Of a stretch of 64,000 nucleotides of DNA, positions 1 through 64,000 are shown one piece after another (within the stretch, counting starts at the first letter, position 1; each line of letters begins with the position of its first letter). The notes beneath the pieces were generated by a model. It ran no database searches, was not told where the DNA came from, and worked only from the letters and a program-made list of their open reading frames with translations. Origin of the DNA: a virus; the IMG/VR virus record IMGVR_UViG_3300044623_000784, positions 1 through 64,000 of that record; one strand, 5' to 3'. The position numbers and the translations under genes were made by a program.

Positions 1-72
1 GCTAATGGAAATGTTCGTGTAAAGTTAGATGTAAATGGCGCAACTCGTTATACAACTTGGACGGCTAAGTAA
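1..72 (+). CDS. 3' end of a hypothetical protein (truncated by window)
   Basis: Open frame ANGNVRVKLDVNGATRYTTWTAK ending TAA at 70-72. Confidence 0.6.
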   Translation, partial: ANGNVRVKLDVNGATRYTTWTAK

Positions 73-83
73 GTAAATAGTTT

Positions 84-110
84 ATTCCTGAGTATGAATT
101 AAAACTACTC
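84..110 (+). ncRNA. Repeated pseudoknot-like motif, copy 1
   Basis: ATTC-CTGAGTAT-GAAT-TAAAAC-TACTC. Confidence 0.7.
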
Positions 111-153
111 AACACCCCCAACTAATAACCCACAAAAGAAAAGAGATAAACAG

Positions 154-576
154 ATGGCTAGAGCAAAAGCAATAAATGTAAAAATCCCAACAGTTCGTGT
201 AATCGCAGGACTAGAGCAAGCACTTGCTACACTAGAAGCAGACTACGCAACACAATCAGCAAAAGAAGCGCAATACGAAATTGCTAAGAAGGCTTGGCAA
301 AAAGAGGTTATTGACTACGCAGTAGCAAACATCTCAAAAGCAGAAAACTTCCGCACCAACTATCGTAATTGGTCAAACAATCTTAACATTGACTTTGACT
401 TGACAGTATTGGAAAAGGATTTGCCAACAGAGCCTGAAAAGGACTTCGAGGTAATTCACTCCAGCACTTATCGTGAGTCAAAGAAAGAAATCCAAAACGC
501 AATCCGTATTCTGAAAATGACAGATGAGGAAACAGTAAATACCTCAACCTACAACGCAATCGCTCAGTATCTATAA
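154..576 (+). CDS. hypothetical phage protein
   Basis: 140-aa ORF after purine-rich leader. Confidence 0.85.
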   Translation: MARAKAINVKIPTVRVIAGLEQALATLEADYATQSAKEAQYEIAKKAWQKEVIDYAVANISKAENFRTNYRNWSNNLNIDFDLTVLEKDLPTEPEKDFEVIHSSTYRESKKEIQNAIRILKMTDEETVNTSTYNAIAQYL

Positions 577-585
577 TTAGATACA

Positions 586-612
586 ACTCCTGAGTATGAG
601 TCTAAACTGCTC
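586..612 (+). ncRNA. Repeated pseudoknot-like motif, copy 2
   Basis: ACTC-CTGAGTAT-GAGT-CTAAAC-TGCTC. Confidence 0.7.
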
Positions 613-728
613 AACCACGACCACAGAAATGCGTGGCTAAATAAATAGAGTGGAGAATTCGCCAGGCTGATTAGGGCGATCATAGAAATACTATAGAGCC
701 AGTTCACACCAACTGCAAGAAGTGTAAC

Positions 729-754
729 TACCTGAGTATGTATCAAAACTGCTC
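729..754 (+). ncRNA. Repeated pseudoknot-like motif, copy 3
   Basis: TAC-CTGAGTAT-GTA-TCAAAAC-TGCTC. Confidence 0.7.
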
Positions 755-767
755 CCCGCAAGGGCCC

Positions 768-797
768 TTGACAAATGTCAGTGGCACCCAGTACAAT
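768..797 (+). promoter_or_regulatory. sigma70/SigA-type promoter
   Basis: TTGACA-18 nt-TACAAT upstream of ORF 829. Confidence 0.7.
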
Positions 798-828
798 TGA
801 ATTAACCAACTAACAGAAAGAGGCCCCC

Positions 829-1257
829 ATGGACCAAACAGAAACATCAGTAACAGTAATACCAAACACAACACAGGAATTCCTTCAGTCTCAAATTAAA
901 ATCAAGGATGAGCGCATTGCTCAACTTGAGGACCACATTCAAAAAGTAACTCAGCGCTCATATGCAGATTCTGCAGAGCGTAACCGTATTACAGAAGATA
1001 TGCAGACATGGACTCTCTCAGCGCTTGAGAGTGGAACAATTAATGAGTCAGAAGCAGAAGAGATTGCGGAAATCGTTGGATTCGAATTAACGAAAGAATT
1101 CGAATTAGAAGTTACAGTTATGTATTCAGTCACCGTTAATGCTCGTGATGAAGAGTCTGCACAGAATGTAATTCACGATATTGATTTTGATACCGTTCAA
1201 TACGACTCAGATAATATTTCTTGGTTGTCATCCAGTGTTGACAGAATAGATATTTAG
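829..1257 (+). CDS. hypothetical acidic phage protein
   Basis: 142-aa ORF with AGAGG RBS. Confidence 0.85.
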   Translation: MDQTETSVTVIPNTTQEFLQSQIKIKDERIAQLEDHIQKVTQRSYADSAERNRITEDMQTWTLSALESGTINESEAEEIAEIVGFELTKEFELEVTVMYSVTVNARDEESAQNVIHDIDFDTVQYDSDNISWLSSSVDRIDI

Positions 1258-1272
1258 TAGGGGGCTACTAAA

Positions 1273-1303
1273 GGACCTGAGCATGTCTCTACATAAACTG
1301 CTC
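1273..1303 (+). ncRNA. Repeated pseudoknot-like motif, copy 4
   Basis: GGAC-CTGAGCAT-GTCT-CTACATAAAC-TGCTC. Confidence 0.65.
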
Positions 1304-1336
1304 TCTCATTATTCCGTGAAAAATTCCACGTGGGGC

Positions 1337-1356
1337 TTATCCACAGGTTATCCACA
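1337..1356 (+). promoter_or_regulatory. Two tandem perfect DnaA boxes
   Basis: TTATCCACA at 1337-1345 and 1348-1356. Confidence 0.6.
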
Positions 1357-1428
1357 TGATCAAGATCACATTGTGATTTACGATACAGTTACGAAATGCC
1401 CCAATTGTCCCATGCTTACTTATACGAT

Positions 1429-1457
1429 TTGACTTTGTCAGTCCACCCATGTATACT
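1429..1457 (+). promoter_or_regulatory. sigma70/SigA-type promoter
   Basis: TTGACT-17 nt-TATACT. Confidence 0.65.
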
Positions 1458-1488
1458 TAGATTAACAACAACAGAAAAGAGAAAACTC

Positions 1489-2505
1489 ATGGCACATGAC
1501 CTAGAAACACAAAACGGAAAAGCATCATTCGCATCTTTCCGTGAACCTGCTTGGCATGGATTGGGTACAGTCTTTACAGAAGAAAAATCTACATCAGAGA
1601 TGCTGGCTGCTGCTAGTCTTAATGGTTGGAATGTTCGTCTTGAAGATTTGGAAACCCCTTCACATTTAACAAGCGACAAGGCGTACCAATACGTTTTGCG
1701 TACTAACCCAACAGATAATTCTCAGACCGACATTCTTGGTGTCGTTGGTGAGCGTTACCATGTTTTACAGAATGAAGATTTATTTTCATTTGGCGATAAC
1801 ATTCTAGATGGTGGTGGTCGTTGGGAAACGGCTGGCTCAATCAAGGGTGGTCGTGTTGTATTCGGTGCGTTAGCACTAGAGCGAGAAACAGTTCTTGACC
1901 CTAGCGGTGTTGCCGATAAGGTAAAGACTTATTTGCTCATCAACACATCACACGATGGCTCAATCGCTATTCAAGCAAGCATCACGCCAGTTCGTGTTGT
2001 ATGCGCTAACACTCTTAACCTTGCGCTTGGTTCAATCAAGAAAAAGAATGGCATCAAGCAATCATTCAAGATTCGTCACACACAAACAGCAAGCGGTAAG
2101 GTTGCTATTGCTCGTGAAACTCTTGGCATGGCTAATAAGTACATGGACGAATTTGACATCATGGCTAAGGCAATGATTGAGAAAGAAGTCACTGCTCTTG
2201 ATTTCAACAAAATTATTCTTGCTGCTTATCCTAAGCCAGAAACAGATGCTAAGGGTTCACTAAAGAAGTGGGAAAATAAAGTTGATGTCATTAACGACAT
2301 TTACACAGGCGAGTTTAACGGAATGATTGCGGGTAATTCATGGGGTGCTTTCAATGCGCTAACTGAACGCCTTGATTGGTATCGTTCTGCTCGTGGTGGT
2401 TCTAACGAATCCATTCTCGCATCAGCATCAGGATTTGACCCTGCGATTAACGCAGAAAAAAATCGTTTGCTAAAAGTTGTACAAAATGTTATGTCTTTAG
2501 CATAA
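1489..2505 (+). CDS. DUF932/TIGR03299-like phage protein
   Basis: MAH..E start, PAWHGLG, ETAGSIKGGRVVF, SHDGS, TPVRVVCANTL, IRHT; start moved to ATG 1489 after the promoter. Confidence 0.85.
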   Translation: MAHDLETQNGKASFASFREPAWHGLGTVFTEEKSTSEMLAAASLNGWNVRLEDLETPSHLTSDKAYQYVLRTNPTDNSQTDILGVVGERYHVLQNEDLFSFGDNILDGGGRWETAGSIKGGRVVFGALALERETVLDPSGVADKVKTYLLINTSHDGSIAIQASITPVRVVCANTLNLALGSIKKKNGIKQSFKIRHTQTASGKVAIARETLGMANKYMDEFDIMAKAMIEKEVTALDFNKIILAAYPKPETDAKGSLKKWENKVDVINDIYTGEFNGMIAGNSWGAFNALTERLDWYRSARGGSNESILASASGFDPAINAEKNRLLKVVQNVMSLA

Positions 2506-2509
2506 CAAA

Positions 2510-2537
2510 AAATCCTGAGCAAGATTTAAAACTGCTC
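2510..2537 (+). ncRNA. Repeated pseudoknot-like motif, copy 5
   Basis: AAATC-CTGAGCAA-GATTT-AAAAC-TGCTC, 4 nt before tRNA-Asp. Confidence 0.7.
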
Positions 2538-2541
2538 GCAT

Positions 2542-2615
2542 GGAGTGTTAGCATAGTTGGTTAATGCGCTACCCTGTCACGGTAGAGATCACGGGTTCAA
2601 GTCCCGTACACTTCG
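2542..2615 (+). tRNA. tRNA-Asp(GTC)
   Basis: Acceptor GGAGTGT/ACACTTC, anticodon arm CTACC-CTGTCAC-GGTAG, T-loop GGTTCAAGTCC. Confidence 0.92.
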
Positions 2616-2770
2616 CAAAATCCACGTGGGGAACAAATAGTACAAATCGGACATAAAAATGTCAAATAAAAAAATCTTTACGAAGACTATAAAAGATCCC
2701 CCAAAATGTCAAACCAAAAAATCTTTACGATAGAGTTGACATTTCCCCCAAACCATGCGATAATTAATAC

Positions 2771-2935
2771 ATGACCCAAACAATGAGAACTATTGACGAA
2801 TTAGTCAATGAGATGTACATGGACAATGAGCAACATCTCGAATACATGGAAAATATGAACGGTGGGGATTGTGATTGTAACATCCACACTACCTTGAATA
2901 CAATAGTCAAATACTGGTGGGATGAGGAGAACTAA
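2771..2935 (+). CDS. small hypothetical protein (54 aa)
   Basis: Hand-read ORF MTQTMRT...WWDEEN, 6 nt after TTGACA-17-GATAAT; TAATG coupling to next ORF. Confidence 0.65.
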   Translation: MTQTMRTIDELVNEMYMDNEQHLEYMENMNGGDCDCNIHTTLNTIVKYWWDEEN

Positions 2936-3093
2936 TGTTAGGTTATGAGAGAGATGATTTAGATAACATGGTTCTTGCTATTGATTCTGCTTTAACTACC
3001 GTGAATCCTGACGATGACCCTTGGCTACATAGAAACCTTACACAAGCCTCAGACTTCCTATCAGGGCTATGGGCAGAAGGGTACTTTGACTAA
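2935..3093 (+). CDS. small hypothetical protein (52 aa)
   Basis: MLGYERDD...GLWAEGYFD; TAATG coupling on both sides. Confidence 0.7.
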   Translation: MLGYERDDLDNMVLAIDSALTTVNPDDDPWLHRNLTQASDFLSGLWAEGYFD

Positions 3094-3323
3094 TGTGGAG
3101 TAGATATACATTTGTTTGCGACCCTGATGAATGCGATGCCCTGGTTGAGTTTACTGCTAGGGATGACTTTGGCTTTCCCCTGGGAGTTGTGGCAATGAAA
3201 TGCCCTTGTGGTAGGATGTTAAACTATATTAGTTATGAAGAGGCTTACGCTCCGATCATTACAGATGTGAGCAAGGTCACACCCCGTGAAGTTGTAAAAA
3301 TCAACACGAACCCGTATAATTAA
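3093..3323 (+). CDS. small Cys-rich (Zn-ribbon-like) protein
   Basis: CDPDEC...CPCG. Confidence 0.7.
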   Translation: MWSRYTFVCDPDECDALVEFTARDDFGFPLGVVAMKCPCGRMLNYISYEEAYAPIITDVSKVTPREVVKINTNPYN

Positions 3324-3326
3324 TAT

Positions 3327-3482
3327 ATGGACCTAAACACACTTATAGAGTATATAAAGATAAACATCATCTCTCTAGAGCAAGACCTAGAAAACGAGGA
3401 CGGTGCTGATAGCATTGTTCCTTACCTTGAAGGTGCCATTGATGTATCCCGCCATTATTTGGAGGCAGTCAATGGAGAATAA
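3327..3482 (+). CDS. small hypothetical protein (51 aa)
   Basis: MDLNTLIEY...; ATG just after TATAAT. Confidence 0.6.
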   Translation: MDLNTLIEYIKINIISLEQDLENEDGADSIVPYLEGAIDVSRHYLEAVNGE

Positions 3483-3759
3483 CACAACACTAGACCCATA
3501 CTTAATGAAACAAGTAGAAATGGGTATGGACGGAGCAGATATCCTGCATGGTCACCTTAAAACTCTTATGTATGAGGCAGAGCAACAGTTAGACCTTTGT
3601 ATTGAGGCAGAGGAATACTCAGAGGAAGCCATGGACTCTATGGCTCGTACAGAGGCTTCAGGCTATCTTGACGCACTGTCTGAGGTTTATGCCCTAACAT
3701 ATGCTATCGCTTTTGCCAAGGAAGAAGTAAAGAACCGCAAGGAGATTCTTGGTGAATAA
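3472..3759 (+). CDS. hypothetical acidic protein
   Basis: Start reassigned to MENNTT after GGAGG. Confidence 0.75.
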   Translation: MENNTTLDPYLMKQVEMGMDGADILHGHLKTLMYEAEQQLDLCIEAEEYSEEAMDSMARTEASGYLDALSEVYALTYAIAFAKEEVKNRKEILGE

Positions 3760-4204
3760 CGAACGCTTTATTGAAATGGACTTTGATGAGTGGTGTGATA
3801 CATACAAACCAATCATTAACCATATAGACAGTAATGCATCCTTTGACAATGGCTATGGCGGTATTATGTTTGAGACATATGGTGATGAAGTAGAGTTTGT
3901 TAAGTCTCAATCCCCTGACAAAATTTGGATGTATGGTGACGGAGACGACGGCGGTTCATATGTATGGAGCGGCTGGGGATTTGTAAATAGATTAGGATAC
4001 TTCATCACTGAGGTACCTTGCCCACCTGATACAACCATTCAGGTCAGAGTTAGTTATAACTGGTTCTATTGTGAAAACTGCAGCGCTGAATTCGAGGACC
4101 CTGATAATACTATCAGAGATGCCTTCGATGAGCACGATTTGTATAAATGCCCACAATGTGCTACACTTGAAGAAATGACCCTAGTAGGATTGGAAAAGAA
4201 ATGA
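3752..4204 (+). CDS. hypothetical protein with C-terminal Zn ribbon
   Basis: GWGFVNRLGYFITE segment; CENC...CPQC. Confidence 0.8.
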   Translation: MNNERFIEMDFDEWCDTYKPIINHIDSNASFDNGYGGIMFETYGDEVEFVKSQSPDKIWMYGDGDDGGSYVWSGWGFVNRLGYFITEVPCPPDTTIQVRVSYNWFYCENCSAEFEDPDNTIRDAFDEHDLYKCPQCATLEEMTLVGLEKK

Positions 4205-4377
4205 TGACAAATGAAGAAATGCTAGCCTATGTAAAAGAAAGAATAGCAACCCTAACCGAACTCAGAAATGAAATGCATGCCGAAGGCAATCATGCTTCAG
4301 ATGAATACACTGCTGGAGCAATTGACTCCTATGACATTATGCGTATTAAGTTAGAAGGGACCGTTACATTCCTATGA
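4201..4377 (+). CDS. small hypothetical protein (58 aa)
   Basis: ATGA overlaps at both ends. Confidence 0.65.
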   Translation: MMTNEEMLAYVKERIATLTELRNEMHAEGNHASDEYTAGAIDSYDIMRIKLEGTVTFL

Positions 4378-4532
4378 ACGAATACACAGTAGAACTTATT
4401 CATGAACCAAGCGGGGCCCATATGAATTTTGTTATGTTCAGTGATGTCAAGCAGGATGAAGTAGCGCTGGCCAAGGAAATTTGGGCAGACATGTCAGTTG
4501 TTGTATTAGACTACGTTGAGGAGGAAGAGTAA
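4374..4532 (+). CDS. small hypothetical protein (52 aa)
   Basis: MNEYTVEL...; coupled to neighbours. Confidence 0.65.
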   Translation: MNEYTVELIHEPSGAHMNFVMFSDVKQDEVALAKEIWADMSVVVLDYVEEEE

Positions 4533-4897
4533 TGGGAGCACGGATTAACTTTGTATTTAAAGATGTTGAGGATGAGGCCCATGTAGTACTCTATAGTCAC
4601 TGGGGTGAGACAGAATGGCAGCGGGACCTAGCAATGGCGCTGCAGCATTCAAAGCCTAGGTGGAAAGACTATGCCTACTTCACCCGCATGATGATTAGTT
4701 ATTTAATGCAAGACTCTGTTCTTGAAGAAACAGGGTTTGGTATCTATGCTATCACAGGCAGCAACTTTGATTTAGGTGAGACCACGGTAGTCATCGATAT
4801 CGCTAAAGAAACTATCAATCATGTGGGCTCCACTGTCGTAGTTGACTGGAATAAATTTATGGTAGCATACCTACCAGTTTTGGCTGAGCAGATCTAG
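4532..4897 (+). CDS. hypothetical phage protein
   Basis: MGARINF...LYSHWG; GGAGG RBS. Confidence 0.8.
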   Translation: MGARINFVFKDVEDEAHVVLYSHWGETEWQRDLAMALQHSKPRWKDYAYFTRMMISYLMQDSVLEETGFGIYAITGSNFDLGETTVVIDIAKETINHVGSTVVVDWNKFMVAYLPVLAEQI

Positions 4898-4924
4898 GGA
4901 GTGGGTCCTCTAGATTAATAAGGT

Positions 4925-4965
4925 GGGAAGGGTCGGCGTGGGGCTTGCCCTTCCCCCTACTTTTT
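4925..4965 (+). terminator. probable intrinsic terminator
   Basis: GGGAAGGG/CCCTTCCC stem followed by T run. Confidence 0.5.
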
Positions 4966-4990
4966 GGTACAATAGATACAAGGGAGAACT

Positions 4991-5197
4991 ATGCGTATAA
5001 GCAGACGAGTCACAGAGGAAGAAAAGGTTGCCATGAAAATGGGCAACATGGTTTCTGACCTCAGAGTTGATTTGGAATTAGTCGGGGAATACTTAGCAAA
5101 ATCTCAGCCCCATGTAGTGTATAATCGTTTACAGGTAATAGCAGAATCAGCCAAAGAAACTAAGGAAGGTACAAATTATGGCAAAAACAACTTTTGA
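4991..5197 (+). CDS. hypothetical protein
   Basis: 68-aa ORF with GGGAG RBS. Confidence 0.75.
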   Translation: MRISRRVTEEEKVAMKMGNMVSDLRVDLELVGEYLAKSQPHVVYNRLQVIAESAKETKEGTNYGKNNF

Positions 5198-5444
5198 TAA
5201 CAAGGCTTTAATCCTTGGACAGTTATGGATTAATTATAAAATGGAAGATGAGTGGGTTGATTTCGTTGAGTACAACGATTTAGGTTTGCCACTTGCTTTC
5301 GCATTTGCCGAGGGTATTATCAATGAAACTCCATCACTACAACAATACATAAATGAAACATGGGACTTACTACTAGAGGGCATGGAACTTGACGACATTG
5401 GGTTTGGTGACTTTCAAGAACTAGTTGACAAACAAAACGAGTAG
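5178..5444 (+). CDS. hypothetical phage protein
   Basis: 88 aa, YNDLGLPLA segment. Confidence 0.8.
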   Translation: MAKTTFDNKALILGQLWINYKMEDEWVDFVEYNDLGLPLAFAFAEGIINETPSLQQYINETWDLLLEGMELDDIGFGDFQELVDKQNE

Positions 5445-5459
5445 CGTGACCCGAAAGGG

Positions 5460-6257
5460 CACGTGCCATACTTTTATCAAATTGTCAAACCCCAAACCTC
5501 ATATCCAGACATTACGATCCAAACCATAATATCCCCAAACCAGGACATTACGAACCTCCAAAACTTTCCCCCTGCTGAACTTATACCATAGTTTTTAAGG
5601 TTTGTCAAACCATGTTATAATGATATTATGCCACACCACTTTGCAAAGATGTATGAGAACAAGTCCCATAGACATGATTCTCTTTCTGACTCTGCTGTCT
5701 TTAATGAAGCAGTGGGTACTTTAACGGGTATGTTGTATTCTATTGTTACTCTTAGGGCTTTCTTTCCTTTCTTTAGATCCCCTGAAAAGATCACTGATAA
5801 TACTGTTAATCATGCCCCTTATCCTATGCCGTCGGAAAAATCGGGGGAGTCAAAGTATACCCAATTAACCCTATGGTAAATAACAAACCATTATCTCCTG
5901 GTTTCTAAATATTTGATAAAGGTTTGTTAAAAAAAGATTACGATTATCGACAATTTCTCCCTGGTTTTGGGAGATTTTTTATGGGGTTTTAAGGTTTGAA
6001 AGGACTTGACAAACCATTATATCTGTGATATCATCCGCTGCGGGATATGAAGGTTTGAAGGTTTGACAATATGAAGGTTTTGTGATAGGGCCCCTCTCCC
6101 CAAAAAAGATTACGAACGCCTCTTTAAAAGCGCTCCCTACTCCACTATCCTCCACTTCACTCCACTTCTAGAGTGTCTAATAATATAATCAGTAAGATTA
6201 ATCTGTGGATAACTTGTGGATAACTATGATATTTTTGGCGTATCAGCCTGTGGATAA
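5460..6257. repeat. Repeat-rich, mostly non-coding region; candidate replication origin
   Basis: Repeated ATTACGA, many CAAACC/GGTTTG, CTCCACT x3 at 10-nt period (6140-6166), TGTGGATAA x3 (6204, 6215, 6249). Confidence 0.45.
5628..5879 (+). CDS. possible hypothetical protein
   Basis: 83-aa ORF just after TGTTATAAT; no recognisable motif. Confidence 0.45.
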   Translation: MPHHFAKMYENKSHRHDSLSDSAVFNEAVGTLTGMLYSIVTLRAFFPFFRSPEKITDNTVNHAPYPMPSEKSGESKYTQLTLW

Positions 6258-6808
6258 CTATCTCTAAAGGCTCTTATATCATCAAAAATAGGATCGTTTT
6301 GAACCAGGTTCAGGTGTGAGTAGTCTGACTTATTTTCTAGATAGCCAAACCTCATAAACATCATCTTGACATACTCTCCATCCTTAAACTCCTTATGGGT
6401 TCTCCAATGAATCTCTTTATTAGCATTAAAGATCAAGGCAGAGTTATTCTCTAACTCATAGACATCTAAGTTCAAACCCAAAGGCCAAACGGTATTAGCA
6501 TCTATCTGCATATTGATGATTAGGTTATTGTCATCTCCATCAAAGTGTGGGGGAAGGTTAGGCTTTCCATATAGATTGCTATATTCCACATATGTTATGC
6601 CACTCATGTTCAAAGAAGGATAGCCCATCTCACTTACAATATCGTTAAATTTTTCTATGATTCTTGGGTGTAGTAGGTTCTTTATTGCTGGAATAGCACG
6701 AACCCTACCTAGGTTATTGTCTATTTCAAAATCTACATTTGATACAGTTTTAAGGATATGGTCCATATCTTCATCAGAAAATATGTTATTTATAAGGGTT
6801 ATTGACAT
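6224..6808 (-). CDS. 2OG-Fe(II) oxygenase-like protein
   Basis: LPPHFD (HxD), distal HWR. Confidence 0.7.
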   Translation of the reverse strand: MSITLINNIFSDEDMDHILKTVSNVDFEIDNNLGRVRAIPAIKNLLHPRIIEKFNDIVSEMGYPSLNMSGITYVEYSNLYGKPNLPPHFDGDDNNLIINMQIDANTVWPLGLNLDVYELENNSALIFNANKEIHWRTHKEFKDGEYVKMMFMRFGYLENKSDYSHLNLVQNDPIFDDIRAFRDSYPQADTPKIS

Positions 6809-6843
6809 ATACTCATTATAGCATTGTCTGTTATAATTAAACC

Positions 6844-7350
6844 ATGCCCATAGACAAGTATGAACTCACAAGAAACTACTTCCTTATCAACACCAACTGG
6901 GAACAGGCACTGACTCTCCTATATAAAAATGCGGAAGGCTCACAAAGACCTGAGACCCTATGGTTTAAAATAAAAAACCGTAGATTATTTGATGACCTTC
7001 CAGACCTTAAAGACTTCTTTGAAAAGATAAACAAGGACTATGGCTCAAAGTATTACGATGACTGCCCATATTACGATGCGTGGCAAGTTGGTATATGTAA
7101 TTGTGATGGTATATGGCATGTTGATGGACCAGTTATATCTTTAGACAATAGTGTAGTTAGCCCTCATAGAGATGTCCACGATGCAGCCTATCTTCAAATG
7201 TTAGGCCAATCATTCTGGAGATTAGGTGGGGAAGAAGAAATTGTCCTAAATCCAGGGGATATCCTTTTCCTATCCAATGAGATTACTCATGAGGTATGGG
7301 GGCAAGGACCTCGTATGGGTATTCTCCTTATGGCATTAAAGCCTCTATAA
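6844..7350 (+). CDS. cupin/JmjC-like protein
   Basis: PHRD...QMLG..W...LNPGDILF...THEV. Confidence 0.7.
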   Translation: MPIDKYELTRNYFLINTNWEQALTLLYKNAEGSQRPETLWFKIKNRRLFDDLPDLKDFFEKINKDYGSKYYDDCPYYDAWQVGICNCDGIWHVDGPVISLDNSVVSPHRDVHDAAYLQMLGQSFWRLGGEEEIVLNPGDILFLSNEITHEVWGQGPRMGILLMALKPL

Positions 7351-7368
7351 AACCACGGTAAATAAAGA

Positions 7369-7683
7369 TTACGATAGGTCCTTTATCGCCCTATTGACCA
7401 TACGGATCAAACCTTTTCGAGTTATCTTCGACGCATCAAATGTCTCCGTATATCCCCCTTGTGGCATATCTGCCTTATCCAGGAAAGAACCATGCTTTTC
7501 CCTTAGTGTTCTTAGTACTAGGGTTTCTATTGCTCTTGCTTGATCCCGTTCGGAAAACCACCAATACTTGATCAATATCCAACCCTTGGTCCTATGGCTT
7601 GCAAACCTTCTACCAGACACATCTGATATACCCACCTTAATAGCCTTGTGTATGGGGCTGTAGAGTATGTATAGTAGGGTCAT
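7369..7683 (-). CDS. GIY-YIG/T5orf172-like protein
   Basis: LYILY..IKVGIS...R...E...GGYTETF. Confidence 0.6.
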   Translation of the reverse strand: MTLLYILYSPIHKAIKVGISDVSGRRFASHRTKGWILIKYWWFSERDQARAIETLVLRTLREKHGSFLDKADMPQGGYTETFDASKITRKGLIRMVNRAIKDLS

Positions 7684-7731
7684 ATGTCTATTATACTTGA
7701 CATCCCCCGCAATTTCTGAGATAATAAGAAT

Positions 7732-8112
7732 ATGAAAAATCCATACAAGGTTATATTAAGCAATGCCAAAGGTGCTCAAAATGGTTGGAACAAGAAGCAT
7801 CAGAGTGTAGGAATTAACAGACGAGTAAAGGTCTTTACTATTACCTGGGAAGATGTAGAAAAGGTATTTAATGACCAAGGTGGCAAAAGCAAGTGGCTTG
7901 GTATTCCAATGGACCCTAATGATGTATTTAGAAAGCACTACCCCTTATCTCCAAGTCTAGACAGGCTAGATAATGAAAAAGATTATACTCCAGATAATAT
8001 ATGTATCAGTACAAGATTTGAGAATTATGGATTTAACAAATGTAGCGATGAGGTTAAGACTGAGTGTGTAAATTACTTAATTAATAATATTAAACCAGAA
8101 GTAAGCATATAA
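7732..8112 (+). CDS. His-Me finger endonuclease-like protein
   Basis: SLDRLDNEKDYTPDNICI...N. Confidence 0.6.
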   Translation: MKNPYKVILSNAKGAQNGWNKKHQSVGINRRVKVFTITWEDVEKVFNDQGGKSKWLGIPMDPNDVFRKHYPLSPSLDRLDNEKDYTPDNICISTRFENYGFNKCSDEVKTECVNYLINNIKPEVSI

Positions 8113-8362
8113 AGGCTTGTAACCACTATTGCCCGTTTAGGGCATAGGAAGGTTTATAACTTCTATTTTGCGCCGAACTTCAAAACCTATTTTTCGTCGA
8201 ACTGTGTGATAAAATAACCCTATGAACAAATTAGAATCATCTTATAATAAGTTTATGGGCTACAGGGTAGCCTGCAGCAATTGCGATCAACTATATATAA
8301 AACAAGATGACGAACCATTTGTATGTCTTGCCTGTGCTATTAAGTAATGGTATAATCAAAAT

Positions 8363-9004
8363 GTGATACCTAAAAAAATTTTTCAAACTCACCAATACAA
8401 GTACGAAGACCTTCCAAAATGGTTTAAACAAACATCAATGTCATGGATAAATCTTAACCCAGGATGGGAATACATATACCATGACGCAGTAACCAGAGAA
8501 AAGTATGTGAAAGATACCAGCCCAGAACTTTATAAAATATATGGAGAAATAAGAAAACCACACCAAGCAGATATTTGGAGATACCTTATTGTAAAAAATG
8601 AAGGTGGTGTATATGCAGATATGGACTCATTTTGCTTAGTTCCAATGGATTATATTTTAGATGGCTTACCAGAACATATTGACCTTGTATCTACTAAAAC
8701 CGAAGCCCGTGAACACACAAACAATGCAAACTTTGCAGCCGTAAAAAATTCAAAATTGCTTAACTCTTGCGTAGACAGTATCATAAAGGCACACAGTATT
8801 TTTTTAAATAAACCTGATCAACAGATAATCCATTCGTGTTTTACAGATGGGGTTAAAAATAACCCAGATATAGTTTCTAAAACAATGAGGGCTGGGCATG
8901 GCTCATCCTACAAGACAGAGTTTGATCAAAATATCCAGAGAATAGACTATTACGGGCAAGAAATGACATATGAAGAGTTTTTGTCAAGACACAATATGAT
9001 ATAA
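8363..9004 (+). CDS. glycosyltransferase, GT32/OCH1-like (DXD)
   Basis: IPKKIFQT, LNPGWEY, ADIWRY, GGVYADMD. Confidence 0.88.
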   Translation: MIPKKIFQTHQYKYEDLPKWFKQTSMSWINLNPGWEYIYHDAVTREKYVKDTSPELYKIYGEIRKPHQADIWRYLIVKNEGGVYADMDSFCLVPMDYILDGLPEHIDLVSTKTEAREHTNNANFAAVKNSKLLNSCVDSIIKAHSIFLNKPDQQIIHSCFTDGVKNNPDIVSKTMRAGHGSSYKTEFDQNIQRIDYYGQEMTYEEFLSRHNMI

Positions 9005-9138
9005 TCAATATATGAATAAGTCCAAATGCTTTTTTTGTGAAAAGGAAGCCACACATTACGATGTTGTTGTAGATCACTCTGATTATGTGGTTGCGGACGT
9101 ATGCTTTAATCATTTGTCTATGAGTCTTAGTTCATAGA

Positions 9139-9375
9139 ATGTCTCACAGAATACTTAAAGATGGATCAGAAGTTGAATCTTTTGATAAGCCAGTTGATTT
9201 AATTATTCATACTAAAGCCCCTGGAAAATGGAAATTGACTGACTTAGAAACAGGTGAAGAGTACCTTGGATCTGAGATAAGTACAGACTTTGCAGAAGTC
9301 TTAAGAGAAAAAGTTAACATTAATAAAATAGGCACTTGGGTAAAGACCAAGTGGAAACAAAAGCAAGTTGACTAA
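9139..9375 (+). CDS. hypothetical protein
   Basis: 78-aa ORF after TAGAAT. Confidence 0.7.
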   Translation: MSHRILKDGSEVESFDKPVDLIIHTKAPGKWKLTDLETGEEYLGSEISTDFAEVLREKVNINKIGTWVKTKWKQKQVD

Positions 9376-9402
9376 ACCCTTACTTTAAGGTATACTAAAT
9401 AT

Positions 9403-9687
9403 ATGGAACAATGGATGAACGACTACGCCTCATATATACTTGTTATAAGTGGTGCTGCAGCCATGTTTACTATTGGCCGTAAAAAGCGATGGGGCTGGCT
9501 TTGGTTTATATTTAATGAATTTATGTGGACGGCCTACGCTCTAATTACAAAGCAGTATGGATTTATCCTTGGCGCTATTCTATACGGAATAGTGGGAGTA
9601 AGGTCATACATGAGATGGAAAGACATATCATTAGACAAACACTCTTGGAATAAATTTCTTAAGTTAGTTTGGTCACCAAATGATTAA
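9403..9687 (+). CDS. small membrane protein, PnuC-like half
   Basis: Three hydrophobic segments, RKKRWGWL..W..Y pattern. Confidence 0.55.
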   Translation: MEQWMNDYASYILVISGAAAMFTIGRKKRWGWLWFIFNEFMWTAYALITKQYGFILGAILYGIVGVRSYMRWKDISLDKHSWNKFLKLVWSPND

Positions 9688-9886
9688 CATGGAAATTCCT
9701 GATCCATTTCAAACCTTTGTAGCCAACAAGTATGCTAATGCCAAAGGTGCTGTGTATGATTTCTTTGCTAAGGAATGGCATATGAGGTGTGGATGCTGTA
9801 AAGAAGAATTGTTTGCTCCAACCCGCAAAATTTTAACAAAAGTTAGACTGTTTCATACAAGAAATGAATGTTTGGGTGGGTATTAA
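9680..9886 (+). CDS. hypothetical protein
   Basis: 68 aa, CGCC...H...C. Confidence 0.7.
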   Translation: MINMEIPDPFQTFVANKYANAKGAVYDFFAKEWHMRCGCCKEELFAPTRKILTKVRLFHTRNECLGGY

Positions 9887-10128
9887 GCAATACTGCCAGA
9901 ACCAGTTACTGATCCAGATCCAGTTACTGACTTAACACCATATGGTGCCCAGTTATCGTTACTTCCTCCACCCACTGCAGGTGGATATCCTGGATTACCA
10001 GGGTTGCTAATTCTAATAAAGTATGCTCCGTCAATACCGTATGGGTCTCCATCAGTAATAACTGTGTCTCCAATGGCATAAAGTGCTCCATTGTTATATA
10101 GTCCTTGATAATTTGGTGGTGTAGGCAT
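9883..10128 (-). CDS. small protein resembling a carbohydrate-binding module (CBM5/12-like)
   Basis: YNNGALYAIGDTV...PGYPP...W. Confidence 0.5.
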   Translation of the reverse strand: MPTPPNYQGLYNNGALYAIGDTVITDGDPYGIDGAYFIRISNPGNPGYPPAVGGGSNDNWAPYGVKSVTGSGSVTGSGSIA

Positions 10129-10381
10129 GAGATTATTATATCATCTGTTTTGACATCCAAGCGTGGTGGGTGTATACTTAGTATATGAAAAAGAAAAATG
10201 AGTGCTCATCATGTGGCCTATCACACAAAGATCCTATATTTTGGAACACTCATCAAACCATGAGCGATGGACATATATGGTGCACCAATGCCAAAAGAAC
10301 CTAAGATAACTCAGATGGATTGGCGTAGCCTTGGCTATTGGCCAGAATATAAAAACGGGAAGAAAGTGTGGGTACCTAAAG

Positions 10382-10684
10382 ATGACACGAACAACAAAGA
10401 TAGAGAAGACTAGAATATGGCCATTAAGAGTCATAGGCAACTTCTGTGGTGGCTTTGCTGGTAATCATTTGTTTAAGGCTATGATGTTAGAGGAAGAGTT
10501 GGATGCTGACCTAGGCTTTCGTCATAAGTACCACGCAAAAATGTGGGTAATTCTTAACAAACCTTATAGTTGGTGGGGTACATACTACCAACTTGATATA
10601 GAACAAATGAAAAAAGACTTAGAGGGTTCAGGGTGGGATGACTATGACGAGTTTGGTAAAGCCTATTGGGATAAAGATGAGTAG
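10382..10684 (+). CDS. hypothetical protein
   Basis: ORF 10331-10684, likely ATG at 10382. Confidence 0.65.
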   Translation: MTRTTKIEKTRIWPLRVIGNFCGGFAGNHLFKAMMLEEELDADLGFRHKYHAKMWVILNKPYSWWGTYYQLDIEQMKKDLEGSGWDDYDEFGKAYWDKDE

Positions 10685-10804
10685 GATCCTTATCTGCCCC
10701 GTTTGTAAAAAGGAATGGGATTTACGCTGGGGCATTATGGCTAATGAATCCCTGTCCAGACACATGAAAGACTGCACAAAATAAAGTTATGGTATCATAG
10801 AGAC

Positions 10805-11488
10805 ATGGAAAAAATATACTTAGATGAAGATAAGCAAATTTGGATCATTGAAGACTTTCTTACAAAAGAAGAGTTAGAGTGGTTTAAGACTCAGACTGAT
10901 GATTTAAATGGATGGTATGCAACAATGAGATCTCCATATGGAAATATTTTAAACAAATTTTTAAACATTGTTCCCAAGTATGATGAGACTGGTAATATTA
11001 TTTTTCCAAATAAAGATTCAGAAGTTATTAACTTACCAGTATTTTCTGATCCCGACGGAGTTTGGGACAGACTTGATTCTGTTTTGCCACCATCATACAA
11101 AAGACACGCAACACTACAAACATTTAAGTATATGACTGATGAAGAAATTGAAACAAATGTAAACCCAGATGTTTTAACTGAGTATGGAGTAAAGACAGAA
11201 GATATTGATTTTGCAATGTATTGGCATCAAGATCCTGGAGCAGAAAGCAACATCAATGCATCATTTAGTCTTTATCTTAATGATGATTTTGAGGGCGGAG
11301 AACTAGAGTTTGGAAACTTGCCAATTAAAGTTAAGCCCAAGGCTGGCATGCTTGCTGTAATCCCTGGTGGAGACAAGTACAAGCATAGAGTAAATAAAGT
11401 TCTTGGACCTAACTCAAGACACACACTGTATGGAAACTCATTTATAGACATTGAGTCTGCTCCAGAAAGTACCGCAGACGACTGCTAA
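10805..11488 (+). CDS. 2OG-Fe(II) oxygenase, prolyl-4-hydroxylase-like
   Basis: IEDFLTKEE, WHQD, LYLNDDFEGGELEF, HRV, R. Confidence 0.88.
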   Translation: MEKIYLDEDKQIWIIEDFLTKEELEWFKTQTDDLNGWYATMRSPYGNILNKFLNIVPKYDETGNIIFPNKDSEVINLPVFSDPDGVWDRLDSVLPPSYKRHATLQTFKYMTDEEIETNVNPDVLTEYGVKTEDIDFAMYWHQDPGAESNINASFSLYLNDDFEGGELEFGNLPIKVKPKAGMLAVIPGGDKYKHRVNKVLGPNSRHTLYGNSFIDIESAPESTADDC

Positions 11489-11508
11489 AAGGGTGTTATA
11501 ATATAAAC

Positions 11509-12297
11509 ATGAAATCTATATATGACATCCAATTGGACTCTGCCGAAGGCACTCCAAACTTTCTAGAACAATTCAAGGGCAAAGCAGTATTGCTCATCAA
11601 CACAACTGTGGGTTGTGGTAACGCTGGTCAGATGGAGTCCATTCAGTGGATCCAAGAAGACATGGCTGGAGAAGACTTTACCGTTGTAGCAATTCCTACT
11701 AACGACTTCTGTGGTCCAAGCATTACAAAGGGCAAGTGGTCAAAAGGTATTACTTGTGGTATGGATTCTAAGTTATACGGAGAAGATGTCTATGGTGTTA
11801 CATTCCCATTCTCAGAGATGATTGTTTCTAATCCCGCAGAAATTCCATTAGAGGCACCATGGCTTGGACAAGGTCCAGGGCTTAACGGAAACGGTCAGCC
11901 ATTTGGAGAAAGACATGAACTTTATTTAGAGATCTCTAATCAGATTAGATTGCTTGCTGAAGACAAAGTTGCAAACGGTATAGTTGAAAAGACAGATTAC
12001 GAATCACGATACCTAAATCAACATGATGGTGGTTCTATGATGAACGCTAACTTTGAAAAGTATTTAATTGACAAAGATGGTTACGTAGTTAAGCATTATC
12101 CTGCTACAACACTAAACTGGGATGTAGAGCGCACTCTTAAAGAAGATCTTGCAGCACAAGGAATCTGGGCAAAGATGGGTCCAGATAGATCTGAGTACAT
12201 CTTCAATGAAGAAAACGCTGTTATTCGTGACCATATTGAAAGACTTATGGCTGGCGAAAGATCACGCATCAACCCAAACCTAGTTCTATCTAACTAA
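11509..12297 (+). CDS. divergent glutathione peroxidase-like protein
   Basis: KGKAVLLINTTVGCG, AIPTNDFC, NFEKYLIDKDG; large inserts. Confidence 0.75.
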   Translation: MKSIYDIQLDSAEGTPNFLEQFKGKAVLLINTTVGCGNAGQMESIQWIQEDMAGEDFTVVAIPTNDFCGPSITKGKWSKGITCGMDSKLYGEDVYGVTFPFSEMIVSNPAEIPLEAPWLGQGPGLNGNGQPFGERHELYLEISNQIRLLAEDKVANGIVEKTDYESRYLNQHDGGSMMNANFEKYLIDKDGYVVKHYPATTLNWDVERTLKEDLAAQGIWAKMGPDRSEYIFNEENAVIRDHIERLMAGERSRINPNLVLSN

Positions 12298-12313
12298 CAG
12301 AAAGAAGACTCAT

Positions 12314-12742
12314 ATGAGTATATATGACTTGTCATTTATTGACAACTCTGGTAATGAAATAAAACTGGAAAGTTTTAAAGGTAAAAGCATATTGATAGTT
12401 AACACTGCAAGCCAGTGTGGATACACAAAACAATATGAAGACCTACAAAAGATCCAAAGCGACTCTGTTGTTGTAATTGGATTTCCATGTAATCAGTTTG
12501 GTAATCAAGAGCCAGGAACAACAGAAGAAATCAAAGCATTCTGCACAAACATCTATGGTATAACCTTTCCTATATCACAAAAGGTAGAGGTTAATGGTCC
12601 TAATGCACACGAGATATATAAGTACTGCAAAGACAGTGCTAACGTTACTAATATTGGTTGGAACTTTGAGAAATTCTTAGTATCTGTTGACGGATCAATT
12701 ACTCATTATCCTAGTTCACATCAAGTATCAGACATCGTTTGA
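12314..12742 (+). CDS. glutathione peroxidase (BtuE/Gpx family)
   Basis: VNTASQCGYT, GFPCNQFGNQEPG, WNFEKFLV. Confidence 0.95.
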   Translation: MSIYDLSFIDNSGNEIKLESFKGKSILIVNTASQCGYTKQYEDLQKIQSDSVVVIGFPCNQFGNQEPGTTEEIKAFCTNIYGITFPISQKVEVNGPNAHEIYKYCKDSANVTNIGWNFEKFLVSVDGSITHYPSSHQVSDIV

Positions 12743-12773
12743 CAATCAGTTTGCCTTAAGGTATACTTGAACT

Positions 12774-12947
12774 ATGAGTATAGATGATATGACATTACGA
12801 GAAGAAATTGCAAGGGCTATAGAAGCCATACCTATTGAACCATCAATAACAAATGCTTTAGGCATGCGTACAGAAGCAGCAAAAATTGCAAGAGGATTGG
12901 ATAATTATATGACTCAATGGTATGAAAGGCAGGTAGATTTCGAATGA
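12774..12947 (+). CDS. small hypothetical protein (57 aa)
   Basis: MSIDDMTLREEIA...; follows TTGACA/TATACT promoter. Confidence 0.6.
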   Translation: MSIDDMTLREEIARAIEAIPIEPSITNALGMRTEAAKIARGLDNYMTQWYERQVDFE

Positions 12948-13016
12948 TAAGTTTTTTCTTTTTAATTCCAGCATTCTTGGTAGGTTATGTAGCATGCTAC
13001 CTTATTATGACATATC

Positions 13017-13484
13017 ATGTTGATCAAAACTAGCCCAAGTTCATCTGCGTACATCTTTGACGTAGATGGCACCCTGGCCAATGTAGATCCTTACCTGCAT
13101 TATGTTCGTGGCTCTAATAGGGATTACGAGGCTTTTCATGAGGCTTCTATTGATGCCCTGCCAAATATACAGGTAGTAGAAATGTTAAACCATGCTTTCT
13201 TTGATCAGATGCACGTTATTATTGTCACATCAAGAAAAGAAACTTGGCGTGGACTAACATCATATTGGCTTGCCAAAAATGACATTGGTCACCATGCACT
13301 GTACATGCGTAGTGACGATGATAACAGGCCAGACTACGAAGTTAAAAAAGATATCTTACTTAAGATTAAGAAACATTGGAATGTTGTTCATGCAGTAGAT
13401 GATAATCCCAATGTGATTAGATTGTGGGAAGATCATGGAATTCCAACTACTAAGATTGGTACATGGGATGGAAACAAGTCTTGA
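13017..13484 (+). CDS. HAD-family phosphatase (polynucleotide kinase 3'-phosphatase-like)
   Basis: FDVDGTLA, VTSR, MR..DD.RPD..VK, VDDNP. Confidence 0.85.
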   Translation: MLIKTSPSSSAYIFDVDGTLANVDPYLHYVRGSNRDYEAFHEASIDALPNIQVVEMLNHAFFDQMHVIIVTSRKETWRGLTSYWLAKNDIGHHALYMRSDDDNRPDYEVKKDILLKIKKHWNVVHAVDDNPNVIRLWEDHGIPTTKIGTWDGNKS

Positions 13485-13515
13485 TACTTTTATCTCAGTA
13501 TGGTATGATTAGTTT

Positions 13516-13653
13516 ATGAGCAAACGAGTTAAGAAGATTTATAAGTGTGTTGAATGTGAAACAATGATTACGATTGTAACCAAGGTTCACGAACTTCCAG
13601 AGTCAATAATCTGTCCTTGTGACAACGTAGCAGAAAGCCAGGGTGCAAAATGA
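13516..13653 (+). CDS. small Zn-ribbon protein
   Basis: YKCVEC...ICPC, hand-read. Confidence 0.55.
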   Translation: MSKRVKKIYKCVECETMITIVTKVHELPESIICPCDNVAESQGAK

Positions 13654-13743
13654 GAAAGTCTAACAACAAAACCTCTCAGCATAAGATTAAGAGAGCAACA
13701 AAGAACAAGAAGAGAATACAGGATAAGCCTTATCTTTCTAAAT

Positions 13744-13968
13744 TTGAACGCAAACAGCAACGGATCAGAGAAGAAATTATTCTTGGATCTTTACGCTCAG
13801 TCCCTAACTAGAACTGGAGATATTGTGGTAGATCAAGACGAAGTAAATAAAATATCAAAAGAAATAAAACGTTACATTATTAAACAACACATGAAAACAT
13901 ACTATCATTCTACTATTGGGATTTTATGCTTTCTTCTTGGAACATTCTTTGGCTTACTAATTAAATAA
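13744..13968 (+). CDS. hypothetical protein with C-terminal TM helix (start uncertain)
   Basis: Hydrophobic C-terminus; a downstream GTG after GGAG is an alternative start. Confidence 0.5.
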   Translation: MNANSNGSEKKLFLDLYAQSLTRTGDIVVDQDEVNKISKEIKRYIIKQHMKTYYHSTIGILCFLLGTFFGLLIK

Positions 13969-13974
13969 GGACTA

Positions 13975-14052
13975 GCACCAGTAGCCAAGTTGGTTAAGGC
14001 ACCGAACTCATAATTCGGCTATTCGTAGGTTCAAGTCCTACCTGGTGTACCA
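13975..14052 (+). tRNA. tRNA with CAT anticodon (Met or Ile2)
   Basis: GCACCAG/CTGGTGT acceptor, CCGAA-CTCATAA-TTCGG, encoded CCA. Confidence 0.92.
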
Positions 14053-14053
14053 T

Positions 14054-14125
14054 ACCTCTGTAACTCAGCGGAAGAGTAGCGGACTTCTAATCCGTTTGTC
14101 GCAGGTTCGATTCCTGCCAGGGGTA
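14054..14125 (+). tRNA. tRNA-Arg(TCT)
   Basis: ACCTCTG/CAGGGGT acceptor, GCGGA-CTTCTAA-TCCGT, GGTTCGATTCC. Confidence 0.9.
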
Positions 14126-14144
14126 CATGGTATAATTATATTGT

Positions 14145-14209
14145 GACAATATAGTCGCTGTATCTTTGTCGGGAAACTTTTTTATAGCGTGTTGCAACAC
14201 TATATTGTC
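14145..14209 (+). ncRNA. candidate structured small RNA
   Basis: 11-bp closing stem GACAATATAGT/ACTATATTGTC, inner stems, TGGTATAAT at 14128-14136. Confidence 0.45.
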
Positions 14210-14218
14210 CTTAACTTA

Positions 14219-14247
14219 AAGTCCTGGGTATGACTTAAAAACTACCC
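14219..14247 (+). ncRNA. Repeated pseudoknot-like motif, copy 6
   Basis: AAGTC-CTGGGTAT-GACTT-AAAAAC-TACCC (compensatory GGGTA/TACCC). Confidence 0.7.
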
Positions 14248-14493
14248 AAATATAGATCTTATAACAGATTCTGGCTTAACTCCGCCAAGCATATTATGAT
14301 ACTCTCCATCAATAAGTGCAATGAATGTTGGAACAGACTGAACTCTATACTCTCTGACTAACTCAGTCTCCGCATCTACGTCAACCTTTGTATATTTTAT
14401 ATCTGGGTTATCGTTAATAAACCTTTCAATGACTGGAGCCATACTCTTGCATGGGTTACACCAATCTGCTGTAAAATGTAAAAGTTCTTTCAT
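14242..14493 (-). CDS. thioredoxin
   Basis: FTADWCNPCK, VDVD, SVPTF. Confidence 0.92.
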   Translation of the reverse strand: MKELLHFTADWCNPCKSMAPVIERFINDNPDIKYTKVDVDAETELVREYRVQSVPTFIALIDGEYHNMLGGVKPESVIRSIFG

Positions 14494-14621
14494 GGCTTTG
14501 GCTTATGCTTTACTTCATAAGGGGCAATCTTAGACTTGATGCGACCATCTTTATATAGTCTAACAATCCATCCATCTTTAATCTGAACAGGGTTAAAGGC
14601 TGCTGCTTTTTTCTTTGGCAT
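14490..14621 (-). CDS. small basic protein (43 aa)
   Basis: MPKKKAAAFNPVQIKDGWIVRLYKDGRIK...; coupled to both neighbours. Confidence 0.6.
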   Translation of the reverse strand: MPKKKAAAFNPVQIKDGWIVRLYKDGRIKSKIAPYEVKHKPKP

Positions 14622-15061
14622 TACTTTGCCACCTTAAATGGAGAATCAACCCAACTATCTGATTTGGCAACTGGGATACAGTTAGGCACTGGCTTTCCGT
14701 CTGCACCTGGTTTCATTCCTCTTTGTACATATCCATCCCAGCAAGGTGCTGCTTTGCCCATTTGTGCATCATACATAGCCATAGCAACTTCTGAATCTTC
14801 AGGCTCAACCATTAGTGGTGGGATCTGTACATACATAGACATTGCACATGCAGTGTATAGTCTTGTTGCTTCCCATAATCCGCTTTCTTCTTGTTCAAAT
14901 AGTTGAATCATTACCGCAGGATTTTCTGCACTTGCTTCCATATAATATTCTGTTTCTGGATTACCAAGAGCGCCTTCATACATAACATGTACTACTTGCC
15001 CTATGTGTGTATCTCCTTCTCCACCGTGGGAGGTCATTGCGAAATCGCCTTCTTTTAACAT
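14621..15061 (-). CDS. hypothetical phage protein
   Basis: C-terminal CWDGY..GMK..VPNC segment. Confidence 0.75.
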   Translation of the reverse strand: MLKEGDFAMTSHGGEGDTHIGQVVHVMYEGALGNPETEYYMEASAENPAVMIQLFEQEESGLWEATRLYTACAMSMYVQIPPLMVEPEDSEVAMAMYDAQMGKAAPCWDGYVQRGMKPGADGKPVPNCIPVAKSDSWVDSPFKVAK

Positions 15062-15078
15062 ATTAATAGTATACCATA

Positions 15079-15345
15079 TTAACCAGCAAGCCTATTATGA
15101 GTCCTTATCCTATGGCAATTGGCACAAACCACCTCACACTTTTCGATCTCTTTCTTAATAGCCTTCCAGGAAAAACCATCGTGGATCATTCTGGATATGT
15201 TATATTTCTTATCTCTTACATGATCAAAGTCTAAGATTATGTGGTTACCAACACCACAGTCTACACAGCCAGAATCCTCTTTTATCTTAGCAAGCATCTT
15301 CTTATACTGCTGCTTATTATAATGGTCTAACTCTTTGTCAGTCAT
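15079..15345 (-). CDS. HNH endonuclease
   Basis: CVDCG, LDFDH, CEVVCANCHRIRT. Confidence 0.88.
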   Translation of the reverse strand: MTDKELDHYNKQQYKKMLAKIKEDSGCVDCGVGNHIILDFDHVRDKKYNISRMIHDGFSWKAIKKEIEKCEVVCANCHRIRTHNRLAG

Positions 15346-15374
15346 TGCTATTATTATACCGTGAAAATATTAAG

Positions 15375-15458
15375 GCCCCACACAGGCAATTCACCTGACT
15401 TGCGCCACGGTCTCTATCCAATGGGTAACTAATCCATCACTAAGGTCCTGTGTGGGAC
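15375..15458 (-). ncRNA. candidate structured small RNA
   Basis: 12-bp closing stem GTCCCACACAGG/CCTGTGTGGGGC, inner TGGC-GCAA-GTCA, TATAAT at 15470-15465. Confidence 0.5.
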
Positions 15459-15473
15459 ACTTCTATTATACTG

Positions 15474-16517
15474 CTACTTTGAACTTATTTCTGCTACTCT
15501 TGCCTTTGAAAACTTGAGCATAGCACTTCTGATTGGAGAGTAGCCAAGATCTTCAGCCTTCTTGCCACAGGTATCAAGCATAAAGTTAAAGAACTTTTTA
15601 ACGGAATCATTTTTTGAGTTCTTCTCTTTGTATGCTATACCGTATGTGAATGTTGATATGTTATAGGATAGTTTATTAGGGTTCTTGTAATTAATTTTAA
15701 CTACGCCACTCTTGTCTGGGACAAAGTCTCCAAGGAATACTGACGCTGCACTCACTGTTGGCTGTATAAACCTTCCAGCCTCATTCTCAACAGAGACTGT
15801 CTTTAGTCCTCTTGCATATGATATCTCATTGTATCCAATAGATCCATTTGTAGTTCCTTGTACCATTGCAATTCCATGAGACCCAGAAGCGCTGGTCATA
15901 TAACTCTTAGATATATCTCCAGGGAATGCAGTACCAAAGTTTTTATTCCCTGGTTTGTTCCATATAGTTGGAGCAACTGCATTAAGGTATGAGGTAAAAA
16001 CTTCTGAAGTTCCAGAACCATCAACACGGTATACAACTCTAATCTTTGTTGCTGGTATCTTAGGTAGTTTTCCTGATATAAGGTTTTCTTTTAATATCTG
16101 TGGGTCGTTCCACATTGTTATTTGTCCCGCAAAAACTTTAGCAAGGGTATCTTTACTCATCTTGATAGTAACTTTATATCCATCAAGTTTGTAGATAATT
16201 CCAATTGGCCCTGCTACCAATGGAACATATACAAACTCTTTTGATGGCTTTACTTCTGTACCAGAGTAAGGAACATCTGACATAGCAAAGTCTGTTACTC
16301 CATTTGAAAACATATTCTTTCCAGCACCTGATCCAGATGCTCCATATACAACAGAATCTCCTGTTGATTTCATAAATTCGACCCTGCATCTGTCTATAAA
16401 GTTAGCAGCAAATGTGGATCCAGCACCTTGAAGGTTGTCAGCATGTGAAGGGGTAATAAAAAAAGCATTAGCAAATATGGCTAATGCTACTGGTAAAGCA
16501 ATGAATTTAAATTTCAT
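15474..16517 (-). CDS. pstS: phosphate ABC transporter substrate-binding protein
   Basis: Signal peptide, GAGSTF, GSGAG, DFAMSD, R.DGSGTS; start reassigned to MKFKF. Confidence 0.92.
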   Translation of the reverse strand: MKFKFIALPVALAIFANAFFITPSHADNLQGAGSTFAANFIDRCRVEFMKSTGDSVVYGASGSGAGKNMFSNGVTDFAMSDVPYSGTEVKPSKEFVYVPLVAGPIGIIYKLDGYKVTIKMSKDTLAKVFAGQITMWNDPQILKENLISGKLPKIPATKIRVVYRVDGSGTSEVFTSYLNAVAPTIWNKPGNKNFGTAFPGDISKSYMTSASGSHGIAMVQGTTNGSIGYNEISYARGLKTVSVENEAGRFIQPTVSAASVFLGDFVPDKSGVVKINYKNPNKLSYNISTFTYGIAYKEKNSKNDSVKKFFNFMLDTCGKKAEDLGYSPIRSAMLKFSKARVAEISSK

Positions 16518-16592
16518 ACTTACAGTATATATGACAAGGCTATAAACTTTTGTTATAATTGGTAAACTAAGAATTAAATTTAGATGAATAAT

Positions 16593-16618
16593 GAGCAGTT
16601 TATGGACTTGCTCAGGTC
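16593..16618 (-). ncRNA. Repeated pseudoknot-like motif, copy 7
   Basis: GAC-CTGAGCAA-GTC-CATAAAC-TGCTC on - strand. Confidence 0.7.
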
Positions 16619-16620
16619 TC

Positions 16621-16695
16621 CCAGGGTGCGACCCTGGCTTGTCCGTACTCAGCAATAAGGTTGCTAAAAGCAACTGCATGTATCATGACGGAATA
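16621..16695 (-). ncRNA. candidate structured small RNA
   Basis: TCCGT/ACGGA, GTTGCT-TTT-AGCAAC and CCAGGGT-CGC-ACCCTGG stems; TATAAT at 16707-16702. Confidence 0.45.
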
Positions 16696-16707
16696 CTATC
16701 TATTATA

Positions 16708-17124
16708 CTATTTAATTTTAATAGATTTTGGCTTTTTGTCTTCAGGAACAATGCGTACAACATTTACATGTAGCATACCATCCTTTAGTTCTGCAGAAGT
16801 TACTTCCATGTACTCTCCCAGTGCAAAAGATCTTACAAACTTTCTTCCTGCGATTCCCTTGTGAACTACCTCTGCATCTGTCACTTCAACAATCTCACCC
16901 TTGATGATCAGTGTTCCATTATCTACTGAAACATCAATATCGTCTTTTGAAAAACCAGCGACAGCCAGTGAAATCTTGTATGTATCTTCATCTAGTTTGA
17001 TTAGATCATACGGAGGGTATGACTGTGAGTTTGTTTTATGTGCTGTATTTAGGCGACTCAACTCTCTGTTGAAGCCAATAAAAAAAGGATCATTGAATAG
17101 ATCCATAGCGTACTTTGTTACCAT
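16708..17124 (-). CDS. small heat-shock protein (Hsp20/IbpA family)
   Basis: YPPYDL, LAVAGFS, HKGIAGRKF, A.LKDGML. Confidence 0.95.
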   Translation of the reverse strand: MVTKYAMDLFNDPFFIGFNRELSRLNTAHKTNSQSYPPYDLIKLDEDTYKISLAVAGFSKDDIDVSVDNGTLIIKGEIVEVTDAEVVHKGIAGRKFVRSFALGEYMEVTSAELKDGMLHVNVVRIVPEDKKPKSIKIK

Positions 17125-17180
17125 GTTATTCCCCTTTCAAGCGAATAAGTTAATTCCCCCCATTTGGGCAGGTATAAATA

Positions 17181-18023
17181 TTATATCATATTGTATATAG
17201 ACTCAGCAATATGGATTTGTTGATGAAATCCCCAATGACCAGGGGGCCAATAGGCGTAGTCTGCTGCGTTATCAAAAAACTCATTATCAGAAAACTCTAA
17301 ATGGCATCCAATGTTTTTTGGTATTTTACTATTTAAGTAGGCGCTCTCAAAATATGTATCAGTAAAATCTTTAAAAGAGTATGGTTCTAAAGTTGAATCA
17401 TTATAATAGGTCCATAATAATTTTATGTTATTGGATTCGCAATATTGAATAAATATTTTTAAAAATAAAATATTATAAAAAATTCCAAATTCTTCGGGCA
17501 AAACATTTTCTGCCATATGGGGCTCTTTAGAAAACTTTTCAATTAATTTGTTTGAAAGCATTGCTTTTCCTATATTTTCTCTAGACTCTGAGTCATTGTC
17601 TTTTTTGTCATTCATTACTGTAAAATTTATTAAGGGAACCTCAATCCTTGCTATTGGGAATACTGCAAATATATATTCAGGATGGTGAAATTCTTTAAAA
17701 AACTGAAATGCTTTAATTATTTGTGCTTGCATTCCTTCTCCACCTTTTGCTAAATTAACATAATCTTTATTCATTTTTTCTGATATTAGGTAAGGCCATG
17801 TCAGTTCTATAGGCATTCCATGTCCTTCTGTTTGAGAGCATCCCAAAGTTAAAATTTTTTGATTGTTAAACTCATCACATCTATATCCTTGAGAGTTTAG
17901 TTTATACTCAATTAAAACAGAATCTGCTTCTATTTTAGGAATACCATTATTACTCATTTCTTTTAAAGATCTATTAACAAAAATATTTGGTATTGTCTTT
18001 GGTGTGTATTTTTTATTAATCAT
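17181..18023 (-). CDS. SGNH-hydrolase-like protein
   Basis: NSQGYRC, LGCSQTEG, NLAKGG, terminal GHWG...H. Confidence 0.65.
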   Translation of the reverse strand: MINKKYTPKTIPNIFVNRSLKEMSNNGIPKIEADSVLIEYKLNSQGYRCDEFNNQKILTLGCSQTEGHGMPIELTWPYLISEKMNKDYVNLAKGGEGMQAQIIKAFQFFKEFHHPEYIFAVFPIARIEVPLINFTVMNDKKDNDSESRENIGKAMLSNKLIEKFSKEPHMAENVLPEEFGIFYNILFLKIFIQYCESNNIKLLWTYYNDSTLEPYSFKDFTDTYFESAYLNSKIPKNIGCHLEFSDNEFFDNAADYAYWPPGHWGFHQQIHIAESIYNMI

Positions 18024-18043
18024 TAAACTATCCTATCACTCTA

Positions 18044-18130
18044 TTAGTAAATATATTTATCTTTAAATATTTTCTTTTTTTTAAACTTAAACAGCATGTA
18101 TAGCCTAACTTTTCTTATTATTTTTTTCAT
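18044..18130 (-). CDS. 28-aa Lys-rich peptide
   Basis: MKKIIRKVRLYMLFKFKKKKIFKDKYIY after GAGGG RBS. Confidence 0.55.
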   Translation of the reverse strand: MKKIIRKVRLYMLFKFKKKKIFKDKYIY

Positions 18131-18944
18131 TTTCCCTCGCTTCGTAAAATTTTTCTGCCCAGTACCTATGGAATACCAGCCCTTTGTGTCCATCATTTTT
18201 GGTCAGGTTGTATTTAACGGTTTTTGTTTTATCTTCATGCTGTTCAAAAATTTTTTTTATATTTAACTCCATATTTTTTATATCTAAAGAAATAAATTTT
18301 TTAAATTCATATTCTTTAAAGATGTCTTCTTCATCACCAAACCATGTAGACCAAAATAGTTTTGTATTGGATGCAGAGCAAAATGATTCTAGCAGTCTCA
18401 AACATATCACTGAGTTTCCATGTGCATTTACAAACTCTGCATCCGTAAAGTTATTTTCATCCGCCCGAATATTGTTTAGAAAAAATGAGTTTTCAGTGTC
18501 AGCAGTATGTTTATGACTGTATAAAATAGTTCTATATGTTTCTGGAATTAAAAAATATATTTCATCTGGCACACCGAAGTTATCTACATACTGCATTAAT
18601 TTTAGAATTTGTATTGTTATTCCATCACCTATACTTGCAATATTATAATATCCACTGACGCTTTCTTTTTCTTTTATTTTTTTATAAAGGATGTATGCCC
18701 ATGCTTCGTCTAGCCCATGGTTAGATCCTTGTGTTTCAGAACACCCCATAAAAAGTATGTGCTTTCCGTTGTGTGTGTCTATAAAATTATCGCACCTAAA
18801 TCCAAAAGAGTTAAAATCATCAAGCATACTTTCTGGATAGTTTTTTCTAAAATCTAAATCAGTCTCACCCATTGTATTAAATATAAGATCTTTATTATTT
18901 AAAAATAAATCTTTAACTATCTTATGATATAATCTTTTTGTCAT
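18105..18944 (-). CDS. SGNH-hydrolase-like protein
   Basis: NSFGFRC, MGCSETQG, NIASIG, DGH. Confidence 0.65.
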   Translation of the reverse strand: MTKRLYHKIVKDLFLNNKDLIFNTMGETDLDFRKNYPESMLDDFNSFGFRCDNFIDTHNGKHILFMGCSETQGSNHGLDEAWAYILYKKIKEKESVSGYYNIASIGDGITIQILKLMQYVDNFGVPDEIYFLIPETYRTILYSHKHTADTENSFFLNNIRADENNFTDAEFVNAHGNSVICLRLLESFCSASNTKLFWSTWFGDEEDIFKEYEFKKFISLDIKNMELNIKKIFEQHEDKTKTVKYNLTKNDGHKGLVFHRYWAEKFYEARENEKNNKKS

Positions 18945-20343
18945 AGTTTAACTCCCAACTACCTATATCATGTTCATCATTTAGTAGTGGTTGCCCTTTA
19001 ATGTTTAAACTAGTATTAAGAAGTATCGGAACACCAGTTTGTAAATAAAATTTATTCAAAACCCTGTATAGCCCTGGGTGCTGTTCTTTTGTAACTGTTT
19101 GAACTCTTGATGTGCCGTCTGCGTGTACCACAGAGGGGATCTTGTCAGGCTGCAGGCACTTAACTGTGTACTGCATATAAGGACTCTCAAAGTCCATATC
19201 AAACCATTTGGAGGCATGCTCTGCCATAACTACTGGGGCAAAGGGTCTAAAAAGTTCTCTCTGTTTAATTAGATTTACCTTGTCTTTAATTGATGGATCT
19301 CTTGGGTCCGCAAGTATACTTCTATTTCCTAATGCTCTTGGGCCATACTCTGCTCTTCCTGTTGCTACTGCTACGATTCCGTCTTTCAATATGCCGTCCA
19401 AAATTTTCTGAACAGGGTACTCTCCACCAAGGTCATAGCCAAGATAAGGAGTCTTCCAATCAAGATGCTTTCCATATAGGGCTGCTGATGCGCCTAAAGA
19501 ACTACCAGCATCACCAGGGTTAGGCATGATCCAAATCATATCAAATATTTTCCACAGCAGTGTATTTGCGGATGAGTTTAGTGCACATCCACCCATGAAT
19601 ACTAAATTATTTTTGCCAGTTAAACTTTTTGCCATACGCATGAATTGATTTAGCCTTTGCTCGTATACCATTTGTACTGCTGCTGCTATATCAAACTTAT
19701 CTTGTTCTGAAACCCAACCCCAGTCAGTTATTCCTTTATGAAAATTATATTTTTGTTTATCATAACTTGGGAAATATTCGTCTACTTTTTTATAATACTT
19801 TTGCCAGTCTCCATAGGCAGCCATCCCCATCATAATATATTCTTCTTGATTTGGCATTAAGCCTATTAGTTGTGTGAATGCTGAATAGAATAGTCCGAAA
19901 CTTACTGGATAGTTTTGTTTATACTTTAGTTTAATCTTGTCGCCTTCACCAACCCAAATTGTGGAGGTATTGTATTCACCCATAGCATCTAAAACAACAA
20001 TTACAGCATCGTTGAACAAACTCGTATAGTATCCTGCTGCTGCATGAGAATAGTGGTGGCTAAAGGATTTTCTAGGTATTCCTTCAATATTAAACTGTGG
20101 TTTCCAGTCTCCAGATCCACCCCTTAAAGCCAGTCTAGAGGCCTTTAGAAGAGGTTTCTCGTAGTATGCTATAGCATTAGGGGTGCCGTACTGCAAAGCA
20201 TTAGTGATTAAACTATCATTCACATACCAATCATTTTTTTGCTTACTATACCTTTCAGCATGTCCAGCAAAAAGTATCTCTCCATCTTTAATTAAAGAGA
20301 CAGATGCGTCGTGAGAGGTTTCGTTAATTCCAAGGATTATCAT
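18922..20343 (-). CDS. carbamoyltransferase (NodU/CmcH family)
   Basis: HDASV, ERYS, HHYSHA, GGCALN, GRAEYGPRALGNRS, FRPFAP, LNTSLN. Confidence 0.95.
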   Translation of the reverse strand: MIILGINETSHDASVSLIKDGEILFAGHAERYSKQKNDWYVNDSLITNALQYGTPNAIAYYEKPLLKASRLALRGGSGDWKPQFNIEGIPRKSFSHHYSHAAAGYYTSLFNDAVIVVLDAMGEYNTSTIWVGEGDKIKLKYKQNYPVSFGLFYSAFTQLIGLMPNQEEYIMMGMAAYGDWQKYYKKVDEYFPSYDKQKYNFHKGITDWGWVSEQDKFDIAAAVQMVYEQRLNQFMRMAKSLTGKNNLVFMGGCALNSSANTLLWKIFDMIWIMPNPGDAGSSLGASAALYGKHLDWKTPYLGYDLGGEYPVQKILDGILKDGIVAVATGRAEYGPRALGNRSILADPRDPSIKDKVNLIKQRELFRPFAPVVMAEHASKWFDMDFESPYMQYTVKCLQPDKIPSVVHADGTSRVQTVTKEQHPGLYRVLNKFYLQTGVPILLNTSLNIKGQPLLNDEHDIGSWELNYDKKIIS

Positions 20344-21295
20344 TATCCAACTCTCTCTTAAATCGTTCTGCAATGTGTATGTGTTGATGAATACCTATGT
20401 GTTCTTTATCATGCCCTGTGTTCCAAACTGTTTTTATTTTATTTTCTTTAATATCCTTATGGCAAGAAAGATTTTCAAACTCAAGTTCATCAAAATTAAA
20501 TTCTTTAGGTTCTAAGTAGTTTGAGTATTCAGAAAAACTTTCTTTTAACATTTTTAAAAACAAATTTGTTGTGTGATTCCAAGAACTATATTTAAAATAA
20601 ATATTATTTTGTTTGCAGTATTCGTTTAGTAGTAAAATTGATTGAAGGTTTTTGTAAAGGGCTTGAGTAAATGGAATAACGTCTAAAGGACTATGAGGAA
20701 GAACACTTAACTTATTAACTTTGTGATCATCGGATGGTCTTAAAAACCAGTGTTGTACGAGTTCATGCTTGTTTAATGGGGTTGGCATCTCTATTTTATT
20801 ACTATCTACCCCTTCTATTCTTCCTAAGTCTGGGTATAATACTAACAAAACTTTTGGGTTTCCATTTTTTTGAAAGTGATGCATTAATCCCTTTAATATT
20901 GACTCTGCTCCCCAGCCACCCATGCCTAAGTTTAGGGCTTCTTTACCGTAAGAATCTGCAATTTGAAAACCCCATATATCCTTGTAAGATCCATCTTTAA
21001 CTTCTGGCTCTGTTATGTGATCTCCATGCGTCTGGGAACAGCCTGAAAAAACAAATTCGTAGTACTTGTTAAAGTCTTGGTCCATAGGTCTGTATCGGTA
21101 ATCTTCAAGTTGTTGATCAAAAGTAAAAAAACTTAAAGCCTTAGATTGAGTAGTTGAATGAGAGGCAAGAATGTCTTTTAACTCTTCCAGAAACAGGGAC
21201 ATCTCTTCATTGCTGTATTTATTTTTAGAGTCAACTGTAATACCTTGAAAAAACCTAGTTAAAAAATCAAAAAATCTTCTGTTTATTTCGTTCAA
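20324..21295 (-). CDS. SGNH-hydrolase-like protein
   Basis: SGCSQTHG, NLGMGG, D..HIG...H. Confidence 0.65.
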   Translation of the reverse strand: MNEINRRFFDFLTRFFQGITVDSKNKYSNEEMSLFLEELKDILASHSTTQSKALSFFTFDQQLEDYRYRPMDQDFNKYYEFVFSGCSQTHGDHITEPEVKDGSYKDIWGFQIADSYGKEALNLGMGGWGAESILKGLMHHFQKNGNPKVLLVLYPDLGRIEGVDSNKIEMPTPLNKHELVQHWFLRPSDDHKVNKLSVLPHSPLDVIPFTQALYKNLQSILLLNEYCKQNNIYFKYSSWNHTTNLFLKMLKESFSEYSNYLEPKEFNFDELEFENLSCHKDIKENKIKTVWNTGHDKEHIGIHQHIHIAERFKRELDNDNPWN

Positions 21296-21375
21296 TATAT
21301 AAACCTGTTGTCTTTCTTTTTAAAGATTTTTTTTATTTTATAATAAACTTTATACATTAAGTACTTTAGTATCAT
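21292..21375 (-). CDS. 27-aa Lys-rich peptide
   Basis: MILKYLMYKVYYKIKKIFKRKDNRFIY after AGGAG RBS; stop overlaps next start. Confidence 0.55.
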   Translation of the reverse strand: MILKYLMYKVYYKIKKIFKKKDNRFIY

Positions 21376-21450
21376 TTTTTCTCCTATTATTAAATTATAT
21401 CATAGAAAAGCAGGCCTGTAAAATAACAAGCCTGCTAATCTTTAGGAAAA

Positions 21451-21750
21451 TTACTTTACCTGGTTAGTTGGTTTTCCTCCGCCAGATGACTTCTTTGCAG
21501 GAGCCTTCTTTGCGGTCTTCTTAACAACCTTAGCAGTCTTAACTGCCTTGTCTACATCTTCTGCAGATGGCATCTTGCCGAATGCAGGATCGTTAGGGTT
21601 GGCTGCTCTCAATACAACGGGCACAAGTGCTCCAAGTAGTGAGTATGCTAATGTCTGTGGATCTGTAACTCCAGAAGCATACATTGCTGTTGCTGCTCCA
21701 AGTACTGATCTTCCGTATGACGCTAGTGCGTTTTTGATTTGTTTATTCAT
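21451..21750 (-). CDS. holin-like membrane protein with Lys-rich tail
   Basis: Two hydrophobic segments, NPNDPAFG, KKAPAKK tail; GGAGG RBS. Confidence 0.55.
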   Translation of the reverse strand: MNKQIKNALASYGRSVLGAATAMYASGVTDPQTLAYSLLGALVPVVLRAANPNDPAFGKMPSAEDVDKAVKTAKVVKKTAKKAPAKKSSGGGKPTNQVK

Positions 21751-21760
21751 TTTATTCCTC

Positions 21761-21919
21761 CTAGGATATGAATTTTGTTAGTACTGTAAAACCAATCCAT
21801 AAACCAATAATTCCTGCGACTCCCGCAAAAACTGGTGGTGCTGGTACTGGCAATTTGAATGCAGCAAATACTACACCACATCCAAAACCTGTTAATACTG
21901 AAAGCATAATTTCTTTCAT
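21761..21919 (-). CDS. XapX/DUF1427-like small membrane protein
   Basis: Hand-read; KLPVPAPPVFAGVAGIIGLWIG. Confidence 0.75.
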   Translation of the reverse strand: MKEIMLSVLTGFGCGVVFAAFKLPVPAPPVFAGVAGIIGLWIGFTVLTKFIS

Positions 21920-22329
21920 GCGTCTATTCTACCATAGTCATCTGGCAGGAGTTTTTTTAGTTCTTTGTACGCTCCTGATATTTTTTTTAAGGCAAAGTCA
22001 TGTGGAGTAATCATGCCATCTACTGCTGAGCCATATTTATCGTAGTGTTCGACCTGTGGACCAACCTCATCAATAAACAACTTTAGCCCAGACTGAACCT
22101 CTTCTATATACTGATATGCCCAATCACGAGAATCTGAAACAAATTTTAAAAATGCTTCGTTTGATTCTTCTTGATCTGTTTTATTTCCGTCGCTAATAGA
22201 CTGCTGCATAAGCAAAAGATTTAATGTGTTTGCCAAAATGATGCGGTTCTTTTTTATTTGAAACACATACAAAGATAAGAATAATAGAGTTAAGAATACA
22301 AATACTCCGACTAGAATTGACTCAATCAT
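21916..22329 (-). CDS. hypothetical protein with N-terminal TM helix
   Basis: FLKFVSDSRDWAY segment. Confidence 0.75.
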   Translation of the reverse strand: MIESILVGVFVFLTLLFLSLYVFQIKKNRIILANTLNLLLMQQSISDGNKTDQEESNEAFLKFVSDSRDWAYQYIEEVQSGLKLFIDEVGPQVEHYDKYGSAVDGMITPHDFALKKISGAYKELKKLLPDDYGRIDA

Positions 22330-22565
22330 AGTTCTTTTCCACCTTCTCTTACCAACAAAACAATAGCACCATTATCTTCAAGTGCTTTTTTAACACGAAT
22401 CATGTACTCAATAGCCTGTCTCTTTAACTCAACAGTCTCCAAGGACATAAAGTCTTTCTCTTTTGCTTTTACTGTTATAAAATTATCATTATCTACAATT
22501 TCCAAACTAAAATTGTTTGGGGCATGCAAAGATCTAAACGCTCTTCTCATTGCATCTGTATACAT
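22326..22565 (-). CDS. hypothetical protein
   Basis: 79-aa coupled ORF. Confidence 0.75.
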   Translation of the reverse strand: MYTDAMRRAFRSLHAPNNFSLEIVDNDNFITVKAKEKDFMSLETVELKRQAIEYMIRVKKALEDNGAIVLLVREGGKEL

Positions 22566-22566
22566 C

Positions 22567-22848
22567 TTACTCCATTGTTAATGATTGCCATGTCATTCCC
22601 CAGTCATCCTTGCTCTTGTGGCTAGAAAACTCTTTTGATATTTCACCATTCTCTAAGTATACACCACCCCAGACTCCCCACTCTTTTCCTGAAATTCCAA
22701 CAGAAAAGCAGTCTTTCCTTACTGGACAGGATGAACAAAGAGCATCAATTGCTGGTCTTAGTAGTTCATCTTCCTCATATTTATCAAAAAATAAGTTTGT
22801 ATCATAGTCTAAACAAACAGCATCATCTTTCCATTTAAACTTATTCAT
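22567..22848 (-). CDS. whiB: WhiB-family transcription factor
   Basis: W...A.C, CSSCPVRKDC, GVWGG. Confidence 0.9.
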   Translation of the reverse strand: MNKFKWKDDAVCLDYDTNLFFDKYEEDELLRPAIDALCSSCPVRKDCFSVGISGKEWGVWGGVYLENGEISKEFSSHKSKDDWGMTWQSLTME

Positions 22849-23088
22849 TTAGATCACATACTTATCAGGGATTTCCCATCCTTGGCTAGAAGGAATAAAC
22901 TCTTTTTTCATTTGCCACTTGTTATTTTTATAGATACCAAATTTTGAGTAGTAGGCTTTCTCTGAGGGAAATGTCTCAACTACTGTCCAACCATCCCATG
23001 ACAGTTGTCTATTCTTGTTTACTATTGACTCCATAGTGTCTAAAGAATTAACTAATTTCATAATCTTTCCATTCTGTTTGTGTGCCAA
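22849..23088 (-). CDS. hypothetical protein (start may be downstream MKLV)
   Basis: LSWDGWTV...GWEIP. Confidence 0.7.
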   Translation of the reverse strand: MAHKQNGKIMKLVNSLDTMESIVNKNRQLSWDGWTVVETFPSEKAYYSKFGIYKNNKWQMKKEFIPSSQGWEIPDKYVI

Positions 23089-23144
23089 GGCACATTTGAA
23101 GCATACTAAATTCTAACATATATGACAGAGTTTGTCAAGAACTA

Positions 23145-23495
23145 TTAGAATGTGTATACGTTTGTGTTTATATTATTTAGTTTTGATATGTGAACCATCT
23201 TTGACACTGGCTCTTTTGGATTAGACAAAAAGGCAAAGTGGTTTAGTTCAGATATGTTTTCTTCTAGCCATTGAGGAGTCACTTTAATAAACTTAATAGA
23301 CTTACCTCTTGACTTCATTCCTTTTTCAGATAGGTTTGCAAACTCCATAGCCATCATATTAATATTGTTTGGACCCGCAGAATATATATGAAAGTTTTTG
23401 TCCTCTTCTAGCAATTCAGAAAGGGCAACGGCCATCGATCTAAGGAATACATTATAGTTGTCAAAACTACTCGTCCCCTGAACCCCTACTATCAT
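23145..23495 (-). CDS. hypothetical protein, possible SLOG/YspA-like fold
   Basis: IVGVQGTSSFDNY N-terminus. Confidence 0.6.
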   Translation of the reverse strand: MIVGVQGTSSFDNYNVFLRSMAVALSELLEEDKNFHIYSAGPNNINMMAMEFANLSEKGMKSRGKSIKFIKVTPQWLEENISELNHFAFLSNPKEPVSKMVHISKLNNINTNVYTF

Positions 23496-23883
23496 CGTTA
23501 ATCCCTTCTCTTAATCTATCCATTATGAATAGCATTTTATCTAATTGTACCTTATCCATGTGTATTGTGTCAACTTGTTCCGCAGACTCCTTGTCAATAA
23601 GTTCATTGACCAGTGGCGCTTTGTAAAAAATATTATCTTTAATCCAGTACGCACTGTTATCAAAAATAATTACTTTTATATTAGTTTTATCGTAATGTAT
23701 TTTAGACTGTGACCTAGTTTTTAATTTTCTAGATTTACTCTTTCCATTGCTATACCTATACTGAAGCATTGACTGGCTAATAATTGGAGTGCTGATATTA
23801 TTTGCTTTGACTCTTAAAATATAAACATAAACAAGCAAGGCAAGTATTACTGTTGTCCCGATAGCACCATACAAATTATTCAT
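23467..23883 (-). CDS. hypothetical protein with N-terminal TM helix
   Basis: 138-aa ORF. Confidence 0.7.
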   Translation of the reverse strand: MNNLYGAIGTTVILALLVYVYILRVKANNISTPIISQSMLQYRYSNGKSKSRKLKTRSQSKIHYDKTNIKVIIFDNSAYWIKDNIFYKAPLVNELIDKESAEQVDTIHMDKVQLDKMLFIMDRLREGINDDSRGSGDE

Positions 23884-23907
23884 AAAGACTCCCAGGTATT
23901 TAGTATA

Positions 23908-24237
23908 TCATTTTTTATTAGAAAGAGCCTTTATTATCTCTTCGATAACAACTCTTTGATCTTTGTCTAAAGACTTTATTGCATCTAGGTCAAGGCCTTT
24001 TGGACCTATCTTAACCAGAGGATCTTCTTCTGTTATATCCATGTCGATAAAACCTTTTTCCCAAAGTTTTAAAGTAACTTTTGAAAAGTATATAGAAAGA
24101 TCATCACTAAGTTTAGAGTCTAACTCCTTAAGCCTATCTGTTGGCCTGTAAAGGGGTTCCCCAGTCTCAGAGTCAGTACCTGCAAACTCTAGCCCACCAT
24201 TAAGTATTAACTTATCTACGGAATCAAACTCATCCAC
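23908..24237 (-). CDS. hypothetical protein
   Basis: G.DSETGE.LY, LWEKGF. Confidence 0.75.
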   Translation of the reverse strand: MDEFDSVDKLILNGGLEFAGTDSETGEPLYRPTDRLKELDSKLSDDLSIYFSKVTLKLWEKGFIDMDITEEDPLVKIGPKGLDLDAIKSLDKDQRVVIEEIIKALSNKK

Positions 24238-24239
24238 GG

Positions 24240-24647
24240 TTATTTCCCAGACTTCTTTCTGGCCTTTGCTAGTTGATCAAAATCTTTAACCTTAGTGTCA
24301 CCTAGATATCCCCAGGCATAGCCATCATTGATCATCATGTCGTTAAGAGATACGGTATCTCCATTAATATATACCCAGCCTAAAATGCGACCATACTTCT
24401 CAGATGAATCCATCTTCTCAGTCTTAATAATAACAGACTTGGCATCTTTTAGAGCCTTCTTTAGGTACTCTTTAGACTCAAGACCAAGAGTCTTTTCTTT
24501 AAGGTCTTTCGTACGAGACTCAGGGGTATCAATACCAGCCAATCTCACACGGGATTGAAACAAAATATCAAACCCTAAATCAATAAGAACGTCAATGGTA
24601 TCTCCATCTACTACGTTCTCTACTTTTCTTACATAGTATTCATACAT
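24240..24647 (-). CDS. thermonuclease (SNase-like)
   Basis: VVDGDTID, VRLAGIDTPE, KYGRILG. Confidence 0.92.
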   Translation of the reverse strand: MYEYYVRKVENVVDGDTIDVLIDLGFDILFQSRVRLAGIDTPESRTKDLKEKTLGLESKEYLKKALKDAKSVIIKTEKMDSSEKYGRILGWVYINGDTVSLNDMMINDGYAWGYLGDTKVKDFDQLAKARKKSGK

Positions 24648-25446
24648 TTGTAGCCTCCTTGTTTTTTACAAAATTGTAAACATCTAAGTCTATACTGTTT
24701 AACTCTAGGACTCTGTCCTTTTCTCCTTGAGTTAACAAGTTTACAAAGTAATCAGACGAAACTTTTTCTTTATTTAACTCAGATGGTCCAACATTAATCT
24801 TAGTATTAAGATCAAAGTTTATCTCAATGCCGTGGTTTAATAGGAACCAGTCTTTAATTTTACCACAGAACACACCTATGTTATCAACTGTGTTTACGAT
24901 TTTAAAACTATTTATATTCTCAATTGCATTAGTTAGAGATGTATTTTCATTTCCAACAAACCAATCAAACCCATAACCTTCATGATACTTCTTCATCATT
25001 TCGGCTCTATGCTTTGTGTAAAAAGACTCTGCATCCCAAGATCTTGGATCAGCAGAGTTACAAATAAATCTACTCTGATAGTTGTTATGAATTAAAAAAT
25101 TATTATCTTCAAACAAATAATATAAAAACTTTTCCTTGTTATCTTTTCTTTCCATGTACTCTGGCCTGTCTTGCAGATATCTAGGATATATAAAATTAAA
25201 ATAACTTGCTCTTGCTTCTACTGGTTCTCTTACTACCGTTGCAGTATCCACATCTTTTAAAAATTCTATGGGGTATGTTCCTCCATGAGCAGAAATGTAG
25301 ATTTTTGAATCTAAAAACTCATTACTGTTTGGAAAGTATGTACTAACATAAGATAAAATATCATTATTTATACTATTTTTTATATTATGAGAAATAAATT
25401 TTCCAGCAGTTTTTGGTATATGTAAAAAGTATAACTGCTTATTCAT
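24640..25446 (-). CDS. sulfotransferase-family protein
   Basis: FLHIPKTAG (5'-PSB), VREPVEARAS.F (3'-PB), N..D..VY. Confidence 0.8.
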   Translation of the reverse strand: MNKQLYFLHIPKTAGKFISHNIKNSINNDILSYVSTYFPNSNEFLDSKIYISAHGGTYPIEFLKDVDTATVVREPVEARASYFNFIYPRYLQDRPEYMERKDNKEKFLYYLFEDNNFLIHNNYQSRFICNSADPRSWDAESFYTKHRAEMMKKYHEGYGFDWFVGNENTSLTNAIENINSFKIVNTVDNIGVFCGKIKDWFLLNHGIEINFDLNTKINVGPSELNKEKVSSDYFVNLLTQGEKDRVLELNSIDLDVYNFVKNKEATNV

Positions 25447-25448
25447 GT

Positions 25449-25652
25449 TTATTTTCTCCCCCATTGTATATAGTTCCACCCACGCTCATGTGCGTAGTAG
25501 ATAAATACTTTAACTACCGTTTCCCAAAACGCAATCGTTACTGAGAGCGAAGCGTTCTTTGTTATAACATAAGCAACCGCAACAGAGGAGAGTGTTCCCC
25601 ATATGCGATAACTAAGTGCCTTAGCAAACGATCTTGCTCTGGTTACTGTCAT
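25449..25652 (-). CDS. DUF2061 membrane protein
   Basis: RSFAKALSYR...YYAHERGW. Confidence 0.85.
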   Translation of the reverse strand: MTVTRARSFAKALSYRIWGTLSSVAVAYVITKNASLSVTIAFWETVVKVFIYYAHERGWNYIQWGRK

Positions 25653-25855
25653 TCCTTGCCCCACTTGACAGCATTCCAAATTCTTTCATGATAATAGTAT
25701 GCCACAAAATTAACCCCATTGGTTATTAGTGTAGCAATAGTAGCCAGACTAATATCTTCGCTCAAAGCATAAAGAGTTACAAACCCTGAAACCATTGCGA
25801 CAACTCTCCATGTTAAAGACTTAACAAGTGATCTACTTTTCTTTACGCTCATCAT
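25649..25855 (-). CDS. DUF2061 membrane protein
   Basis: RSLVKSLTWR...YYYHERIW. Confidence 0.85.
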   Translation of the reverse strand: MMSVKKSRSLVKSLTWRVVAMVSGFVTLYALSEDISLATIATLITNGVNFVAYYYHERIWNAVKWGKE

Positions 25856-25926
25856 TATCCTTAAACATTGACGCTATAATTCTTTCATCTGCAGCATTGA
25901 TTGCTTCCCCAGATTTTTCTATCTGT

Positions 25927-26685
25927 CTAAAGGCCCAACTGCTTGCGTTTTTCAGTAGCCGAAATAGCATGAATGTCTGCCCCCAAATCTACTTGTTCAA
26001 TCTTGTATCCAACATCTCTACCATATACAATGTTGGTAATGTTTGGTAGTCTTAATACTAATGCACCATCCATAAATTCATCCTTGGCAATATATTCTTT
26101 TACCTGATCGAACTTAAGTGGATCTTTCTCGCTTGTATTGTATGTATTACGTACTCCCAGCAAAACCTGCTCTGTTCTCTTCCCTGCCTCTTTGTAAAGA
26201 GCGTGATGTCCTTCATGCCATGGCTGATATCTGCCCAGCATAAGGGTTGTAGGGGCTGTCCAGTCGTGTAACTGGCAAGCAGCAATGATAAGGTCAGCCT
26301 CTTCTTCTACTGTCATCCCACAGGGGATTCTGACATCGCATGACTCTGGGTCTTCCCACATCTTGTTTGTGTCTTCAAATCTTCCAGACTCAATTCTGTC
26401 TACCCAAATTAAAATATCTGGCTTGCCAAATGCTGCACGAGTCAAGTCGGTAGGGCACACAAAGTCAACTATCACTGGAGCAACTCCCTGCTTAGCAATA
26501 AGTCTTGCCATGTCCCCCATACGTCTTGCCTGTTCAATTCTATCTTCAGGGCTAAAACCTAAGTCTGAGTTTACTGTTGCACGGACCTCATCTGCATTAA
26601 GGTGAATGGCGTTAATTCTTTCTTTGAGTGCCTTGGCCAACTCTGTCTTACCAGCACCTGGCAGACCAATAATCTGAATAATCAT
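25927..26685 (-). CDS. adenylylsulfate kinase-like domain fused to HxGH nucleotidyltransferase domain
   Basis: GLPGAGKT, LNADEVR, DLGFSPEDR; GRYQPWHEGH, ISAT. Confidence 0.8.
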   Translation of the reverse strand: MIIQIIGLPGAGKTELAKALKERINAIHLNADEVRATVNSDLGFSPEDRIEQARRMGDMARLIAKQGVAPVIVDFVCPTDLTRAAFGKPDILIWVDRIESGRFEDTNKMWEDPESCDVRIPCGMTVEEEADLIIAACQLHDWTAPTTLMLGRYQPWHEGHHALYKEAGKRTEQVLLGVRNTYNTSEKDPLKFDQVKEYIAKDEFMDGALVLRLPNITNIVYGRDVGYKIEQVDLGADIHAISATEKRKQLGL

Positions 26686-27245
26686 TCTTCACCTATCTCT
26701 GTGTTTGGCATAATGTCAATTAACAAATGCACTCTGTCAATTTTGCTACTGTTTTCTACTGAGTGTACTCTTGAGTTGTTAATCTCCCAGCATTCTCCTT
26801 CTGACATGTTAATTTTTTCTGATCCAACAGTAAAAAAAGTCTGGTCTGATGTAATAATTGGTATGTGATGCCTTCTTGAGGAAAGCAAATACTCACCACT
26901 ATCAGAATGTGCAGAAATATTATGTCCTGCTTTTAATTTTATAAAAAGAACATTGCTCCTAATTCCATTATGCTTTAGTTCCAAGTCTTTAATAATTGGA
27001 TTAATCATGTCAAGTAGTGTTTTGTCATTGCTTTTTTCTTCAACAACAAGAGGTTCTCCTTGTTTCCAAGCAAGATTTGTTTTGTATACAAAGTAAGAAT
27101 TAGTGTCTTTGTGTGCTTGGAAAATATCTTGTCTTGATGTATCAATAAACCATTCATCAGAAAAATTATTAATATATTTTTGGATTGATGATATATCATA
27201 GTTTCCAAAAAAATTAAAGTTAAAGTTTTCTGACAACTTGTTCAT
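26682..27245 (-). CDS. aspartyl/asparaginyl beta-hydroxylase-like oxygenase
   Basis: HSD, RHHIPIIT, WEINN...HSVEN...RVHLLID. Confidence 0.85.
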   Translation of the reverse strand: MNKLSENFNFNFFGNYDISSIQKYINNFSDEWFIDTSRQDIFQAHKDTNSYFVYKTNLAWKQGEPLVVEEKSNDKTLLDMINPIIKDLELKHNGIRSNVLFIKLKAGHNISAHSDSGEYLLSSRRHHIPIITSDQTFFTVGSEKINMSEGECWEINNSRVHSVENSSKIDRVHLLIDIMPNTEIGEE

Positions 27246-27246
27246 T

Positions 27247-27522
27247 TTAACTAACTAATTTTTCTCGTTCGTCAACAATGCTAAGCGCAAAAGACATCAT
27301 CTTCTTATATCCTTCAGAACTATCCATAATCTTATTATAGTGATGACCACAAAACATTAGGTCTCCAGAGATGCCAGTTACCTGAACTAGAGCCTCCGCA
27401 CTACAAGAGTCACACCTATCCAATGGAGATAGTCTCCACTGCTTTATTTCTACTGCTTCATCAATCATTGTCTTCATAGTATACTGCCTATTTCTTTCTA
27501 TTATCAGTGGAATAAAATCCAC
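27247..27522 (-). CDS. small Zn-binding hypothetical protein
   Basis: DRCDSC...FCGHH...DER. Confidence 0.75.
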   Translation of the reverse strand: MDFIPLIIERNRQYTMKTMIDEAVEIKQWRLSPLDRCDSCSAEALVQVTGISGDLMFCGHHYNKIMDSSEGYKKMMSFALSIVDEREKLVS

Positions 27523-27673
27523 TACCGTTGAAAACTGCTCCTACATTAGAGTATACACGAACTAAGGTATGATTGCAAGTCTCACAGACATATCCAGGAT
27601 CGTTATCTTTTATTGAACGCTCTTTAGTGTAGCGTTTTGCACATGGCATGCAATCATATTCGTACAGTGCCAT
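27488..27673 (-). CDS. FmdB-family zinc-ribbon protein
   Basis: YEYDCMPC...CETC...FNGSGFYSTD. Confidence 0.88.
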   Translation of the reverse strand: MALYEYDCMPCAKRYTKERSIKDNDPGYVCETCNHTLVRVYSNVGAVFNGSGFYSTDNRKK

Positions 27674-27783
27674 GCGTTACTTCTTCTTTTTTGCTTTTAC
27701 TGTCCAGACTGGTGCATTGAGATTGTCTCCACCCCATTCATATCCAAGTGTTTTAACAACAAACCTAATAAATTTAATACGCA

Positions 27784-28002
27784 TTATTTTACCTTGTGTC
27801 CAAACTTTGCCCAGACTCTCTCATGTAGGTAATAGAATGTCATTTCTAATGCCATGTATGAAAGTGCATATAGTCCAACATACTCCCATTCAGCCTCACC
27901 ATAAATTATATGGCTTGCTGCAAATAAAATTCCAGAAACAAAAGTAAAATGTACAAATGGCCAACTGATTGTTTTTAGTACTGATTTCTTTTTAGATTCC
28001 AT
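27784..28002 (-). CDS. DUF2061 membrane protein
   Basis: MESKKKSVLKTISW...YYLHERVW; start reassigned. Confidence 0.8.
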   Translation of the reverse strand: MESKKKSVLKTISWPFVHFTFVSGILFAASHIIYGEAEWEYVGLYALSYMALEMTFYYLHERVWAKFGHKVK

Positions 28003-28640
28003 TATAGTGCTACCTGAGCCTTTCCTCCGCCACCAGATGACTTCTTTGCAGCAGGCTTTGCAGCCTTCTTTGGTGCTGGTGTTGATGTTGTTGCAGATGC
28101 TGTTACCTTGTTTAGTAGTGGAGCATTTTCTTCTCCAGTGTATACTGGACGACCCCAACCAACTACGGCGTTAACTAACTTCTTCTTATTGTTCTTCACA
28201 TATGCACGAGTCTTCTCAACACACATTCCGCCGTTGCGCTGATCTCCCTTTGCAGTTCCTGAAGTGTTTCCTTCAATAACTTGAATTGTTCCATCGCCGT
28301 TGTTCTTAATGCAAAGACCAACATGTGAAATACGATTTACGCCATCTTCTGGGAAATCAAAATAGATCCAGTCTCCTGGTGTTGGATCATCATTACGAGC
28401 ATCTGACCAACGCTCAGCCTTCTTAAACCAATCTGCTGCTGCTACTGTTGATGCAGACTTAGGGAATGACTTTACTCCCGCAGTAAATGCTGTCCAAGAA
28501 ACGAATGACTGGCACCATGGTTGGAAATTAACCTTGATCCATGCTCCGTACTTTGTTTCGTTATCTTTAGGGCCTTCAATTGTGCCCAATTCTTTTTTTG
28601 CAACCTCTATAATTGCTTCTACTGATCCTTTTGCAGCCAT
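28002..28640 (-). CDS. CHAP-domain endolysin
   Basis: PWCQSFVSW, PGD, SHVG, IEGNTS. Confidence 0.88.
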   Translation of the reverse strand: MAAKGSVEAIIEVAKKELGTIEGPKDNETKYGAWIKVNFQPWCQSFVSWTAFTAGVKSFPKSASTVAAADWFKKAERWSDARNDDPTPGDWIYFDFPEDGVNRISHVGLCIKNNGDGTIQVIEGNTSGTAKGDQRNGGMCVEKTRAYVKNNKKKLVNAVVGWGRPVYTGEENAPLLNKVTASATTSTPAPKKAAKPAAKKSSGGGGKAQVAL

Positions 28641-28696
28641 GATTACCTCCTTATAGGTATCTTTATCTTATTATATCACAATAGGCGTTGCCCTGC

Positions 28697-29284
28697 CTAT
28701 AGGGTTTCCCACTTAAAGTGTTTTCTATATTTTTCTAAATCAACAATATTTGGATCCACCCACCAATCTTCATGGTACTCTCTTACTACCAATGAATAAC
28801 CTAATGAATCCAAAATCTCTCTTTGAGCATCTCTCATTGCAATATTTCTCCAGTACATGTTTGCATCATGCTCAAATGTAATAACCGTAAACCTGTATTT
28901 ATTTAGCGGTACTGCAATCAATCCATGCAAAGATAGATAATGATTTCCGTCTGGCCTTCCGTTAAGTTTGTATCCAGAATCAATATCAACCTGCAAGTAA
29001 TCTATCTGATTAGGAAAATTATTTTCTTCAAAGTATTTAATGTAATCAAACTTTGTGGCATCTCCAAGGATGCAAGGGTTCTTTCTGTTTTCTGTTATTT
29101 CTTTATGTAGTTCTGGAACTATCTCAAAGGATACGCCATTCCAGTCAAACTCTGTTTCTAGTCTATATGTATTGCTACCATTTTTAGAGTGATATGCTCC
29201 TAGTTCTACATAGTATCCCCCAGTTTTTTGATCCATGAGGTCTATAACAAACTCTTCTTGTCTGCTTGTTGGTTGAAATTGCAT
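28697..29284 (-). CDS. FkbM-like methyltransferase
   Basis: YVELGA..GSNT, IDYLQVDID, ITFEHD, EDWWV. Confidence 0.7.
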   Translation of the reverse strand: MQFQPTSRQEEFVIDLMDQKTGGYYVELGAYHSKNGSNTYRLETEFDWNGVSFEIVPELHKEITENRKNPCILGDATKFDYIKYFEENNFPNQIDYLQVDIDSGYKLNGRPDGNHYLSLHGLIAVPLNKYRFTVITFEHDANMYWRNIAMRDAQREILDSLGYSLVVREYHEDWWVDPNIVDLEKYRKHFKWETL

Positions 29285-29308
29285 TGTGTTCCTTTCGGTA
29301 GTTTTCCG

Positions 29309-29381
29309 CTGCCCCACCTGGCCTCGATCCAGGGACATCCGAATTAACAGTTCGGCACTCTACCATCTGAGTTATAGGGCA
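29309..29381 (-). tRNA. tRNA-Asn(GTT)
   Basis: TGCCCTA/TGGGGCA acceptor, CCGAA-CTGTTAA-TTCGG; atypical T-loop (GGATCGAGGCC). Confidence 0.8.
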
Positions 29382-29385
29382 TAGA

Positions 29386-29410
29386 AGGCAGTTTTAGTCA
29401 TGCCCAGGAC
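29386..29410 (-). ncRNA. Repeated pseudoknot-like motif, copy 8
   Basis: GTC-CTGGGCAT-GAC-TAAAAC-TGCCT, 4 nt before tRNA-Asn. Confidence 0.7.
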
Positions 29411-29416
29411 ATTCGT

Positions 29417-30295
29417 CTAGTTGCGACTATACGAAACTGTATTAATTACAATCTTTGGAAGAGCATTAAAATACTCTTGAAAAGTTTTGTATGTATTATT
29501 TTTTAAGTATGTTGTTGCTGAAACAACTGTGGCTCCTGAAGATCCAGAAAGATTAAACTTAGCAGTAGGAATAGTTCCCTTGTAAATTTCTAATGCTCCG
29601 AATGTAACAATATCGAGTCCAGGACCTCTGTTTGTTGCTTTTTCAAGTAGCAAAGATGTGGCTGTAGTTAATGCTCCAACACCAATAGCCCCAGGAGTAC
29701 ATGCAGGCCAACCAATAACATCAGATCGAGCATGATTTCCTGTTGCAACAAATACTGGAATATTCTTTGCGTTTAATAAAGAAACTGCTCCAGTAGTGAC
29801 ATTGTCAAAGTTTGGACTATTTACATTGCATCGACTAAGGTTTCCTGTATCTACTGCAGCCTGACTAATAGATAGTGCGTCAATACTATACTTATCTGAG
29901 TTTTTTGATACCCAATCAATTGCAGCGACCAAAGACTCTGGTCTGTTTGCTGAAGAGCCTGAAGCGGTAACATTTGAGTATCTAATAAAAACAATCTTTA
30001 CGCTAGGATCAACCTTGAGCGCTGCCTTTGTCATCCAGTCTCCGTGGTGTGTTCCGTCATTGAGAGATTTTGGCCATACAACTGCGCTGGCTGCGCCTGG
30101 ACCCTCTACAAAGTTAGTCTTGTTTGGACAAGATAGGTTTTGTGAGAAACATACTTCATAAATAATAGATGAGAAATTTTTTGAATCAATGGCTGTGTCA
30201 ATAATAGCCAAAACCTTTTGATCTTGTGCCTGTGCTGGTGCAAGTGCTGTAAATGCAATTGCGATTGATAGTAGTGCTAGTAGTGTCTTCTTCAT
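29417..30295 (-). CDS. secreted subtilisin-like (S8) peptidase
   Basis: Signal peptide, AIIDTAID, HHG, ATGN, SGSSGAT. Confidence 0.8.
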   Translation of the reverse strand: MKKTLLALLSIAIAFTALAPAQAQDQKVLAIIDTAIDSKNFSSIIYEVCFSQNLSCPNKTNFVEGPGAASAVVWPKSLNDGTHHGDWMTKAALKVDPSVKIVFIRYSNVTASGSSANRPESLVAAIDWVSKNSDKYSIDALSISQAAVDTGNLSRCNVNSPNFDNVTTGAVSLLNAKNIPVFVATGNHARSDVIGWPACTPGAIGVGALTTATSLLLEKATNRGPGLDIVTFGALEIYKGTIPTAKFNLSGSSGATVVSATTYLKNNTYKTFQEYFNALPKIVINTVSYSRN

Positions 30296-30314
30296 TGTGT
30301 TCTCCTTGTTGTTG

Positions 30315-30533
30315 TTATTGTTTGATTTTTAAAACTACTTGGCAAGGGTCTCCGCCCTCTTCCCATTCTTGTTGTTCTTCATCTGTCATATAGGGATCTC
30401 CCTCATGAGTATTGCAGAACGGCTCTGTTACCCATCCCCGCTCAATTCCGTTTTCAAGCCAGATCTCAAACTCATCAAAGTCTGACTCTATGTTCTGAAT
30501 GTCCTTTAGGATCTCTTCAAATTCTTCGCTCAT
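30315..30533 (-). CDS. hypothetical acidic phage protein
   Basis: W...GI..GW...C.THEG.P...GGDPC. Confidence 0.8.
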   Translation of the reverse strand: MSEEFEEILKDIQNIESDFDEFEIWLENGIERGWVTEPFCNTHEGDPYMTDEEQQEWEEGGDPCQVVLKIKQ

Positions 30534-30548
30534 ATTATAAGTATACCC

Positions 30549-31073
30549 CTAAGCGCTTATGATGTCAACTGGTCCCATGCATGATGGGTTAAATTTAATA
30601 GCAGCATTTACTGCTTGCATTACTCTATTCCTTGCATTTTTCTGCTTATCTGTTGCATACAAAACCCCATAAGCATACTCTGCGCCAGAGCCCATGGCAA
30701 GATATGGAAGTGTGTACTTAGATAAAGACATATCTCCAGAACTGTGTTCATAGATGTTTCCACGAACTGCAATAATTAAACCAAGGTCTCCATCTTTAGA
30801 TGTGTCTACCCAGAACTCATTATAGAATTCACGCAGTTCTTTAATAAACCTTGTCTGCATAAACCTATCTGTATCTTTAATGTTAGGTGCAGTTGGTTTA
30901 AAGTTGTAACGGATTCTTTCTCCGTCCATTGATCCAGCATATCCAATTAAGTATGGACCTATCTTCCAAACCTTTGGTGCTTCAAGTGCTAGAATGGTAC
31001 CATCATCTGATGCTCCACGATCTCCAGCCATGTAAATTTTATCTTCATGGCGTACAACTGCAATACAGGTCAT
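30549..31073 (-). CDS. HslV/proteasome-beta-like Ntn peptidase
   Basis: N-terminal MTCI, AGD, K, AMGSG..YA.G. Confidence 0.8.
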   Translation of the reverse strand: MTCIAVVRHEDKIYMAGDRGASDDGTILALEAPKVWKIGPYLIGYAGSMDGERIRYNFKPTAPNIKDTDRFMQTRFIKELREFYNEFWVDTSKDGDLGLIIAVRGNIYEHSSGDMSLSKYTLPYLAMGSGAEYAYGVLYATDKQKNARNRVMQAVNAAIKFNPSCMGPVDIISA

Positions 31074-31150
31074 GACAGAGCCCTCTCCAGATAGGTGATA
31101 CTTAAGTATACCATTGCCTAGAGAGGGCTGTCAACTACCGTCAATAATGA

Positions 31151-31435
31151 CTAATTAGCCTTTTTGTCTACCGTCTTAAACGCATCATTGATCTCTGCCA
31201 ATGTGAGTTTTCCATCGTCCAAAAAAGCCCTTGCCAGTCTTTCAATGACTGTTGCTACGCCTAATAGTCCTGCTAAGAATACTGCCTGCATTGTGTCAAT
31301 TCCAACCACTGCCCCAGCACCAAGTACTGACAGACCAGATGCTGCAAAGACTGCTAGGATTCTCATTAAAATATTAGTGATTGCCTTTTGTGGGTGCTCC
31401 TTCTTAGGAGGCTCTACTACCTTTTTAGTTGCCAT
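31151..31435 (-). CDS. holin-like membrane protein
   Basis: Two TM segments then DDGKLT..EI; GGAGG RBS. Confidence 0.6.
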   Translation of the reverse strand: MATKKVVEPPKKEHPQKAITNILMRILAVFAASGLSVLGAGAVVGIDTMQAVFLAGLLGVATVIERLARAFLDDGKLTLAEINDAFKTVDKKAN

Positions 31436-31437
31436 GT

Positions 31438-31665
31438 TTAGTCCTCCTTTCTTAGCGGGATTGTGATAAGCCAGATTACTGTGGTTGCAAGTACTGCAAT
31501 ACCAACAATGTCTCTTGCTGATCCCGTCAAAGTTAGCCATGCAATAAAGAAGCCAAGGAGGGTAAATGCCTGTGCAATTAATTCCATTCCTGCATCTTTA
31601 AACCATTTCATTAATCCCTTTAGCATTTTGCCTACCAGGTTTATGGCCTTATTGATTATTTTCAT
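31438..31665 (-). CDS. small membrane protein
   Basis: Two hydrophobic segments. Confidence 0.75.
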   Translation of the reverse strand: MKIINKAINLVGKMLKGLMKWFKDAGMELIAQAFTLLGFFIAWLTLTGSARDIVGIAVLATTVIWLITIPLRKED

Positions 31666-33887
31666 TTGTTCCTCCTTATCATTGCCCCTGCAATTTGTGA
31701 TACGATGATCACTGGGACAATTACTTCTTGCGCTTTTTCTCTCTGATCATCTGTCATGTCGCTACCTAACTCAGAGAAATTAGATAGTAGTTCTACTGGG
31801 TCCACTGCAAAGACTGCTCCAAGTGGGTCTGCTAAGAATGCCTCTGTTTGTACCTCTGTTACTGCATCTGCTAATGTAAATGGCATTGGTGTATCCCCTG
31901 CTGATTCTGCTCTGTCAGTAAACTCAACAAATGCTTCAGCAAGTGCTGGGTTAGACTTCATCTGCTCAGCAATCTCTGCAACTTCTGACGGCTTAATACC
32001 AAGGTCTTCTGCAACTTCTACTTTTGCTTCTTGCGTCAATGCTTTAAGGGTTTGACTTACTGCTGTGACTTGTTCAGCAGAAAGTGTAACTAACTTATTA
32101 TCCTTGCTTGTAAGGTTAGCAATAACTCCAGATAAATCTTCTGCTGTTCCTGTACCCTTTTCAGGAATAAGTTCTGCTAAAACCTCATCTTTAACTTCTA
32201 CATCTGGCTCAGTCCATGGGTTTTCTTCAGGCTCAGGATCTGGTCCTGGTTCTGGTGAAGGTTCAGGAGTAGGCTCTTCTGTGGGTTCCTCAGTAGGCTC
32301 TGTAGTTGGTTCTGTAGTTGGTTCTGGATCTGGTGTAGGTTCTATTGTAGGTTCAGGAGTTGGCTCCTCTGTAGGCTCCTCCGTAGGTTCCTCTGTAGGC
32401 TTTGGGGATGGCTTTGGCGTAGGAGTAGGCTTTGTTTCCTCTGTAGGCTTTGGAGTTGGAGTTGGAGTTGGCTCTTCTGTTGGTTCAGGGCTTGGTTCCT
32501 CTGTAGGTTCTTCTGTAGGTTCTTCTGTAGGTTCTTCTGTAGGCTTAGGACTTGGTTCAGGGCTTGTTTCTGGAGTTGGTTCTGGAGTAGGCTGATTGGC
32601 TGCAGCGTTGGCTGCTGCTTGAGCAATGGCAGACTGAATTTCTCTTTGTAGTTGCTCATCATAGTAACGCCATGCGTCATCAATAGCATTATTTAAATCA
32701 ATTATTGACTGATTGTATATTTCTATTTTGCTATTCTTTAACTCTAAAGCATCTTCTGTATCTGCAACGGCATCAAGATGTTCCTGTGTCTTAGTTTGCA
32801 AAACCTGATTCATTGATGACAGTGTTGCATTCTCAGAGTTGTATACGCTTAGTTTGTCATTGTATACTGCCAACTTATTGTTATAGTTTGTTTGTGCTAT
32901 ATCCTTTGCTGCAACAGCATCATTGTAAGCATCTGTCTGTGCTTGGGTTGGTCCTGATCCAGAGGAAAATGTATTAAGATTACAACTAAAGTTTTGTCCC
33001 CACACTCTTGGATCTCCAGCATAGTCGCAGCCTGCTCCAGTCCATCCTCCAGGAATTGCCCATCCAAGATGATAAGATCCTGGTCCTCCACCGTTATACC
33101 ACCAAATCTCTACACTCAATGTTTTATCTTCGCTAACATCATATACTGGTGAATAATCGCTCCAAGTAGTTCCTTGCTCTATCCATTGATCTATTGCAAG
33201 ATTTCCGTCTACATACATTCTAAATCCATCATCTGTATATCCTGCAAAATATGTTGATGTGAACCAGGACGGTACTGTTATTTGACCAGTAAATTTAACT
33301 ATAAAGTTTTCGTATCTGTTACCACAAACTGGTAGTTGCATGTGGCTTGAGTTCCAAGTACCAGAACAAAGAACAGATCCTGGGGTAGCAACATTACCCT
33401 GTCTAACAAGAGTATAAACAGTGTATGCCAAACCTGTTCCTCCAGCACTCTGCATACTTGATTGAGTAGTTTGAACATTAATATTGGCTATGCTGAGAGC
33501 ATCCTGTGCATCGTTTCTTTCTTCAAGAGCATTGTCTTTATGTTCAAGGGCTAAGGCTACTGTGGCTGTCTGCCCATCCACATTTGACTGAGCAAGGTTC
33601 TTTGATTCTAAGGCTGTGGCTTCTGCTTCTACTGCATCTTCGTGGGCATCATAGGCATCATCTTTAAGTTCCTTCGCATTTGTGGCTGAGGCAAACTTAT
33701 TTTCTGCTATCTCTATAAGATCTATAAAGTTATCCTGATAGCCAAGGTCATCTACGCTATCGTTAAGTTCCTGTATTTCTTGGGCTGCTACTGTGAGTGG
33801 ATCATCAGAGTGGGCTTCCTGGGGGGCTATAAGTAGCCAGCCAAAGGCTAAGACTGTGGCCGTTACTATTCTTAGTAGTCGTTTAAT
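31662..33887 (-). CDS. secreted/membrane-anchored PA14-domain protein with Pro/Thr/Glu repeats; probable ATT start
   Basis: TDDGFRMYVDG..IDQW, WYNGGG (PA14); PTEE repeats; frame stays open 102 codons upstream of the listed start to a signal peptide. Confidence 0.75.
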   Translation of the reverse strand: MKRLLRIVTATVLAFGWLLIAPQEAHSDDPLTVAAQEIQELNDSVDDLGYQDNFIDLIEIAENKFASATNAKELKDDAYDAHEDAVEAEATALESKNLAQSNVDGQTATVALALEHKDNALEERNDAQDALSIANINVQTTQSSMQSAGGTGLAYTVYTLVRQGNVATPGSVLCSGTWNSSHMQLPVCGNRYENFIVKFTGQITVPSWFTSTYFAGYTDDGFRMYVDGNLAIDQWIEQGTTWSDYSPVYDVSEDKTLSVEIWWYNGGGPGSYHLGWAIPGGWTGAGCDYAGDPRVWGQNFSCNLNTFSSGSGPTQAQTDAYNDAVAAKDIAQTNYNNKLAVYNDKLSVYNSENATLSSMNQVLQTKTQEHLDAVADTEDALELKNSKIEIYNQSIIDLNNAIDDAWRYYDEQLQREIQSAIAQAAANAAANQPTPEPTPETSPEPSPKPTEEPTEEPTEEPTEEPSPEPTEEPTPTPTPKPTEETKPTPTPKPSPKPTEEPTEEPTEEPTPEPTIEPTPDPEPTTEPTTEPTEEPTEEPTPEPSPEPGPDPEPEENPWTEPDVEVKDEVLAELIPEKGTGTAEDLSGVIANLTSKDNKLVTLSAEQVTAVSQTLKALTQEAKVEVAEDLGIKPSEVAEIAEQMKSNPALAEAFVEFTDRAESAGDTPMPFTLADAVTEVQTEAFLADPLGAVFAVDPVELLSNFSELGSDMTDDQREKAQEVIVPVIIVSQIAGAMIRRNK
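32225..32592 (-). repeat. coding tandem repeats (EPTE/EPSP/PTP)
   Basis: Low-complexity 12-nt units. Confidence 0.85.
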
Positions 33888-33945
33888 TACCTTTCCCCCT
33901 TGCAGACGACATGTCTGATAGGATGATTATACCATTTTATTGCAC

Positions 33946-33980
33946 AAAAAAGGGGCTACCGTAATTGGTAACCCCTTTAA
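33946..33980 (-). terminator. intrinsic terminator
   Basis: AAAGGGGTTACC/GGTAGCCCCTTT stem plus T run on - strand. Confidence 0.7.
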
Positions 33981-33991
33981 TGTTGGACGAA

Positions 33992-35398
33992 TTACTTTAG
34001 CAAAGCAACCTTTGCCTTTGGATTCTTCTTGTTCCATTGAAGAGCCAACTTGTTGAATGCAGTCTTTACAGACTTAAGTGCAGCAGCGTTATCTGCTGTC
34101 AACTTAGCAATCTGTGCATCCTTAGCAAGAAGAGCAGCATCTGATGCAGTCTTTGCATCTGCAAGTGACTTTGCACCCGCTACCTTCTCTGCTGCTACAG
34201 CATCTGCAACTGCCTTATCTGAAGCAGCCTTTGCATCTGCAAGTGCCTTATCTGATGTAGCCTTTAGATCAGCAAGTGCCTTGGCATGTGTAGCCTTTAG
34301 TTCTGCAAGTTCTGCAGTAAGTGTTGCAAGTGAAGCATTCGCTGCTTCCAAGTCCAACTTGAACTGTGCAATAATCTTATCTGCAGCAACGCCTGCATCT
34401 GCAAGTGCCTTTAGAGCGCTTGCTTCTGCCTTCTTTGCATCAGTTGCTTCTGCTGTTGCCTTTACTAGGTCAGCATTGGCCTTTGCTAGGCTTTCTGCAA
34501 GTGCAGACTTTGCCTTAATCTCTGCCTCTAGTTGAGCCTTTGTTGAAGCGTGTGCTGCTCTTTCAGAAGCAAGTGCTGCTCTTTCAGCAGAAAGTTCTGA
34601 TACTAGATCACGAACTGCGATCTCTGCAAAAGGTGCAAGTGCACGAGCAGGTAGACCAATTACATCTGCAGTTGTTGCATCTGAAGCAGTTGTTGGAGCA
34701 AATGTAATAAGTGAACGAGTTCCAGTTGCTGGGAGTGTTGCACTAAACTTTGCAACTCCAAAATCTGAAAGTGTAGCACCAGTTGTTACTGTTGCTGTGT
34801 CCATAACTGCTGTTGAAGCAAATACGGTTGCTGTAATTGACTTACCAGATACCTTGTTACCAAATGTATCTGTAGCAGTTACTGTAATCTCTTGCTTAGT
34901 TCCTGCTGCGCCTGTTGTAGGTGCTGAAACTGTTAGGTTGTTAATCTTTCCAGCAGTACCCTGTACATAGTATGTAAGAGTTGTTCCACCGTTGTTGATT
35001 ACAACTGTACCAATTGCTGTTGTCTTTGTGTAGACAAAAAATGTTGCAGTTGTTCCAGTACCTGTTGCAATTGTCAAAGATGATGATCCTGACGATGCTC
35101 CGACTGGTGCTGCTGATGTGTGTAGTGCTGATACGATTGTTGCGTTAGTTGCTGATGCAGTAACTGATGTTCCTGCTGCTACTGTTGCTACAAAACGCAA
35201 TGCATCTGCTGCATCGATTGTGTTATCTGCTGGGACTGGTAATGTAGCAGGTGTTGCGATTACACCGTTAGTAGTGTTTGCTACTGAGTCTAGTGTTACT
35301 GCGACTGTCATTACTGTAGCATTTGCAGGTGCTACTGCGACCATGCCCAAAGTCATGGCTGCAACCACGGCTAGTGCGATTTTCTTAAATGAATTCAT
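33992..35398 (-). CDS. secreted surface-type protein (Ig-like beta region plus Ala/Lys coiled coil)
   Basis: Signal peptide MNSFKKIAL...APANA, VTATDTFGN.V, long helical tail. Confidence 0.75.
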   Translation of the reverse strand: MNSFKKIALAVVAAMTLGMVAVAPANATVMTVAVTLDSVANTTNGVIATPATLPVPADNTIDAADALRFVATVAAGTSVTASATNATIVSALHTSAAPVGASSGSSSLTIATGTGTTATFFVYTKTTAIGTVVINNGGTTLTYYVQGTAGKINNLTVSAPTTGAAGTKQEITVTATDTFGNKVSGKSITATVFASTAVMDTATVTTGATLSDFGVAKFSATLPATGTRSLITFAPTTASDATTADVIGLPARALAPFAEIAVRDLVSELSAERAALASERAAHASTKAQLEAEIKAKSALAESLAKANADLVKATAEATDAKKAEASALKALADAGVAADKIIAQFKLDLEAANASLATLTAELAELKATHAKALADLKATSDKALADAKAASDKAVADAVAAEKVAGAKSLADAKTASDAALLAKDAQIAKLTADNAAALKSVKTAFNKLALQWNKKNPKAKVALLK

Positions 35399-35413
35399 TT
35401 TATTCCTTTTCTG

Positions 35414-37210
35414 TTATAGTGTTTTTAGTCCATCCAAATAGTCTTGGATATCTGCTATTTGGCTAGGTTTATATTGTATCACATTTCGACTTTCTAAGTC
35501 AAATTGCTCTTCTGGAGTTTTTGGTCTATCCTTAAAAGTATGAACCTCTACTTCAGTGTCTATATTTTTTGGGGTATGTGATATTGCCCCAAATATTGCT
35601 CCACACACAGCATCAGCCAAGTCCTTTGACTTTTTGCGTGGGTGGTCAACTCTATCATTTTTCATAATCTTTAACTGTGTTAGTTCATCAAACAATAAAT
35701 CTATTGCAGGCATGGCAAGTCTTTCCTCATATACAAGCATAGCCATGTCCTCGTAGTGCTTCTTGGCAACAGAAACAGTATCAGTCTTCATTCCAACCTG
35801 CTTCAACTCATTTTGAATATCAAATGACTGCCAACGGTCAAAGGAAACCATTCCAATATCAAACCCAAGCCTTCTAAGGTTTTGGATCCACTGTTTTACT
35901 TCAGATAAATTAACTGGGCCTTCAACCTTTGGCTCCCACCATGCTACTGCATCTACTACTACGATAGGGGCTACCTGTTCATAATTATTAATTACTTGAA
36001 TGTTTACCCATTTTTCTACATGTGCAATTGCTACCGCACACTTATCGTGCTTCTGTGCAAGGTCAGCGTGTACATAATATTTTTTTGTTGGATCTGGTTT
36101 AAATGAATCGTCAAACCTTCTAAAGTTATCTACAGGGTTTCTTAATGTCATACAGGCTCTTACCTTGTCTGCCTGCTTAAAGAATGCATCAGAAGCAAAG
36201 GTTGGTACACATGCAAAGCGCATCATAGCATCTCCAAGGTCTGTCATGAATGCAATCATAAAGTCATCGATCTTGCGTGTAGGGTTTACTTCCCATGTAG
36301 GTCTCTTTAATGCGAATACTCCTGGATATTTGTATGAAATGATTTGATCTTCGTCCCACGAAATTTCAAAGTTGTTATCTGGACTATCTTCTGGTAGTAG
36401 TGGATTAATTGTAAACTTGTGACTTCTTTCTACAACTTCTTTCTCAGCAACAACATCATCATACTTTTCTGAAATAAAGTCACCTGGATAACGGGGGAAT
36501 GATAAAAGAACTACCTTGCCAAGATCTGGGAAGCGAGAGTCTACTGATCCACGGAAAGCCTTGTAGATATTATCAGCAGTCTTTCCTTGTTCATTGCCTG
36601 TTCCGACCTCAGATGCAAAACCAGAAATCTCATCAAGAACTGCAAGAAGAAGGTTCAAACCCTCATGGGATTCACGCTCTGAGTGACCAGAATAAACAGT
36701 GATTGCCTTATCAAACTCGATAGAGTCAGCCTTAGCATAATACTTTCCTGCAAACCATGGAGATCTTTCAATCTTTGACTTAAAACCTTTAAAGAAAACA
36801 TTCTTTGCTTGTTGAGCGTTAATAGCAACGTTAATCAAATCAATAGCATCTCCAGAGGGCTTACCAAAATACTTTGCTGGATCTTTAAGGCATAGAAGTT
36901 TGTATACAATGTATGAGCATGCTACGGTTGATGTGAAGTCTTTTCCAGATCCCTTGCCAAGTTGAAGAATGATTTCATTTTTTGTATACTTGTTGTAGTA
37001 CTGAGTTCCTTTTTCTTCCCCCAGCAAATTTATAAGATCTTCTTTTCGATAGATCTGACTCATGGCTTCTACGATGTCGTACTGAATATCAGACAGGGGT
37101 GGCTGTCCAAGGTATGCTTCACCTTCAACAAAAGTTCTTGCATCTACTGGAGTTTCTTCAAAGTGATCATCTTGAAGTGCTTCAAGAAACTCATTGAACA
37201 TCGTGGACAA
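35414..37210 (-). CDS. terminase large subunit
   Basis: GKGSGKD Walker A, VLDE Walker B, HADLA and KDLADA nuclease motifs. Confidence 0.9.
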   Translation of the reverse strand: MSTMFNEFLEALQDDHFEETPVDARTFVEGEAYLGQPPLSDIQYDIVEAMSQIYRKEDLINLLGEEKGTQYYNKYTKNEIILQLGKGSGKDFTSTVACSYIVYKLLCLKDPAKYFGKPSGDAIDLINVAINAQQAKNVFFKGFKSKIERSPWFAGKYYAKADSIEFDKAITVYSGHSERESHEGLNLLLAVLDEISGFASEVGTGNEQGKTADNIYKAFRGSVDSRFPDLGKVVLLSFPRYPGDFISEKYDDVVAEKEVVERSHKFTINPLLPEDSPDNNFEISWDEDQIISYKYPGVFALKRPTWEVNPTRKIDDFMIAFMTDLGDAMMRFACVPTFASDAFFKQADKVRACMTLRNPVDNFRRFDDSFKPDPTKKYYVHADLAQKHDKCAVAIAHVEKWVNIQVINNYEQVAPIVVVDAVAWWEPKVEGPVNLSEVKQWIQNLRRLGFDIGMVSFDRWQSFDIQNELKQVGMKTDTVSVAKKHYEDMAMLVYEERLAMPAIDLLFDELTQLKIMKNDRVDHPRKKSKDLADAVCGAIFGAISHTPKNIDTEVEVHTFKDRPKTPEEQFDLESRNVIQYKPSQIADIQDYLDGLKTL

Positions 37211-37727
37211 CTGTAATCACCTCGTTGTCTTTTGCAAATGAAGAAAGCCTACGCATAATCTCATCACGAACCTGTGGATATTCTGAGGCAATATCTTTTA
37301 AAATAAGAACAAGAATCTCTTGACGCTTTTCAATTTCCATCATCTCTTCAGCAAGTTCTTTGTTCTCAAGCAATCCAGCCTTCTGAAGCATGTCAATACG
37401 CTTTGACTCAATATCCATTACAAGTTTAATGGCTGCAGTCTTTGCACTGAGATTGTTAGTCATAGATGCCTCATCAATAACTTCATATGTGCGAGATACC
37501 AACTTGCTGTAGTGAGTGTCTGCTGCTGCCAGTGCCTCTTTAGCACGAGCACGAATAGCGTCGTTGGCTGAGGCCATGACCTTCCACTCATTAATAAGTG
37601 TTACTACTCTTTGTCTTGGTATAGCAAGTTGTTTTGAGATTACTGTTGGATCATTACCCTTTAGGTATTCTTCCACTACCAAGTTGACTTGGTCAAGATG
37701 CTTAACTAGATCGTCTTCAGTTGACAT
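37191..37727 (-). CDS. probable terminase small subunit (HTH plus helical)
   Basis: N-terminal HTH-like segment; directly upstream of TerL. Confidence 0.6.
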   Translation of the reverse strand: MSTEDDLVKHLDQVNLVVEEYLKGNDPTVISKQLAIPRQRVVTLINEWKVMASANDAIRARAKEALAAADTHYSKLVSRTYEVIDEASMTNNLSAKTAAIKLVMDIESKRIDMLQKAGLLENKELAEEMMEIEKRQEILVLILKDIASEYPQVRDEIMRRLSSFAKDNEVITVVHDVQ

Positions 37728-37959
37728 ACTTGCCTTCCAGCCTGTTGATCTCATCTTTAATATAGAAAATTGCCTTCTCTAAATCTTGTATGGTCTTTGC
37801 TTCATCCTTAAGTCCTGCTCTCCAAAGATACTTGAAAGCATTACCAATATTAAAATTACGATGACGAGTTATCTCAATGCACTCAATGCCAGATGGATCT
37901 GATGTGTAGTGCAGTGGATTATTTACTTGGTCAACGGTTATGTTTAGATTATCACTCAT
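37717..37959 (-). CDS. DUF3310 family protein
   Basis: DQVNNPLHY, IECI, GNAFKYLWRAG.K, DLEKA.FY. Confidence 0.88.
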   Translation of the reverse strand: MSDNLNITVDQVNNPLHYTSDPSGIECIEITRHRNFNIGNAFKYLWRAGLKDEAKTIQDLEKAIFYIKDEINRLEGKYVN

Positions 37960-38086
37960 AAGATTCCTCTTCATCAGATTCCCAATCAAATGTTTCTGGA
38001 ATACCTTTTAACGCAGCAAACGCAAACGCAAAACCAACGCTACCTGCAACGGCAAGTGCTATCAATGCTTTTTCAAATTTATTCAT
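37952..38086 (-). CDS. small membrane protein (44 aa)
   Basis: MNKFEKALIALAVAG...; coupled. Confidence 0.55.
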   Translation of the reverse strand: MNKFEKALIALAVAGSVGFAFAFAALKGIPETFDWESDEEESYE

Positions 38087-38238
38087 CGTTTTGATTTCCT
38101 TAGTCCAAACTTAGCAAGATAAACATAGATAGTCTCTAATGAACATCCACATTCCTTTGCAATTTCTTCTGGTGTTTTTTTATCCATAAGGTACCTCTTA
38201 CGCATAAAGGTTTCACTTGTATATAGTTTAGCAGCCAT
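38083..38238 (-). CDS. small HTH DNA-binding protein (51 aa)
   Basis: TPEEIAKECGCSLETIYVYLAKFGL. Confidence 0.75.
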   Translation of the reverse strand: MAAKLYTSETFMRKRYLMDKKTPEEIAKECGCSLETIYVYLAKFGLRKSKR

Positions 38239-38242
38239 GATA

Positions 38243-38833
38243 CTAGTTGTCAACTCCAATTGCTTTTCCCCAATTCTTTAGTGCCCAGTGACCGATACCA
38301 CAAGCGTCTGCGACATCGTTATCTGTAATTGTCCTATCATAAATTGTATTAATAAACTTTATAGTTCTTTCTTTTCTAAGCATACGCTCATGCGCTTTAT
38401 AGTAAGACTCAGACTTTCCAGGTATTTGTGAACGAATAAACAACTGTTCATCCTTAGATATTTTTTTATTACCTATAAAATTTTGCCAAGTAATAGGAGA
38501 AACTTTTCCTATAACTTTTGTCCCAGTCTGTCCTGCTGATCCAAGTATTGCTCCCTGAACCAAAGCAAGATCTGCTGCAGTCTTTGGGCTATTCATAAAT
38601 ACAGTATGCTCAATTACAATTGCTTCAAAACCACCGTAAATATCAAAGAATGCTTTTACTTTTTTACCAGCATCCATAACCTTTTCGTATACATTATTTC
38701 CTTCAAAATATATTTTCCCTACAGACTCAAGATCATCGCCAGAAAATAATGCAAAGGCAAGGCTGTTTGTGCTGGCATCAATAGCACAAATTTTATCTGG
38801 CTTTACTTCTAGACCCCACTTATTTTTTACCAT
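38243..38833 (-). CDS. RuvC-like Holliday junction resolvase
   Basis: AIDAST, IVIE, DVADACGIG. Confidence 0.8.
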   Translation of the reverse strand: MVKNKWGLEVKPDKICAIDASTNSLAFALFSGDDLESVGKIYFEGNNVYEKVMDAGKKVKAFFDIYGGFEAIVIEHTVFMNSPKTAADLALVQGAILGSAGQTGTKVIGKVSPITWQNFIGNKKISKDEQLFIRSQIPGKSESYYKAHERMLRKERTIKFINTIYDRTITDNDVADACGIGHWALKNWGKAIGVDN

Positions 38834-39104
38834 TTATTTTTCCTTTTATTTCTTTTATTGCTTTAATGACTGCATCAGGATTTACGCTGCAAGATGAGCA
38901 AACTGGATCATCATTGTATATAGAAAGTGGTGTTGAACAGGACTTGCAAAGTCTTGTCTTGCCTTTTCTTTTTTGTCTTTTAGATTGAAGATACCTTGCT
39001 GCAATCTTTTCTTTTGTTGCGATGTCTCTACAGTTTGGAGAACAGTATATTTGATAAGATACTGTTGGCTCAAAGTTGTTGTCGCAGCATTTACAATTGT
39101 TCAC
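38820..39104 (-). CDS. Cys-rich Zn-binding hypothetical protein
   Basis: Four CxxC-like pairs. Confidence 0.75.
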   Translation of the reverse strand: MNNCKCCDNNFEPTVSYQIYCSPNCRDIATKEKIAARYLQSKRQKRKGKTRLCKSCSTPLSIYNDDPVCSSCSVNPDAVIKAIKEIKGKINGKK

Positions 39105-39906
39105 CGAGAATCTCCAAGGGTGCTATTTTTAACACGCCTGGACCTGCAGACTCACATGCTTTTTTAATTGGGCATGACTTGCATATCTTGGAGTTTGATC
39201 TATAGTTTTTGTTTGGCAGGGTTCTGTCTTCCCATGTCTTTCGAACTAGTCTCATCCAATCAAATGCCTGGTCTACCCACCGACGGTAATGATCGTTTAC
39301 ATCTACAGGTATCAAAAGAAGTTCATGATTATTTTTATTTTCATAAATCATGACACCTGTTGGTTTCTTTAAGATTTTCATATAGATAAGTAGTTGCATC
39401 AAGTGACCAGTCTTGGCCTTTCCAGATGCCTTTCTATATTCAAACCCTTCGTTCATCATTGTTTTAATTTCACCAATGAGTTCTTCTCCTTGCCAATTAA
39501 ACATGACATCCCCATACCCAAAGATAGGAGGATCTTCATTTATAATCTTAAACTCTGTTGTTGCTTCATTATTTTCATCACGAAAAACCTTAACAATACC
39601 AGCATTTAGCATTGCGTTTTGAATTCTTGCATGTGATAGAGTGCCAGCAGTCATATTGGCTGCGCTATAAGCATCTGCATTATCTTCGAACATCTGCCCA
39701 TCAAAAGCAAGGTACCAGTATCTTGCACACTCTCCATGTCCGTAGGCAATGGTTGATGGTGCAAAAGTCTTCTTTGTTGTGTGCTTATCTACACGAGTAA
39801 TCGTATAGCCTTCTTTAATCTTTGCCTCAAGTCCCGCTATATCCATGCGGTGAATCGGCTTTTCTTCTGGCTTTATCATTACAGTGTGCAGTAAATTCTT
39901 CGTCAT
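39091..39906 (-). CDS. PD-(D/E)XK / Cas4-like exonuclease
   Basis: CAR, GT..H, G..D, EIKT, QLLIY, C..CP....C. Confidence 0.85.
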   Translation of the reverse strand: MTKNLLHTVMIKPEEKPIHRMDIAGLEAKIKEGYTITRVDKHTTKKTFAPSTIAYGHGECARYWYLAFDGQMFEDNADAYSAANMTAGTLSHARIQNAMLNAGIVKVFRDENNEATTEFKIINEDPPIFGYGDVMFNWQGEELIGEIKTMMNEGFEYRKASGKAKTGHLMQLLIYMKILKKPTGVMIYENKNNHELLLIPVDVNDHYRRWVDQAFDWMRLVRKTWEDRTLPNKNYRSNSKICKSCPIKKACESAGPGVLKIAPLEILGEQL

Positions 39907-39940
39907 CGTTTCTCATTTCAGTTAGTATAAGTATAGCAGA

Positions 39941-40246
39941 TTAGCGTGTAATATATTTGAGTGCAGACACTAAATTATTAAGCGACTCTGCTGCCGTATA
40001 ATAAAGGTTCTTCTTTCCACGATCCGACTTGTCAACATTAGCCATCCAGGTAGCCTTAAAAGCCATCTTTGCAGCAATTGCCTGAAGCCTTACAATCTCT
40101 ACGTGAGCAACATTGATTGGGATGTCTGGCTTTATAATTAGTTTAGCAATCATTGTTAGTGCTACCGTAAGTTCTTCGTCTTGCATATAGTCTGCGATCT
40201 CTGAAAGACCATTGACCATGTCTATTGTTGTTCCCTGCTGTTCCAT
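39941..40246 (-). CDS. hypothetical protein
   Basis: 101-aa helical ORF. Confidence 0.8.
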   Translation of the reverse strand: MEQQGTTIDMVNGLSEIADYMQDEELTVALTMIAKLIIKPDIPINVAHVEIVRLQAIAAKMAFKATWMANVDKSDRGKKNLYYTAAESLNNLVSALKYITR

Positions 40247-40527
40247 TATTCCTCCACCATGTCTTCTAGAATACTCATCTCAATTATAGCAAGTCTGACC
40301 TTAGAGTTGCCCTCGCCTATTACGACTACTATGGCTGGGTCCTTGCCATTCTTCATGGCATCAGTAGTAGCCTTTGCCCAAACCTCTTTATTCAATGTAA
40401 AAGATTTTCCAACTTCTTTAAAGTCTACGACAAAGTTTTTCCAAGAGGCATCTCCCTTTTGGGTATTACGCCCAGAGTTCTTGTGCTGCTTGGCACCTAT
40501 TCTTTTAGACTCACTCTTCTCCGTCAA
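40246..40527 (-). CDS. Hjc-like PD-(D/E)XK resolvase
   Basis: NSG...KGD...DFK. Confidence 0.65.
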   Translation of the reverse strand: MTEKSESKRIGAKQHKNSGRNTQKGDASWKNFVVDFKEVGKSFTLNKEVWAKATTDAMKNGKDPAIVVVIGEGNSKVRLAIIEMSILEDMVEE

Positions 40528-40687
40528 AATCCTTCTTCTTTCTTTTACCTAAATAGACTTTTGTCAAGTGCTTATCTTTGCACATCCAACTTAACATTTT
40601 TTCATCTGCATAGCATCTTAGTGTTGGAACTATAGCCTTGCATGTGTGGCAAACCCATTGACCTTGATATATAGTAAAATTAGCCAT
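40511..40687 (-). CDS. small Zn-ribbon protein (58 aa)
   Basis: CHTC...WMCKDKH, hand-read. Confidence 0.6.
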   Translation of the reverse strand: MANFTIYQGQWVCHTCKAIVPTLRCYADEKMLSWMCKDKHLTKVYLGKRKKKDFDGEE

Positions 40688-41696
40688 TTAGTTTGGCCTT
40701 GATTGATTCTTGCAAATCAAGATCCTCCCTTACACGATTAACAAATGCTTCCTTGCCTTGCACCTTTGTGCCGTCAGGAAGTATATACCAAGCACCAGTT
40801 CGTTCTACAATACCATTTAGTTCTGCGGTAGTAACCAGATCACCAATGGTATCAAGACCAATATCATCACCTCTAAAGTAAAAATCATACTCACCAGACT
40901 GGAACCCTGGAGAGGTTTTGGAGAACTGTAGTTCCCACTTAATAGTTCTACCAATCTTTTCTTCAATTAATTTATCTCCTACCTTGATCTTGCCCTTAAT
41001 CGCTTGATTGTCTGACTCTGAAGAAAAGAGTTTAACAATACATGAGGAATAAAACTTAGTAGCCTGACCACCAGAAGGCTGCTGGCTAGTATACATAGCA
41101 TTGATATTGTTACGAGACTGAGAAATAAGAACAAGCAAAGTTGGCTTAACTTTATTGTTTGCATAGTTAAGCATTTTCCATGCGTTACTAAAGTCACGGG
41201 ATTCGGCTCCAATCTGTTTAGTGTTTTCTAATGCCTTCATTTCATCTGTATCTTTTTCAAAATAGATTGCTGGAAGCATTGATGTAATAGAGTCTACCAC
41301 AATTAGGTCTACGCCAGCGTTCATTAACCCAACACCTACGTCTACCATGTCGCTAATAGTTCTTGCTTGTGAGTAGATTAATTTTTCTGGATCTACCCCC
41401 AAAGTTCTTGCCCAGTCTTCTGAGTATGACATCTCTGAGTCAATCCATGCACACAGTTTGCCTTCGGCCTGTGCCAAAGCAATCATCTGAAGGCACATAG
41501 ATGACTTTGCAGAAGACTTAGATCCCCAGATAAGTACTTGCCTGCCATACGGTAGTCCTCCACCTAGGGCACGGTTTAAGCCAAAACTAGGAGTAGGTTG
41601 ATACTCATAGTTGACACCTACCCCACTACCCAATCTCTTTCTTAACTTAGGGTCTAACTGTGCTAATGCTTCTTCTATACTAACTGACATGTACAT
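40680..41696 (-). CDS. recA: RecA/UvsX-like recombinase
   Basis: LGGGLP.GR, GSKSSAKS, WIDSE, VVDS, SGG.A.KFY, GAWY. Confidence 0.9.
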   Translation of the reverse strand: MYMSVSIEEALAQLDPKLRKRLGSGVGVNYEYQPTPSFGLNRALGGGLPYGRQVLIWGSKSSAKSSMCLQMIALAQAEGKLCAWIDSEMSYSEDWARTLGVDPEKLIYSQARTISDMVDVGVGLMNAGVDLIVVDSITSMLPAIYFEKDTDEMKALENTKQIGAESRDFSNAWKMLNYANNKVKPTLLVLISQSRNNINAMYTSQQPSGGQATKFYSSCIVKLFSSESDNQAIKGKIKVGDKLIEEKIGRTIKWELQFSKTSPGFQSGEYDFYFRGDDIGLDTIGDLVTTAELNGIVERTGAWYILPDGTKVQGKEAFVNRVREDLDLQESIKAKLNG

Positions 41697-44600
41697 CCTC
41701 CAATGTTACTGTTCCGTCTTTAGTCTTGCCAAAACTAAACTTGTACGACTTTCCTTCTTCAATATGCATATATGCTTTTGCAAATGATGTAGGGAATACT
41801 GTGATAGAGTGTAAGTCCCTGCTTGTGTCTGCAAGTGTAAGAGATGCCATCTTTTTTCCAGTCTTTGTAATTCTTGGCTTAAAAGAAACTACAAACATTT
41901 CATCATCCTTGTATGGTAACTGCTTGTAACTTAAGAACTTTACAAGAGCATGCGATGATTCTTTTATCTCGTCTGAAGGTATGAAAGAAACAATCCTGTT
42001 ATCATTACACAAGACAAGATAAGAACGACCCGTCTCAATAGTTGTATTTTCATCGTCAAATATACCGACACTGCCAGTTTTGTCCAAAATTTCAACTCGT
42101 GACCATCCTGTTCCTCGTTTAATTGATTTTACCATACCCATAAATATGTATGATCCTTTTTCTTCAAAGTCAACAATGTCCTGAATGAATGCATAATAAT
42201 GAGAAGGTATTGTGATATTAAACTCTGGAAGATTTAAATACTCATACAAATTCTCTTTAATCTCTTGATCATTTCTGGGATTGTCATTAAATGTTGCAGC
42301 GCCTATTGCTCTTAGTGCCTGTAGTGCACGACTGTTTACTCCGTTGCCCTTGGTAAATGTAAATTCTTCAAGTTCTTTATACGAATTGAATGGTCGTGCT
42401 GATATGTATCGCTCACCAATCTTGTCAGATATGAACTTGATAGAACTGAGTCCAAACCGAATGCCTTTACCCTCAATTTTAAAATCAATATCCGAATCGT
42501 TAATGTGAGGTAACTTAACGCTAATGCCCATTCTTTTTGCTTCAATAAGATATTCAGTTCTCGCATCTTTGTCCTTTTCATTCTTTAGCACTGAGTACAT
42601 AAACTCAAGTGGGTAATAATACTTTAGCCATGCTGTCCAATAAGACAGAGTTGAGTATGCTACTGCGTGAGACTTGTTAAACGAGTACCCTGCGTGAGCC
42701 TCAAAGTCATGCCATAGATCACGAGCAGCGTTGGGAGCAATAAACTTTGATGCACCTTCTACAAACTTTTCTTTAAACTGATCAAATTCTTTAGCATCCT
42801 TCTTCTTTCCAATGATCTTTCTAACTTTATCTGCTTCCGACATGGACATACCGCCAAGGTGTACGCATGCTTGCATAACTTGCTCCTGGTAAAGAATACA
42901 GCCATAGGTGTCCTCCGTAAATTGTTTTAATACTTGGTGCGTATAAGAAATGTTTTGACGACCATGCTTGCGATCAACATAGTCCTTTCCGATAGTGTTC
43001 ATTGCACCTGGACGAACAAGAGCATTTGATGCTGCAAGTTCGTTTAGATTCTTGACACCCATCTTAACAAGAAGGTTTGTGTACGGTGCTGCTTCACACT
43101 GGAATACACCCTTTGTATATCCATCAGATAGCATCTGATAAACATTAGCATCATCCATTTTAATTTTAAGAAGGTCAATCTTCTTTCCATCTCGTTCTTT
43201 AATAATATCGATTGTATTTTTCAGAACAGATAAAGTTTTAAGACCCAACGCATCAATCTTAATCAAGCCAATTCTTTCAGCCTCTTCCATGTCAACACCC
43301 ACAACAGGAATTCTTTCATCAGACCCAGTAGAAGATCTTGTTTCAAGTGGTGCGTACCTAAAGATTGGTTCTTTTGCAGTTACAACACCTGCAGCATGGA
43401 TTCCTGTACCACGAATTCGACCACGTAGTTGCTCTCCATAAATCTCCACCTCTGGATACTTTTCACGGAACTCGTATGTTGATTTAGATGTACAGAAGTC
43501 ATCCCATGTGTCTACAGTTTTCAATACTTTATTCACGTCCGATAGCGGAATGTTTAATACTCGTGCAACGTCTCTCACAATTCCCTTACCTGTAAACTCA
43601 AGGAAGGTGGCAATAGATGCAACATGTCGATACTGTCTAACAAGATAATCTTTAACTTCTTCACGACGAGTATCCTGAATATCTGTATCAATATCTGGAA
43701 AGTCATTACGCTCAGGATTAATAAAGCGGAAAAAGAGAAGGTTGTGCTCAATAGGATCAATATCTGTAATCTTTAGTGCATAACAAACCAGAGAGCCAGC
43801 AGACGAACCACGACCTGGACCAACCAGAATCTCTTCTTTCTTGGCCCAGTTGATCATGTTACTCACAACAAGGAAGTATGGAGCAAACTTTTTATCCTTA
43901 ATAATCTGTAACTCTTCTTCAAGTCTATCTAGATATTCTTGGTTTTCTGACAAACCTCGTTCTGCCAAACCTTCTAATGCTACCTTTGCAAGTTCTTTGT
44001 CAGGGCTTTTGTATTGTACTGGTAGAAGGTTTAGACCTTCTTGAATTCCATAGTCTCCTACTGTGTCTGCTAATAGGAGTGTGTTTGAGTATATGTCTGG
44101 TCGGTCAATACCCTGCGATTCCATGGCTGCTTTCATCTCTTCATATGATAGAAGGTGGATATCAAACTTATTAAATGTAATCTGACGGTCTTCGCCATAA
44201 AGATAGTCAAGGCGTTCCATCATGCTGCCCTTTTTCTTTGACTTTTCATATGTTGCATCTTTTACGAACTTGCCGTGTGTGTTCATGAGCAACTTAAACT
44301 CTTGAACTTCCTTTTGTGATGGATCGACATGGTGGCAGTCTGGTGTCACAATAACCTTAATACCAAACTCATCTGCAAGTTCTATTAAATACTTATTGAT
44401 GTGTGCTTCGTTATGGGGCATAACCTCAATGTAGTAGTCGTCAGCAAAGCGCTCTTTGAACCAAGAGATATATTTCTTTGCGAGAGCAAACTCTTCTTCC
44501 TCAAGTGCTTTAACTAAAACGCTACTTGGGCAAGCAGAAGAAACAATGATTCCTTCTTTATACTTTTCCAATATACTAAAATCAAATCTTGGCTTCTTAA

Positions 44601-44955
44601 AGAAACCATCTGTCCAAGACAGTTCGCTAATTTTATTAAGGTTTTCTAAACCAATTTGATTCTTGGCTAGAAGGATAATGTGGTTATAGACAAGATCTTG
44701 TTGACCTTCTCTTTCAGACTTATCTCGTGTATCAGATATGTCTGCACACATGTATCCCTCTAGCCCAAGAATTGGCTTAATGCCCTTTGCTTTTGCAATA
44801 CGGTGCAGTTCCCTATGCCCAGATAAAGTACCGTGGTCAGTGATGGCAATTGCTGGCATCCCTAACTCAACTGCACGGTTCACGTATTCTTCTGGAGTAG
44901 CAATCCCATCAAACAAACTAAAATGGGTGTGGACATGTAAGCCTACGTAGTTCAT
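41680..44955 (-). CDS. dnaE: DNA polymerase III alpha subunit
   Basis: LHVHTHFS.FDG (PHP), ITDHG, GPGRGS, PDIDTD, HAAG, YQEQ, FNKSH. Confidence 0.96.
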   Translation of the reverse strand: MNYVGLHVHTHFSLFDGIATPEEYVNRAVELGMPAIAITDHGTLSGHRELHRIAKAKGIKPILGLEGYMCADISDTRDKSEREGQQDLVYNHIILLAKNQIGLENLNKISELSWTDGFFKKPRFDFSILEKYKEGIIVSSACPSSVLVKALEEEEFALAKKYISWFKERFADDYYIEVMPHNEAHINKYLIELADEFGIKVIVTPDCHHVDPSQKEVQEFKLLMNTHGKFVKDATYEKSKKKGSMMERLDYLYGEDRQITFNKFDIHLLSYEEMKAAMESQGIDRPDIYSNTLLLADTVGDYGIQEGLNLLPVQYKSPDKELAKVALEGLAERGLSENQEYLDRLEEELQIIKDKKFAPYFLVVSNMINWAKKEEILVGPGRGSSAGSLVCYALKITDIDPIEHNLLFFRFINPERNDFPDIDTDIQDTRREEVKDYLVRQYRHVASIATFLEFTGKGIVRDVARVLNIPLSDVNKVLKTVDTWDDFCTSKSTYEFREKYPEVEIYGEQLRGRIRGTGIHAAGVVTAKEPIFRYAPLETRSSTGSDERIPVVGVDMEEAERIGLIKIDALGLKTLSVLKNTIDIIKERDGKKIDLLKIKMDDANVYQMLSDGYTKGVFQCEAAPYTNLLVKMGVKNLNELAASNALVRPGAMNTIGKDYVDRKHGRQNISYTHQVLKQFTEDTYGCILYQEQVMQACVHLGGMSMSEADKVRKIIGKKKDAKEFDQFKEKFVEGASKFIAPNAARDLWHDFEAHAGYSFNKSHAVAYSTLSYWTAWLKYYYPLEFMYSVLKNEKDKDARTEYLIEAKRMGISVKLPHINDSDIDFKIEGKGIRFGLSSIKFISDKIGERYISARPFNSYKELEEFTFTKGNGVNSRALQALRAIGAATFNDNPRNDQEIKENLYEYLNLPEFNITIPSHYYAFIQDIVDFEEKGSYIFMGMVKSIKRGTGWSRVEILDKTGSVGIFDDENTTIETGRSYLVLCNDNRIVSFIPSDEIKESSHALVKFLSYKQLPYKDDEMFVVSFKPRITKTGKKMASLTLADTSRDLHSITVFPTSFAKAYMHIEEGKSYKFSFGKTKDGTVTLEDVHVS

Positions 44956-44956
44956 A

Positions 44957-45613
44957 TTACCAATCAGCGTTTGTTGCTGAGGTGGTAGATGGGCCATCAA
45001 AGCCCAAGTAGAACGCTTCTTGTTCTGCGTATGGAATCTTCTTTAGTGCTGACTCCAAAGGATAAGGCTCGATATCTTTCCAATCGAATGGTTCCTTATC
45101 TGGTGCTGATGGAATAAGTGTGTAATTGGTTTCAGTTCCCTGACCATTACGCTTTAACTTCCACATTACGTTTGAGATGCTTCCTGTTTCAAGGGCATAC
45201 TCACGAATTGTATTAAATGATGATTGCTTGCTGATACCCATTGACCAGATTGCAACATACGGTGCTTCAATTCCATCGTCAACTAGAACGTTGCAATAGA
45301 AGCGAAGACGGCCACGCCATCCTGCCTTTGGATCCTTACGGTGCATTTCTTCTGCCCAGTCACGGCCTTCTGACTCCATTGTATCTACAGCCTTACGCTT
45401 GTAGTCCTTTGGATTTACGTGTTCCTTAACAACAAGTGCTAGTCCACGCTTTTCGTTATAGTTTGCAGAATCCTCATCTAGTTCTTCAATGAATCGGATC
45501 TTTACTGATTGCCCATCGGCAAGTTTTAGCCACTTAACCTTTGGTCCTTCGTTTTCGTACTTTGGTCTGTCGAGCAGGGCGTTGATGTTCTTGATTCCCT
45601 TTACAATGCTCAT
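44957..45613 (-). CDS. single-stranded DNA-binding protein (gp32-like)
   Basis: L.DG.SVKIRF, KRNGQGTETNY; position in replication module. Confidence 0.7.
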   Translation of the reverse strand: MSIVKGIKNINALLDRPKYENEGPKVKWLKLADGQSVKIRFIEELDEDSANYNEKRGLALVVKEHVNPKDYKRKAVDTMESEGRDWAEEMHRKDPKAGWRGRLRFYCNVLVDDGIEAPYVAIWSMGISKQSSFNTIREYALETGSISNVMWKLKRNGQGTETNYTLIPSAPDKEPFDWKDIEPYPLESALKKIPYAEQEAFYLGFDGPSTTSATNADW

Positions 45614-45637
45614 ATTTTTCTCCTTTGTGTGTTTGTA

Positions 45638-46582
45638 TTAGTTTAGCATAGACTCTATGGTTTTGTCAAACGAAGAACTTAAAGACTTAATTTCTTCATC
45701 TGGCATATCGCCTATGTCTTTATATTTTGTATTTAGTTGTATAACAGATACACGAGATCCAAGTTTTTCAATTATCCTGTCTTTCATGTTTCCTCCTGCC
45801 TCATCATTATCTGCAATAACAAGAATGTTATTGAAATACTTTTGAAGCAATTCTATTTGTGAACTTGATACATTTGCCCCTAGGGTTGCAACGGCTGGTA
45901 GACCTACCTGGTCAAGCCTAATTGCATCAAATGATGATTCCACTACATACACTCTATCAGATTTCTTAACTCTGTGCAAGTTAAAAAGTGTCTTGCTCTT
46001 TGGAAGACCTGGAGTATTTTTAAAATCTTTTCCTTCAATAGACCTACCAACAAACCCAATTGCAATTCCATCTGGACTATGTACTGGAACTGTGACCATG
46101 TCCTGCTTATCTGAATAACCTAAAGAAAACTTTGACCAAGATTCAATCTCAATATGCCTTGATATAAAATAATTTTTTGGTCTATCTAGTGATACTAGAT
46201 TGTTATAAAGCCTTTTTAGTATATCTACATCAAACTGTTTAAACTCTTTTTCTACCACAAGGCTTTTATTAATATCATCAACAAGATTGCTTAACTTTTC
46301 TTTTGACTTGATGTATCTGGCTCCTTCAAAATAAGTTCTGCCAGAAGTGTGCATAATTAACTCTATAAGGTCTGCTGTCTTTTGGCAAGAGAAACAAAAG
46401 AACAAACCGTTTAACTTGTGTACTTCTCCTGCTGGGGTTCTGTGATTATTGTGGAAGGGGCAAAAAATTATATAATTATCTGACAAGTCAGACTCAATGT
46501 CTATACCCGATCCTGTAAGGACTCTTCGGACTTGGTCTGCGGTATAAAGATTGGATTGGTTCCGTCTATACCTGCTATCCAT
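45638..46582 (-). CDS. dnaG: DNA primase
   Basis: CPFH..CFSC zinc finger, GFVGR, VES.FD, DND.AG TOPRIM. Confidence 0.92.
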   Translation of the reverse strand: MDSRYRRNQSNLYTADQVRRVLTGSGIDIESDLSDNYIIFCPFHNNHRTPAGEVHKLNGLFFCFSCQKTADLIELIMHTSGRTYFEGARYIKSKEKLSNLVDDINKSLVVEKEFKQFDVDILKRLYNNLVSLDRPKNYFISRHIEIESWSKFSLGYSDKQDMVTVPVHSPDGIAIGFVGRSIEGKDFKNTPGLPKSKTLFNLHRVKKSDRVYVVESSFDAIRLDQVGLPAVATLGANVSSSQIELLQKYFNNILVIADNDEAGGNMKDRIIEKLGSRVSVIQLNTKYKDIGDMPDEEIKSLSSSFDKTIESMLN

Positions 46583-46854
46583 TCGCTTTTCCTCTTCCCT
46601 GCGTAAACTGCCTGTATCGATAATTCAAATTCGTAAAAGTTCTTGTTACTATTATATCTTATTGTGAAGTCTGGGTCAAGGTCAATCCTTGGCACATACC
46701 CGCTTAGTTTCATTTCTGAGACTAACAATCTTATGTATTCTATTTTGAGTCTGCCTATCATGGAATCATCGTGAATGATCCCATCAAGATAAAACCTTTT
46801 TATGGGCTTATGATGGTAGAACGTTGGTGGCAGGTTCTCTCTTTTTTCTGACAT
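46501..46854 (-). CDS. hypothetical protein
   Basis: 117-aa ORF between helicase and primase. Confidence 0.75.
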   Translation of the reverse strand: MSEKRENLPPTFYHHKPIKRFYLDGIIHDDSMIGRLKIEYIRLLVSEMKLSGYVPRIDLDPDFTIRYNSNKNFYEFELSIQAVYAGKRKSEWIAGIDGTNPIFIPQTKSEESLQDRV

Positions 46855-46866
46855 ATCATATTATAA

Positions 46867-48087
46867 CTACTTATCTTCAAAGTCTTTGTACCTATAGTAT
46901 CCCTTGTCAAAATCGCACTGAACTAGGAAGTCTCCCATAAATCCATTACGGTTCTTTCTAAAGGCACACTCAATGATATCGCTATTGGTTCCACGCCCTA
47001 GAGCAAGTACCCAGTCAGCATCGTAGGCAATCTGTCTAGACCATGCTGTTTGACCCAGCGTAGGTACCGTAGAGAGGTCGTTAACGTCATCTGGTGTTGC
47101 AGATGATATAGCAATAATAGGAACTTCTTCACCAATAGCCATTAGTTTAAGTTCTCTTGAAAGGTTCTTCATTCGTACCGTTTCATTATCTGACTTCTGA
47201 TTAGGAGCCATCAACTGAAGGTAGTCAACGATTACAAAGTCTGGCCTATACTGATCAATTTTTCCACGAAGAACAGAAGGGTTGATCTCTCCACCTTGAT
47301 CGTTTGATATGATATGAAATTCTGGCTTTCCTGCAAGATTCTTTGCATGCCATTCCTTTAGCATGTCAATTTCAATCTCGCCATTGCTAATCTTTCTATG
47401 TGACCAGCGACCTTCACCCATAATAGTAAATACACGGTTTCTTACTTCTGTCTCTGACATCTCAAGGGATATCACAAGGGGTGTCTTACCCTGCTTCCAG
47501 GCCTGCACAGCAAAGTACAGGGCTAACCAAGACTTTCCTATACCTGGGTATGCCAAGAAGACTCCTAACTGCCCTGGCATAATTCCAGATGGCAAGTAGT
47601 TATCAAATCCTGGCAAGCCAGTCTTGATGCCAATATGTCCTAGGGCTTGTTGCTTCTTTACATTTTCAAAGTAAGCAACTGCAGACTCTAGGTCTGTGAC
47701 ATCAATATCACGAATAGCAGCGGTGTTCTTTTTTAACTCTGAGGTCTTTGTAATAAGATCGTTTAGGGCAATACTGCCTTGATTATTTTGTACATTTGTT
47801 GCTGCGGATCTAAGAATATCTTTTAGACTATCATTTAAATATTCTCCTTGAAGTTCTTCAAGATGATGCTTTGTTGCTCCAACCCCTGCTATTGGTTCAA
47901 AGTCTCTAAACTTTTCTGTAACTAATTCTTGTGGTGGCAAAGAAGCGTTTGCTTCAAAGTATAAACGAACAAACTCCCAGATATCTCCGTGGGTTCTTAG
48001 AAGATTATCAACATTGGCTTGAAGAAGAACATGCATCTGCTTATCTTTAAGGACTGCCGTAATTAGTTTTGACTCTGTATTATTCAC
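46867..48087 (-). CDS. dnaB: replicative DNA helicase
   Basis: AYPGIGKS, SLEMS, VDYLQL, YDAD, KNRNG. Confidence 0.93.
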   Translation of the reverse strand: MNNTESKLITAVLKDKQMHVLLQANVDNLLRTHGDIWEFVRLYFEANASLPPQELVTEKFRDFEPIAGVGATKHHLEELQGEYLNDSLKDILRSAATNVQNNQGSIALNDLITKTSELKKNTAAIRDIDVTDLESAVAYFENVKKQQALGHIGIKTGLPGFDNYLPSGIMPGQLGVFLAYPGIGKSWLALYFAVQAWKQGKTPLVISLEMSETEVRNRVFTIMGEGRWSHRKISNGEIEIDMLKEWHAKNLAGKPEFHIISNDQGGEINPSVLRGKIDQYRPDFVIVDYLQLMAPNQKSDNETVRMKNLSRELKLMAIGEEVPIIAISSATPDDVNDLSTVPTLGQTAWSRQIAYDADWVLALGRGTNSDIIECAFRKNRNGFMGDFLVQCDFDKGYYRYKDFEDK

Positions 48088-48388
48088 TTAGCCACTCCTT
48101 TGCCATTCGTCTACGCTCTTCCCTTTCTGAATTATCTTTTGCTTTGTCTCTTTGTGCCTGTAGTATTTTTTCTGCATTATATGCAAAGTAGTTCCATGAA
48201 GGATTCTCTGCAACATTAAAGTAATACTCAAGTATATCGTAACATCCTGGTAGCGTATATGATTCAACAAGAGCATCTGATGCCCACTGTTCTACATTTA
48301 GATTTAAGGATGGCTTTGATTCGTACCTTGCGGTATGATACTTGCTGTATCTTGAAAGCAAAGCCATTCGGTCTTTGCGTTCTGCCAT
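48080..48388 (-). CDS. hypothetical protein
   Basis: 102 aa, directly upstream of helicase. Confidence 0.75.
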   Translation of the reverse strand: MAERKDRMALLSRYSKYHTARYESKPSLNLNVEQWASDALVESYTLPGCYDILEYYFNVAENPSWNYFAYNAEKILQAQRDKAKDNSEREERRRMAKEWLSE

Positions 48389-48618
48389 TATCCTTCAGCA
48401 GCCTCCGATTGGGCTTCTAAAATCTTTGCAGTTAGTTTGTCTTCAACAAACTTGTAAACACGCTCAAAAGATTGATCGACTGTCTCACCATTGCGTGAAC
48501 TATCAACAACGCCAAGATCAAGTCTTAGTGATTGGAAATTTCCTAGATTTAATGTGTATCCAAGTGTTACAGATACCTTTGTTGGCTCATTTGTTACTAC
48601 ATAATTGCTGTCTGACAT
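48388..48618 (-). CDS. hypothetical protein
   Basis: LGYTLNLGNFQSLR; start reassigned to MSDSN. Confidence 0.75.
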   Translation of the reverse strand: MSDSNYVVTNEPTKVSVTLGYTLNLGNFQSLRLDLGVVDSSRNGETVDQSFERVYKFVEDKLTAKILEAQSEAAEG

Positions 48619-48631
48619 TTTATACCCTTCG

Positions 48632-49174
48632 TTAAATAGACTCATTCCAGATTGGAATAAATCGCCCATCTTCTGTTCTCCTATATGTAAGTATACCATC
48701 GCCCATTCTTCGTGTCAACTCTTGTTTACTAGGCGTAATATCATTAGTAATTAACTTATCTTTTCTTGGTCTGCCAATATGATATGAAGCAAGTATATCA
48801 CGGATCTCTTTTACTTGTGATTCTGAGTAATATGATCTTACCTGAAATCCTCTGGCCCCACCCTTTTGAGATCCCGTTGGAAAAGGTATAATACCTTTCT
48901 TCATTAAGGTTGGCATATATTTTTTATGACGATTAACTAAATCAGCAGTCTGACCAACAGTGTATGCTCGCTCTCTTTTATTTTTAAAATCACTAATTAA
49001 ACAACTTTCAATCTGATCTTTAGTAATATTATAGACAGACATTATTCCATTAGAATGATTGTAGTGATGTATCCTAACAAGGTCCCCATTAAGAAACCAA
49101 ACCTTTTTGTTACCTGGTATTACAGGTGACTCATTGTATTTTTCGCTCTCGATTGTTCCCTTTTTAGTAACCAT
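48632..49174 (-). CDS. MerR-like HTH DNA-binding protein
   Basis: YTVGQTADLV....T....G.IP...R.YYSE..V. Confidence 0.65.
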   Translation of the reverse strand: MVTKKGTIESEKYNESPVIPGNKKVWFLNGDLVRIHHYNHSNGIMSVYNITKDQIESCLISDFKNKRERAYTVGQTADLVNRHKKYMPTLMKKGIIPFPTGSQKGGARGFQVRSYYSESQVKEIRDILASYHIGRPRKDKLITNDITPSKQELTRRMGDGILTYRRTEDGRFIPIWNESI

Positions 49175-49311
49175 CGTCCCTCCAAGGTGTGGCTAGGTGG
49201 ATGAAAGAATACTCTAAATCCACAACTCATACAATAAACTTCTAAATGATTAATCTCAGTATATTGTCTATCTATAAACATTCTGCCTTTGCATTTTTTA
49301 CATGACATCAT
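49120..49311 (-). CDS. small Zn-ribbon protein
   Basis: CKKCKGRM...CMSCG. Confidence 0.7.
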   Translation of the reverse strand: MMSCKKCKGRMFIDRQYTEINHLEVYCMSCGFRVFFHPPSHTLEGRWLLKREQSRAKNTMSHL

Positions 49312-49754
49312 TAGTTGGGGATTCCAACTACTATTAGGTTAAGACCAACGCTTGTGTCTCCTCCAGTATTAAACTTAACTGTTCCCTCTACTCTAGAAGT
49401 TGATACACTATTTATAGTTACCGTTACATCTTTTCCAGCATCAGTGTTTCCTACGTTAATCGGGGTTACTGTTACTATGGGAGCAAACTTAAAGTCTGTT
49501 GAAAAGTCATAGGAGAATGTTTTGGACGATCCTGCGATCTGGGTGGTACTTGTTGTTACCTGAACGTACCCACCGATTATACGAGCCTCTGATGACTTTA
49601 CGCTCTGCTTACCTGATGTCGGTGTGTCTACTGTAACATACTTGTAAACTGAGGTTGATATCTGAGATGAAAGATCATTAATAGCCTTAACAATCTGATA
49701 TATATAGGTTACGTCTAGAGGTTGTCCTCTTTCTGGCACAGGTAATATTGACAT
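49311..49754 (-). CDS. virion/tail-associated protein
   Basis: Beta-rich, F...PIVTVT; tail module. Confidence 0.6.
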   Translation of the reverse strand: MSILPVPERGQPLDVTYIYQIVKAINDLSSQISTSVYKYVTVDTPTSGKQSVKSSEARIIGGYVQVTTSTTQIAGSSKTFSYDFSTDFKFAPIVTVTPINVGNTDAGKDVTVTINSVSTSRVEGTVKFNTGGDTSVGLNLIVVGIPN

Positions 49755-49761
49755 ACTCTAA

Positions 49762-50235
49762 TTATACCAGAGACCCTGTAACTGCGTTCCTGGTTCCTGA
49801 GTCAAAGATTTTGATAGTTTTACCTGGTGTTGGAGTTCCTGATATAACCTGTGGTTTTGTTGATGCTAATTGTACCAACACTCTAATTGTCTGAGGAGTT
49901 CCAGTTTTTAAAAATGAAATACTTGTTCCAGTTGGTGTTCCAATATGTGTCATTGTGGGGCTAGAATCATATTGAACAAAAACATCATACTTTGTTTGGT
50001 CTGCTGGATTTGACCCATTAGACCAGTTTACCAATACTAAGTTTCCAACTATAGTTATATCTCCTGGCAAAACCTGAACGAACTGTCCATTAATCATAAA
50101 AATCTGTGACCATGCAGACTTTCTATTCTTGTCTTCTGCTACTAGCCTAAACCTTATAACTCTTCCATTTTCTGAAGAAACTTTTCCTAAAAGTTCTTTT
50201 TTAACTATAACATTTTTGATTCCTGCATCTGCCAC
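49762..50235 (-). CDS. tail-associated protein (FN3-like)
   Basis: R.SAWS, VNW...YDVFV. Confidence 0.55.
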   Translation of the reverse strand: MADAGIKNVIVKKELLGKVSSENGRVIRFRLVAEDKNRKSAWSQIFMINGQFVQVLPGDITIVGNLVLVNWSNGSNPADQTKYDVFVQYDSSPTMTHIGTPTGTSISFLKTGTPQTIRVLVQLASTKPQVISGTPTPGKTIKIFDSGTRNAVTGSLV

Positions 50236-51593
50236 TATAGCACATCCAAACCGAATCTAAATTCAATATAGTTTGTCGTATTCGCTGACTTAATGATTGT
50301 TTTTGCATTTGGAGTTCTCATAACAGAGTATCCTGTTAGCCCATAAACAGAATTTGTTGATGTAACATTCTCAAGTCTAAATCCATCTAGACAAACATAA
50401 AAGTCTGATGTTGGAGTATTGTTTCCATCTTTCATAACAGAAACATAAATTCTGGCAGTATTTATTTCTGCCCAAGAAAAGTCTGCACTTTTCTGTAGTT
50501 CCTGAAGTTGCTTTGATACAACCAGGTATCTGTTTGTTGAAAAGTTATTGTCTGCACTAGTAACGACTGCTTCAAAAAGTGCCCACTTACCAGTTTTAAA
50601 TGTGCCAGTAGAAGAAAACTCAACAATAATTCTAACAGATGTTGGTAGTGTTTGTGCATTGCCAACCTTATTAACTACAGAAAATGCCAGCCTGAGTTCA
50701 TCTGTTGGTGAGTTTTTGCTAAAATCTACCGCTGTTCCACTTAGTTGTACAAACTCTGATCCAGTTGCTGCAACTAGATGGTTATCAGACTCTATAGATA
50801 TTGTAGATGTATTACCTGACATTATAAGAATATTGTTTAGGAATCTACACCTTTCATGTCTGTCTACTCTATTCTCATTGGTAAAAATTTTATTATCTGC
50901 GTTTGTTTGAAACACAGGATATATTTGATTTATAATATTTGTATCAACATCATTAATTAAATATCCAGCAGTTTTAAATGTACCAACAACAGCAGAGTCT
51001 GCTACCAATGTAAAAGTTGTAGGAGATGGTACGGCCACAATTTCTTTATCCGTTAGATTAAAACTGCTTGGAGAAATTCCAGAAACAGAAACTTTGGTGT
51101 TGTTGTTAGGAGAAAAGCCGTGGGGTGCATCTGTTGTGTACGTTACATTTACTCCAGATGCTACTGCTCCTACTATGTTAACAAGTCTGTCATCTAGGGG
51201 GGAGTATATTACTGGAATCTCTTTACCCTGAGAAGAATACTTCCAGGACTCTGAATCAGAAAAGGCATAGATACTTTTACTATCAAATGCTCCTGCTGCT
51301 GGATTTGATGCTGCAGAAAATATACCTACCTCAGTAATTTCATATCTTTCTTGTGTTGGAAGTTCTGCCGTTAGCACAACCTTTGAGACTCCTGACTCGT
51401 CAACAAAACCTCTTGAAATAATAGGAACACGGAACATCTCAAAGTCAAGTGACTTCTTATCAGAAAAGTCTGGAAGAGTTCCATCCTGAGTCAATGGCTT
51501 TGGTCCACACCCAACAGCGATATGAGAAGCATAGGATGGTGTTTGGCCAACAAGGTACTTGGCTAAAATATTTTTACCTGTATTTGTTATCAT
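50235..51593 (-). CDS. minor tail/baseplate-like protein
   Basis: MITNTGK..LA, IAVG.G, ITEVGIF. Confidence 0.65.
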   Translation of the reverse strand: MITNTGKNILAKYLVGQTPSYASHIAVGCGPKPLTQDGTLPDFSDKKSLDFEMFRVPIISRGFVDESGVSKVVLTAELPTQERYEITEVGIFSAASNPAAGAFDSKSIYAFSDSESWKYSSQGKEIPVIYSPLDDRLVNIVGAVASGVNVTYTTDAPHGFSPNNNTKVSVSGISPSSFNLTDKEIVAVPSPTTFTLVADSAVVGTFKTAGYLINDVDTNIINQIYPVFQTNADNKIFTNENRVDRHERCRFLNNILIMSGNTSTISIESDNHLVAATGSEFVQLSGTAVDFSKNSPTDELRLAFSVVNKVGNAQTLPTSVRIIVEFSSTGTFKTGKWALFEAVVTSADNNFSTNRYLVVSKQLQELQKSADFSWAEINTARIYVSVMKDGNNTPTSDFYVCLDGFRLENVTSTNSVYGLTGYSVMRTPNAKTIIKSANTTNYIEFRFGLDVL

Positions 51594-52232
51594 TTAATTT
51601 CCTCCATTGTATATTGTAGCATCATAAATCTCTCCACTTGTTAGCAACTGAACCTCTGCTTGTACTCCATCTTTTAGGTTAACAAGGTTTATTACCAGGT
51701 CCCCCGTTATTGGGTCTATGTATATAGATTTGCAATTTGGTACCTTTGTCCACTTAGTCTTATCTGGCTCAAGTGGGTTTTCAATTATGTCATATCCATT
51801 TCCACATACTGGCAGGTGATCCATTATTGCAATAGATAAAGACTTAAAGTATGAATCAGACTGCTGCAGCCTTAAAATATTATTTGGGTTGTACTGTAAA
51901 TAAAGATCTGTTAAATTTTTAATAGGTGCATAGACTACTTTTTGACCATTGACTAGGTCATGTCTGGATATTGTTGCAAGTTCTTGACCACCAATATCTT
52001 CAAATATTAGGTCTGTCATTATTTCAATAGACATAACCTCTGAATCTCTTATTATTAAGTCAGGGGTTGCAATTTTTATGGCTTTCACAGTTGACTTTAA
52101 TGAAGCACTTTGAGATGCTGCGTTGTCTACCAATGGTAGTGAAGCCGTAGCATTTGGTATTGGTAATGATGCTGTAGTATTTGGAGATACAGTTTCTCCG
52201 CCACCATCATGCATGGGACCTAGATATCTCAT
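51594..52232 (-). CDS. tail-module hypothetical protein
   Basis: 212-aa ORF in tail operon. Confidence 0.65.
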   Translation of the reverse strand: MRYLGPMHDGGGETVSPNTTASLPIPNATASLPLVDNAASQSASLKSTVKAIKIATPDLIIRDSEVMSIEIMTDLIFEDIGGQELATISRHDLVNGQKVVYAPIKNLTDLYLQYNPNNILRLQQSDSYFKSLSIAIMDHLPVCGNGYDIIENPLEPDKTKWTKVPNCKSIYIDPITGDLVINLVNLKDGVQAEVQLLTSGEIYDATIYNGGN

Positions 52233-55200
52233 CAGACTACCTCACTCAAAAACAATGTCATATCTGGTCCATCTACACTCTTAGAATAATCAATGTTATA
52301 GATTACAAACCTACTTGATGAAGGAGATGCCATAGATACTCCGTTTTCTTCGTAGTCAAGGGTCACGATGTCTCCCAGTTGTAAGGTTGGTATTGCAAAC
52401 ACCTTAACACCAACAGACCTTCTTGGCTTTGCTATTTTTTCAATAAGCCATTTCATTAAACTATTTGCCTCATCATAAGATTGAATGTATGGAGTATCTA
52501 ATGAAAAATCTTTTTTACCATATGTCATTCTGCTTAACTTTATATCTTGATAGTCTTGTTTAAACTTATATGGGTTTGACAATAAAGTCTCTGCAACAAA
52601 CTGAGGGTTTGAGGTTAGTGTGTTTTTATTAAAATATTCATCAACCGTTAATCTGTTGTCGGACTGTTGTGTAAAAGTTACACCTTGAACTCTTAAATAG
52701 TTGCCAGTTGTTTCGTCTAAACTAATTGCTGTATCTGTTGCATTAAAAATCATAAACTCTGCTCCATACGAGCCTGCTCTAAAACCAGAAACGACATAGC
52801 CTTTTAGTTTATTAAATGTTGGAGAAATCTTTGCAGTTAAGGCTGGAAAGGCTTTGTCGTACTTAAAATTAAATGTTGCTGCTTCTCTCATTATGCTACC
52901 AAACTCTTCAAAGTATATGTTATACTTTGGGGCTTCTGAGTTTCCTATGCCTGCTAAGTATGTGTTTTGAATTAGTCCGCTGATAGAGTATTTTCTAAAA
53001 GATTCGTTAGCATTTATATCTGAGTCGCCAAACACAGAGTTGACTGGAGCGCCCAAAGAAAATGTTGTGTTCTGAGAATAGTTGTTGCATAGGGCATAAA
53101 CATTTTCAAACATGATCCTAGAAGAACCTCGTGTGAACAATGCAACATCTGAGTAGGCTGGAAGAGGATCTGTATCGTCTACTGTCTTAACTAGTTGGCC
53201 ATTTAGGTATAGATAGAATCTTCTTGTGCTACCTATGTCTTCGTATTCGGCTGCTAGATCATATACCGTTGAATTTTCTTCAGAAACAATTCTTGCCTGC
53301 CCAGTAAATTTTCCGTCATCTACAGTAATTTCTCCAAGACCTTGCCAAAGAGAGACTGGAACTGCTACGCCATTGTTAGATTTTATCTTATAAAAGAAAA
53401 CATTGCTAACACTTTGTCTTTCTTCATCTGACAAATTTCCAACACCTAGCGCTGCAATCTCAAAATAATAACCAACATTTGTTGTTGGGTTAAGCATAAA
53501 TGCAAGACCTCCAGAGCCACCAGATATATTTATATTTTTATCTGGAGTGCTACCATTAACAACGTAGTATGTTGAGGATCCATTAGATGTCTGACCTCTA
53601 TCTTCGTTGTTTTCAATCTTTCCAACAATTCTCATTCTTGTTCCAAAATGTTTGTACTTTTTGTCTTTTAAATTTTTATGCACATAAGATATAAAATCTC
53701 TTGGATTTTCTTTAGTTGTAAAGTTTGGTCCAGTAAGGGACAAAGCAGAAGATTGCAGAGTTCCAGTCTGTTGCTTTGTTGCCGTTGCAATCTCTCCAAT
53801 AAAAGATGTTGACATAAAGTTTTTAATGATTCCACTTCTTGAAGATGTTCTTGCAATCGCATCTGAAGAGTATCCTTCTCTAGTTGCCTTGCCAGCAGCC
53901 TTTAGAAGGTCTATCTCTTGTTGTGTCGCCCCTGGTGGTATTGTTATTTCAATATCTACTGATTCTACATCTTGATCAAATAAAAATTCTGAAAGCATTG
54001 AGCAACCCTTAACATTGTCATCTGATTTCCAGTAATCAGATATTCCAGCAGAGTGTGCTACAACTTCAGTCCCAAATTGACCACGGCCATGTTTTTGAAC
54101 AACTCCATTCTGTAGTTTAACTACACCATCTTTTTCAAAATACTTTGGCTCAGAGTATATTCTAACCAGTCCTGTTGGATATATCTTTCCGTTAAATGGC
54201 AGTTTTGCAAAATAGTTTTGATAATCTTCGGTTGATGTTATCCAAACATTACCAAACCCAGAAACATTATATTGAACAGCATCATATTTAATGATTTCTC
54301 CTTGAGAGTAGAAGTATCCGCTATACCTAGTGATCCAGTAGGCCGCCTCTCCAAGGCTAAATGTGTTATTAATAACAATGTTATTTTTTACTTCTGGTAC
54401 AGAAGCAGTTAGATCTGAGTTAAGAGGAATGGCACTGAGGACATAGGCAGACTGAGTTGCTACTTCGTTATTTATTGACTTAGTATTCTGTGTGCCAGAC
54501 ACTTCCCATAACAGTGCTGGCTTGTACGTATAGTATCTTTCATCATCTACAAGGCTTGCCTGTCTTAGTGATCCTATAGATCTCTGGATATATCTTGTAC
54601 TATAGTTAATTGCGCCATCATTGTATACCGCACTATCCTGGGTTGATACAGAAATAACATTTGCTAGTTTTGGCTTATTTGTTTTATTTCTTATTTCTCT
54701 ATCTTCTACAAAATCTTTTGTGCCCTTAAGATCAAAGGTTGTTGGCCTTTCTTCTATCGTTGGCATAATATAGTTTTTACTCATCATTACAAAATTATTA
54801 TATTCATCAAAGAACATTGCTGTCTGAGTTGAAACTGCCAAATCTTGAAGAACCTCTGCAACGCTAGTATCTGGTCCAACAAAGAAATATGGAATTATAA
54901 TTTCCTTTTCGTTTGCAACTCTTTTAAATGTATAGTTAGAAAAGCCTACATGGTCTAGAAGTAGAGATACTGCAGAACTTACAGAAACCTCTGTCATCAA
55001 TATCTCTGGAGCCCTGATTGATTCTAGGTACCAGTACAAATCCCTCAAGGTTATAGATACATGCTTTGACATTAGGTCTTGTTTTGGAAAGGCATCAGAA
55101 TATAATGCTTTAATTGGAACATAATAGTCCCACCCATTAACATCAACAATGACTTCATAGAATTTAAACTGAACATGTCTTGAAATATATTTAGCAATAA

Positions 55201-56563
55201 TACTATTTTTGTTATTAGTATTAAATGCCTGATCGTGATCAAAAAGAGTTATGCTTCCGTTAGATGCTATTAGTTGGCCAACTGGCAAACCAGAGAGGCC
55301 CAGATCGGAGGCACTCTTGTTGATAGAGTAGTCAATTGTTTTATCAGAAACATTCATAACAAGTCTTGGAGAAATCTCAATAAGGTCAAAAGTAGAATCT
55401 TTTACGTTCATTGTTTCTACTATAATTCTTATTCCGTTTATATACTCAAACTCTCTAAACTGCTCTTTCTTATCGATTGCCTTAATAAAAACATCTGGGG
55501 AGGTTGCGTCTGTTACAAAGTTTGTTAGCCTGTCTACTGTTTCATCTTGTATATACCAGCCATACTTTGGTGTTATTACTGTATATTGCGTACCGTCCCA
55601 AATATGGTAGGCACCTACTTCATCCTTATTTGGTTTAATTAGATAGGCATACCCAATTACAGATTGCTCTGGAAGCAGAGAAACACTTGTATATGTTTCT
55701 GCAAAAACAAAGTTTGCTCTCCACTCTTCTGGAACAATTAGGCCATAAGCAATTTCGACATACCCATCACTTTTAATAATAGAAGAGCCATCTCTTCTTG
55801 TGATTGATGGATCAAAAGAAACAACTGTTTCCCAACTGGTGTCTCTTAAGAACTGAATCTTCCACTTGCTTGGTGTCTTTTGATTTAACTCTCCGTAAAA
55901 AGGATCTGCATAGGCTCCTGTTGCTGATGAAAATGGGCCAAGGTTTTCGGTACCCGTATGGGTTTGCATTTTTACTACAACCCTATTTGTTGGAACTCTT
56001 TCTTTATATACAACAAATGGACAAGCATCCTCTATAGAGTTCTGAGAGTTACGAACCTTAGATGCAATTCCATACTCTTCTCCAGACTCTGTTCTATAGG
56101 ATGTCCAGTACTTAAACTTATCATTTTTATCTGGCATGTAGTATCTTGGTCTATCTGCCATAACTAGGTTTGGGTGATGCAGTTTACCTTTTTCAAAGAA
56201 CACTGCTTTATTTATTCCAGACCTAGGCCTAAACTGACCAAAGCAATCTTCTAAAGAGTAAAGCGTTTGTAATTTTTCTTTCTTGGTTAAAAATGTTGTC
56301 GGTATATCGTTATTATCAAATTCTCCATCTACAATAATATCTGCATCGGTTGCTCCTGTATAAAAGTTTCCAGCATCATTAACATCAAAACTGTTAGGCA
56401 GTGAAGAGTATATGGAACCAGACTGCGTTGGTCTATATCTATAGTTTCCTATATGTTTAATGTTTGTTGGAATATTCATATTCCATTCAGCAGTTATTAT
56501 TGACTTATTTCTTATTGTTGAGGATGTTTCTAAGAAATTTTGTAAGTCTTTGTCCTCAAACAT
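52232..56563 (-). CDS. large minor tail protein (hub/central fibre-like)
   Basis: About 1440 aa, P.LQLGDIV C-terminus, two genes after tape measure; start MFEDK. Confidence 0.75.
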   Translation of the reverse strand: MFEDKDLQNFLETSSTIRNKSIITAEWNMNIPTNIKHIGNYRYRPTQSGSIYSSLPNSFDVNDAGNFYTGATDADIIVDGEFDNNDIPTTFLTKKEKLQTLYSLEDCFGQFRPRSGINKAVFFEKGKLHHPNLVMADRPRYYMPDKNDKFKYWTSYRTESGEEYGIASKVRNSQNSIEDACPFVVYKERVPTNRVVVKMQTHTGTENLGPFSSATGAYADPFYGELNQKTPSKWKIQFLRDTSWETVVSFDPSITRRDGSSIIKSDGYVEIAYGLIVPEEWRANFVFAETYTSVSLLPEQSVIGYAYLIKPNKDEVGAYHIWDGTQYTVITPKYGWYIQDETVDRLTNFVTDATSPDVFIKAIDKKEQFREFEYINGIRIIVETMNVKDSTFDLIEISPRLVMNVSDKTIDYSINKSASDLGLSGLPVGQLIASNGSITLFDHDQAFNTNNKNSIIAKYISRHVQFKFYEVIVDVNGWDYYVPIKALYSDAFPKQDLMSKHVSITLRDLYWYLESIRAPEILMTEVSVSSAVSLLLDHVGFSNYTFKRVANEKEIIIPYFFVGPDTSVAEVLQDLAVSTQTAMFFDEYNNFVMMSKNYIMPTIEERPTTFDLKGTKDFVEDREIRNKTNKPKLANVISVSTQDSAVYNDGAINYSTRYIQRSIGSLRQASLVDDERYYTYKPALLWEVSGTQNTKSINNEVATQSAYVLSAIPLNSDLTASVPEVKNNIVINNTFSLGEAAYWITRYSGYFYSQGEIIKYDAVQYNVSGFGNVWITSTEDYQNYFAKLPFNGKIYPTGLVRIYSEPKYFEKDGVVKLQNGVVQKHGRGQFGTEVVAHSAGISDYWKSDDNVKGCSMLSEFLFDQDVESVDIEITIPPGATQQEIDLLKAAGKATREGYSSDAIARTSSRSGIIKNFMSTSFIGEIATATKQQTGTLQSSALSLTGPNFTTKENPRDFISYVHKNLKDKKYKHFGTRMRIVGKIENNEDRGQTSNGSSTYYVVNGSTPDKNINISGGSGGLAFMLNPTTNVGYYFEIAALGVGNLSDEERQSVSNVFFYKIKSNNGVAVPVSLWQGLGEITVDDGKFTGQARIVSEENSTVYDLAAEYEDIGSTRRFYLYLNGQLVKTVDDTDPLPAYSDVALFTRGSSRIMFENVYALCNNYSQNTTFSLGAPVNSVFGDSDINANESFRKYSISGLIQNTYLAGIGNSEAPKYNIYFEEFGSIMREAATFNFKYDKAFPALTAKISPTFNKLKGYVVSGFRAGSYGAEFMIFNATDTAISLDETTGNYLRVQGVTFTQQSDNRLTVDEYFNKNTLTSNPQFVAETLLSNPYKFKQDYQDIKLSRMTYGKKDFSLDTPYIQSYDEANSLMKWLIEKIAKPRRSVGVKVFAIPTLQLGDIVTLDYEENGVSMASPSSSRFVIYNIDYSKSVDGPDMTLFLSEVV

Positions 56564-57192
56564 TATACCTCTTCCAAGGTAACTGAGACATTCCAATAAT
56601 CAAAATTAGCGCCTCTTTTTTCTACAGAGTATGAAAAACTTGATATAAACATTTCTATAAGTTGGTTATACTGCTGTAGGTGATCATAGGGGGCCTCTGT
56701 CCCCTTGAAAATTCCTTTTCTATCATATGCTAAGAATACCCAGAAAGACCCCTTGTGTCCGTCATACCACTCAAGCATATCTGCTCCACCTGCTCCTCCA
56801 TCTGTTGTGTAGGATGTGTGTGGTGACTTTCCAGTTGTTATATTAAAACTTGGAACATTGGAGTGAGACCTAGAAGGTATCATATTCCAACTGGTGCTAA
56901 TTTTCATTTTGTCTGCAGTGTGATATGATCTCATACGACCATTTATCATTCGCTCACGTTTTTCAATACGCTCATCTGAGAAATCAAGCGGAGATCTATT
57001 ATCATCTGTAAGCATTAAGAATTGGTCTATTAGTTCTGGGTCTACCCCGTCTGTTGCTGCCCCTACTTCATATCCTTGAGGAATATACAAACCATTTAAA
57101 AGGGTACCAGAATTTTCAGACCAGAGCATACCGCTAGGCCTATTGTATCTTTTACGGCTCTGCATATAAGTAAACCTTGGATCATCTACCAT
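56563..57192 (-). CDS. tail protein (distal-tail position)
   Basis: Follows tape measure; ends WNVSVTLEEV. Confidence 0.65.
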   Translation of the reverse strand: MVDDPRFTYMQSRKRYNRPSGMLWSENSGTLLNGLYIPQGYEVGAATDGVDPELIDQFLMLTDDNRSPLDFSDERIEKRERMINGRMRSYHTADKMKISTSWNMIPSRSHSNVPSFNITTGKSPHTSYTTDGGAGGADMLEWYDGHKGSFWVFLAYDRKGIFKGTEAPYDHLQQYNQLIEMFISSFSYSVEKRGANFDYWNVSVTLEEV

Positions 57193-60100
57193 TTATTCCA
57201 ATCCCCCTGATTCTTCTATCGTCAACCTGCTTGATTGTTGACATTACTGCCTGTGCAATTTCATTTGGATTAGCATTTGTCTTTGCATTAACAGTTAACG
57301 TATATGTATTATTATACACTGCCCCGCCAGTTGGCTGACCACTATTTATTGCCTTCATTGTATTTACACCATGAGCATCTACAGCATACTTACTCATAAC
57401 AAACTCTCCTGGAGTTAGCATTGCTGGGACCGTATCAGTACCCTTTGCAAAACCGCCAAACGCAAACTTCATTGGATTAATTAGTCCACCCATGGCAGCC
57501 ATCTGCATTCCAAATCCACCGCCACTACCACCGCCCGATCCTCCGCCTGGAATCTTAACAGTTGTTCCAGACCAAATCATACTTCCACCCTTATACTTTG
57601 GATCTGTAGTAAACTTTGGATTAGCATCAAGAAGTTCTTCTAGAGAAATTCCATGCTGACTTGCAATTCCAGAAAGAGTGTCTCCAGGTTTAACAACATA
57701 GGTTGTTGCTGTTTTAGGAATTACGCTATATGATGGAGAATCTGATGCATTGTCTACCGCTGCTGCTGCTGCATCTGCTGCAGCCTTTGCTGCTGCTTCT
57801 GCTGCAGCCTTCTCTGCTGCAGCCTTTGCCTCTGCTGCTGCTTTTTCAGTTGCAGCCTTCTCTGCTGCAGCCTTTGCTGCTGCCTCTGCTGCTGCTCTAG
57901 CCTCTGCTTCAGCCTTGGCCTTTGCTTCTGCTGCCTTTCTGGCTGCCTCTGCTGCTGCTGCTTGCTCTGCTGCTGACTTGCCTTCTGCTGCAGCCTTCTC
58001 TGCTGCAGCCTTTGCTGCTGCCTCTGCTGCAGCCTTATCTGCTGCAGCCTTTGCTGCTGCCTCTGCTGCTGCCTTTGCTGCTGCTTCTGCTGCAGCCTTT
58101 GCTGCTGCCTCTGCTGCAGCCTTTGCTGCTGCTTCTGCTGCTGCTCTATCTGCTGCTGCTGTATTTACTGGCTGTGTTTGTACTCCATACTTCGCTATTA
58201 AATCTTTAGCCTGGAATTTGGTTAAGTCTGTTAGCCCCTGATCAAGAGCCTTCATTGCAGACTCAATACCCTTAACAAAATCTAATGCTCTTATTCTTGC
58301 AATCTCTACATTGCTTTGAATTTGTTCCCAGGCCTCTCTGCTTAAGCCAGCGATCTTGATTCCTGCAATATCTTCCTTTAAGGCAATTTGCTTAAGTCTA
58401 AGAAACTCTTGCTGTGGCTCTATTGCGGCTTCTTCTTTTTCAAATATCTTATCCTGTATTTCTTTAATTTCTTTTTCAAGTTGCTTTCTAGTTTTAAGTT
58501 GACCAAGTTTTGGATCTTTACTTCCCTGCTTGTCAAAACCAGTTGCTGTAGATAGTTCATATTTTCTGGACTGCTCAACTGCATCCTTTTGCTTTGTTAC
58601 TGCATCTGCTGCTTCTTGTGCTCTCATTTCTTGTGCAGCACGGGCTGCTGCTGCAATGTCTCCAGATGTTAGCGCCTCAGCAAGAGTTAACTGTCCCTTT
58701 TGCTGGTTAGCAATATTAGCATTTGCCTTTTCTACTGCATCTAAAGCCTCAATTCTTTTATCATATTTTTCGTTAATTGCTTGCTCTTGATCTTCAATTG
58801 CCTTTAGTGCTGCTTCTTTGTCATCACTAAGATACTGCATTGCTGCAATTTCATTTTGTGCTTTTTCAATTTCTGCATTAGCCTTCTTATTGTCAATATT
58901 CATTTCAAAGTCTATTTGAAGTTTTCTTTCTTCTGCATCAAAAGAATCCATGACATTGCTGAATAAATCATTAAACAAATCTTCATATAACCCGACAGTC
59001 TTTTTTAACTCAGTGATTCTTTCGTTCATAGCAGCCTCTGCCTCTGCTAAAAGTTTTGCTGCATCTTCTGCTGCTTTAATATCGGCTTTATCTTTTGTTT
59101 TTTTGGCTTTGGCTTCAAGTTTTGCAACATTCTTTTTTTGATTAAAAATAGAAACTTCTAATGCTTTTAGTTCATTGTCTGAAGAAATAGCAAAAGCATC
59201 TAGTCCGTTGCCCCCTGCTGCCATTTGTTTTAATCTTTGCTCTTGAAGCCTATCGTTTTTAAGTTGAGAAGTTGCAGTCTTTGTATCTTGAATTGATGCT
59301 GAGGCTTTCTGTGCTACAGTCAATGCGTTATATTTTGTAATTAGTTTGCCTAATGATTTTTCAGTTACGCCATTAGCAATTGCCTGTGCATATGCTTTAT
59401 TAGATACTAGTTCATAAGCGTCTGCAACTGGAACACCTAACTTTGAAAGTTTATCCATAGCCTTGCTTTGATCACTTATGGCCTTGGTTTCTGATTCCAT
59501 GCTTGAGTTCCACTCACCCATAGTTATAGAGTTAAGTGCTTCTTGAATGTTCTTTGCGTCTCTCTTTAGACCAATAATGTTTCCCTTGTTATCAAATTTA
59601 AATAGAGAGTTCTTTCTCTTCTCGTATTCCTTTGGATCCATACCAACGATTAGTTCAATAAAGTCTTGGCTACCGCCCAAACCTCGTAGATCGTTTTCTA
59701 TACCGCTAAATACATCTATAGTCTTCTTACCACCAAACAGGCCATCTAGGGCCTTGCGAGAGGCAGCCCAGCCTTCTGTGACCTTGATCTGGTTCTTTCG
59801 TACATCTCTTAGTTTCTTTACTAGGTCATCTAGTGGTGATGCTTGTACTTTACTTCCCGTACCAGTGCCAGTGCTGTTTCCTGGAATGTTTGTATCTACC
59901 TGCTTATTGTCTACAACAGCCTTAAACCCTTGTTGCTCGGTGTAGTGTGCAATCATCATTGCTTCTGGCAAACCCTTATATTGACCACCACCATATCTTT
60001 TTCCAGCAATTACTTCATCTTGTTTGAGCCAGTCTTGGTAGTCTTTTGTCGCAACAATTTGAGGAGCAGGGACATTTATAAGTGATGCAACAGTATAGGT

Positions 60101-63100
60101 ATAAGTTTTTTTCTGATCGTCCGTTAGTGTGTCAAAATATTTTTCATCAAATGCGTCTGTTTTGTCAGTTTTAAGTTCTGGAATAAGGTCATAAACAAAT
60201 GGAACATCTATATTCTTTTTTGTTTCAATTTGATCAAACATTGAATTTAATTTTTCATATGCGGCTTTGCTTTCTGGGCTTTCATTCGTGTAGTAACTAA
60301 CAAGAACGTCTGATGGAATAACAGTATTAAGGTTGTTTAACTTGATCATGTTCTTTGCAAAGTCTAAGGCATCTGAATCTTTTTCAAATGCTTGAACTCT
60401 TGTAACAAATTCTGTTTGAACTGTAGTGTTAACATCTCCCTTTGCATCAAGAATATTTTCTGCTGCGACTCCAATTGTTTCCGCAGTTGCTCCCGAAAAC
60501 TTTGTAATAATTTCCATTATTTTTGGAGCAATTGCAGTGTTATCGGTTGCTAAGAATAAAAGATTTTTAAGGACAGATGGTGGAAGGTCTCCACTTGCCA
60601 TCTTTGCTTGAATTAAAAACTCCTGGCCTTTAGTAATTAGTCCAGACGATACAAGATCGGCTGCTTGCTGATCTACTACTGGGGTGTAAGCAAGTTGGTT
60701 TGGATCATTTTTATACCTTGCTGCTGTAGCCTTTTTCATTCCGTTCATCATTGATTCTTGAAGTCCACCAGCAGAATCATACTGTGCAACAATGTCTCCC
60801 TGCAACTTTCCTTGTGCGTCGGTCAGTTTGTCTCTTTCGTTTATATACTTTGTTTGCAGCGCTTCTGCTTCATTGATTTTACCTTGTGTCCTAAGAAGTT
60901 CTATTTTCTTTTGATACTGAAGATCAAATGAGTCTAGAAGTTCTTTGTTTTGTTCCATTGCAATTTTTGCGTCTACTGCATACGCTGCTCCTAGTGCTCC
61001 TGCTCGTTTTGCAAACTTCTTTGATGCTAGGAATCCAAGAACTGCACCTGCTGCTGTTCCAATTCCAGCACCAATTACTGCTCCAATTGGCCCTCCTATC
61101 ATACCTCCGATGCCAGCACCTGCTGCTGCGCCTCCTAATGCTGATGCGCCTATTCCCGCTATTTGAACATTTTTTCTTCCAGCAAGTTTTGTAATAGGGT
61201 CTGTGTTTTTAATATTTTTAATACTATTGTCTAGATTTTTTTTATTTTCATTAATCATATTAATTCTAATATTTAGAGGATCATTAACAAGATTTTCTCC
61301 ATTTGGACCAAGAAGACTTTCTAGTTGAGCAATGACCTTTATACCAATAGACATATCTCCTGCTTGTCTAGCAGCATTCATTGCAAGGCTTTTTGCTTGT
61401 GACATATCTATAGCACCAGACATTAAGGATGCAGACAGTTGTCCAGTTAAATCTTTGGCTGCTTCATTACCCTTACCTGCAGCGCTTTGTTTTGCAAGTC
61501 TTCCTGTTAATGCTTTACCTTCTTCTGTTTGAACAAATGCTTCTCCATATGAAGTCTTTCCAGTTGCAGGGCCAAGCATTGAGAAAGAGTTCTTTCTTTT
61601 TAAATCCATCTGCTCTGATGCCGTTACTTTACCACTAAATTCCGCTATGGCCTGAATTGCAGATGAAGACCCCTTAAACTTTTCACCCTCTTGTAGTACT
61701 TGATCTGCTGCTTTATCAAATGCCATTCTTAAAGCAACAAATGATCCAACTGCTACCATTAATCCAGCAATAACTGCTGAGGTAGGACTCTTTAGCATTG
61801 GAAGAATCATGGATAATCCCATCAAAGGCATCATAACCTTTTGTGATATTTCTCCAACTTTTCCAGGAGCCATGGAGCCAATCATGGCTGCTCCAGATGC
61901 AACGCCAAGTGCGCCACCCATGCTTATGCGTGATTGCTTGCCTGCTGCTAGATTTGCTGCTCTTTTGTCTTGCCTATTTTGAACAAATGCTTTTATTCTT
62001 CCAGAAGGTGTTCTTCTTTTTGCTTCTGCTGCTGCTCTTTCAGAAATTACTTGCTGCTGGTATGCTACCTTTTCTGCTAGCCTGCTTCTTTTTTCTGCTA
62101 ATTCTGCTTGTTTTCTTTTACCTCTCATCACTGGATCGATTAAACCAGTTGTTCCGTACATAGAGGTTTTGTTTGCATTAATTCTTGCCTGTGTTTTTGC
62201 CCTTACCCTTTCTTGTTTTTCTAATTGACGACGAACAGACTTTGCTTCGGCATCAATTGGACCAGTTCCATATAGCAAAGTTCTTGATGCTGCTGCTGCA
62301 GATTGAGAAATATTTGTTCCAATGTTGGCACCAACTGCTTTTGCCTCTGCAATAGACCCTCTTGCCCCATCTATCAATGCCGTAGATGATGTTACTCTTG
62401 CTTCGGGAGCATTTGCCTTTCCAGGCATTACAAATCTTCCTACCTTTTTAGGAATTCCTTGAACAATACTTTTTCCTTCAGGCTCTTGCGTCATCAACTT
62501 ATCTTTTTTGCCTGCAGATGATTTTACATTAGCGGGAAGTTTTTCTGTCTTTGGCTTTGTTATCTTTCCAGTTTTATCATCTTGTAGAACTTCATCTGGC
62601 TTAATTGCAATAGATGTATGAAGTTTATGAATTGATTTCCAGTCTACCTTTTCCTTTAATCTATCAAGCATTGATGTATAGAGTGGTCTTTCTGCATCAC
62701 TTAACTGTAACTTTGGAATTAATTTTTCAAGGTTTGCAATAGACTTTTTAACTTCTTTTTTCATCGCTGATTCAAATTGTTCTGCTGACATACTTTTTGC
62801 AATGTCTGCAGTTTGATTTCCAAACCAGAATGGAGATCGTGCTGCTGCATCTCCCTTAACTCCACTTAGATTAGTTTTTGTCATCTCTTCAAGAGATGGC
62901 ATCTTCTCTGCATAGTCTCTTGCGCCAGATGCTTTTGAAAATACTCCAGCAGGACCAACATCTGTTAAAACATTTCCTCCTAGGTTGCCCCTCTTTAAGT
63001 CTTTATCTCCACGAAGTCCTGCTGCAAGCAACTGCTTTATATATTGCTTCTTACTAAACTTTTTTGGAATTGTCTCTGGATCAAACTTAGGATTAAATTC

Positions 63101-64000
63101 AGACTCAAGTGCGTACATTGTCTTACCAGTGATTGGGTCTTGAATTAATCTTAATTCTTGCTTTGGTGTTTCAAGACCGTGAACCTCTCTTGCAATCCTT
63201 GTTGCTCTTAGTTCAGCCATGGCAGATTTTTCATCTATCATTGGCTTTACATAAACTTTTCTTCCATCTTCTGTTATGTGTACACCAGAAAGGTGCTTGG
63301 CTCCAACATTGCTAAACCCTGTTCCTACAGATAGTTGCTCTCTATATTTAGTTATTGGCTTTCCTGCTGCTTTTGCATCTTCTAGTTTTTGTAATGCTAA
63401 AAGCGCTGCCTGACTTCTCTTACCTGAAACCGAAGCAACTTTTATTGTCCCAGACGAGCCGTCAGATCTTCCGCCTTTAAATGCTCCGTCTTCTAGGACT
63501 GCATTGTTCATTGTCTTTTTAAGTTCATTAGTTCTTGCACTTACTTCTGGTCTTTCGTATGCAATTATATTTCCTTTTGCATCCCTGCTTACTTTTACAA
63601 TCTGCCCTGGATAGTGATCAAAAAGTCTTTTTGCTGAAGCCTTTGTATTAGGCTTGCTCTTTGACTTCTCTACTGCTTCATAAAGTTCTTTAGCAGTTGC
63701 TGTGCTGTTGTACACCATCTTTGGCTTTTGAAAACTTGTAAGTCCCTGTGGCGCTAGAAGTGCTGAGACTCCTCCAGCATGCCTTGGGTCTCTTGCTAAT
63801 CCTCCAAGAATTCCAGACTTAATATTTCCCATTCTTGAGTAAACGTCTTTGTCTCCAATCAAAGGGATGCTGTGGCTACCGTCGCCAAGTGGTACTCTAG
63901 GAATTGCTTCTAATGCTTTGATTAGGTTTGTTCTAATCTGATCTGCTGTTTGGGCTGCTTTAGTTGGGCTCATGTTGCTTGGTGGCCCCATTAACTTAGA
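57182..64000 (-). CDS. tape measure protein (5'-truncated) with kinase-like insert, EAAAK repeats and LysM
   Basis: >2270 aa, TM-like Gly/Ala blocks, coiled coils, YVVKPGDTLSGIA (LysM), TDTVPAMLTPGEFV; frame open to window edge. Confidence 0.88.
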   Translation of the reverse strand, partial: SKLMGPPSNMSPTKAAQTADQIRTNLIKALEAIPRVPLGDGSHSIPLIGDKDVYSRMGNIKSGILGGLARDPRHAGGVSALLAPQGLTSFQKPKMVYNSTATAKELYEAVEKSKSKPNTKASAKRLFDHYPGQIVKVSRDAKGNIIAYERPEVSARTNELKKTMNNAVLEDGAFKGGRSDGSSGTIKVASVSGKRSQAALLALQKLEDAKAAGKPITKYREQLSVGTGFSNVGAKHLSGVHITEDGRKVYVKPMIDEKSAMAELRATRIAREVHGLETPKQELRLIQDPITGKTMYALESEFNPKFDPETIPKKFSKKQYIKQLLAAGLRGDKDLKRGNLGGNVLTDVGPAGVFSKASGARDYAEKMPSLEEMTKTNLSGVKGDAAARSPFWFGNQTADIAKSMSAEQFESAMKKEVKKSIANLEKLIPKLQLSDAERPLYTSMLDRLKEKVDWKSIHKLHTSIAIKPDEVLQDDKTGKITKPKTEKLPANVKSSAGKKDKLMTQEPEGKSIVQGIPKKVGRFVMPGKANAPEARVTSSTALIDGARGSIAEAKAVGANIGTNISQSAAAASRTLLYGTGPIDAEAKSVRRQLEKQERVRAKTQARINANKTSMYGTTGLIDPVMRGKRKQAELAEKRSRLAEKVAYQQQVISERAAAEAKRRTPSGRIKAFVQNRQDKRAANLAAGKQSRISMGGALGVASGAAMIGSMAPGKVGEISQKVMMPLMGLSMILPMLKSPTSAVIAGLMVAVGSFVALRMAFDKAADQVLQEGEKFKGSSSAIQAIAEFSGKVTASEQMDLKRKNSFSMLGPATGKTSYGEAFVQTEEGKALTGRLAKQSAAGKGNEAAKDLTGQLSASLMSGAIDMSQAKSLAMNAARQAGDMSIGIKVIAQLESLLGPNGENLVNDPLNIRINMINENKKNLDNSIKNIKNTDPITKLAGRKNVQIAGIGASALGGAAAGAGIGGMIGGPIGAVIGAGIGTAAGAVLGFLASKKFAKRAGALGAAYAVDAKIAMEQNKELLDSFDLQYQKKIELLRTQGKINEAEALQTKYINERDKLTDAQGKLQGDIVAQYDSAGGLQESMMNGMKKATAARYKNDPNQLAYTPVVDQQAADLVSSGLITKGQEFLIQAKMASGDLPPSVLKNLLFLATDNTAIAPKIMEIITKFSGATAETIGVAAENILDAKGDVNTTVQTEFVTRVQAFEKDSDALDFAKNMIKLNNLNTVIPSDVLVSYYTNESPESKAAYEKLNSMFDQIETKKNIDVPFVYDLIPELKTDKTDAFDEKYFDTLTDDQKKTYTYTVASLINVPAPQIVATKDYQDWLKQDEVIAGKRYGGGQYKGLPEAMMIAHYTEQQGFKAVVDNKQVDTNIPGNSTGTGTGSKVQASPLDDLVKKLRDVRKNQIKVTEGWAASRKALDGLFGGKKTIDVFSGIENDLRGLGGSQDFIELIVGMDPKEYEKRKNSLFKFDNKGNIIGLKRDAKNIQEALNSITMGEWNSSMESETKAISDQSKAMDKLSKLGVPVADAYELVSNKAYAQAIANGVTEKSLGKLITKYNALTVAQKASASIQDTKTATSQLKNDRLQEQRLKQMAAGGNGLDAFAISSDNELKALEVSIFNQKKNVAKLEAKAKKTKDKADIKAAEDAAKLLAEAEAAMNERITELKKTVGLYEDLFNDLFSNVMDSFDAEERKLQIDFEMNIDNKKANAEIEKAQNEIAAMQYLSDDKEAALKAIEDQEQAINEKYDKRIEALDAVEKANANIANQQKGQLTLAEALTSGDIAAAARAAQEMRAQEAADAVTKQKDAVEQSRKYELSTATGFDKQGSKDPKLGQLKTRKQLEKEIKEIQDKIFEKEEAAIEPQQEFLRLKQIALKEDIAGIKIAGLSREAWEQIQSNVEIARIRALDFVKGIESAMKALDQGLTDLTKFQAKDLIAKYGVQTQPVNTAAADRAAAEAAAKAAAEAAAKAAAEAAAKAAAEAAAKAAADKAAAEAAAKAAAEKAAAEGKSAAEQAAAAEAARKAAEAKAKAEAEARAAAEAAAKAAAEKAATEKAAAEAKAAAEKAAAEAAAKAAADAAAAAVDNASDSPSYSVIPKTATTYVVKPGDTLSGIASQHGISLEELLDANPKFTTDPKYKGGSMIWSGTTVKIPGGGSGGGSGGGFGMQMAAMGGLINPMKFAFGGFAKGTDTVPAMLTPGEFVMSKYAVDAHGVNTMKAINSGQPTGGAVYNNTYTLTVNAKTNANPNEIAQAVMSTIKQVDDRRIRGIGINGR
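57760..58160 (-). repeat. coding tandem repeat (AAAEAAAK)n
   Basis: 24-nt unit, GCAGCAGAGGCAGCAGCAAAGGCT-like. Confidence 0.9.

Follow-up and report, generated by a model that had tools for sequence, protein, structure and literature searches.

The first 64,000 nucleotides of IMG/VR virus record IMGVR_UViG_3300044623_000784 (hereafter, the window) raise the question of what a small RNA structure, repeated at gene ends, does in a phage genome. The initial annotation reported eight pseudoknots here, and we found all eight in the window with the sequences and strands it gave. The motif is an H-type pseudoknot of 26–31 nt. Its first stem (S1) has 3–6 bp and is closed by C-G, loop L1 is CU or rarely CC, a single junction base (A or U) separates the stems, the second stem (S2) consists of 5 bp pairing GRGYA with URCYC, and loop L3 ends in AAAC. 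The copies in the window, with the tRNA genes lying behind two of them, are:

84–110, + strand: pseudoknot copy 1; S1 84–87/96–99, loop 88–95 (CTGAGTAT), L3 100–105 (TAAAAC), 3' strand of S2 106–110 (TACTC)
586–612, + strand: pseudoknot copy 2; S1 starts 9 nt past the stop of the ORF 154–576
729–754, + strand: pseudoknot copy 3; S1 of 3 bp
1273–1303, + strand: pseudoknot copy 4; long L3 (CTACATAAAC) and one G-U pair in S1
2510–2537, + strand: pseudoknot copy 5; S1 of 5 bp
2542–2616, + strand: tRNA-Asp (GTC), 4 nt past the end of copy 5
14219–14247, + strand: pseudoknot copy 6; loop CTGGGTAT pairs with TACCC
16618–16593, - strand: pseudoknot copy 7; 89 nt past the stop of the ORF 16708–17124 (-)
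29410–29386, - strand: pseudoknot copy 8; loop CTGGGCAT pairs with TGCCT, with a terminal G-U
29308–29381, - strand: tRNA-Asn (GTT), 4 nt past the end of copy 8

As originally proposed, all copies (8/8) lie in the sense of the adjoining genes or tRNAs, and five follow a stop codon at 4–15 nt. Besides copy 2, S1 starts 15 nt past the upstream stop in copy 1 (which ends 43 nt ahead of an ATG at 154), 15 nt past the stop of the ORF 829–1257 in copy 4, 4 nt past that of the DUF932 gene (1489–2505) in copy 5, and 6 nt past that of the ORF 29417–30295 (-) in copy 8. Promoter-like sites follow copies 3 and 4: behind copy 3 come a small CCC-GCAA-GGG hairpin, a sigma-70-like site at 768–797 (11/12 matches) and then a gene at 829, and downstream of copy 4 are two exact DnaA-box-like words and a promoter-like site at 1429–1457. 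Copy 6 closes a + strand block, 92 nt past tRNA-Arg, and shares 6 nt with the end of the convergent - strand ORF 14242–14493. A GC-rich hairpin of 7 bp (16638–16622) stands ahead of copy 7. The suggestion that some copies close candidate non-coding RNAs is weaker. The non-coding stretch of 116 nt downstream of copy 2 (613–728) is read as partly a remnant, because a paralogous cassette at the genome tail, 79% identical, carries a 50-aa ORF at the matching spot; copy 7 sits 73 nt ahead of the ATG of pstS at 16516.

The window contains 22 instances of the loop word CTGRGYAW by itself, of which only 8 are accompanied by S1, AAAC and a complementary 3' end. Scanning the whole 118,084-bp genome for the structure returned 12 true copies and one chance match lacking AAAC, and a reversed-pattern control scan returned 0 matches. 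A looser scan that admitted other loop sizes gave 37 matches, compared with 12–26 in 10 shuffles; as 11 of the 37 were true copies, there is no second class above chance.

The same knot recurs beyond this genome. Among the matches listed, it is present in IMG/VR phage contigs and in prophage-like bacterial contigs; it reaches up to 12 copies in one genome and is used by many unrelated phages. The upstream genes, again among the matches listed, fall into 91 unrelated clusters, and no protein family within 5 kb is shared by more than 18 of the 165 loci. At gathering thresholds, Rfam 15 matched four tRNAs and nothing else in the 64-kb window, and with E up to 10 the region 60–2560, which holds five copies, gave only three chance matches, all off the motif. 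Riboswitch and ribozyme families of Rfam (preQ1, hammerhead, pistol and twister) gave no match with E up to 10. The statement that the knot belongs to no named family thus holds for Rfam, but it passed over a close published relative, the coremin or xrRNA-C knot of RNA viruses, to which we return below.

The element is an RNA-level one, as the initial annotation argued, with covariation in both stems and tolerance of G-U pairs. In a pairing test on 124 sequences (1115 pair cells, 500 shuffles), 97.2% of the cells were paired versus 79.5% in shuffles, with 0/500 shuffles reaching the observed value; the covariation score was 0.481 versus 0.150, and at most 0.114 when the partners were slid. Pairing reached 94.5% in S1 and 99.4% in S2. 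Among the matches listed, S1 pairs 2 and 3 were paired in 150 of 150 cases and used all four Watson-Crick types, and S2 contained the wobble U-G 37 times versus the mismatch C-A 4 times, with G-U once and A-C never. Since G-U is commoner than C-A, the folded strand is the sense RNA. Each stem alone is weak (means of -2.1 and -3.4 kcal/mol).

The unpaired bases are also strongly conserved. When positions were left free in the scans, the 135 S1-paired matches among those listed retained L1 CU (CCT) in 132 and AAAC in 132, and the closing pair of S1 was C-G in 132, G-C in 2 and U-A in 1. All loops are 8 nt long, reading C-(U/C)-G-R-G-Y-A-W, and the spacer varies in length only 5' of AAAC, with 5 nt in 123 of 148 copies and 6–13 nt in 25 (both among the matches listed). 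AAAC probably forms a triplex with stem 1, in its minor groove.

The closest known system is coremin. According to the parts of the coremin literature drawn on here, coremin (xrRNA-C) and the Watson-Crick type xrRNA-WCC occur in beny-, cucumo-, hypo- and other eukaryotic RNA viruses; coremin stalls Xrn1 and ribosomes, scanning ones included, without any protein and induces -1 frameshifting; its closing pair is C-G, with U-A tolerated and G-C abolishing function (Dilweg et al.); and loops of 7 and 8 nt are functional without a defined consensus (PMC6546385, PMC10520033, PMC10321173). Set against those parts, the two knots share a short hairpin (3–4 bp in coremin) with a loop-closing C-G, and the stem seen most often in phages, GUC/GAC or GAC/GUC, is similar to that of coremin. 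Both spacers end in AAAC followed by U-R-C, the AAA and C being essential in coremin and near-invariant in the phage knot, and both tolerate insertions only at the spacer 5' end. Their loops likewise begin with C and end in A-D, and one natural coremin heptaloop differs from the phage loop by a single U. Each is a pseudoknot of a loop with its spacer, and coremin acts protein-free on enzymes that thread RNA.

The same sources also mark differences. With a pyrimidine in second position, the 8-nt phage loop departs from both coremin consensus forms, YGAD (4 nt) and YGNNAD (6 nt), L1 has 2 nt rather than 1, and S2 has five canonical pairs, whereas it is non-canonical in xrRNA-C and has three Watson-Crick pairs in xrRNA-WCC. 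The second hairpin (hp2) directly downstream, which coremin needs for Xrn1 resistance, is missing: among the matches listed, a small hairpin starts within 4 nt downstream in only 29 of 286, and the 28 nt downstream have a mean of -1.94 kcal/mol versus -2.45 in controls and -1.57 when shuffled (285 copies). The phage knot lies behind stops and before tRNAs, while coremin lies in the 3' UTR. Whereas coremin belongs to eukaryotic RNA viruses, the phage knot is carried by DNA phages and by prophages of bacteria, and bacteria lack Xrn1.

Placement across the family follows the upstream gene. Among the matches listed, S1 begins at a median of 11 nt past the upstream stop (5–9 nt in 48/135), and the downstream start is a median of 55 nt away. 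Of the 200 copies classified among those matches, 184 have the upstream gene in sense; 158 are co-directional with a downstream gene, 26 convergent and 12 divergent, the 26:12 split coming from crude ORF maps and having modest significance only. A Shine-Dalgarno-like word often stands about 10 nt behind knots co-directional with the downstream gene, and many copies occupy tight operon spacers, as in a Lacticaseibacillus prophage where one separates the minor head gene from the scaffold gene. Among the matches listed, a tRNA lies 4–13 nt downstream in 13 of 153 copies (to which copy 8 is to be added) and within 300 nt upstream in only one. A run of at least four Ts within 10 nt 3' of the knot was found in 50/218 viral and 15/68 bacterial-genome copies among the matches listed, compared with 61/926 motif-less spacers of the same loci (23% versus 6.6%), and in 0/8 window copies. 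By class, again among the matches listed, the T-run was seen in 8/26 convergent, 37/158 co-directional and 1/12 divergent copies, and its rate is independent of the distance to the next start. In assembled contigs of 90–99% relatives from four lake metatranscriptome runs, no contig showed consistent ends, and some contigs bridge the motif, e.g., 4–255 and 4–189 across copy 1.

We tentatively favour reading the knot as a cis-acting RNA that marks gene ends, a protein-independent roadblock capping the 3' end of the upstream message; we regard this as plausible, if somewhat short of probable. Needing no protein of its own, the knot would be a mechanical obstacle placed as near the stop codon as a terminating ribosome permits, and the upstream message would come to have this structure at its 3' end. 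That end may be formed variously: by U-tract termination directly behind S2, in about a quarter of copies, by an RNase P cut at a tRNA 4–13 nt downstream, or by some other endonucleolytic cut. At copy 5, an RNase P cut at the 5' end of tRNA-Asp would leave the upstream RNA with the pseudoknot and a further 4 nt at its 3' end. The knot would then halt 3'-to-5' exonucleases, and long phage transcripts would therefore be cut into stable cistron-sized pieces. Of all this, the fold and its conservation, strand and placement are observed, while the triplex, the nuclease resistance and the side that is protected are inferred. We counted in favour of this reading the coupling to the upstream gene, the T-runs, the downstream tRNAs, the lack of a partner protein and the coremin precedent. 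Of the functions first proposed, we retain that of a block at gene boundaries by which RNA ends are defined or protected; self-cleavage and a ligand aptamer found no support.

Against a 3' cap, the proven block of coremin meets enzymes moving 5' to 3', on the opposite side, and the 158 of 200 copies co-directional with a downstream gene would be explained just as well if the knot protected the RNA behind it. Moreover, a plain GC hairpin also protects a 3' end, so capping alone does not explain the strong sequence conservation. A bolder claim, possible but in our view doubtful, is that the phage element represents a genuine exoribonuclease-resistant RNA that needs no protein, the first such case among DNA phages and bacteria. 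Sharing one fold with coremin, it would serve as a general and possibly two-sided roadblock as well as the hairpin of a pseudoknot-type terminator. If true, this knot would decide where cistrons begin and end on the long transcripts of very many phages, spread over many bacterial phyla.

The roadblock might instead face upstream. As a true bacterial or phage xrRNA, the knot would stop RNase J (or a ribosome or Rho arriving from upstream) and so shield or insulate the downstream cistron or tRNA. The constraint pattern is common to coremin, whose block, in the parts of the literature considered, runs 5' to 3'; flaviviral xrRNA stops bacterial RNase J1 in vitro too; and among the matches listed the knot stands directly 5' of a tRNA far more often than behind one (13/153 versus a single copy) and the downstream gene is in sense in 158/200. 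We nevertheless consider this rather unlikely, since the 26 convergent copies have nothing downstream to protect and the T-run enrichment peaks in precisely that class, promoter-like sites separate copies 3 and 4 from the next genes, coupling to the upstream stop is tighter than to the downstream start, and coremin's second hairpin is missing. The T-runs bear also on termination, in which the pseudoknot would replace the hairpin of an intrinsic terminator; this might suit hosts like the actinobacteria, which are said to terminate without needing U-tracts. Knots do occupy terminator positions, and positions 1–3000 of the window contain promoter-like sites but no + strand terminator-like site. 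We judge termination unlikely all the same: 77% of copies, including all eight in the window, have no T-run behind S2, many lie inside tight operon spacers, and terminators do not need invariant loop bases. In addition, no promoter would fit between knot and tRNA in the 14 copies with a tRNA 4–13 nt downstream, so transcription must read through them, as it must through the two window copies that lie 4 nt from one. The narrower candidate of an intrinsic terminator, a stable GC-rich hairpin with a U-tract, was rejected because the stems alone are weak and a T-run follows none of the 8 window copies and, family-wide, 65/286 of the matches listed.

Binding or catalysis would account for the strongly conserved unpaired bases, with the knot serving as the site of a conserved host or phage protein, as an aptamer or riboswitch for a small ligand, or as a self-cleaving ribozyme. 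The preQ1-I aptamer is likewise a very small H-type pseudoknot with an A-rich tail that ends in C and then pairs with the hairpin loop, and the adjoining tRNA-Asp and tRNA-Asn are queuosine tRNAs. We think this very unlikely, as up to 12 copies per genome lie behind unrelated genes with no co-occurring protein family, and riboswitch and ribozyme families of Rfam gave no match even at the relaxed threshold. L1, S2 and the single junction base use up the whole loop, so there is little room for a pocket; preQ1-I differs in having a ligand pocket, which the phage knot lacks because its L2 is one base, and in its place in the 5' leaders of biosynthesis genes rather than in multiple copies at gene ends. 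To our knowledge, natural ribozyme classes are all well above 26–31 nt. Least of all do we credit mimicry of a tRNA acceptor arm, with RNase P cutting between the U of L1 and the first G of S2, or a CCA-adding enzyme maintaining the 3' end. RNase P does cut the pseudoknotted tRNA-like ends of plant viruses, tRNA genes occur in 36 of the sources scanned, and the knot has an invariant U before G, a first S2 pair of G-C and, among the matches listed, A at +1 in 72% of copies and ACC or ACCA in 26/148 and 13/148 (about 1% and 0.4% expected from base composition). However, the coaxial helix would have only 9–11 bp without a T-loop mimic, ACC follows under a fifth of copies, the conservation of AAAC, the closing C-G and the C of L1 stays unexplained, and an RNase P cut there would destroy the knot.

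Recoding was also considered and rejected. The spacing fits a stimulator of -1 frameshifting or readthrough, which calls for a slippery site or leaky stop 5–9 nt upstream and a frame that stays open through the knot. However, stops in more than one frame precede copies 1 and 2, the spacing is not kept in frame, and several copies come after non-coding RNA or ahead of a tRNA. The minimal -1 frameshift pseudoknots known from luteo- and poleroviruses (BWYV type) are H-type knots of about 28 nt whose A-rich L3 lies in a minor-groove triplex with stem 1, and the phage knot matches them in size, in its 2-nt L1, in its single junction base and in an A-rich L3 of 6–7 nt. It differs in lying behind stop codons, in its longer S2 and in sequence, and it does not recode, because stops occur in other frames upstream.

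Two further systems resemble the phage knot in layout. The 3' ends of MALAT1 (a eukaryotic nuclear lncRNA) and MEN-beta consist of a triple helix, in MALAT1 a U-A-U triplex with an A-rich tail, followed by a tRNA-like RNA that RNase P cuts. Although the phage fold is different and most copies have no downstream tRNA, both arrangements place a compact triplex-type structure a few nucleotides ahead of a tRNA or tRNA-like element, where an RNase P cut would create a protected upstream 3' end. In T7, RNase III sites punctuate the polycistronic transcripts. Hammerheads occur in prophage operons, as described in the part of the source considered (PMC3088659). Both of these define processed ends, whereas the phage knot has neither a long RNase III duplex nor a ribozyme-family match; on that partial account, all three are repeated structured RNAs between cistrons, present in several copies per genome.

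All eight copies of the compact H-type pseudoknot described in the initial annotation were present in the window, with the sequences and strands reported there (copies 1–8, starting at 84, 586, 729, 1273, 2510, and 14219 on the + strand and at 16618 and 29410 on the - strand). Read 5' to 3', each copy consists of the 5' strand of stem 1 (S1; 3–5 nt, with C at its end), an 8-nt loop (CTGRGYAW), the 3' strand of S1, beginning with G, a linker with a terminal AAAC, and five bases complementary to loop positions 3–7, which form stem 2 (S2). The source record is 118,084 bp long and rated complete in IMG/VR, the window being its first 64 kb. A structural scan detected 12 knot copies across this genome, and a reversed-pattern control yielded 0 matches. 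The copies outside the window are:

113183-113209, + strand, knot copy
116756-116782, + strand, knot copy
117256-117282, + strand, knot copy
117544-117569, + strand, knot copy

Five other large phage records carried 5, 4, 2, 2, and 1 copies, and 12 is thus a high count. The final 1.4 kb of the record (116673-118084) is a 79%-identical paralogue of window positions 1-1277; the knot cassette is therefore present twice, in the order gene, knot, gene, knot, short stretch, knot, promoter-like site, gene, knot. The record terminates within a knot. The tail cassette has a 50-aa ORF (117314-117466), the head equivalent of which (613-728) is a non-coding remnant only, and about 70 nt on the 5' side of copy 3 are kept in both cassettes. 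Further loop-size classes in this genome were dropped, as none occurred above chance.

A pattern scan found the knot widely, in at least 120 IMG/VR stretches. Apart from the loop, the closing pair and AAAC, the pattern prescribed just an R/Y-degenerate 3' strand; S1 past the closing pair was left unconstrained. Among the IMG/VR matches listed, S1 nonetheless had at least 3 bp in all 147 instances, and S2 formed all five pairs in 143 of the 147. Among the 150 unique instances listed, S1 pairs 2 and 3 were always paired, with all four Watson-Crick types represented; the first degenerate S2 position was A-U in 136, G-C in 13, G-U in 1, and A-C in 0, and the second was C-G in 91, U-G in 37, U-A in 18, and C-A in 4. 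Wobbles on the sense strand were thus common and mismatches that would be wobbles on the opposite strand rare, which indicates that the structure forms in sense-strand RNA. An alignment of 124 sequences (six of the eight window copies and 118 fixed-length copies from IMG/VR scan loci) had 97.2% of 1115 cells paired, compared with 79.5% after shuffling, a level reached by 0 of 500 shuffles. Its covariation score was 0.481, against 0.150 for shuffled and at most 0.114 for slid controls. Because the aligned sequences are related and were collected by pattern, the fixed columns are uninformative, the result is carried by the variable ones, and the shuffle count should not be read as a probability. 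The proposal of an RNA-level, covarying element that tolerates G-U pairs was thus borne out, both by the pairing excess and by the excess of sense-strand wobbles.

We freed the seemingly invariant single-stranded bases one by one in fresh scans. CCT preceded GAGCA in 132 of 135 matches when those three bases were free, and AAAC preceded the 3' strand in 132 of 135 S1-bearing matches when those four were free; five matches lacking S1 in the latter scan had other words in place of AAAC and look like chance. With the loop-closing pair free, it was C-G in 132, G-C in 2, and U-A in 1 (n = 135). The distance from the closing G to AAAC was 5 nt in 123 of 148 copies, with any added bases always 5' of AAAC. 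A variant with CC, in place of the usual CU, as the loop bases before S2 gave 91 unique instances in IMG/VR loci L319-L432, of which 84 had an S1 of at least 3 bp; in this variant the C-A combination in S2 was frequent (13/91) and U-A absent. Several of these C-A cases sit on Lacticaseibacillus-phage-like contigs. Each stem is unstable alone (mean -2.1 kcal/mol for S1 and -3.4 kcal/mol for S2), which would fit a structure that depends on the knot and on tertiary contacts.

The knot is tied to the stop codon of the gene before it. Among the matches listed, 135 of 153 unique instances had a sense ORF (50 aa or longer) ending no more than 400 nt upstream; on crude longest-ORF maps, the distance from stop to S1 had a median of 11 nt in these 135 (48 at 5–9, 18 at 10–14, and 8 at 0–4 nt), and the next sense start lay a median of 55 nt from the knot. 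When the ribosomal A site is on the stop codon, a structure starting 5–9 nt later is just outside the mRNA entry channel, and the knot is thus placed about as near the stop as possible without being unwound. Using the same crude maps for 237 instances, and leaving out 35 inside a called ORF and 2 without a neighbour, we classified 200 copies, of which 158 were co-directional with both neighbours, 26 convergent, with the knot closing a unit, 12 divergent, and 4 antisense to both. The surroundings of tRNAs were asymmetric: among the 153 matches listed, 13 copies had a same-strand tRNA 4–13 nt downstream (11 Asp, 1 Arg, 1 Ser), and a single copy had one within 300 nt upstream. Copy 8, missed by the pattern, is a further case, with tRNA-Asn 4 nt downstream.

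The upstream genes were diverse, falling into 91 BLAST clusters among 133 instances of the matches listed, the largest encoding DUF932 (18 instances, among them window 1489-2505) and a 140-aa protein (10 instances). The gene at 1489-2505 is a DUF932 (PF06067) gene, whose homologues are usually followed by a knot and then tRNA-Asp. Carriers may preferentially be early or anti-defence genes. Within 5 kb of the knot, no protein family was shared by more than 18 of the 165 loci among the matches listed, and the idea of a conserved partner gene was dropped. Within the window, copy 6, downstream of tRNA-Arg, is the last element of a + strand block and borders on an ORF that converges with it. Copy 7 has, 3 nt upstream, a GC-rich hairpin of 7 bp (CCAGGGT-CGC-ACCCTGG, window 16622-16638, - strand), and downstream of both is a phage pstS with a signal peptide (ATG at 16516).

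The sequence directly behind the knot is also biased. Its first base was A in 72% of copies, the next nine were G-poor (3–15%, against 20% overall), and ACC followed directly in 26 of 148 copies. A T-run of at least 4 within 10 nt occurred behind 50 of 218 viral and 15 of 68 bacterial-genome copies, compared with 61 of 926 equivalent places in knot-less spacers of the same loci, a control resting on the crude ORF maps. By neighbour class on those maps, the rate was 8/26 for convergent, 37/158 for co-directional, and 1/12 for divergent copies, and it was independent of the distance to the next start; the T-run thus acts like a terminator U-tract and not like a ribosome-binding feature. None of the eight window copies has such a T-run, and no + strand terminator-like site was found in window 1-3000. 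Two promoter-like sites lie between a knot and the next gene:

768-797, sigma-70-like site, 11/12 match, behind copy 3
1429-1457, sigma-70-like site, 10/12 match, behind copy 4

In addition, the exact DnaA-box word TTATCCACA has five matches in two tight clusters, where we estimate about 0.5 expected in the window:

1337-1356, + strand, two DnaA boxes, just behind knot copy 4
6204-6257, - strand, three DnaA boxes

A similar pair lies behind the knot at 113183 in the genome tail. These clusters could mark an origin of replication, titrate DnaA, or belong to promoters under DnaA control. The word CACGTGGGG, in this or a closely similar form, occurs at window 1327-1335 and 2623-2631 and at genome 113216 and 116148, beside DnaA-box-like words and 20–90 nt past a knot or tRNA-Asp; with one mismatch allowed, its 4 occurrences in the window are not above chance (3.3 expected).

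We tentatively propose that the knot caps gene ends, as a structured 3' terminus of the upstream message predicted to block 3' exonucleases. The 3' end would be made by U-tract termination, by RNase P at an adjacent tRNA, or by another cut, and the resulting terminal knot would then stop 3' exonucleases. MALAT1/mascRNA has such a layout, with an RNase P-made end at an adjacent tRNA-like element. A gene-end cap would explain why the knot follows the stop codon so closely, why convergent copies outnumber divergent ones, why T-runs and, for copies 3 and 4, promoter-like sites come after it, and why its surroundings are asymmetric with respect to tRNAs. The main competing explanation, which we regard as rather unlikely, is a true 5'-to-3' roadblock that would shield whichever cistron or tRNA follows. 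Such a block agrees with the co-directional majority and with the copies before tRNAs, and blocking in that direction is demonstrated for coremin, a knot of eukaryotic RNA viruses, and for a flaviviral xrRNA that stops bacterial RNase J1; the convergent and U-tract cases, however, do not fit it.

That the knot is itself a dedicated terminator seems improbable, being contradicted by the read-through into tRNAs that must occur. We consider binding of a protein or ligand, or ribozyme activity, very improbable, and a mimic of the tRNA acceptor, serving RNase P or the CCA enzyme, scarcely likely at all. Several other candidates were dropped: a DNA-level protein site or hairpin promoter, since G-T far exceeds A-C on the sense strand; a CRISPR-repeat mimic or type III antitoxin, since there is no tandem arrangement of copies and pairing with the loop accounts for the conserved 3' strand; and a boxA/nut site, since U stands behind UGCUC in only 13% of copies.

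The closest likeness we found is to coremin (xrRNA-C). The Dilweg/Olsthoorn papers PMC6546385, PMC10520033, and PMC10321173 describe it as a 20-nt motif in which a hairpin of 3–4 bp, with C-G as its closing pair and a loop fitting YGAD or YGNNAD, is followed by a spacer that is conserved; larger loops, including a natural 7-nt one, are still functional. In these papers, three A's and the next C of the spacer are unchangeable, its 5' end accepts insertions, the closing pair tolerates U-A and not G-C, and a second hairpin directly downstream is required. Without protein, coremin stalls Xrn1 and scanning ribosomes and promotes -1 frameshifting, and a selected 'Watson-Crick' type has a canonical 3-bp stem 2 (same papers). 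Compared with these descriptions, the phage knot has the same constraints on closing pair, AAAC, and place of insertion, and its loop is one U apart from the natural 7-nt loop. In contrast, its loop consensus is neither YGAD nor YGNNAD, its S2 has 5 bp with 2 nt before it in the loop, its carriers are DNA phages, and the required second hairpin is missing: the 28 nt downstream were no more structured than controls, and a small hairpin started within 4 nt behind only 29 of 286 copies. The phage knot is therefore not coremin by the published definition. The two very likely share a physical principle, and we regard the phage knot as akin to the coremin-type roadblock knots, with a host domain and a genomic position that are new for them.

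Applied to a prokaryote collection with one genome per species, the same pattern matched at least 119 stretches, where we estimate about 1,400 chance matches. Among the matches listed, 70 of 122 passed a structural test, 58 of them with 5-nt spacing, and 52 failed. By record title, the passing carriers among these matches were Saccharibacteria and other CPR, Desulfobacterales, Planctomycetes, Chloroflexi, cyanobacteria, Lacticaseibacillus, Eggerthellaceae, Alistipes, and others, and titles among the matches listed span Actinomycetota, Bacillota, Cyanobacteriota, Saccharibacteria, and Planctomycetota as hosts. The prokaryote loci inspected had phage-like surroundings; in Lacticaseibacillus, the knot separates the gene of a minor head protein from a scaffold gene, and in Calothrix three knots surround an ArdA-like anti-restriction gene. 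To ask whether the motif avoids hosts lacking RNase J, we compared the classes of a Pseudomonas locus (0 of 401 sampled genomes) and a Lacticaseibacillus locus (3 of 401, the centre genome counted), numbers too small to tell. One CC-variant copy lies on a contig labelled GVMAG, as for a giant-virus MAG (L328), which may be of that kind or a misbinned phage. By megablast against GenBank phages, neither window 1-6000 nor scan locus L174 had a match, and locus L172 matched one Lacticaseibacillus phage record (89.8%) in which every gene is annotated as hypothetical.

The initial annotation had recognised no named family, and indeed no Rfam 15 family matched the knot: at gathering thresholds only four tRNAs were found in the 64-kb window, and at E up to 10 the region 60-2560, with five copies, gave just three chance matches elsewhere. 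Among the papers listed as containing short strings of the motif (25 of 752), there were, judged by title, primers and unrelated matches only, and the papers listed on pseudoknots, phage and intergenic RNA, novel motifs, and xrRNA, RNase J and bacteriophage, judged by abstract, do not describe the phage motif. The knot may be an unnamed entry among the 8,495 candidate structured RNAs from IMG/VR in the catalogue of PMC10690425. If our reading is true, this 27-nt knot, found by two different scans in at least about 120 stretches each, would be one of the most compact structured RNA elements in phages and one of the most widely distributed. Its sequence would let transcript and cistron boundaries be read from the genomes of uncultured phages. 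Exonuclease-resistant RNA, described in eukaryotic RNA viruses, would then reach into the bacterial world as well, and one would have to ask whether the two kinds converged or share an origin. The knot would also offer a large natural alignment for determining the unsolved coremin fold, and a compact, portable part for stabilising or insulating mRNA in synthetic operons.

Finally, 24 sequencing runs, 22 of them recorded as RNA, share words with the region (word shares 0.07–0.19). Four lake or freshwater metatranscriptome runs compared with window 1-3000 all had assembled contigs of relatives, mostly 90–99% alike, and some span copy 1; being assembled, these contigs have no readable ends, strand, or level. 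RNA libraries thus contain the region itself or relatives of it, with DNA carry-over possible. At the place of copy 5 (window 2513 onward), the RNA-library contig of a relative from one run (X4) reads CTAAGCAA in the loop and TGCTT in the 3' strand, a compensatory change from G-C to A-U in the first S2 pair, which is elsewhere invariant.
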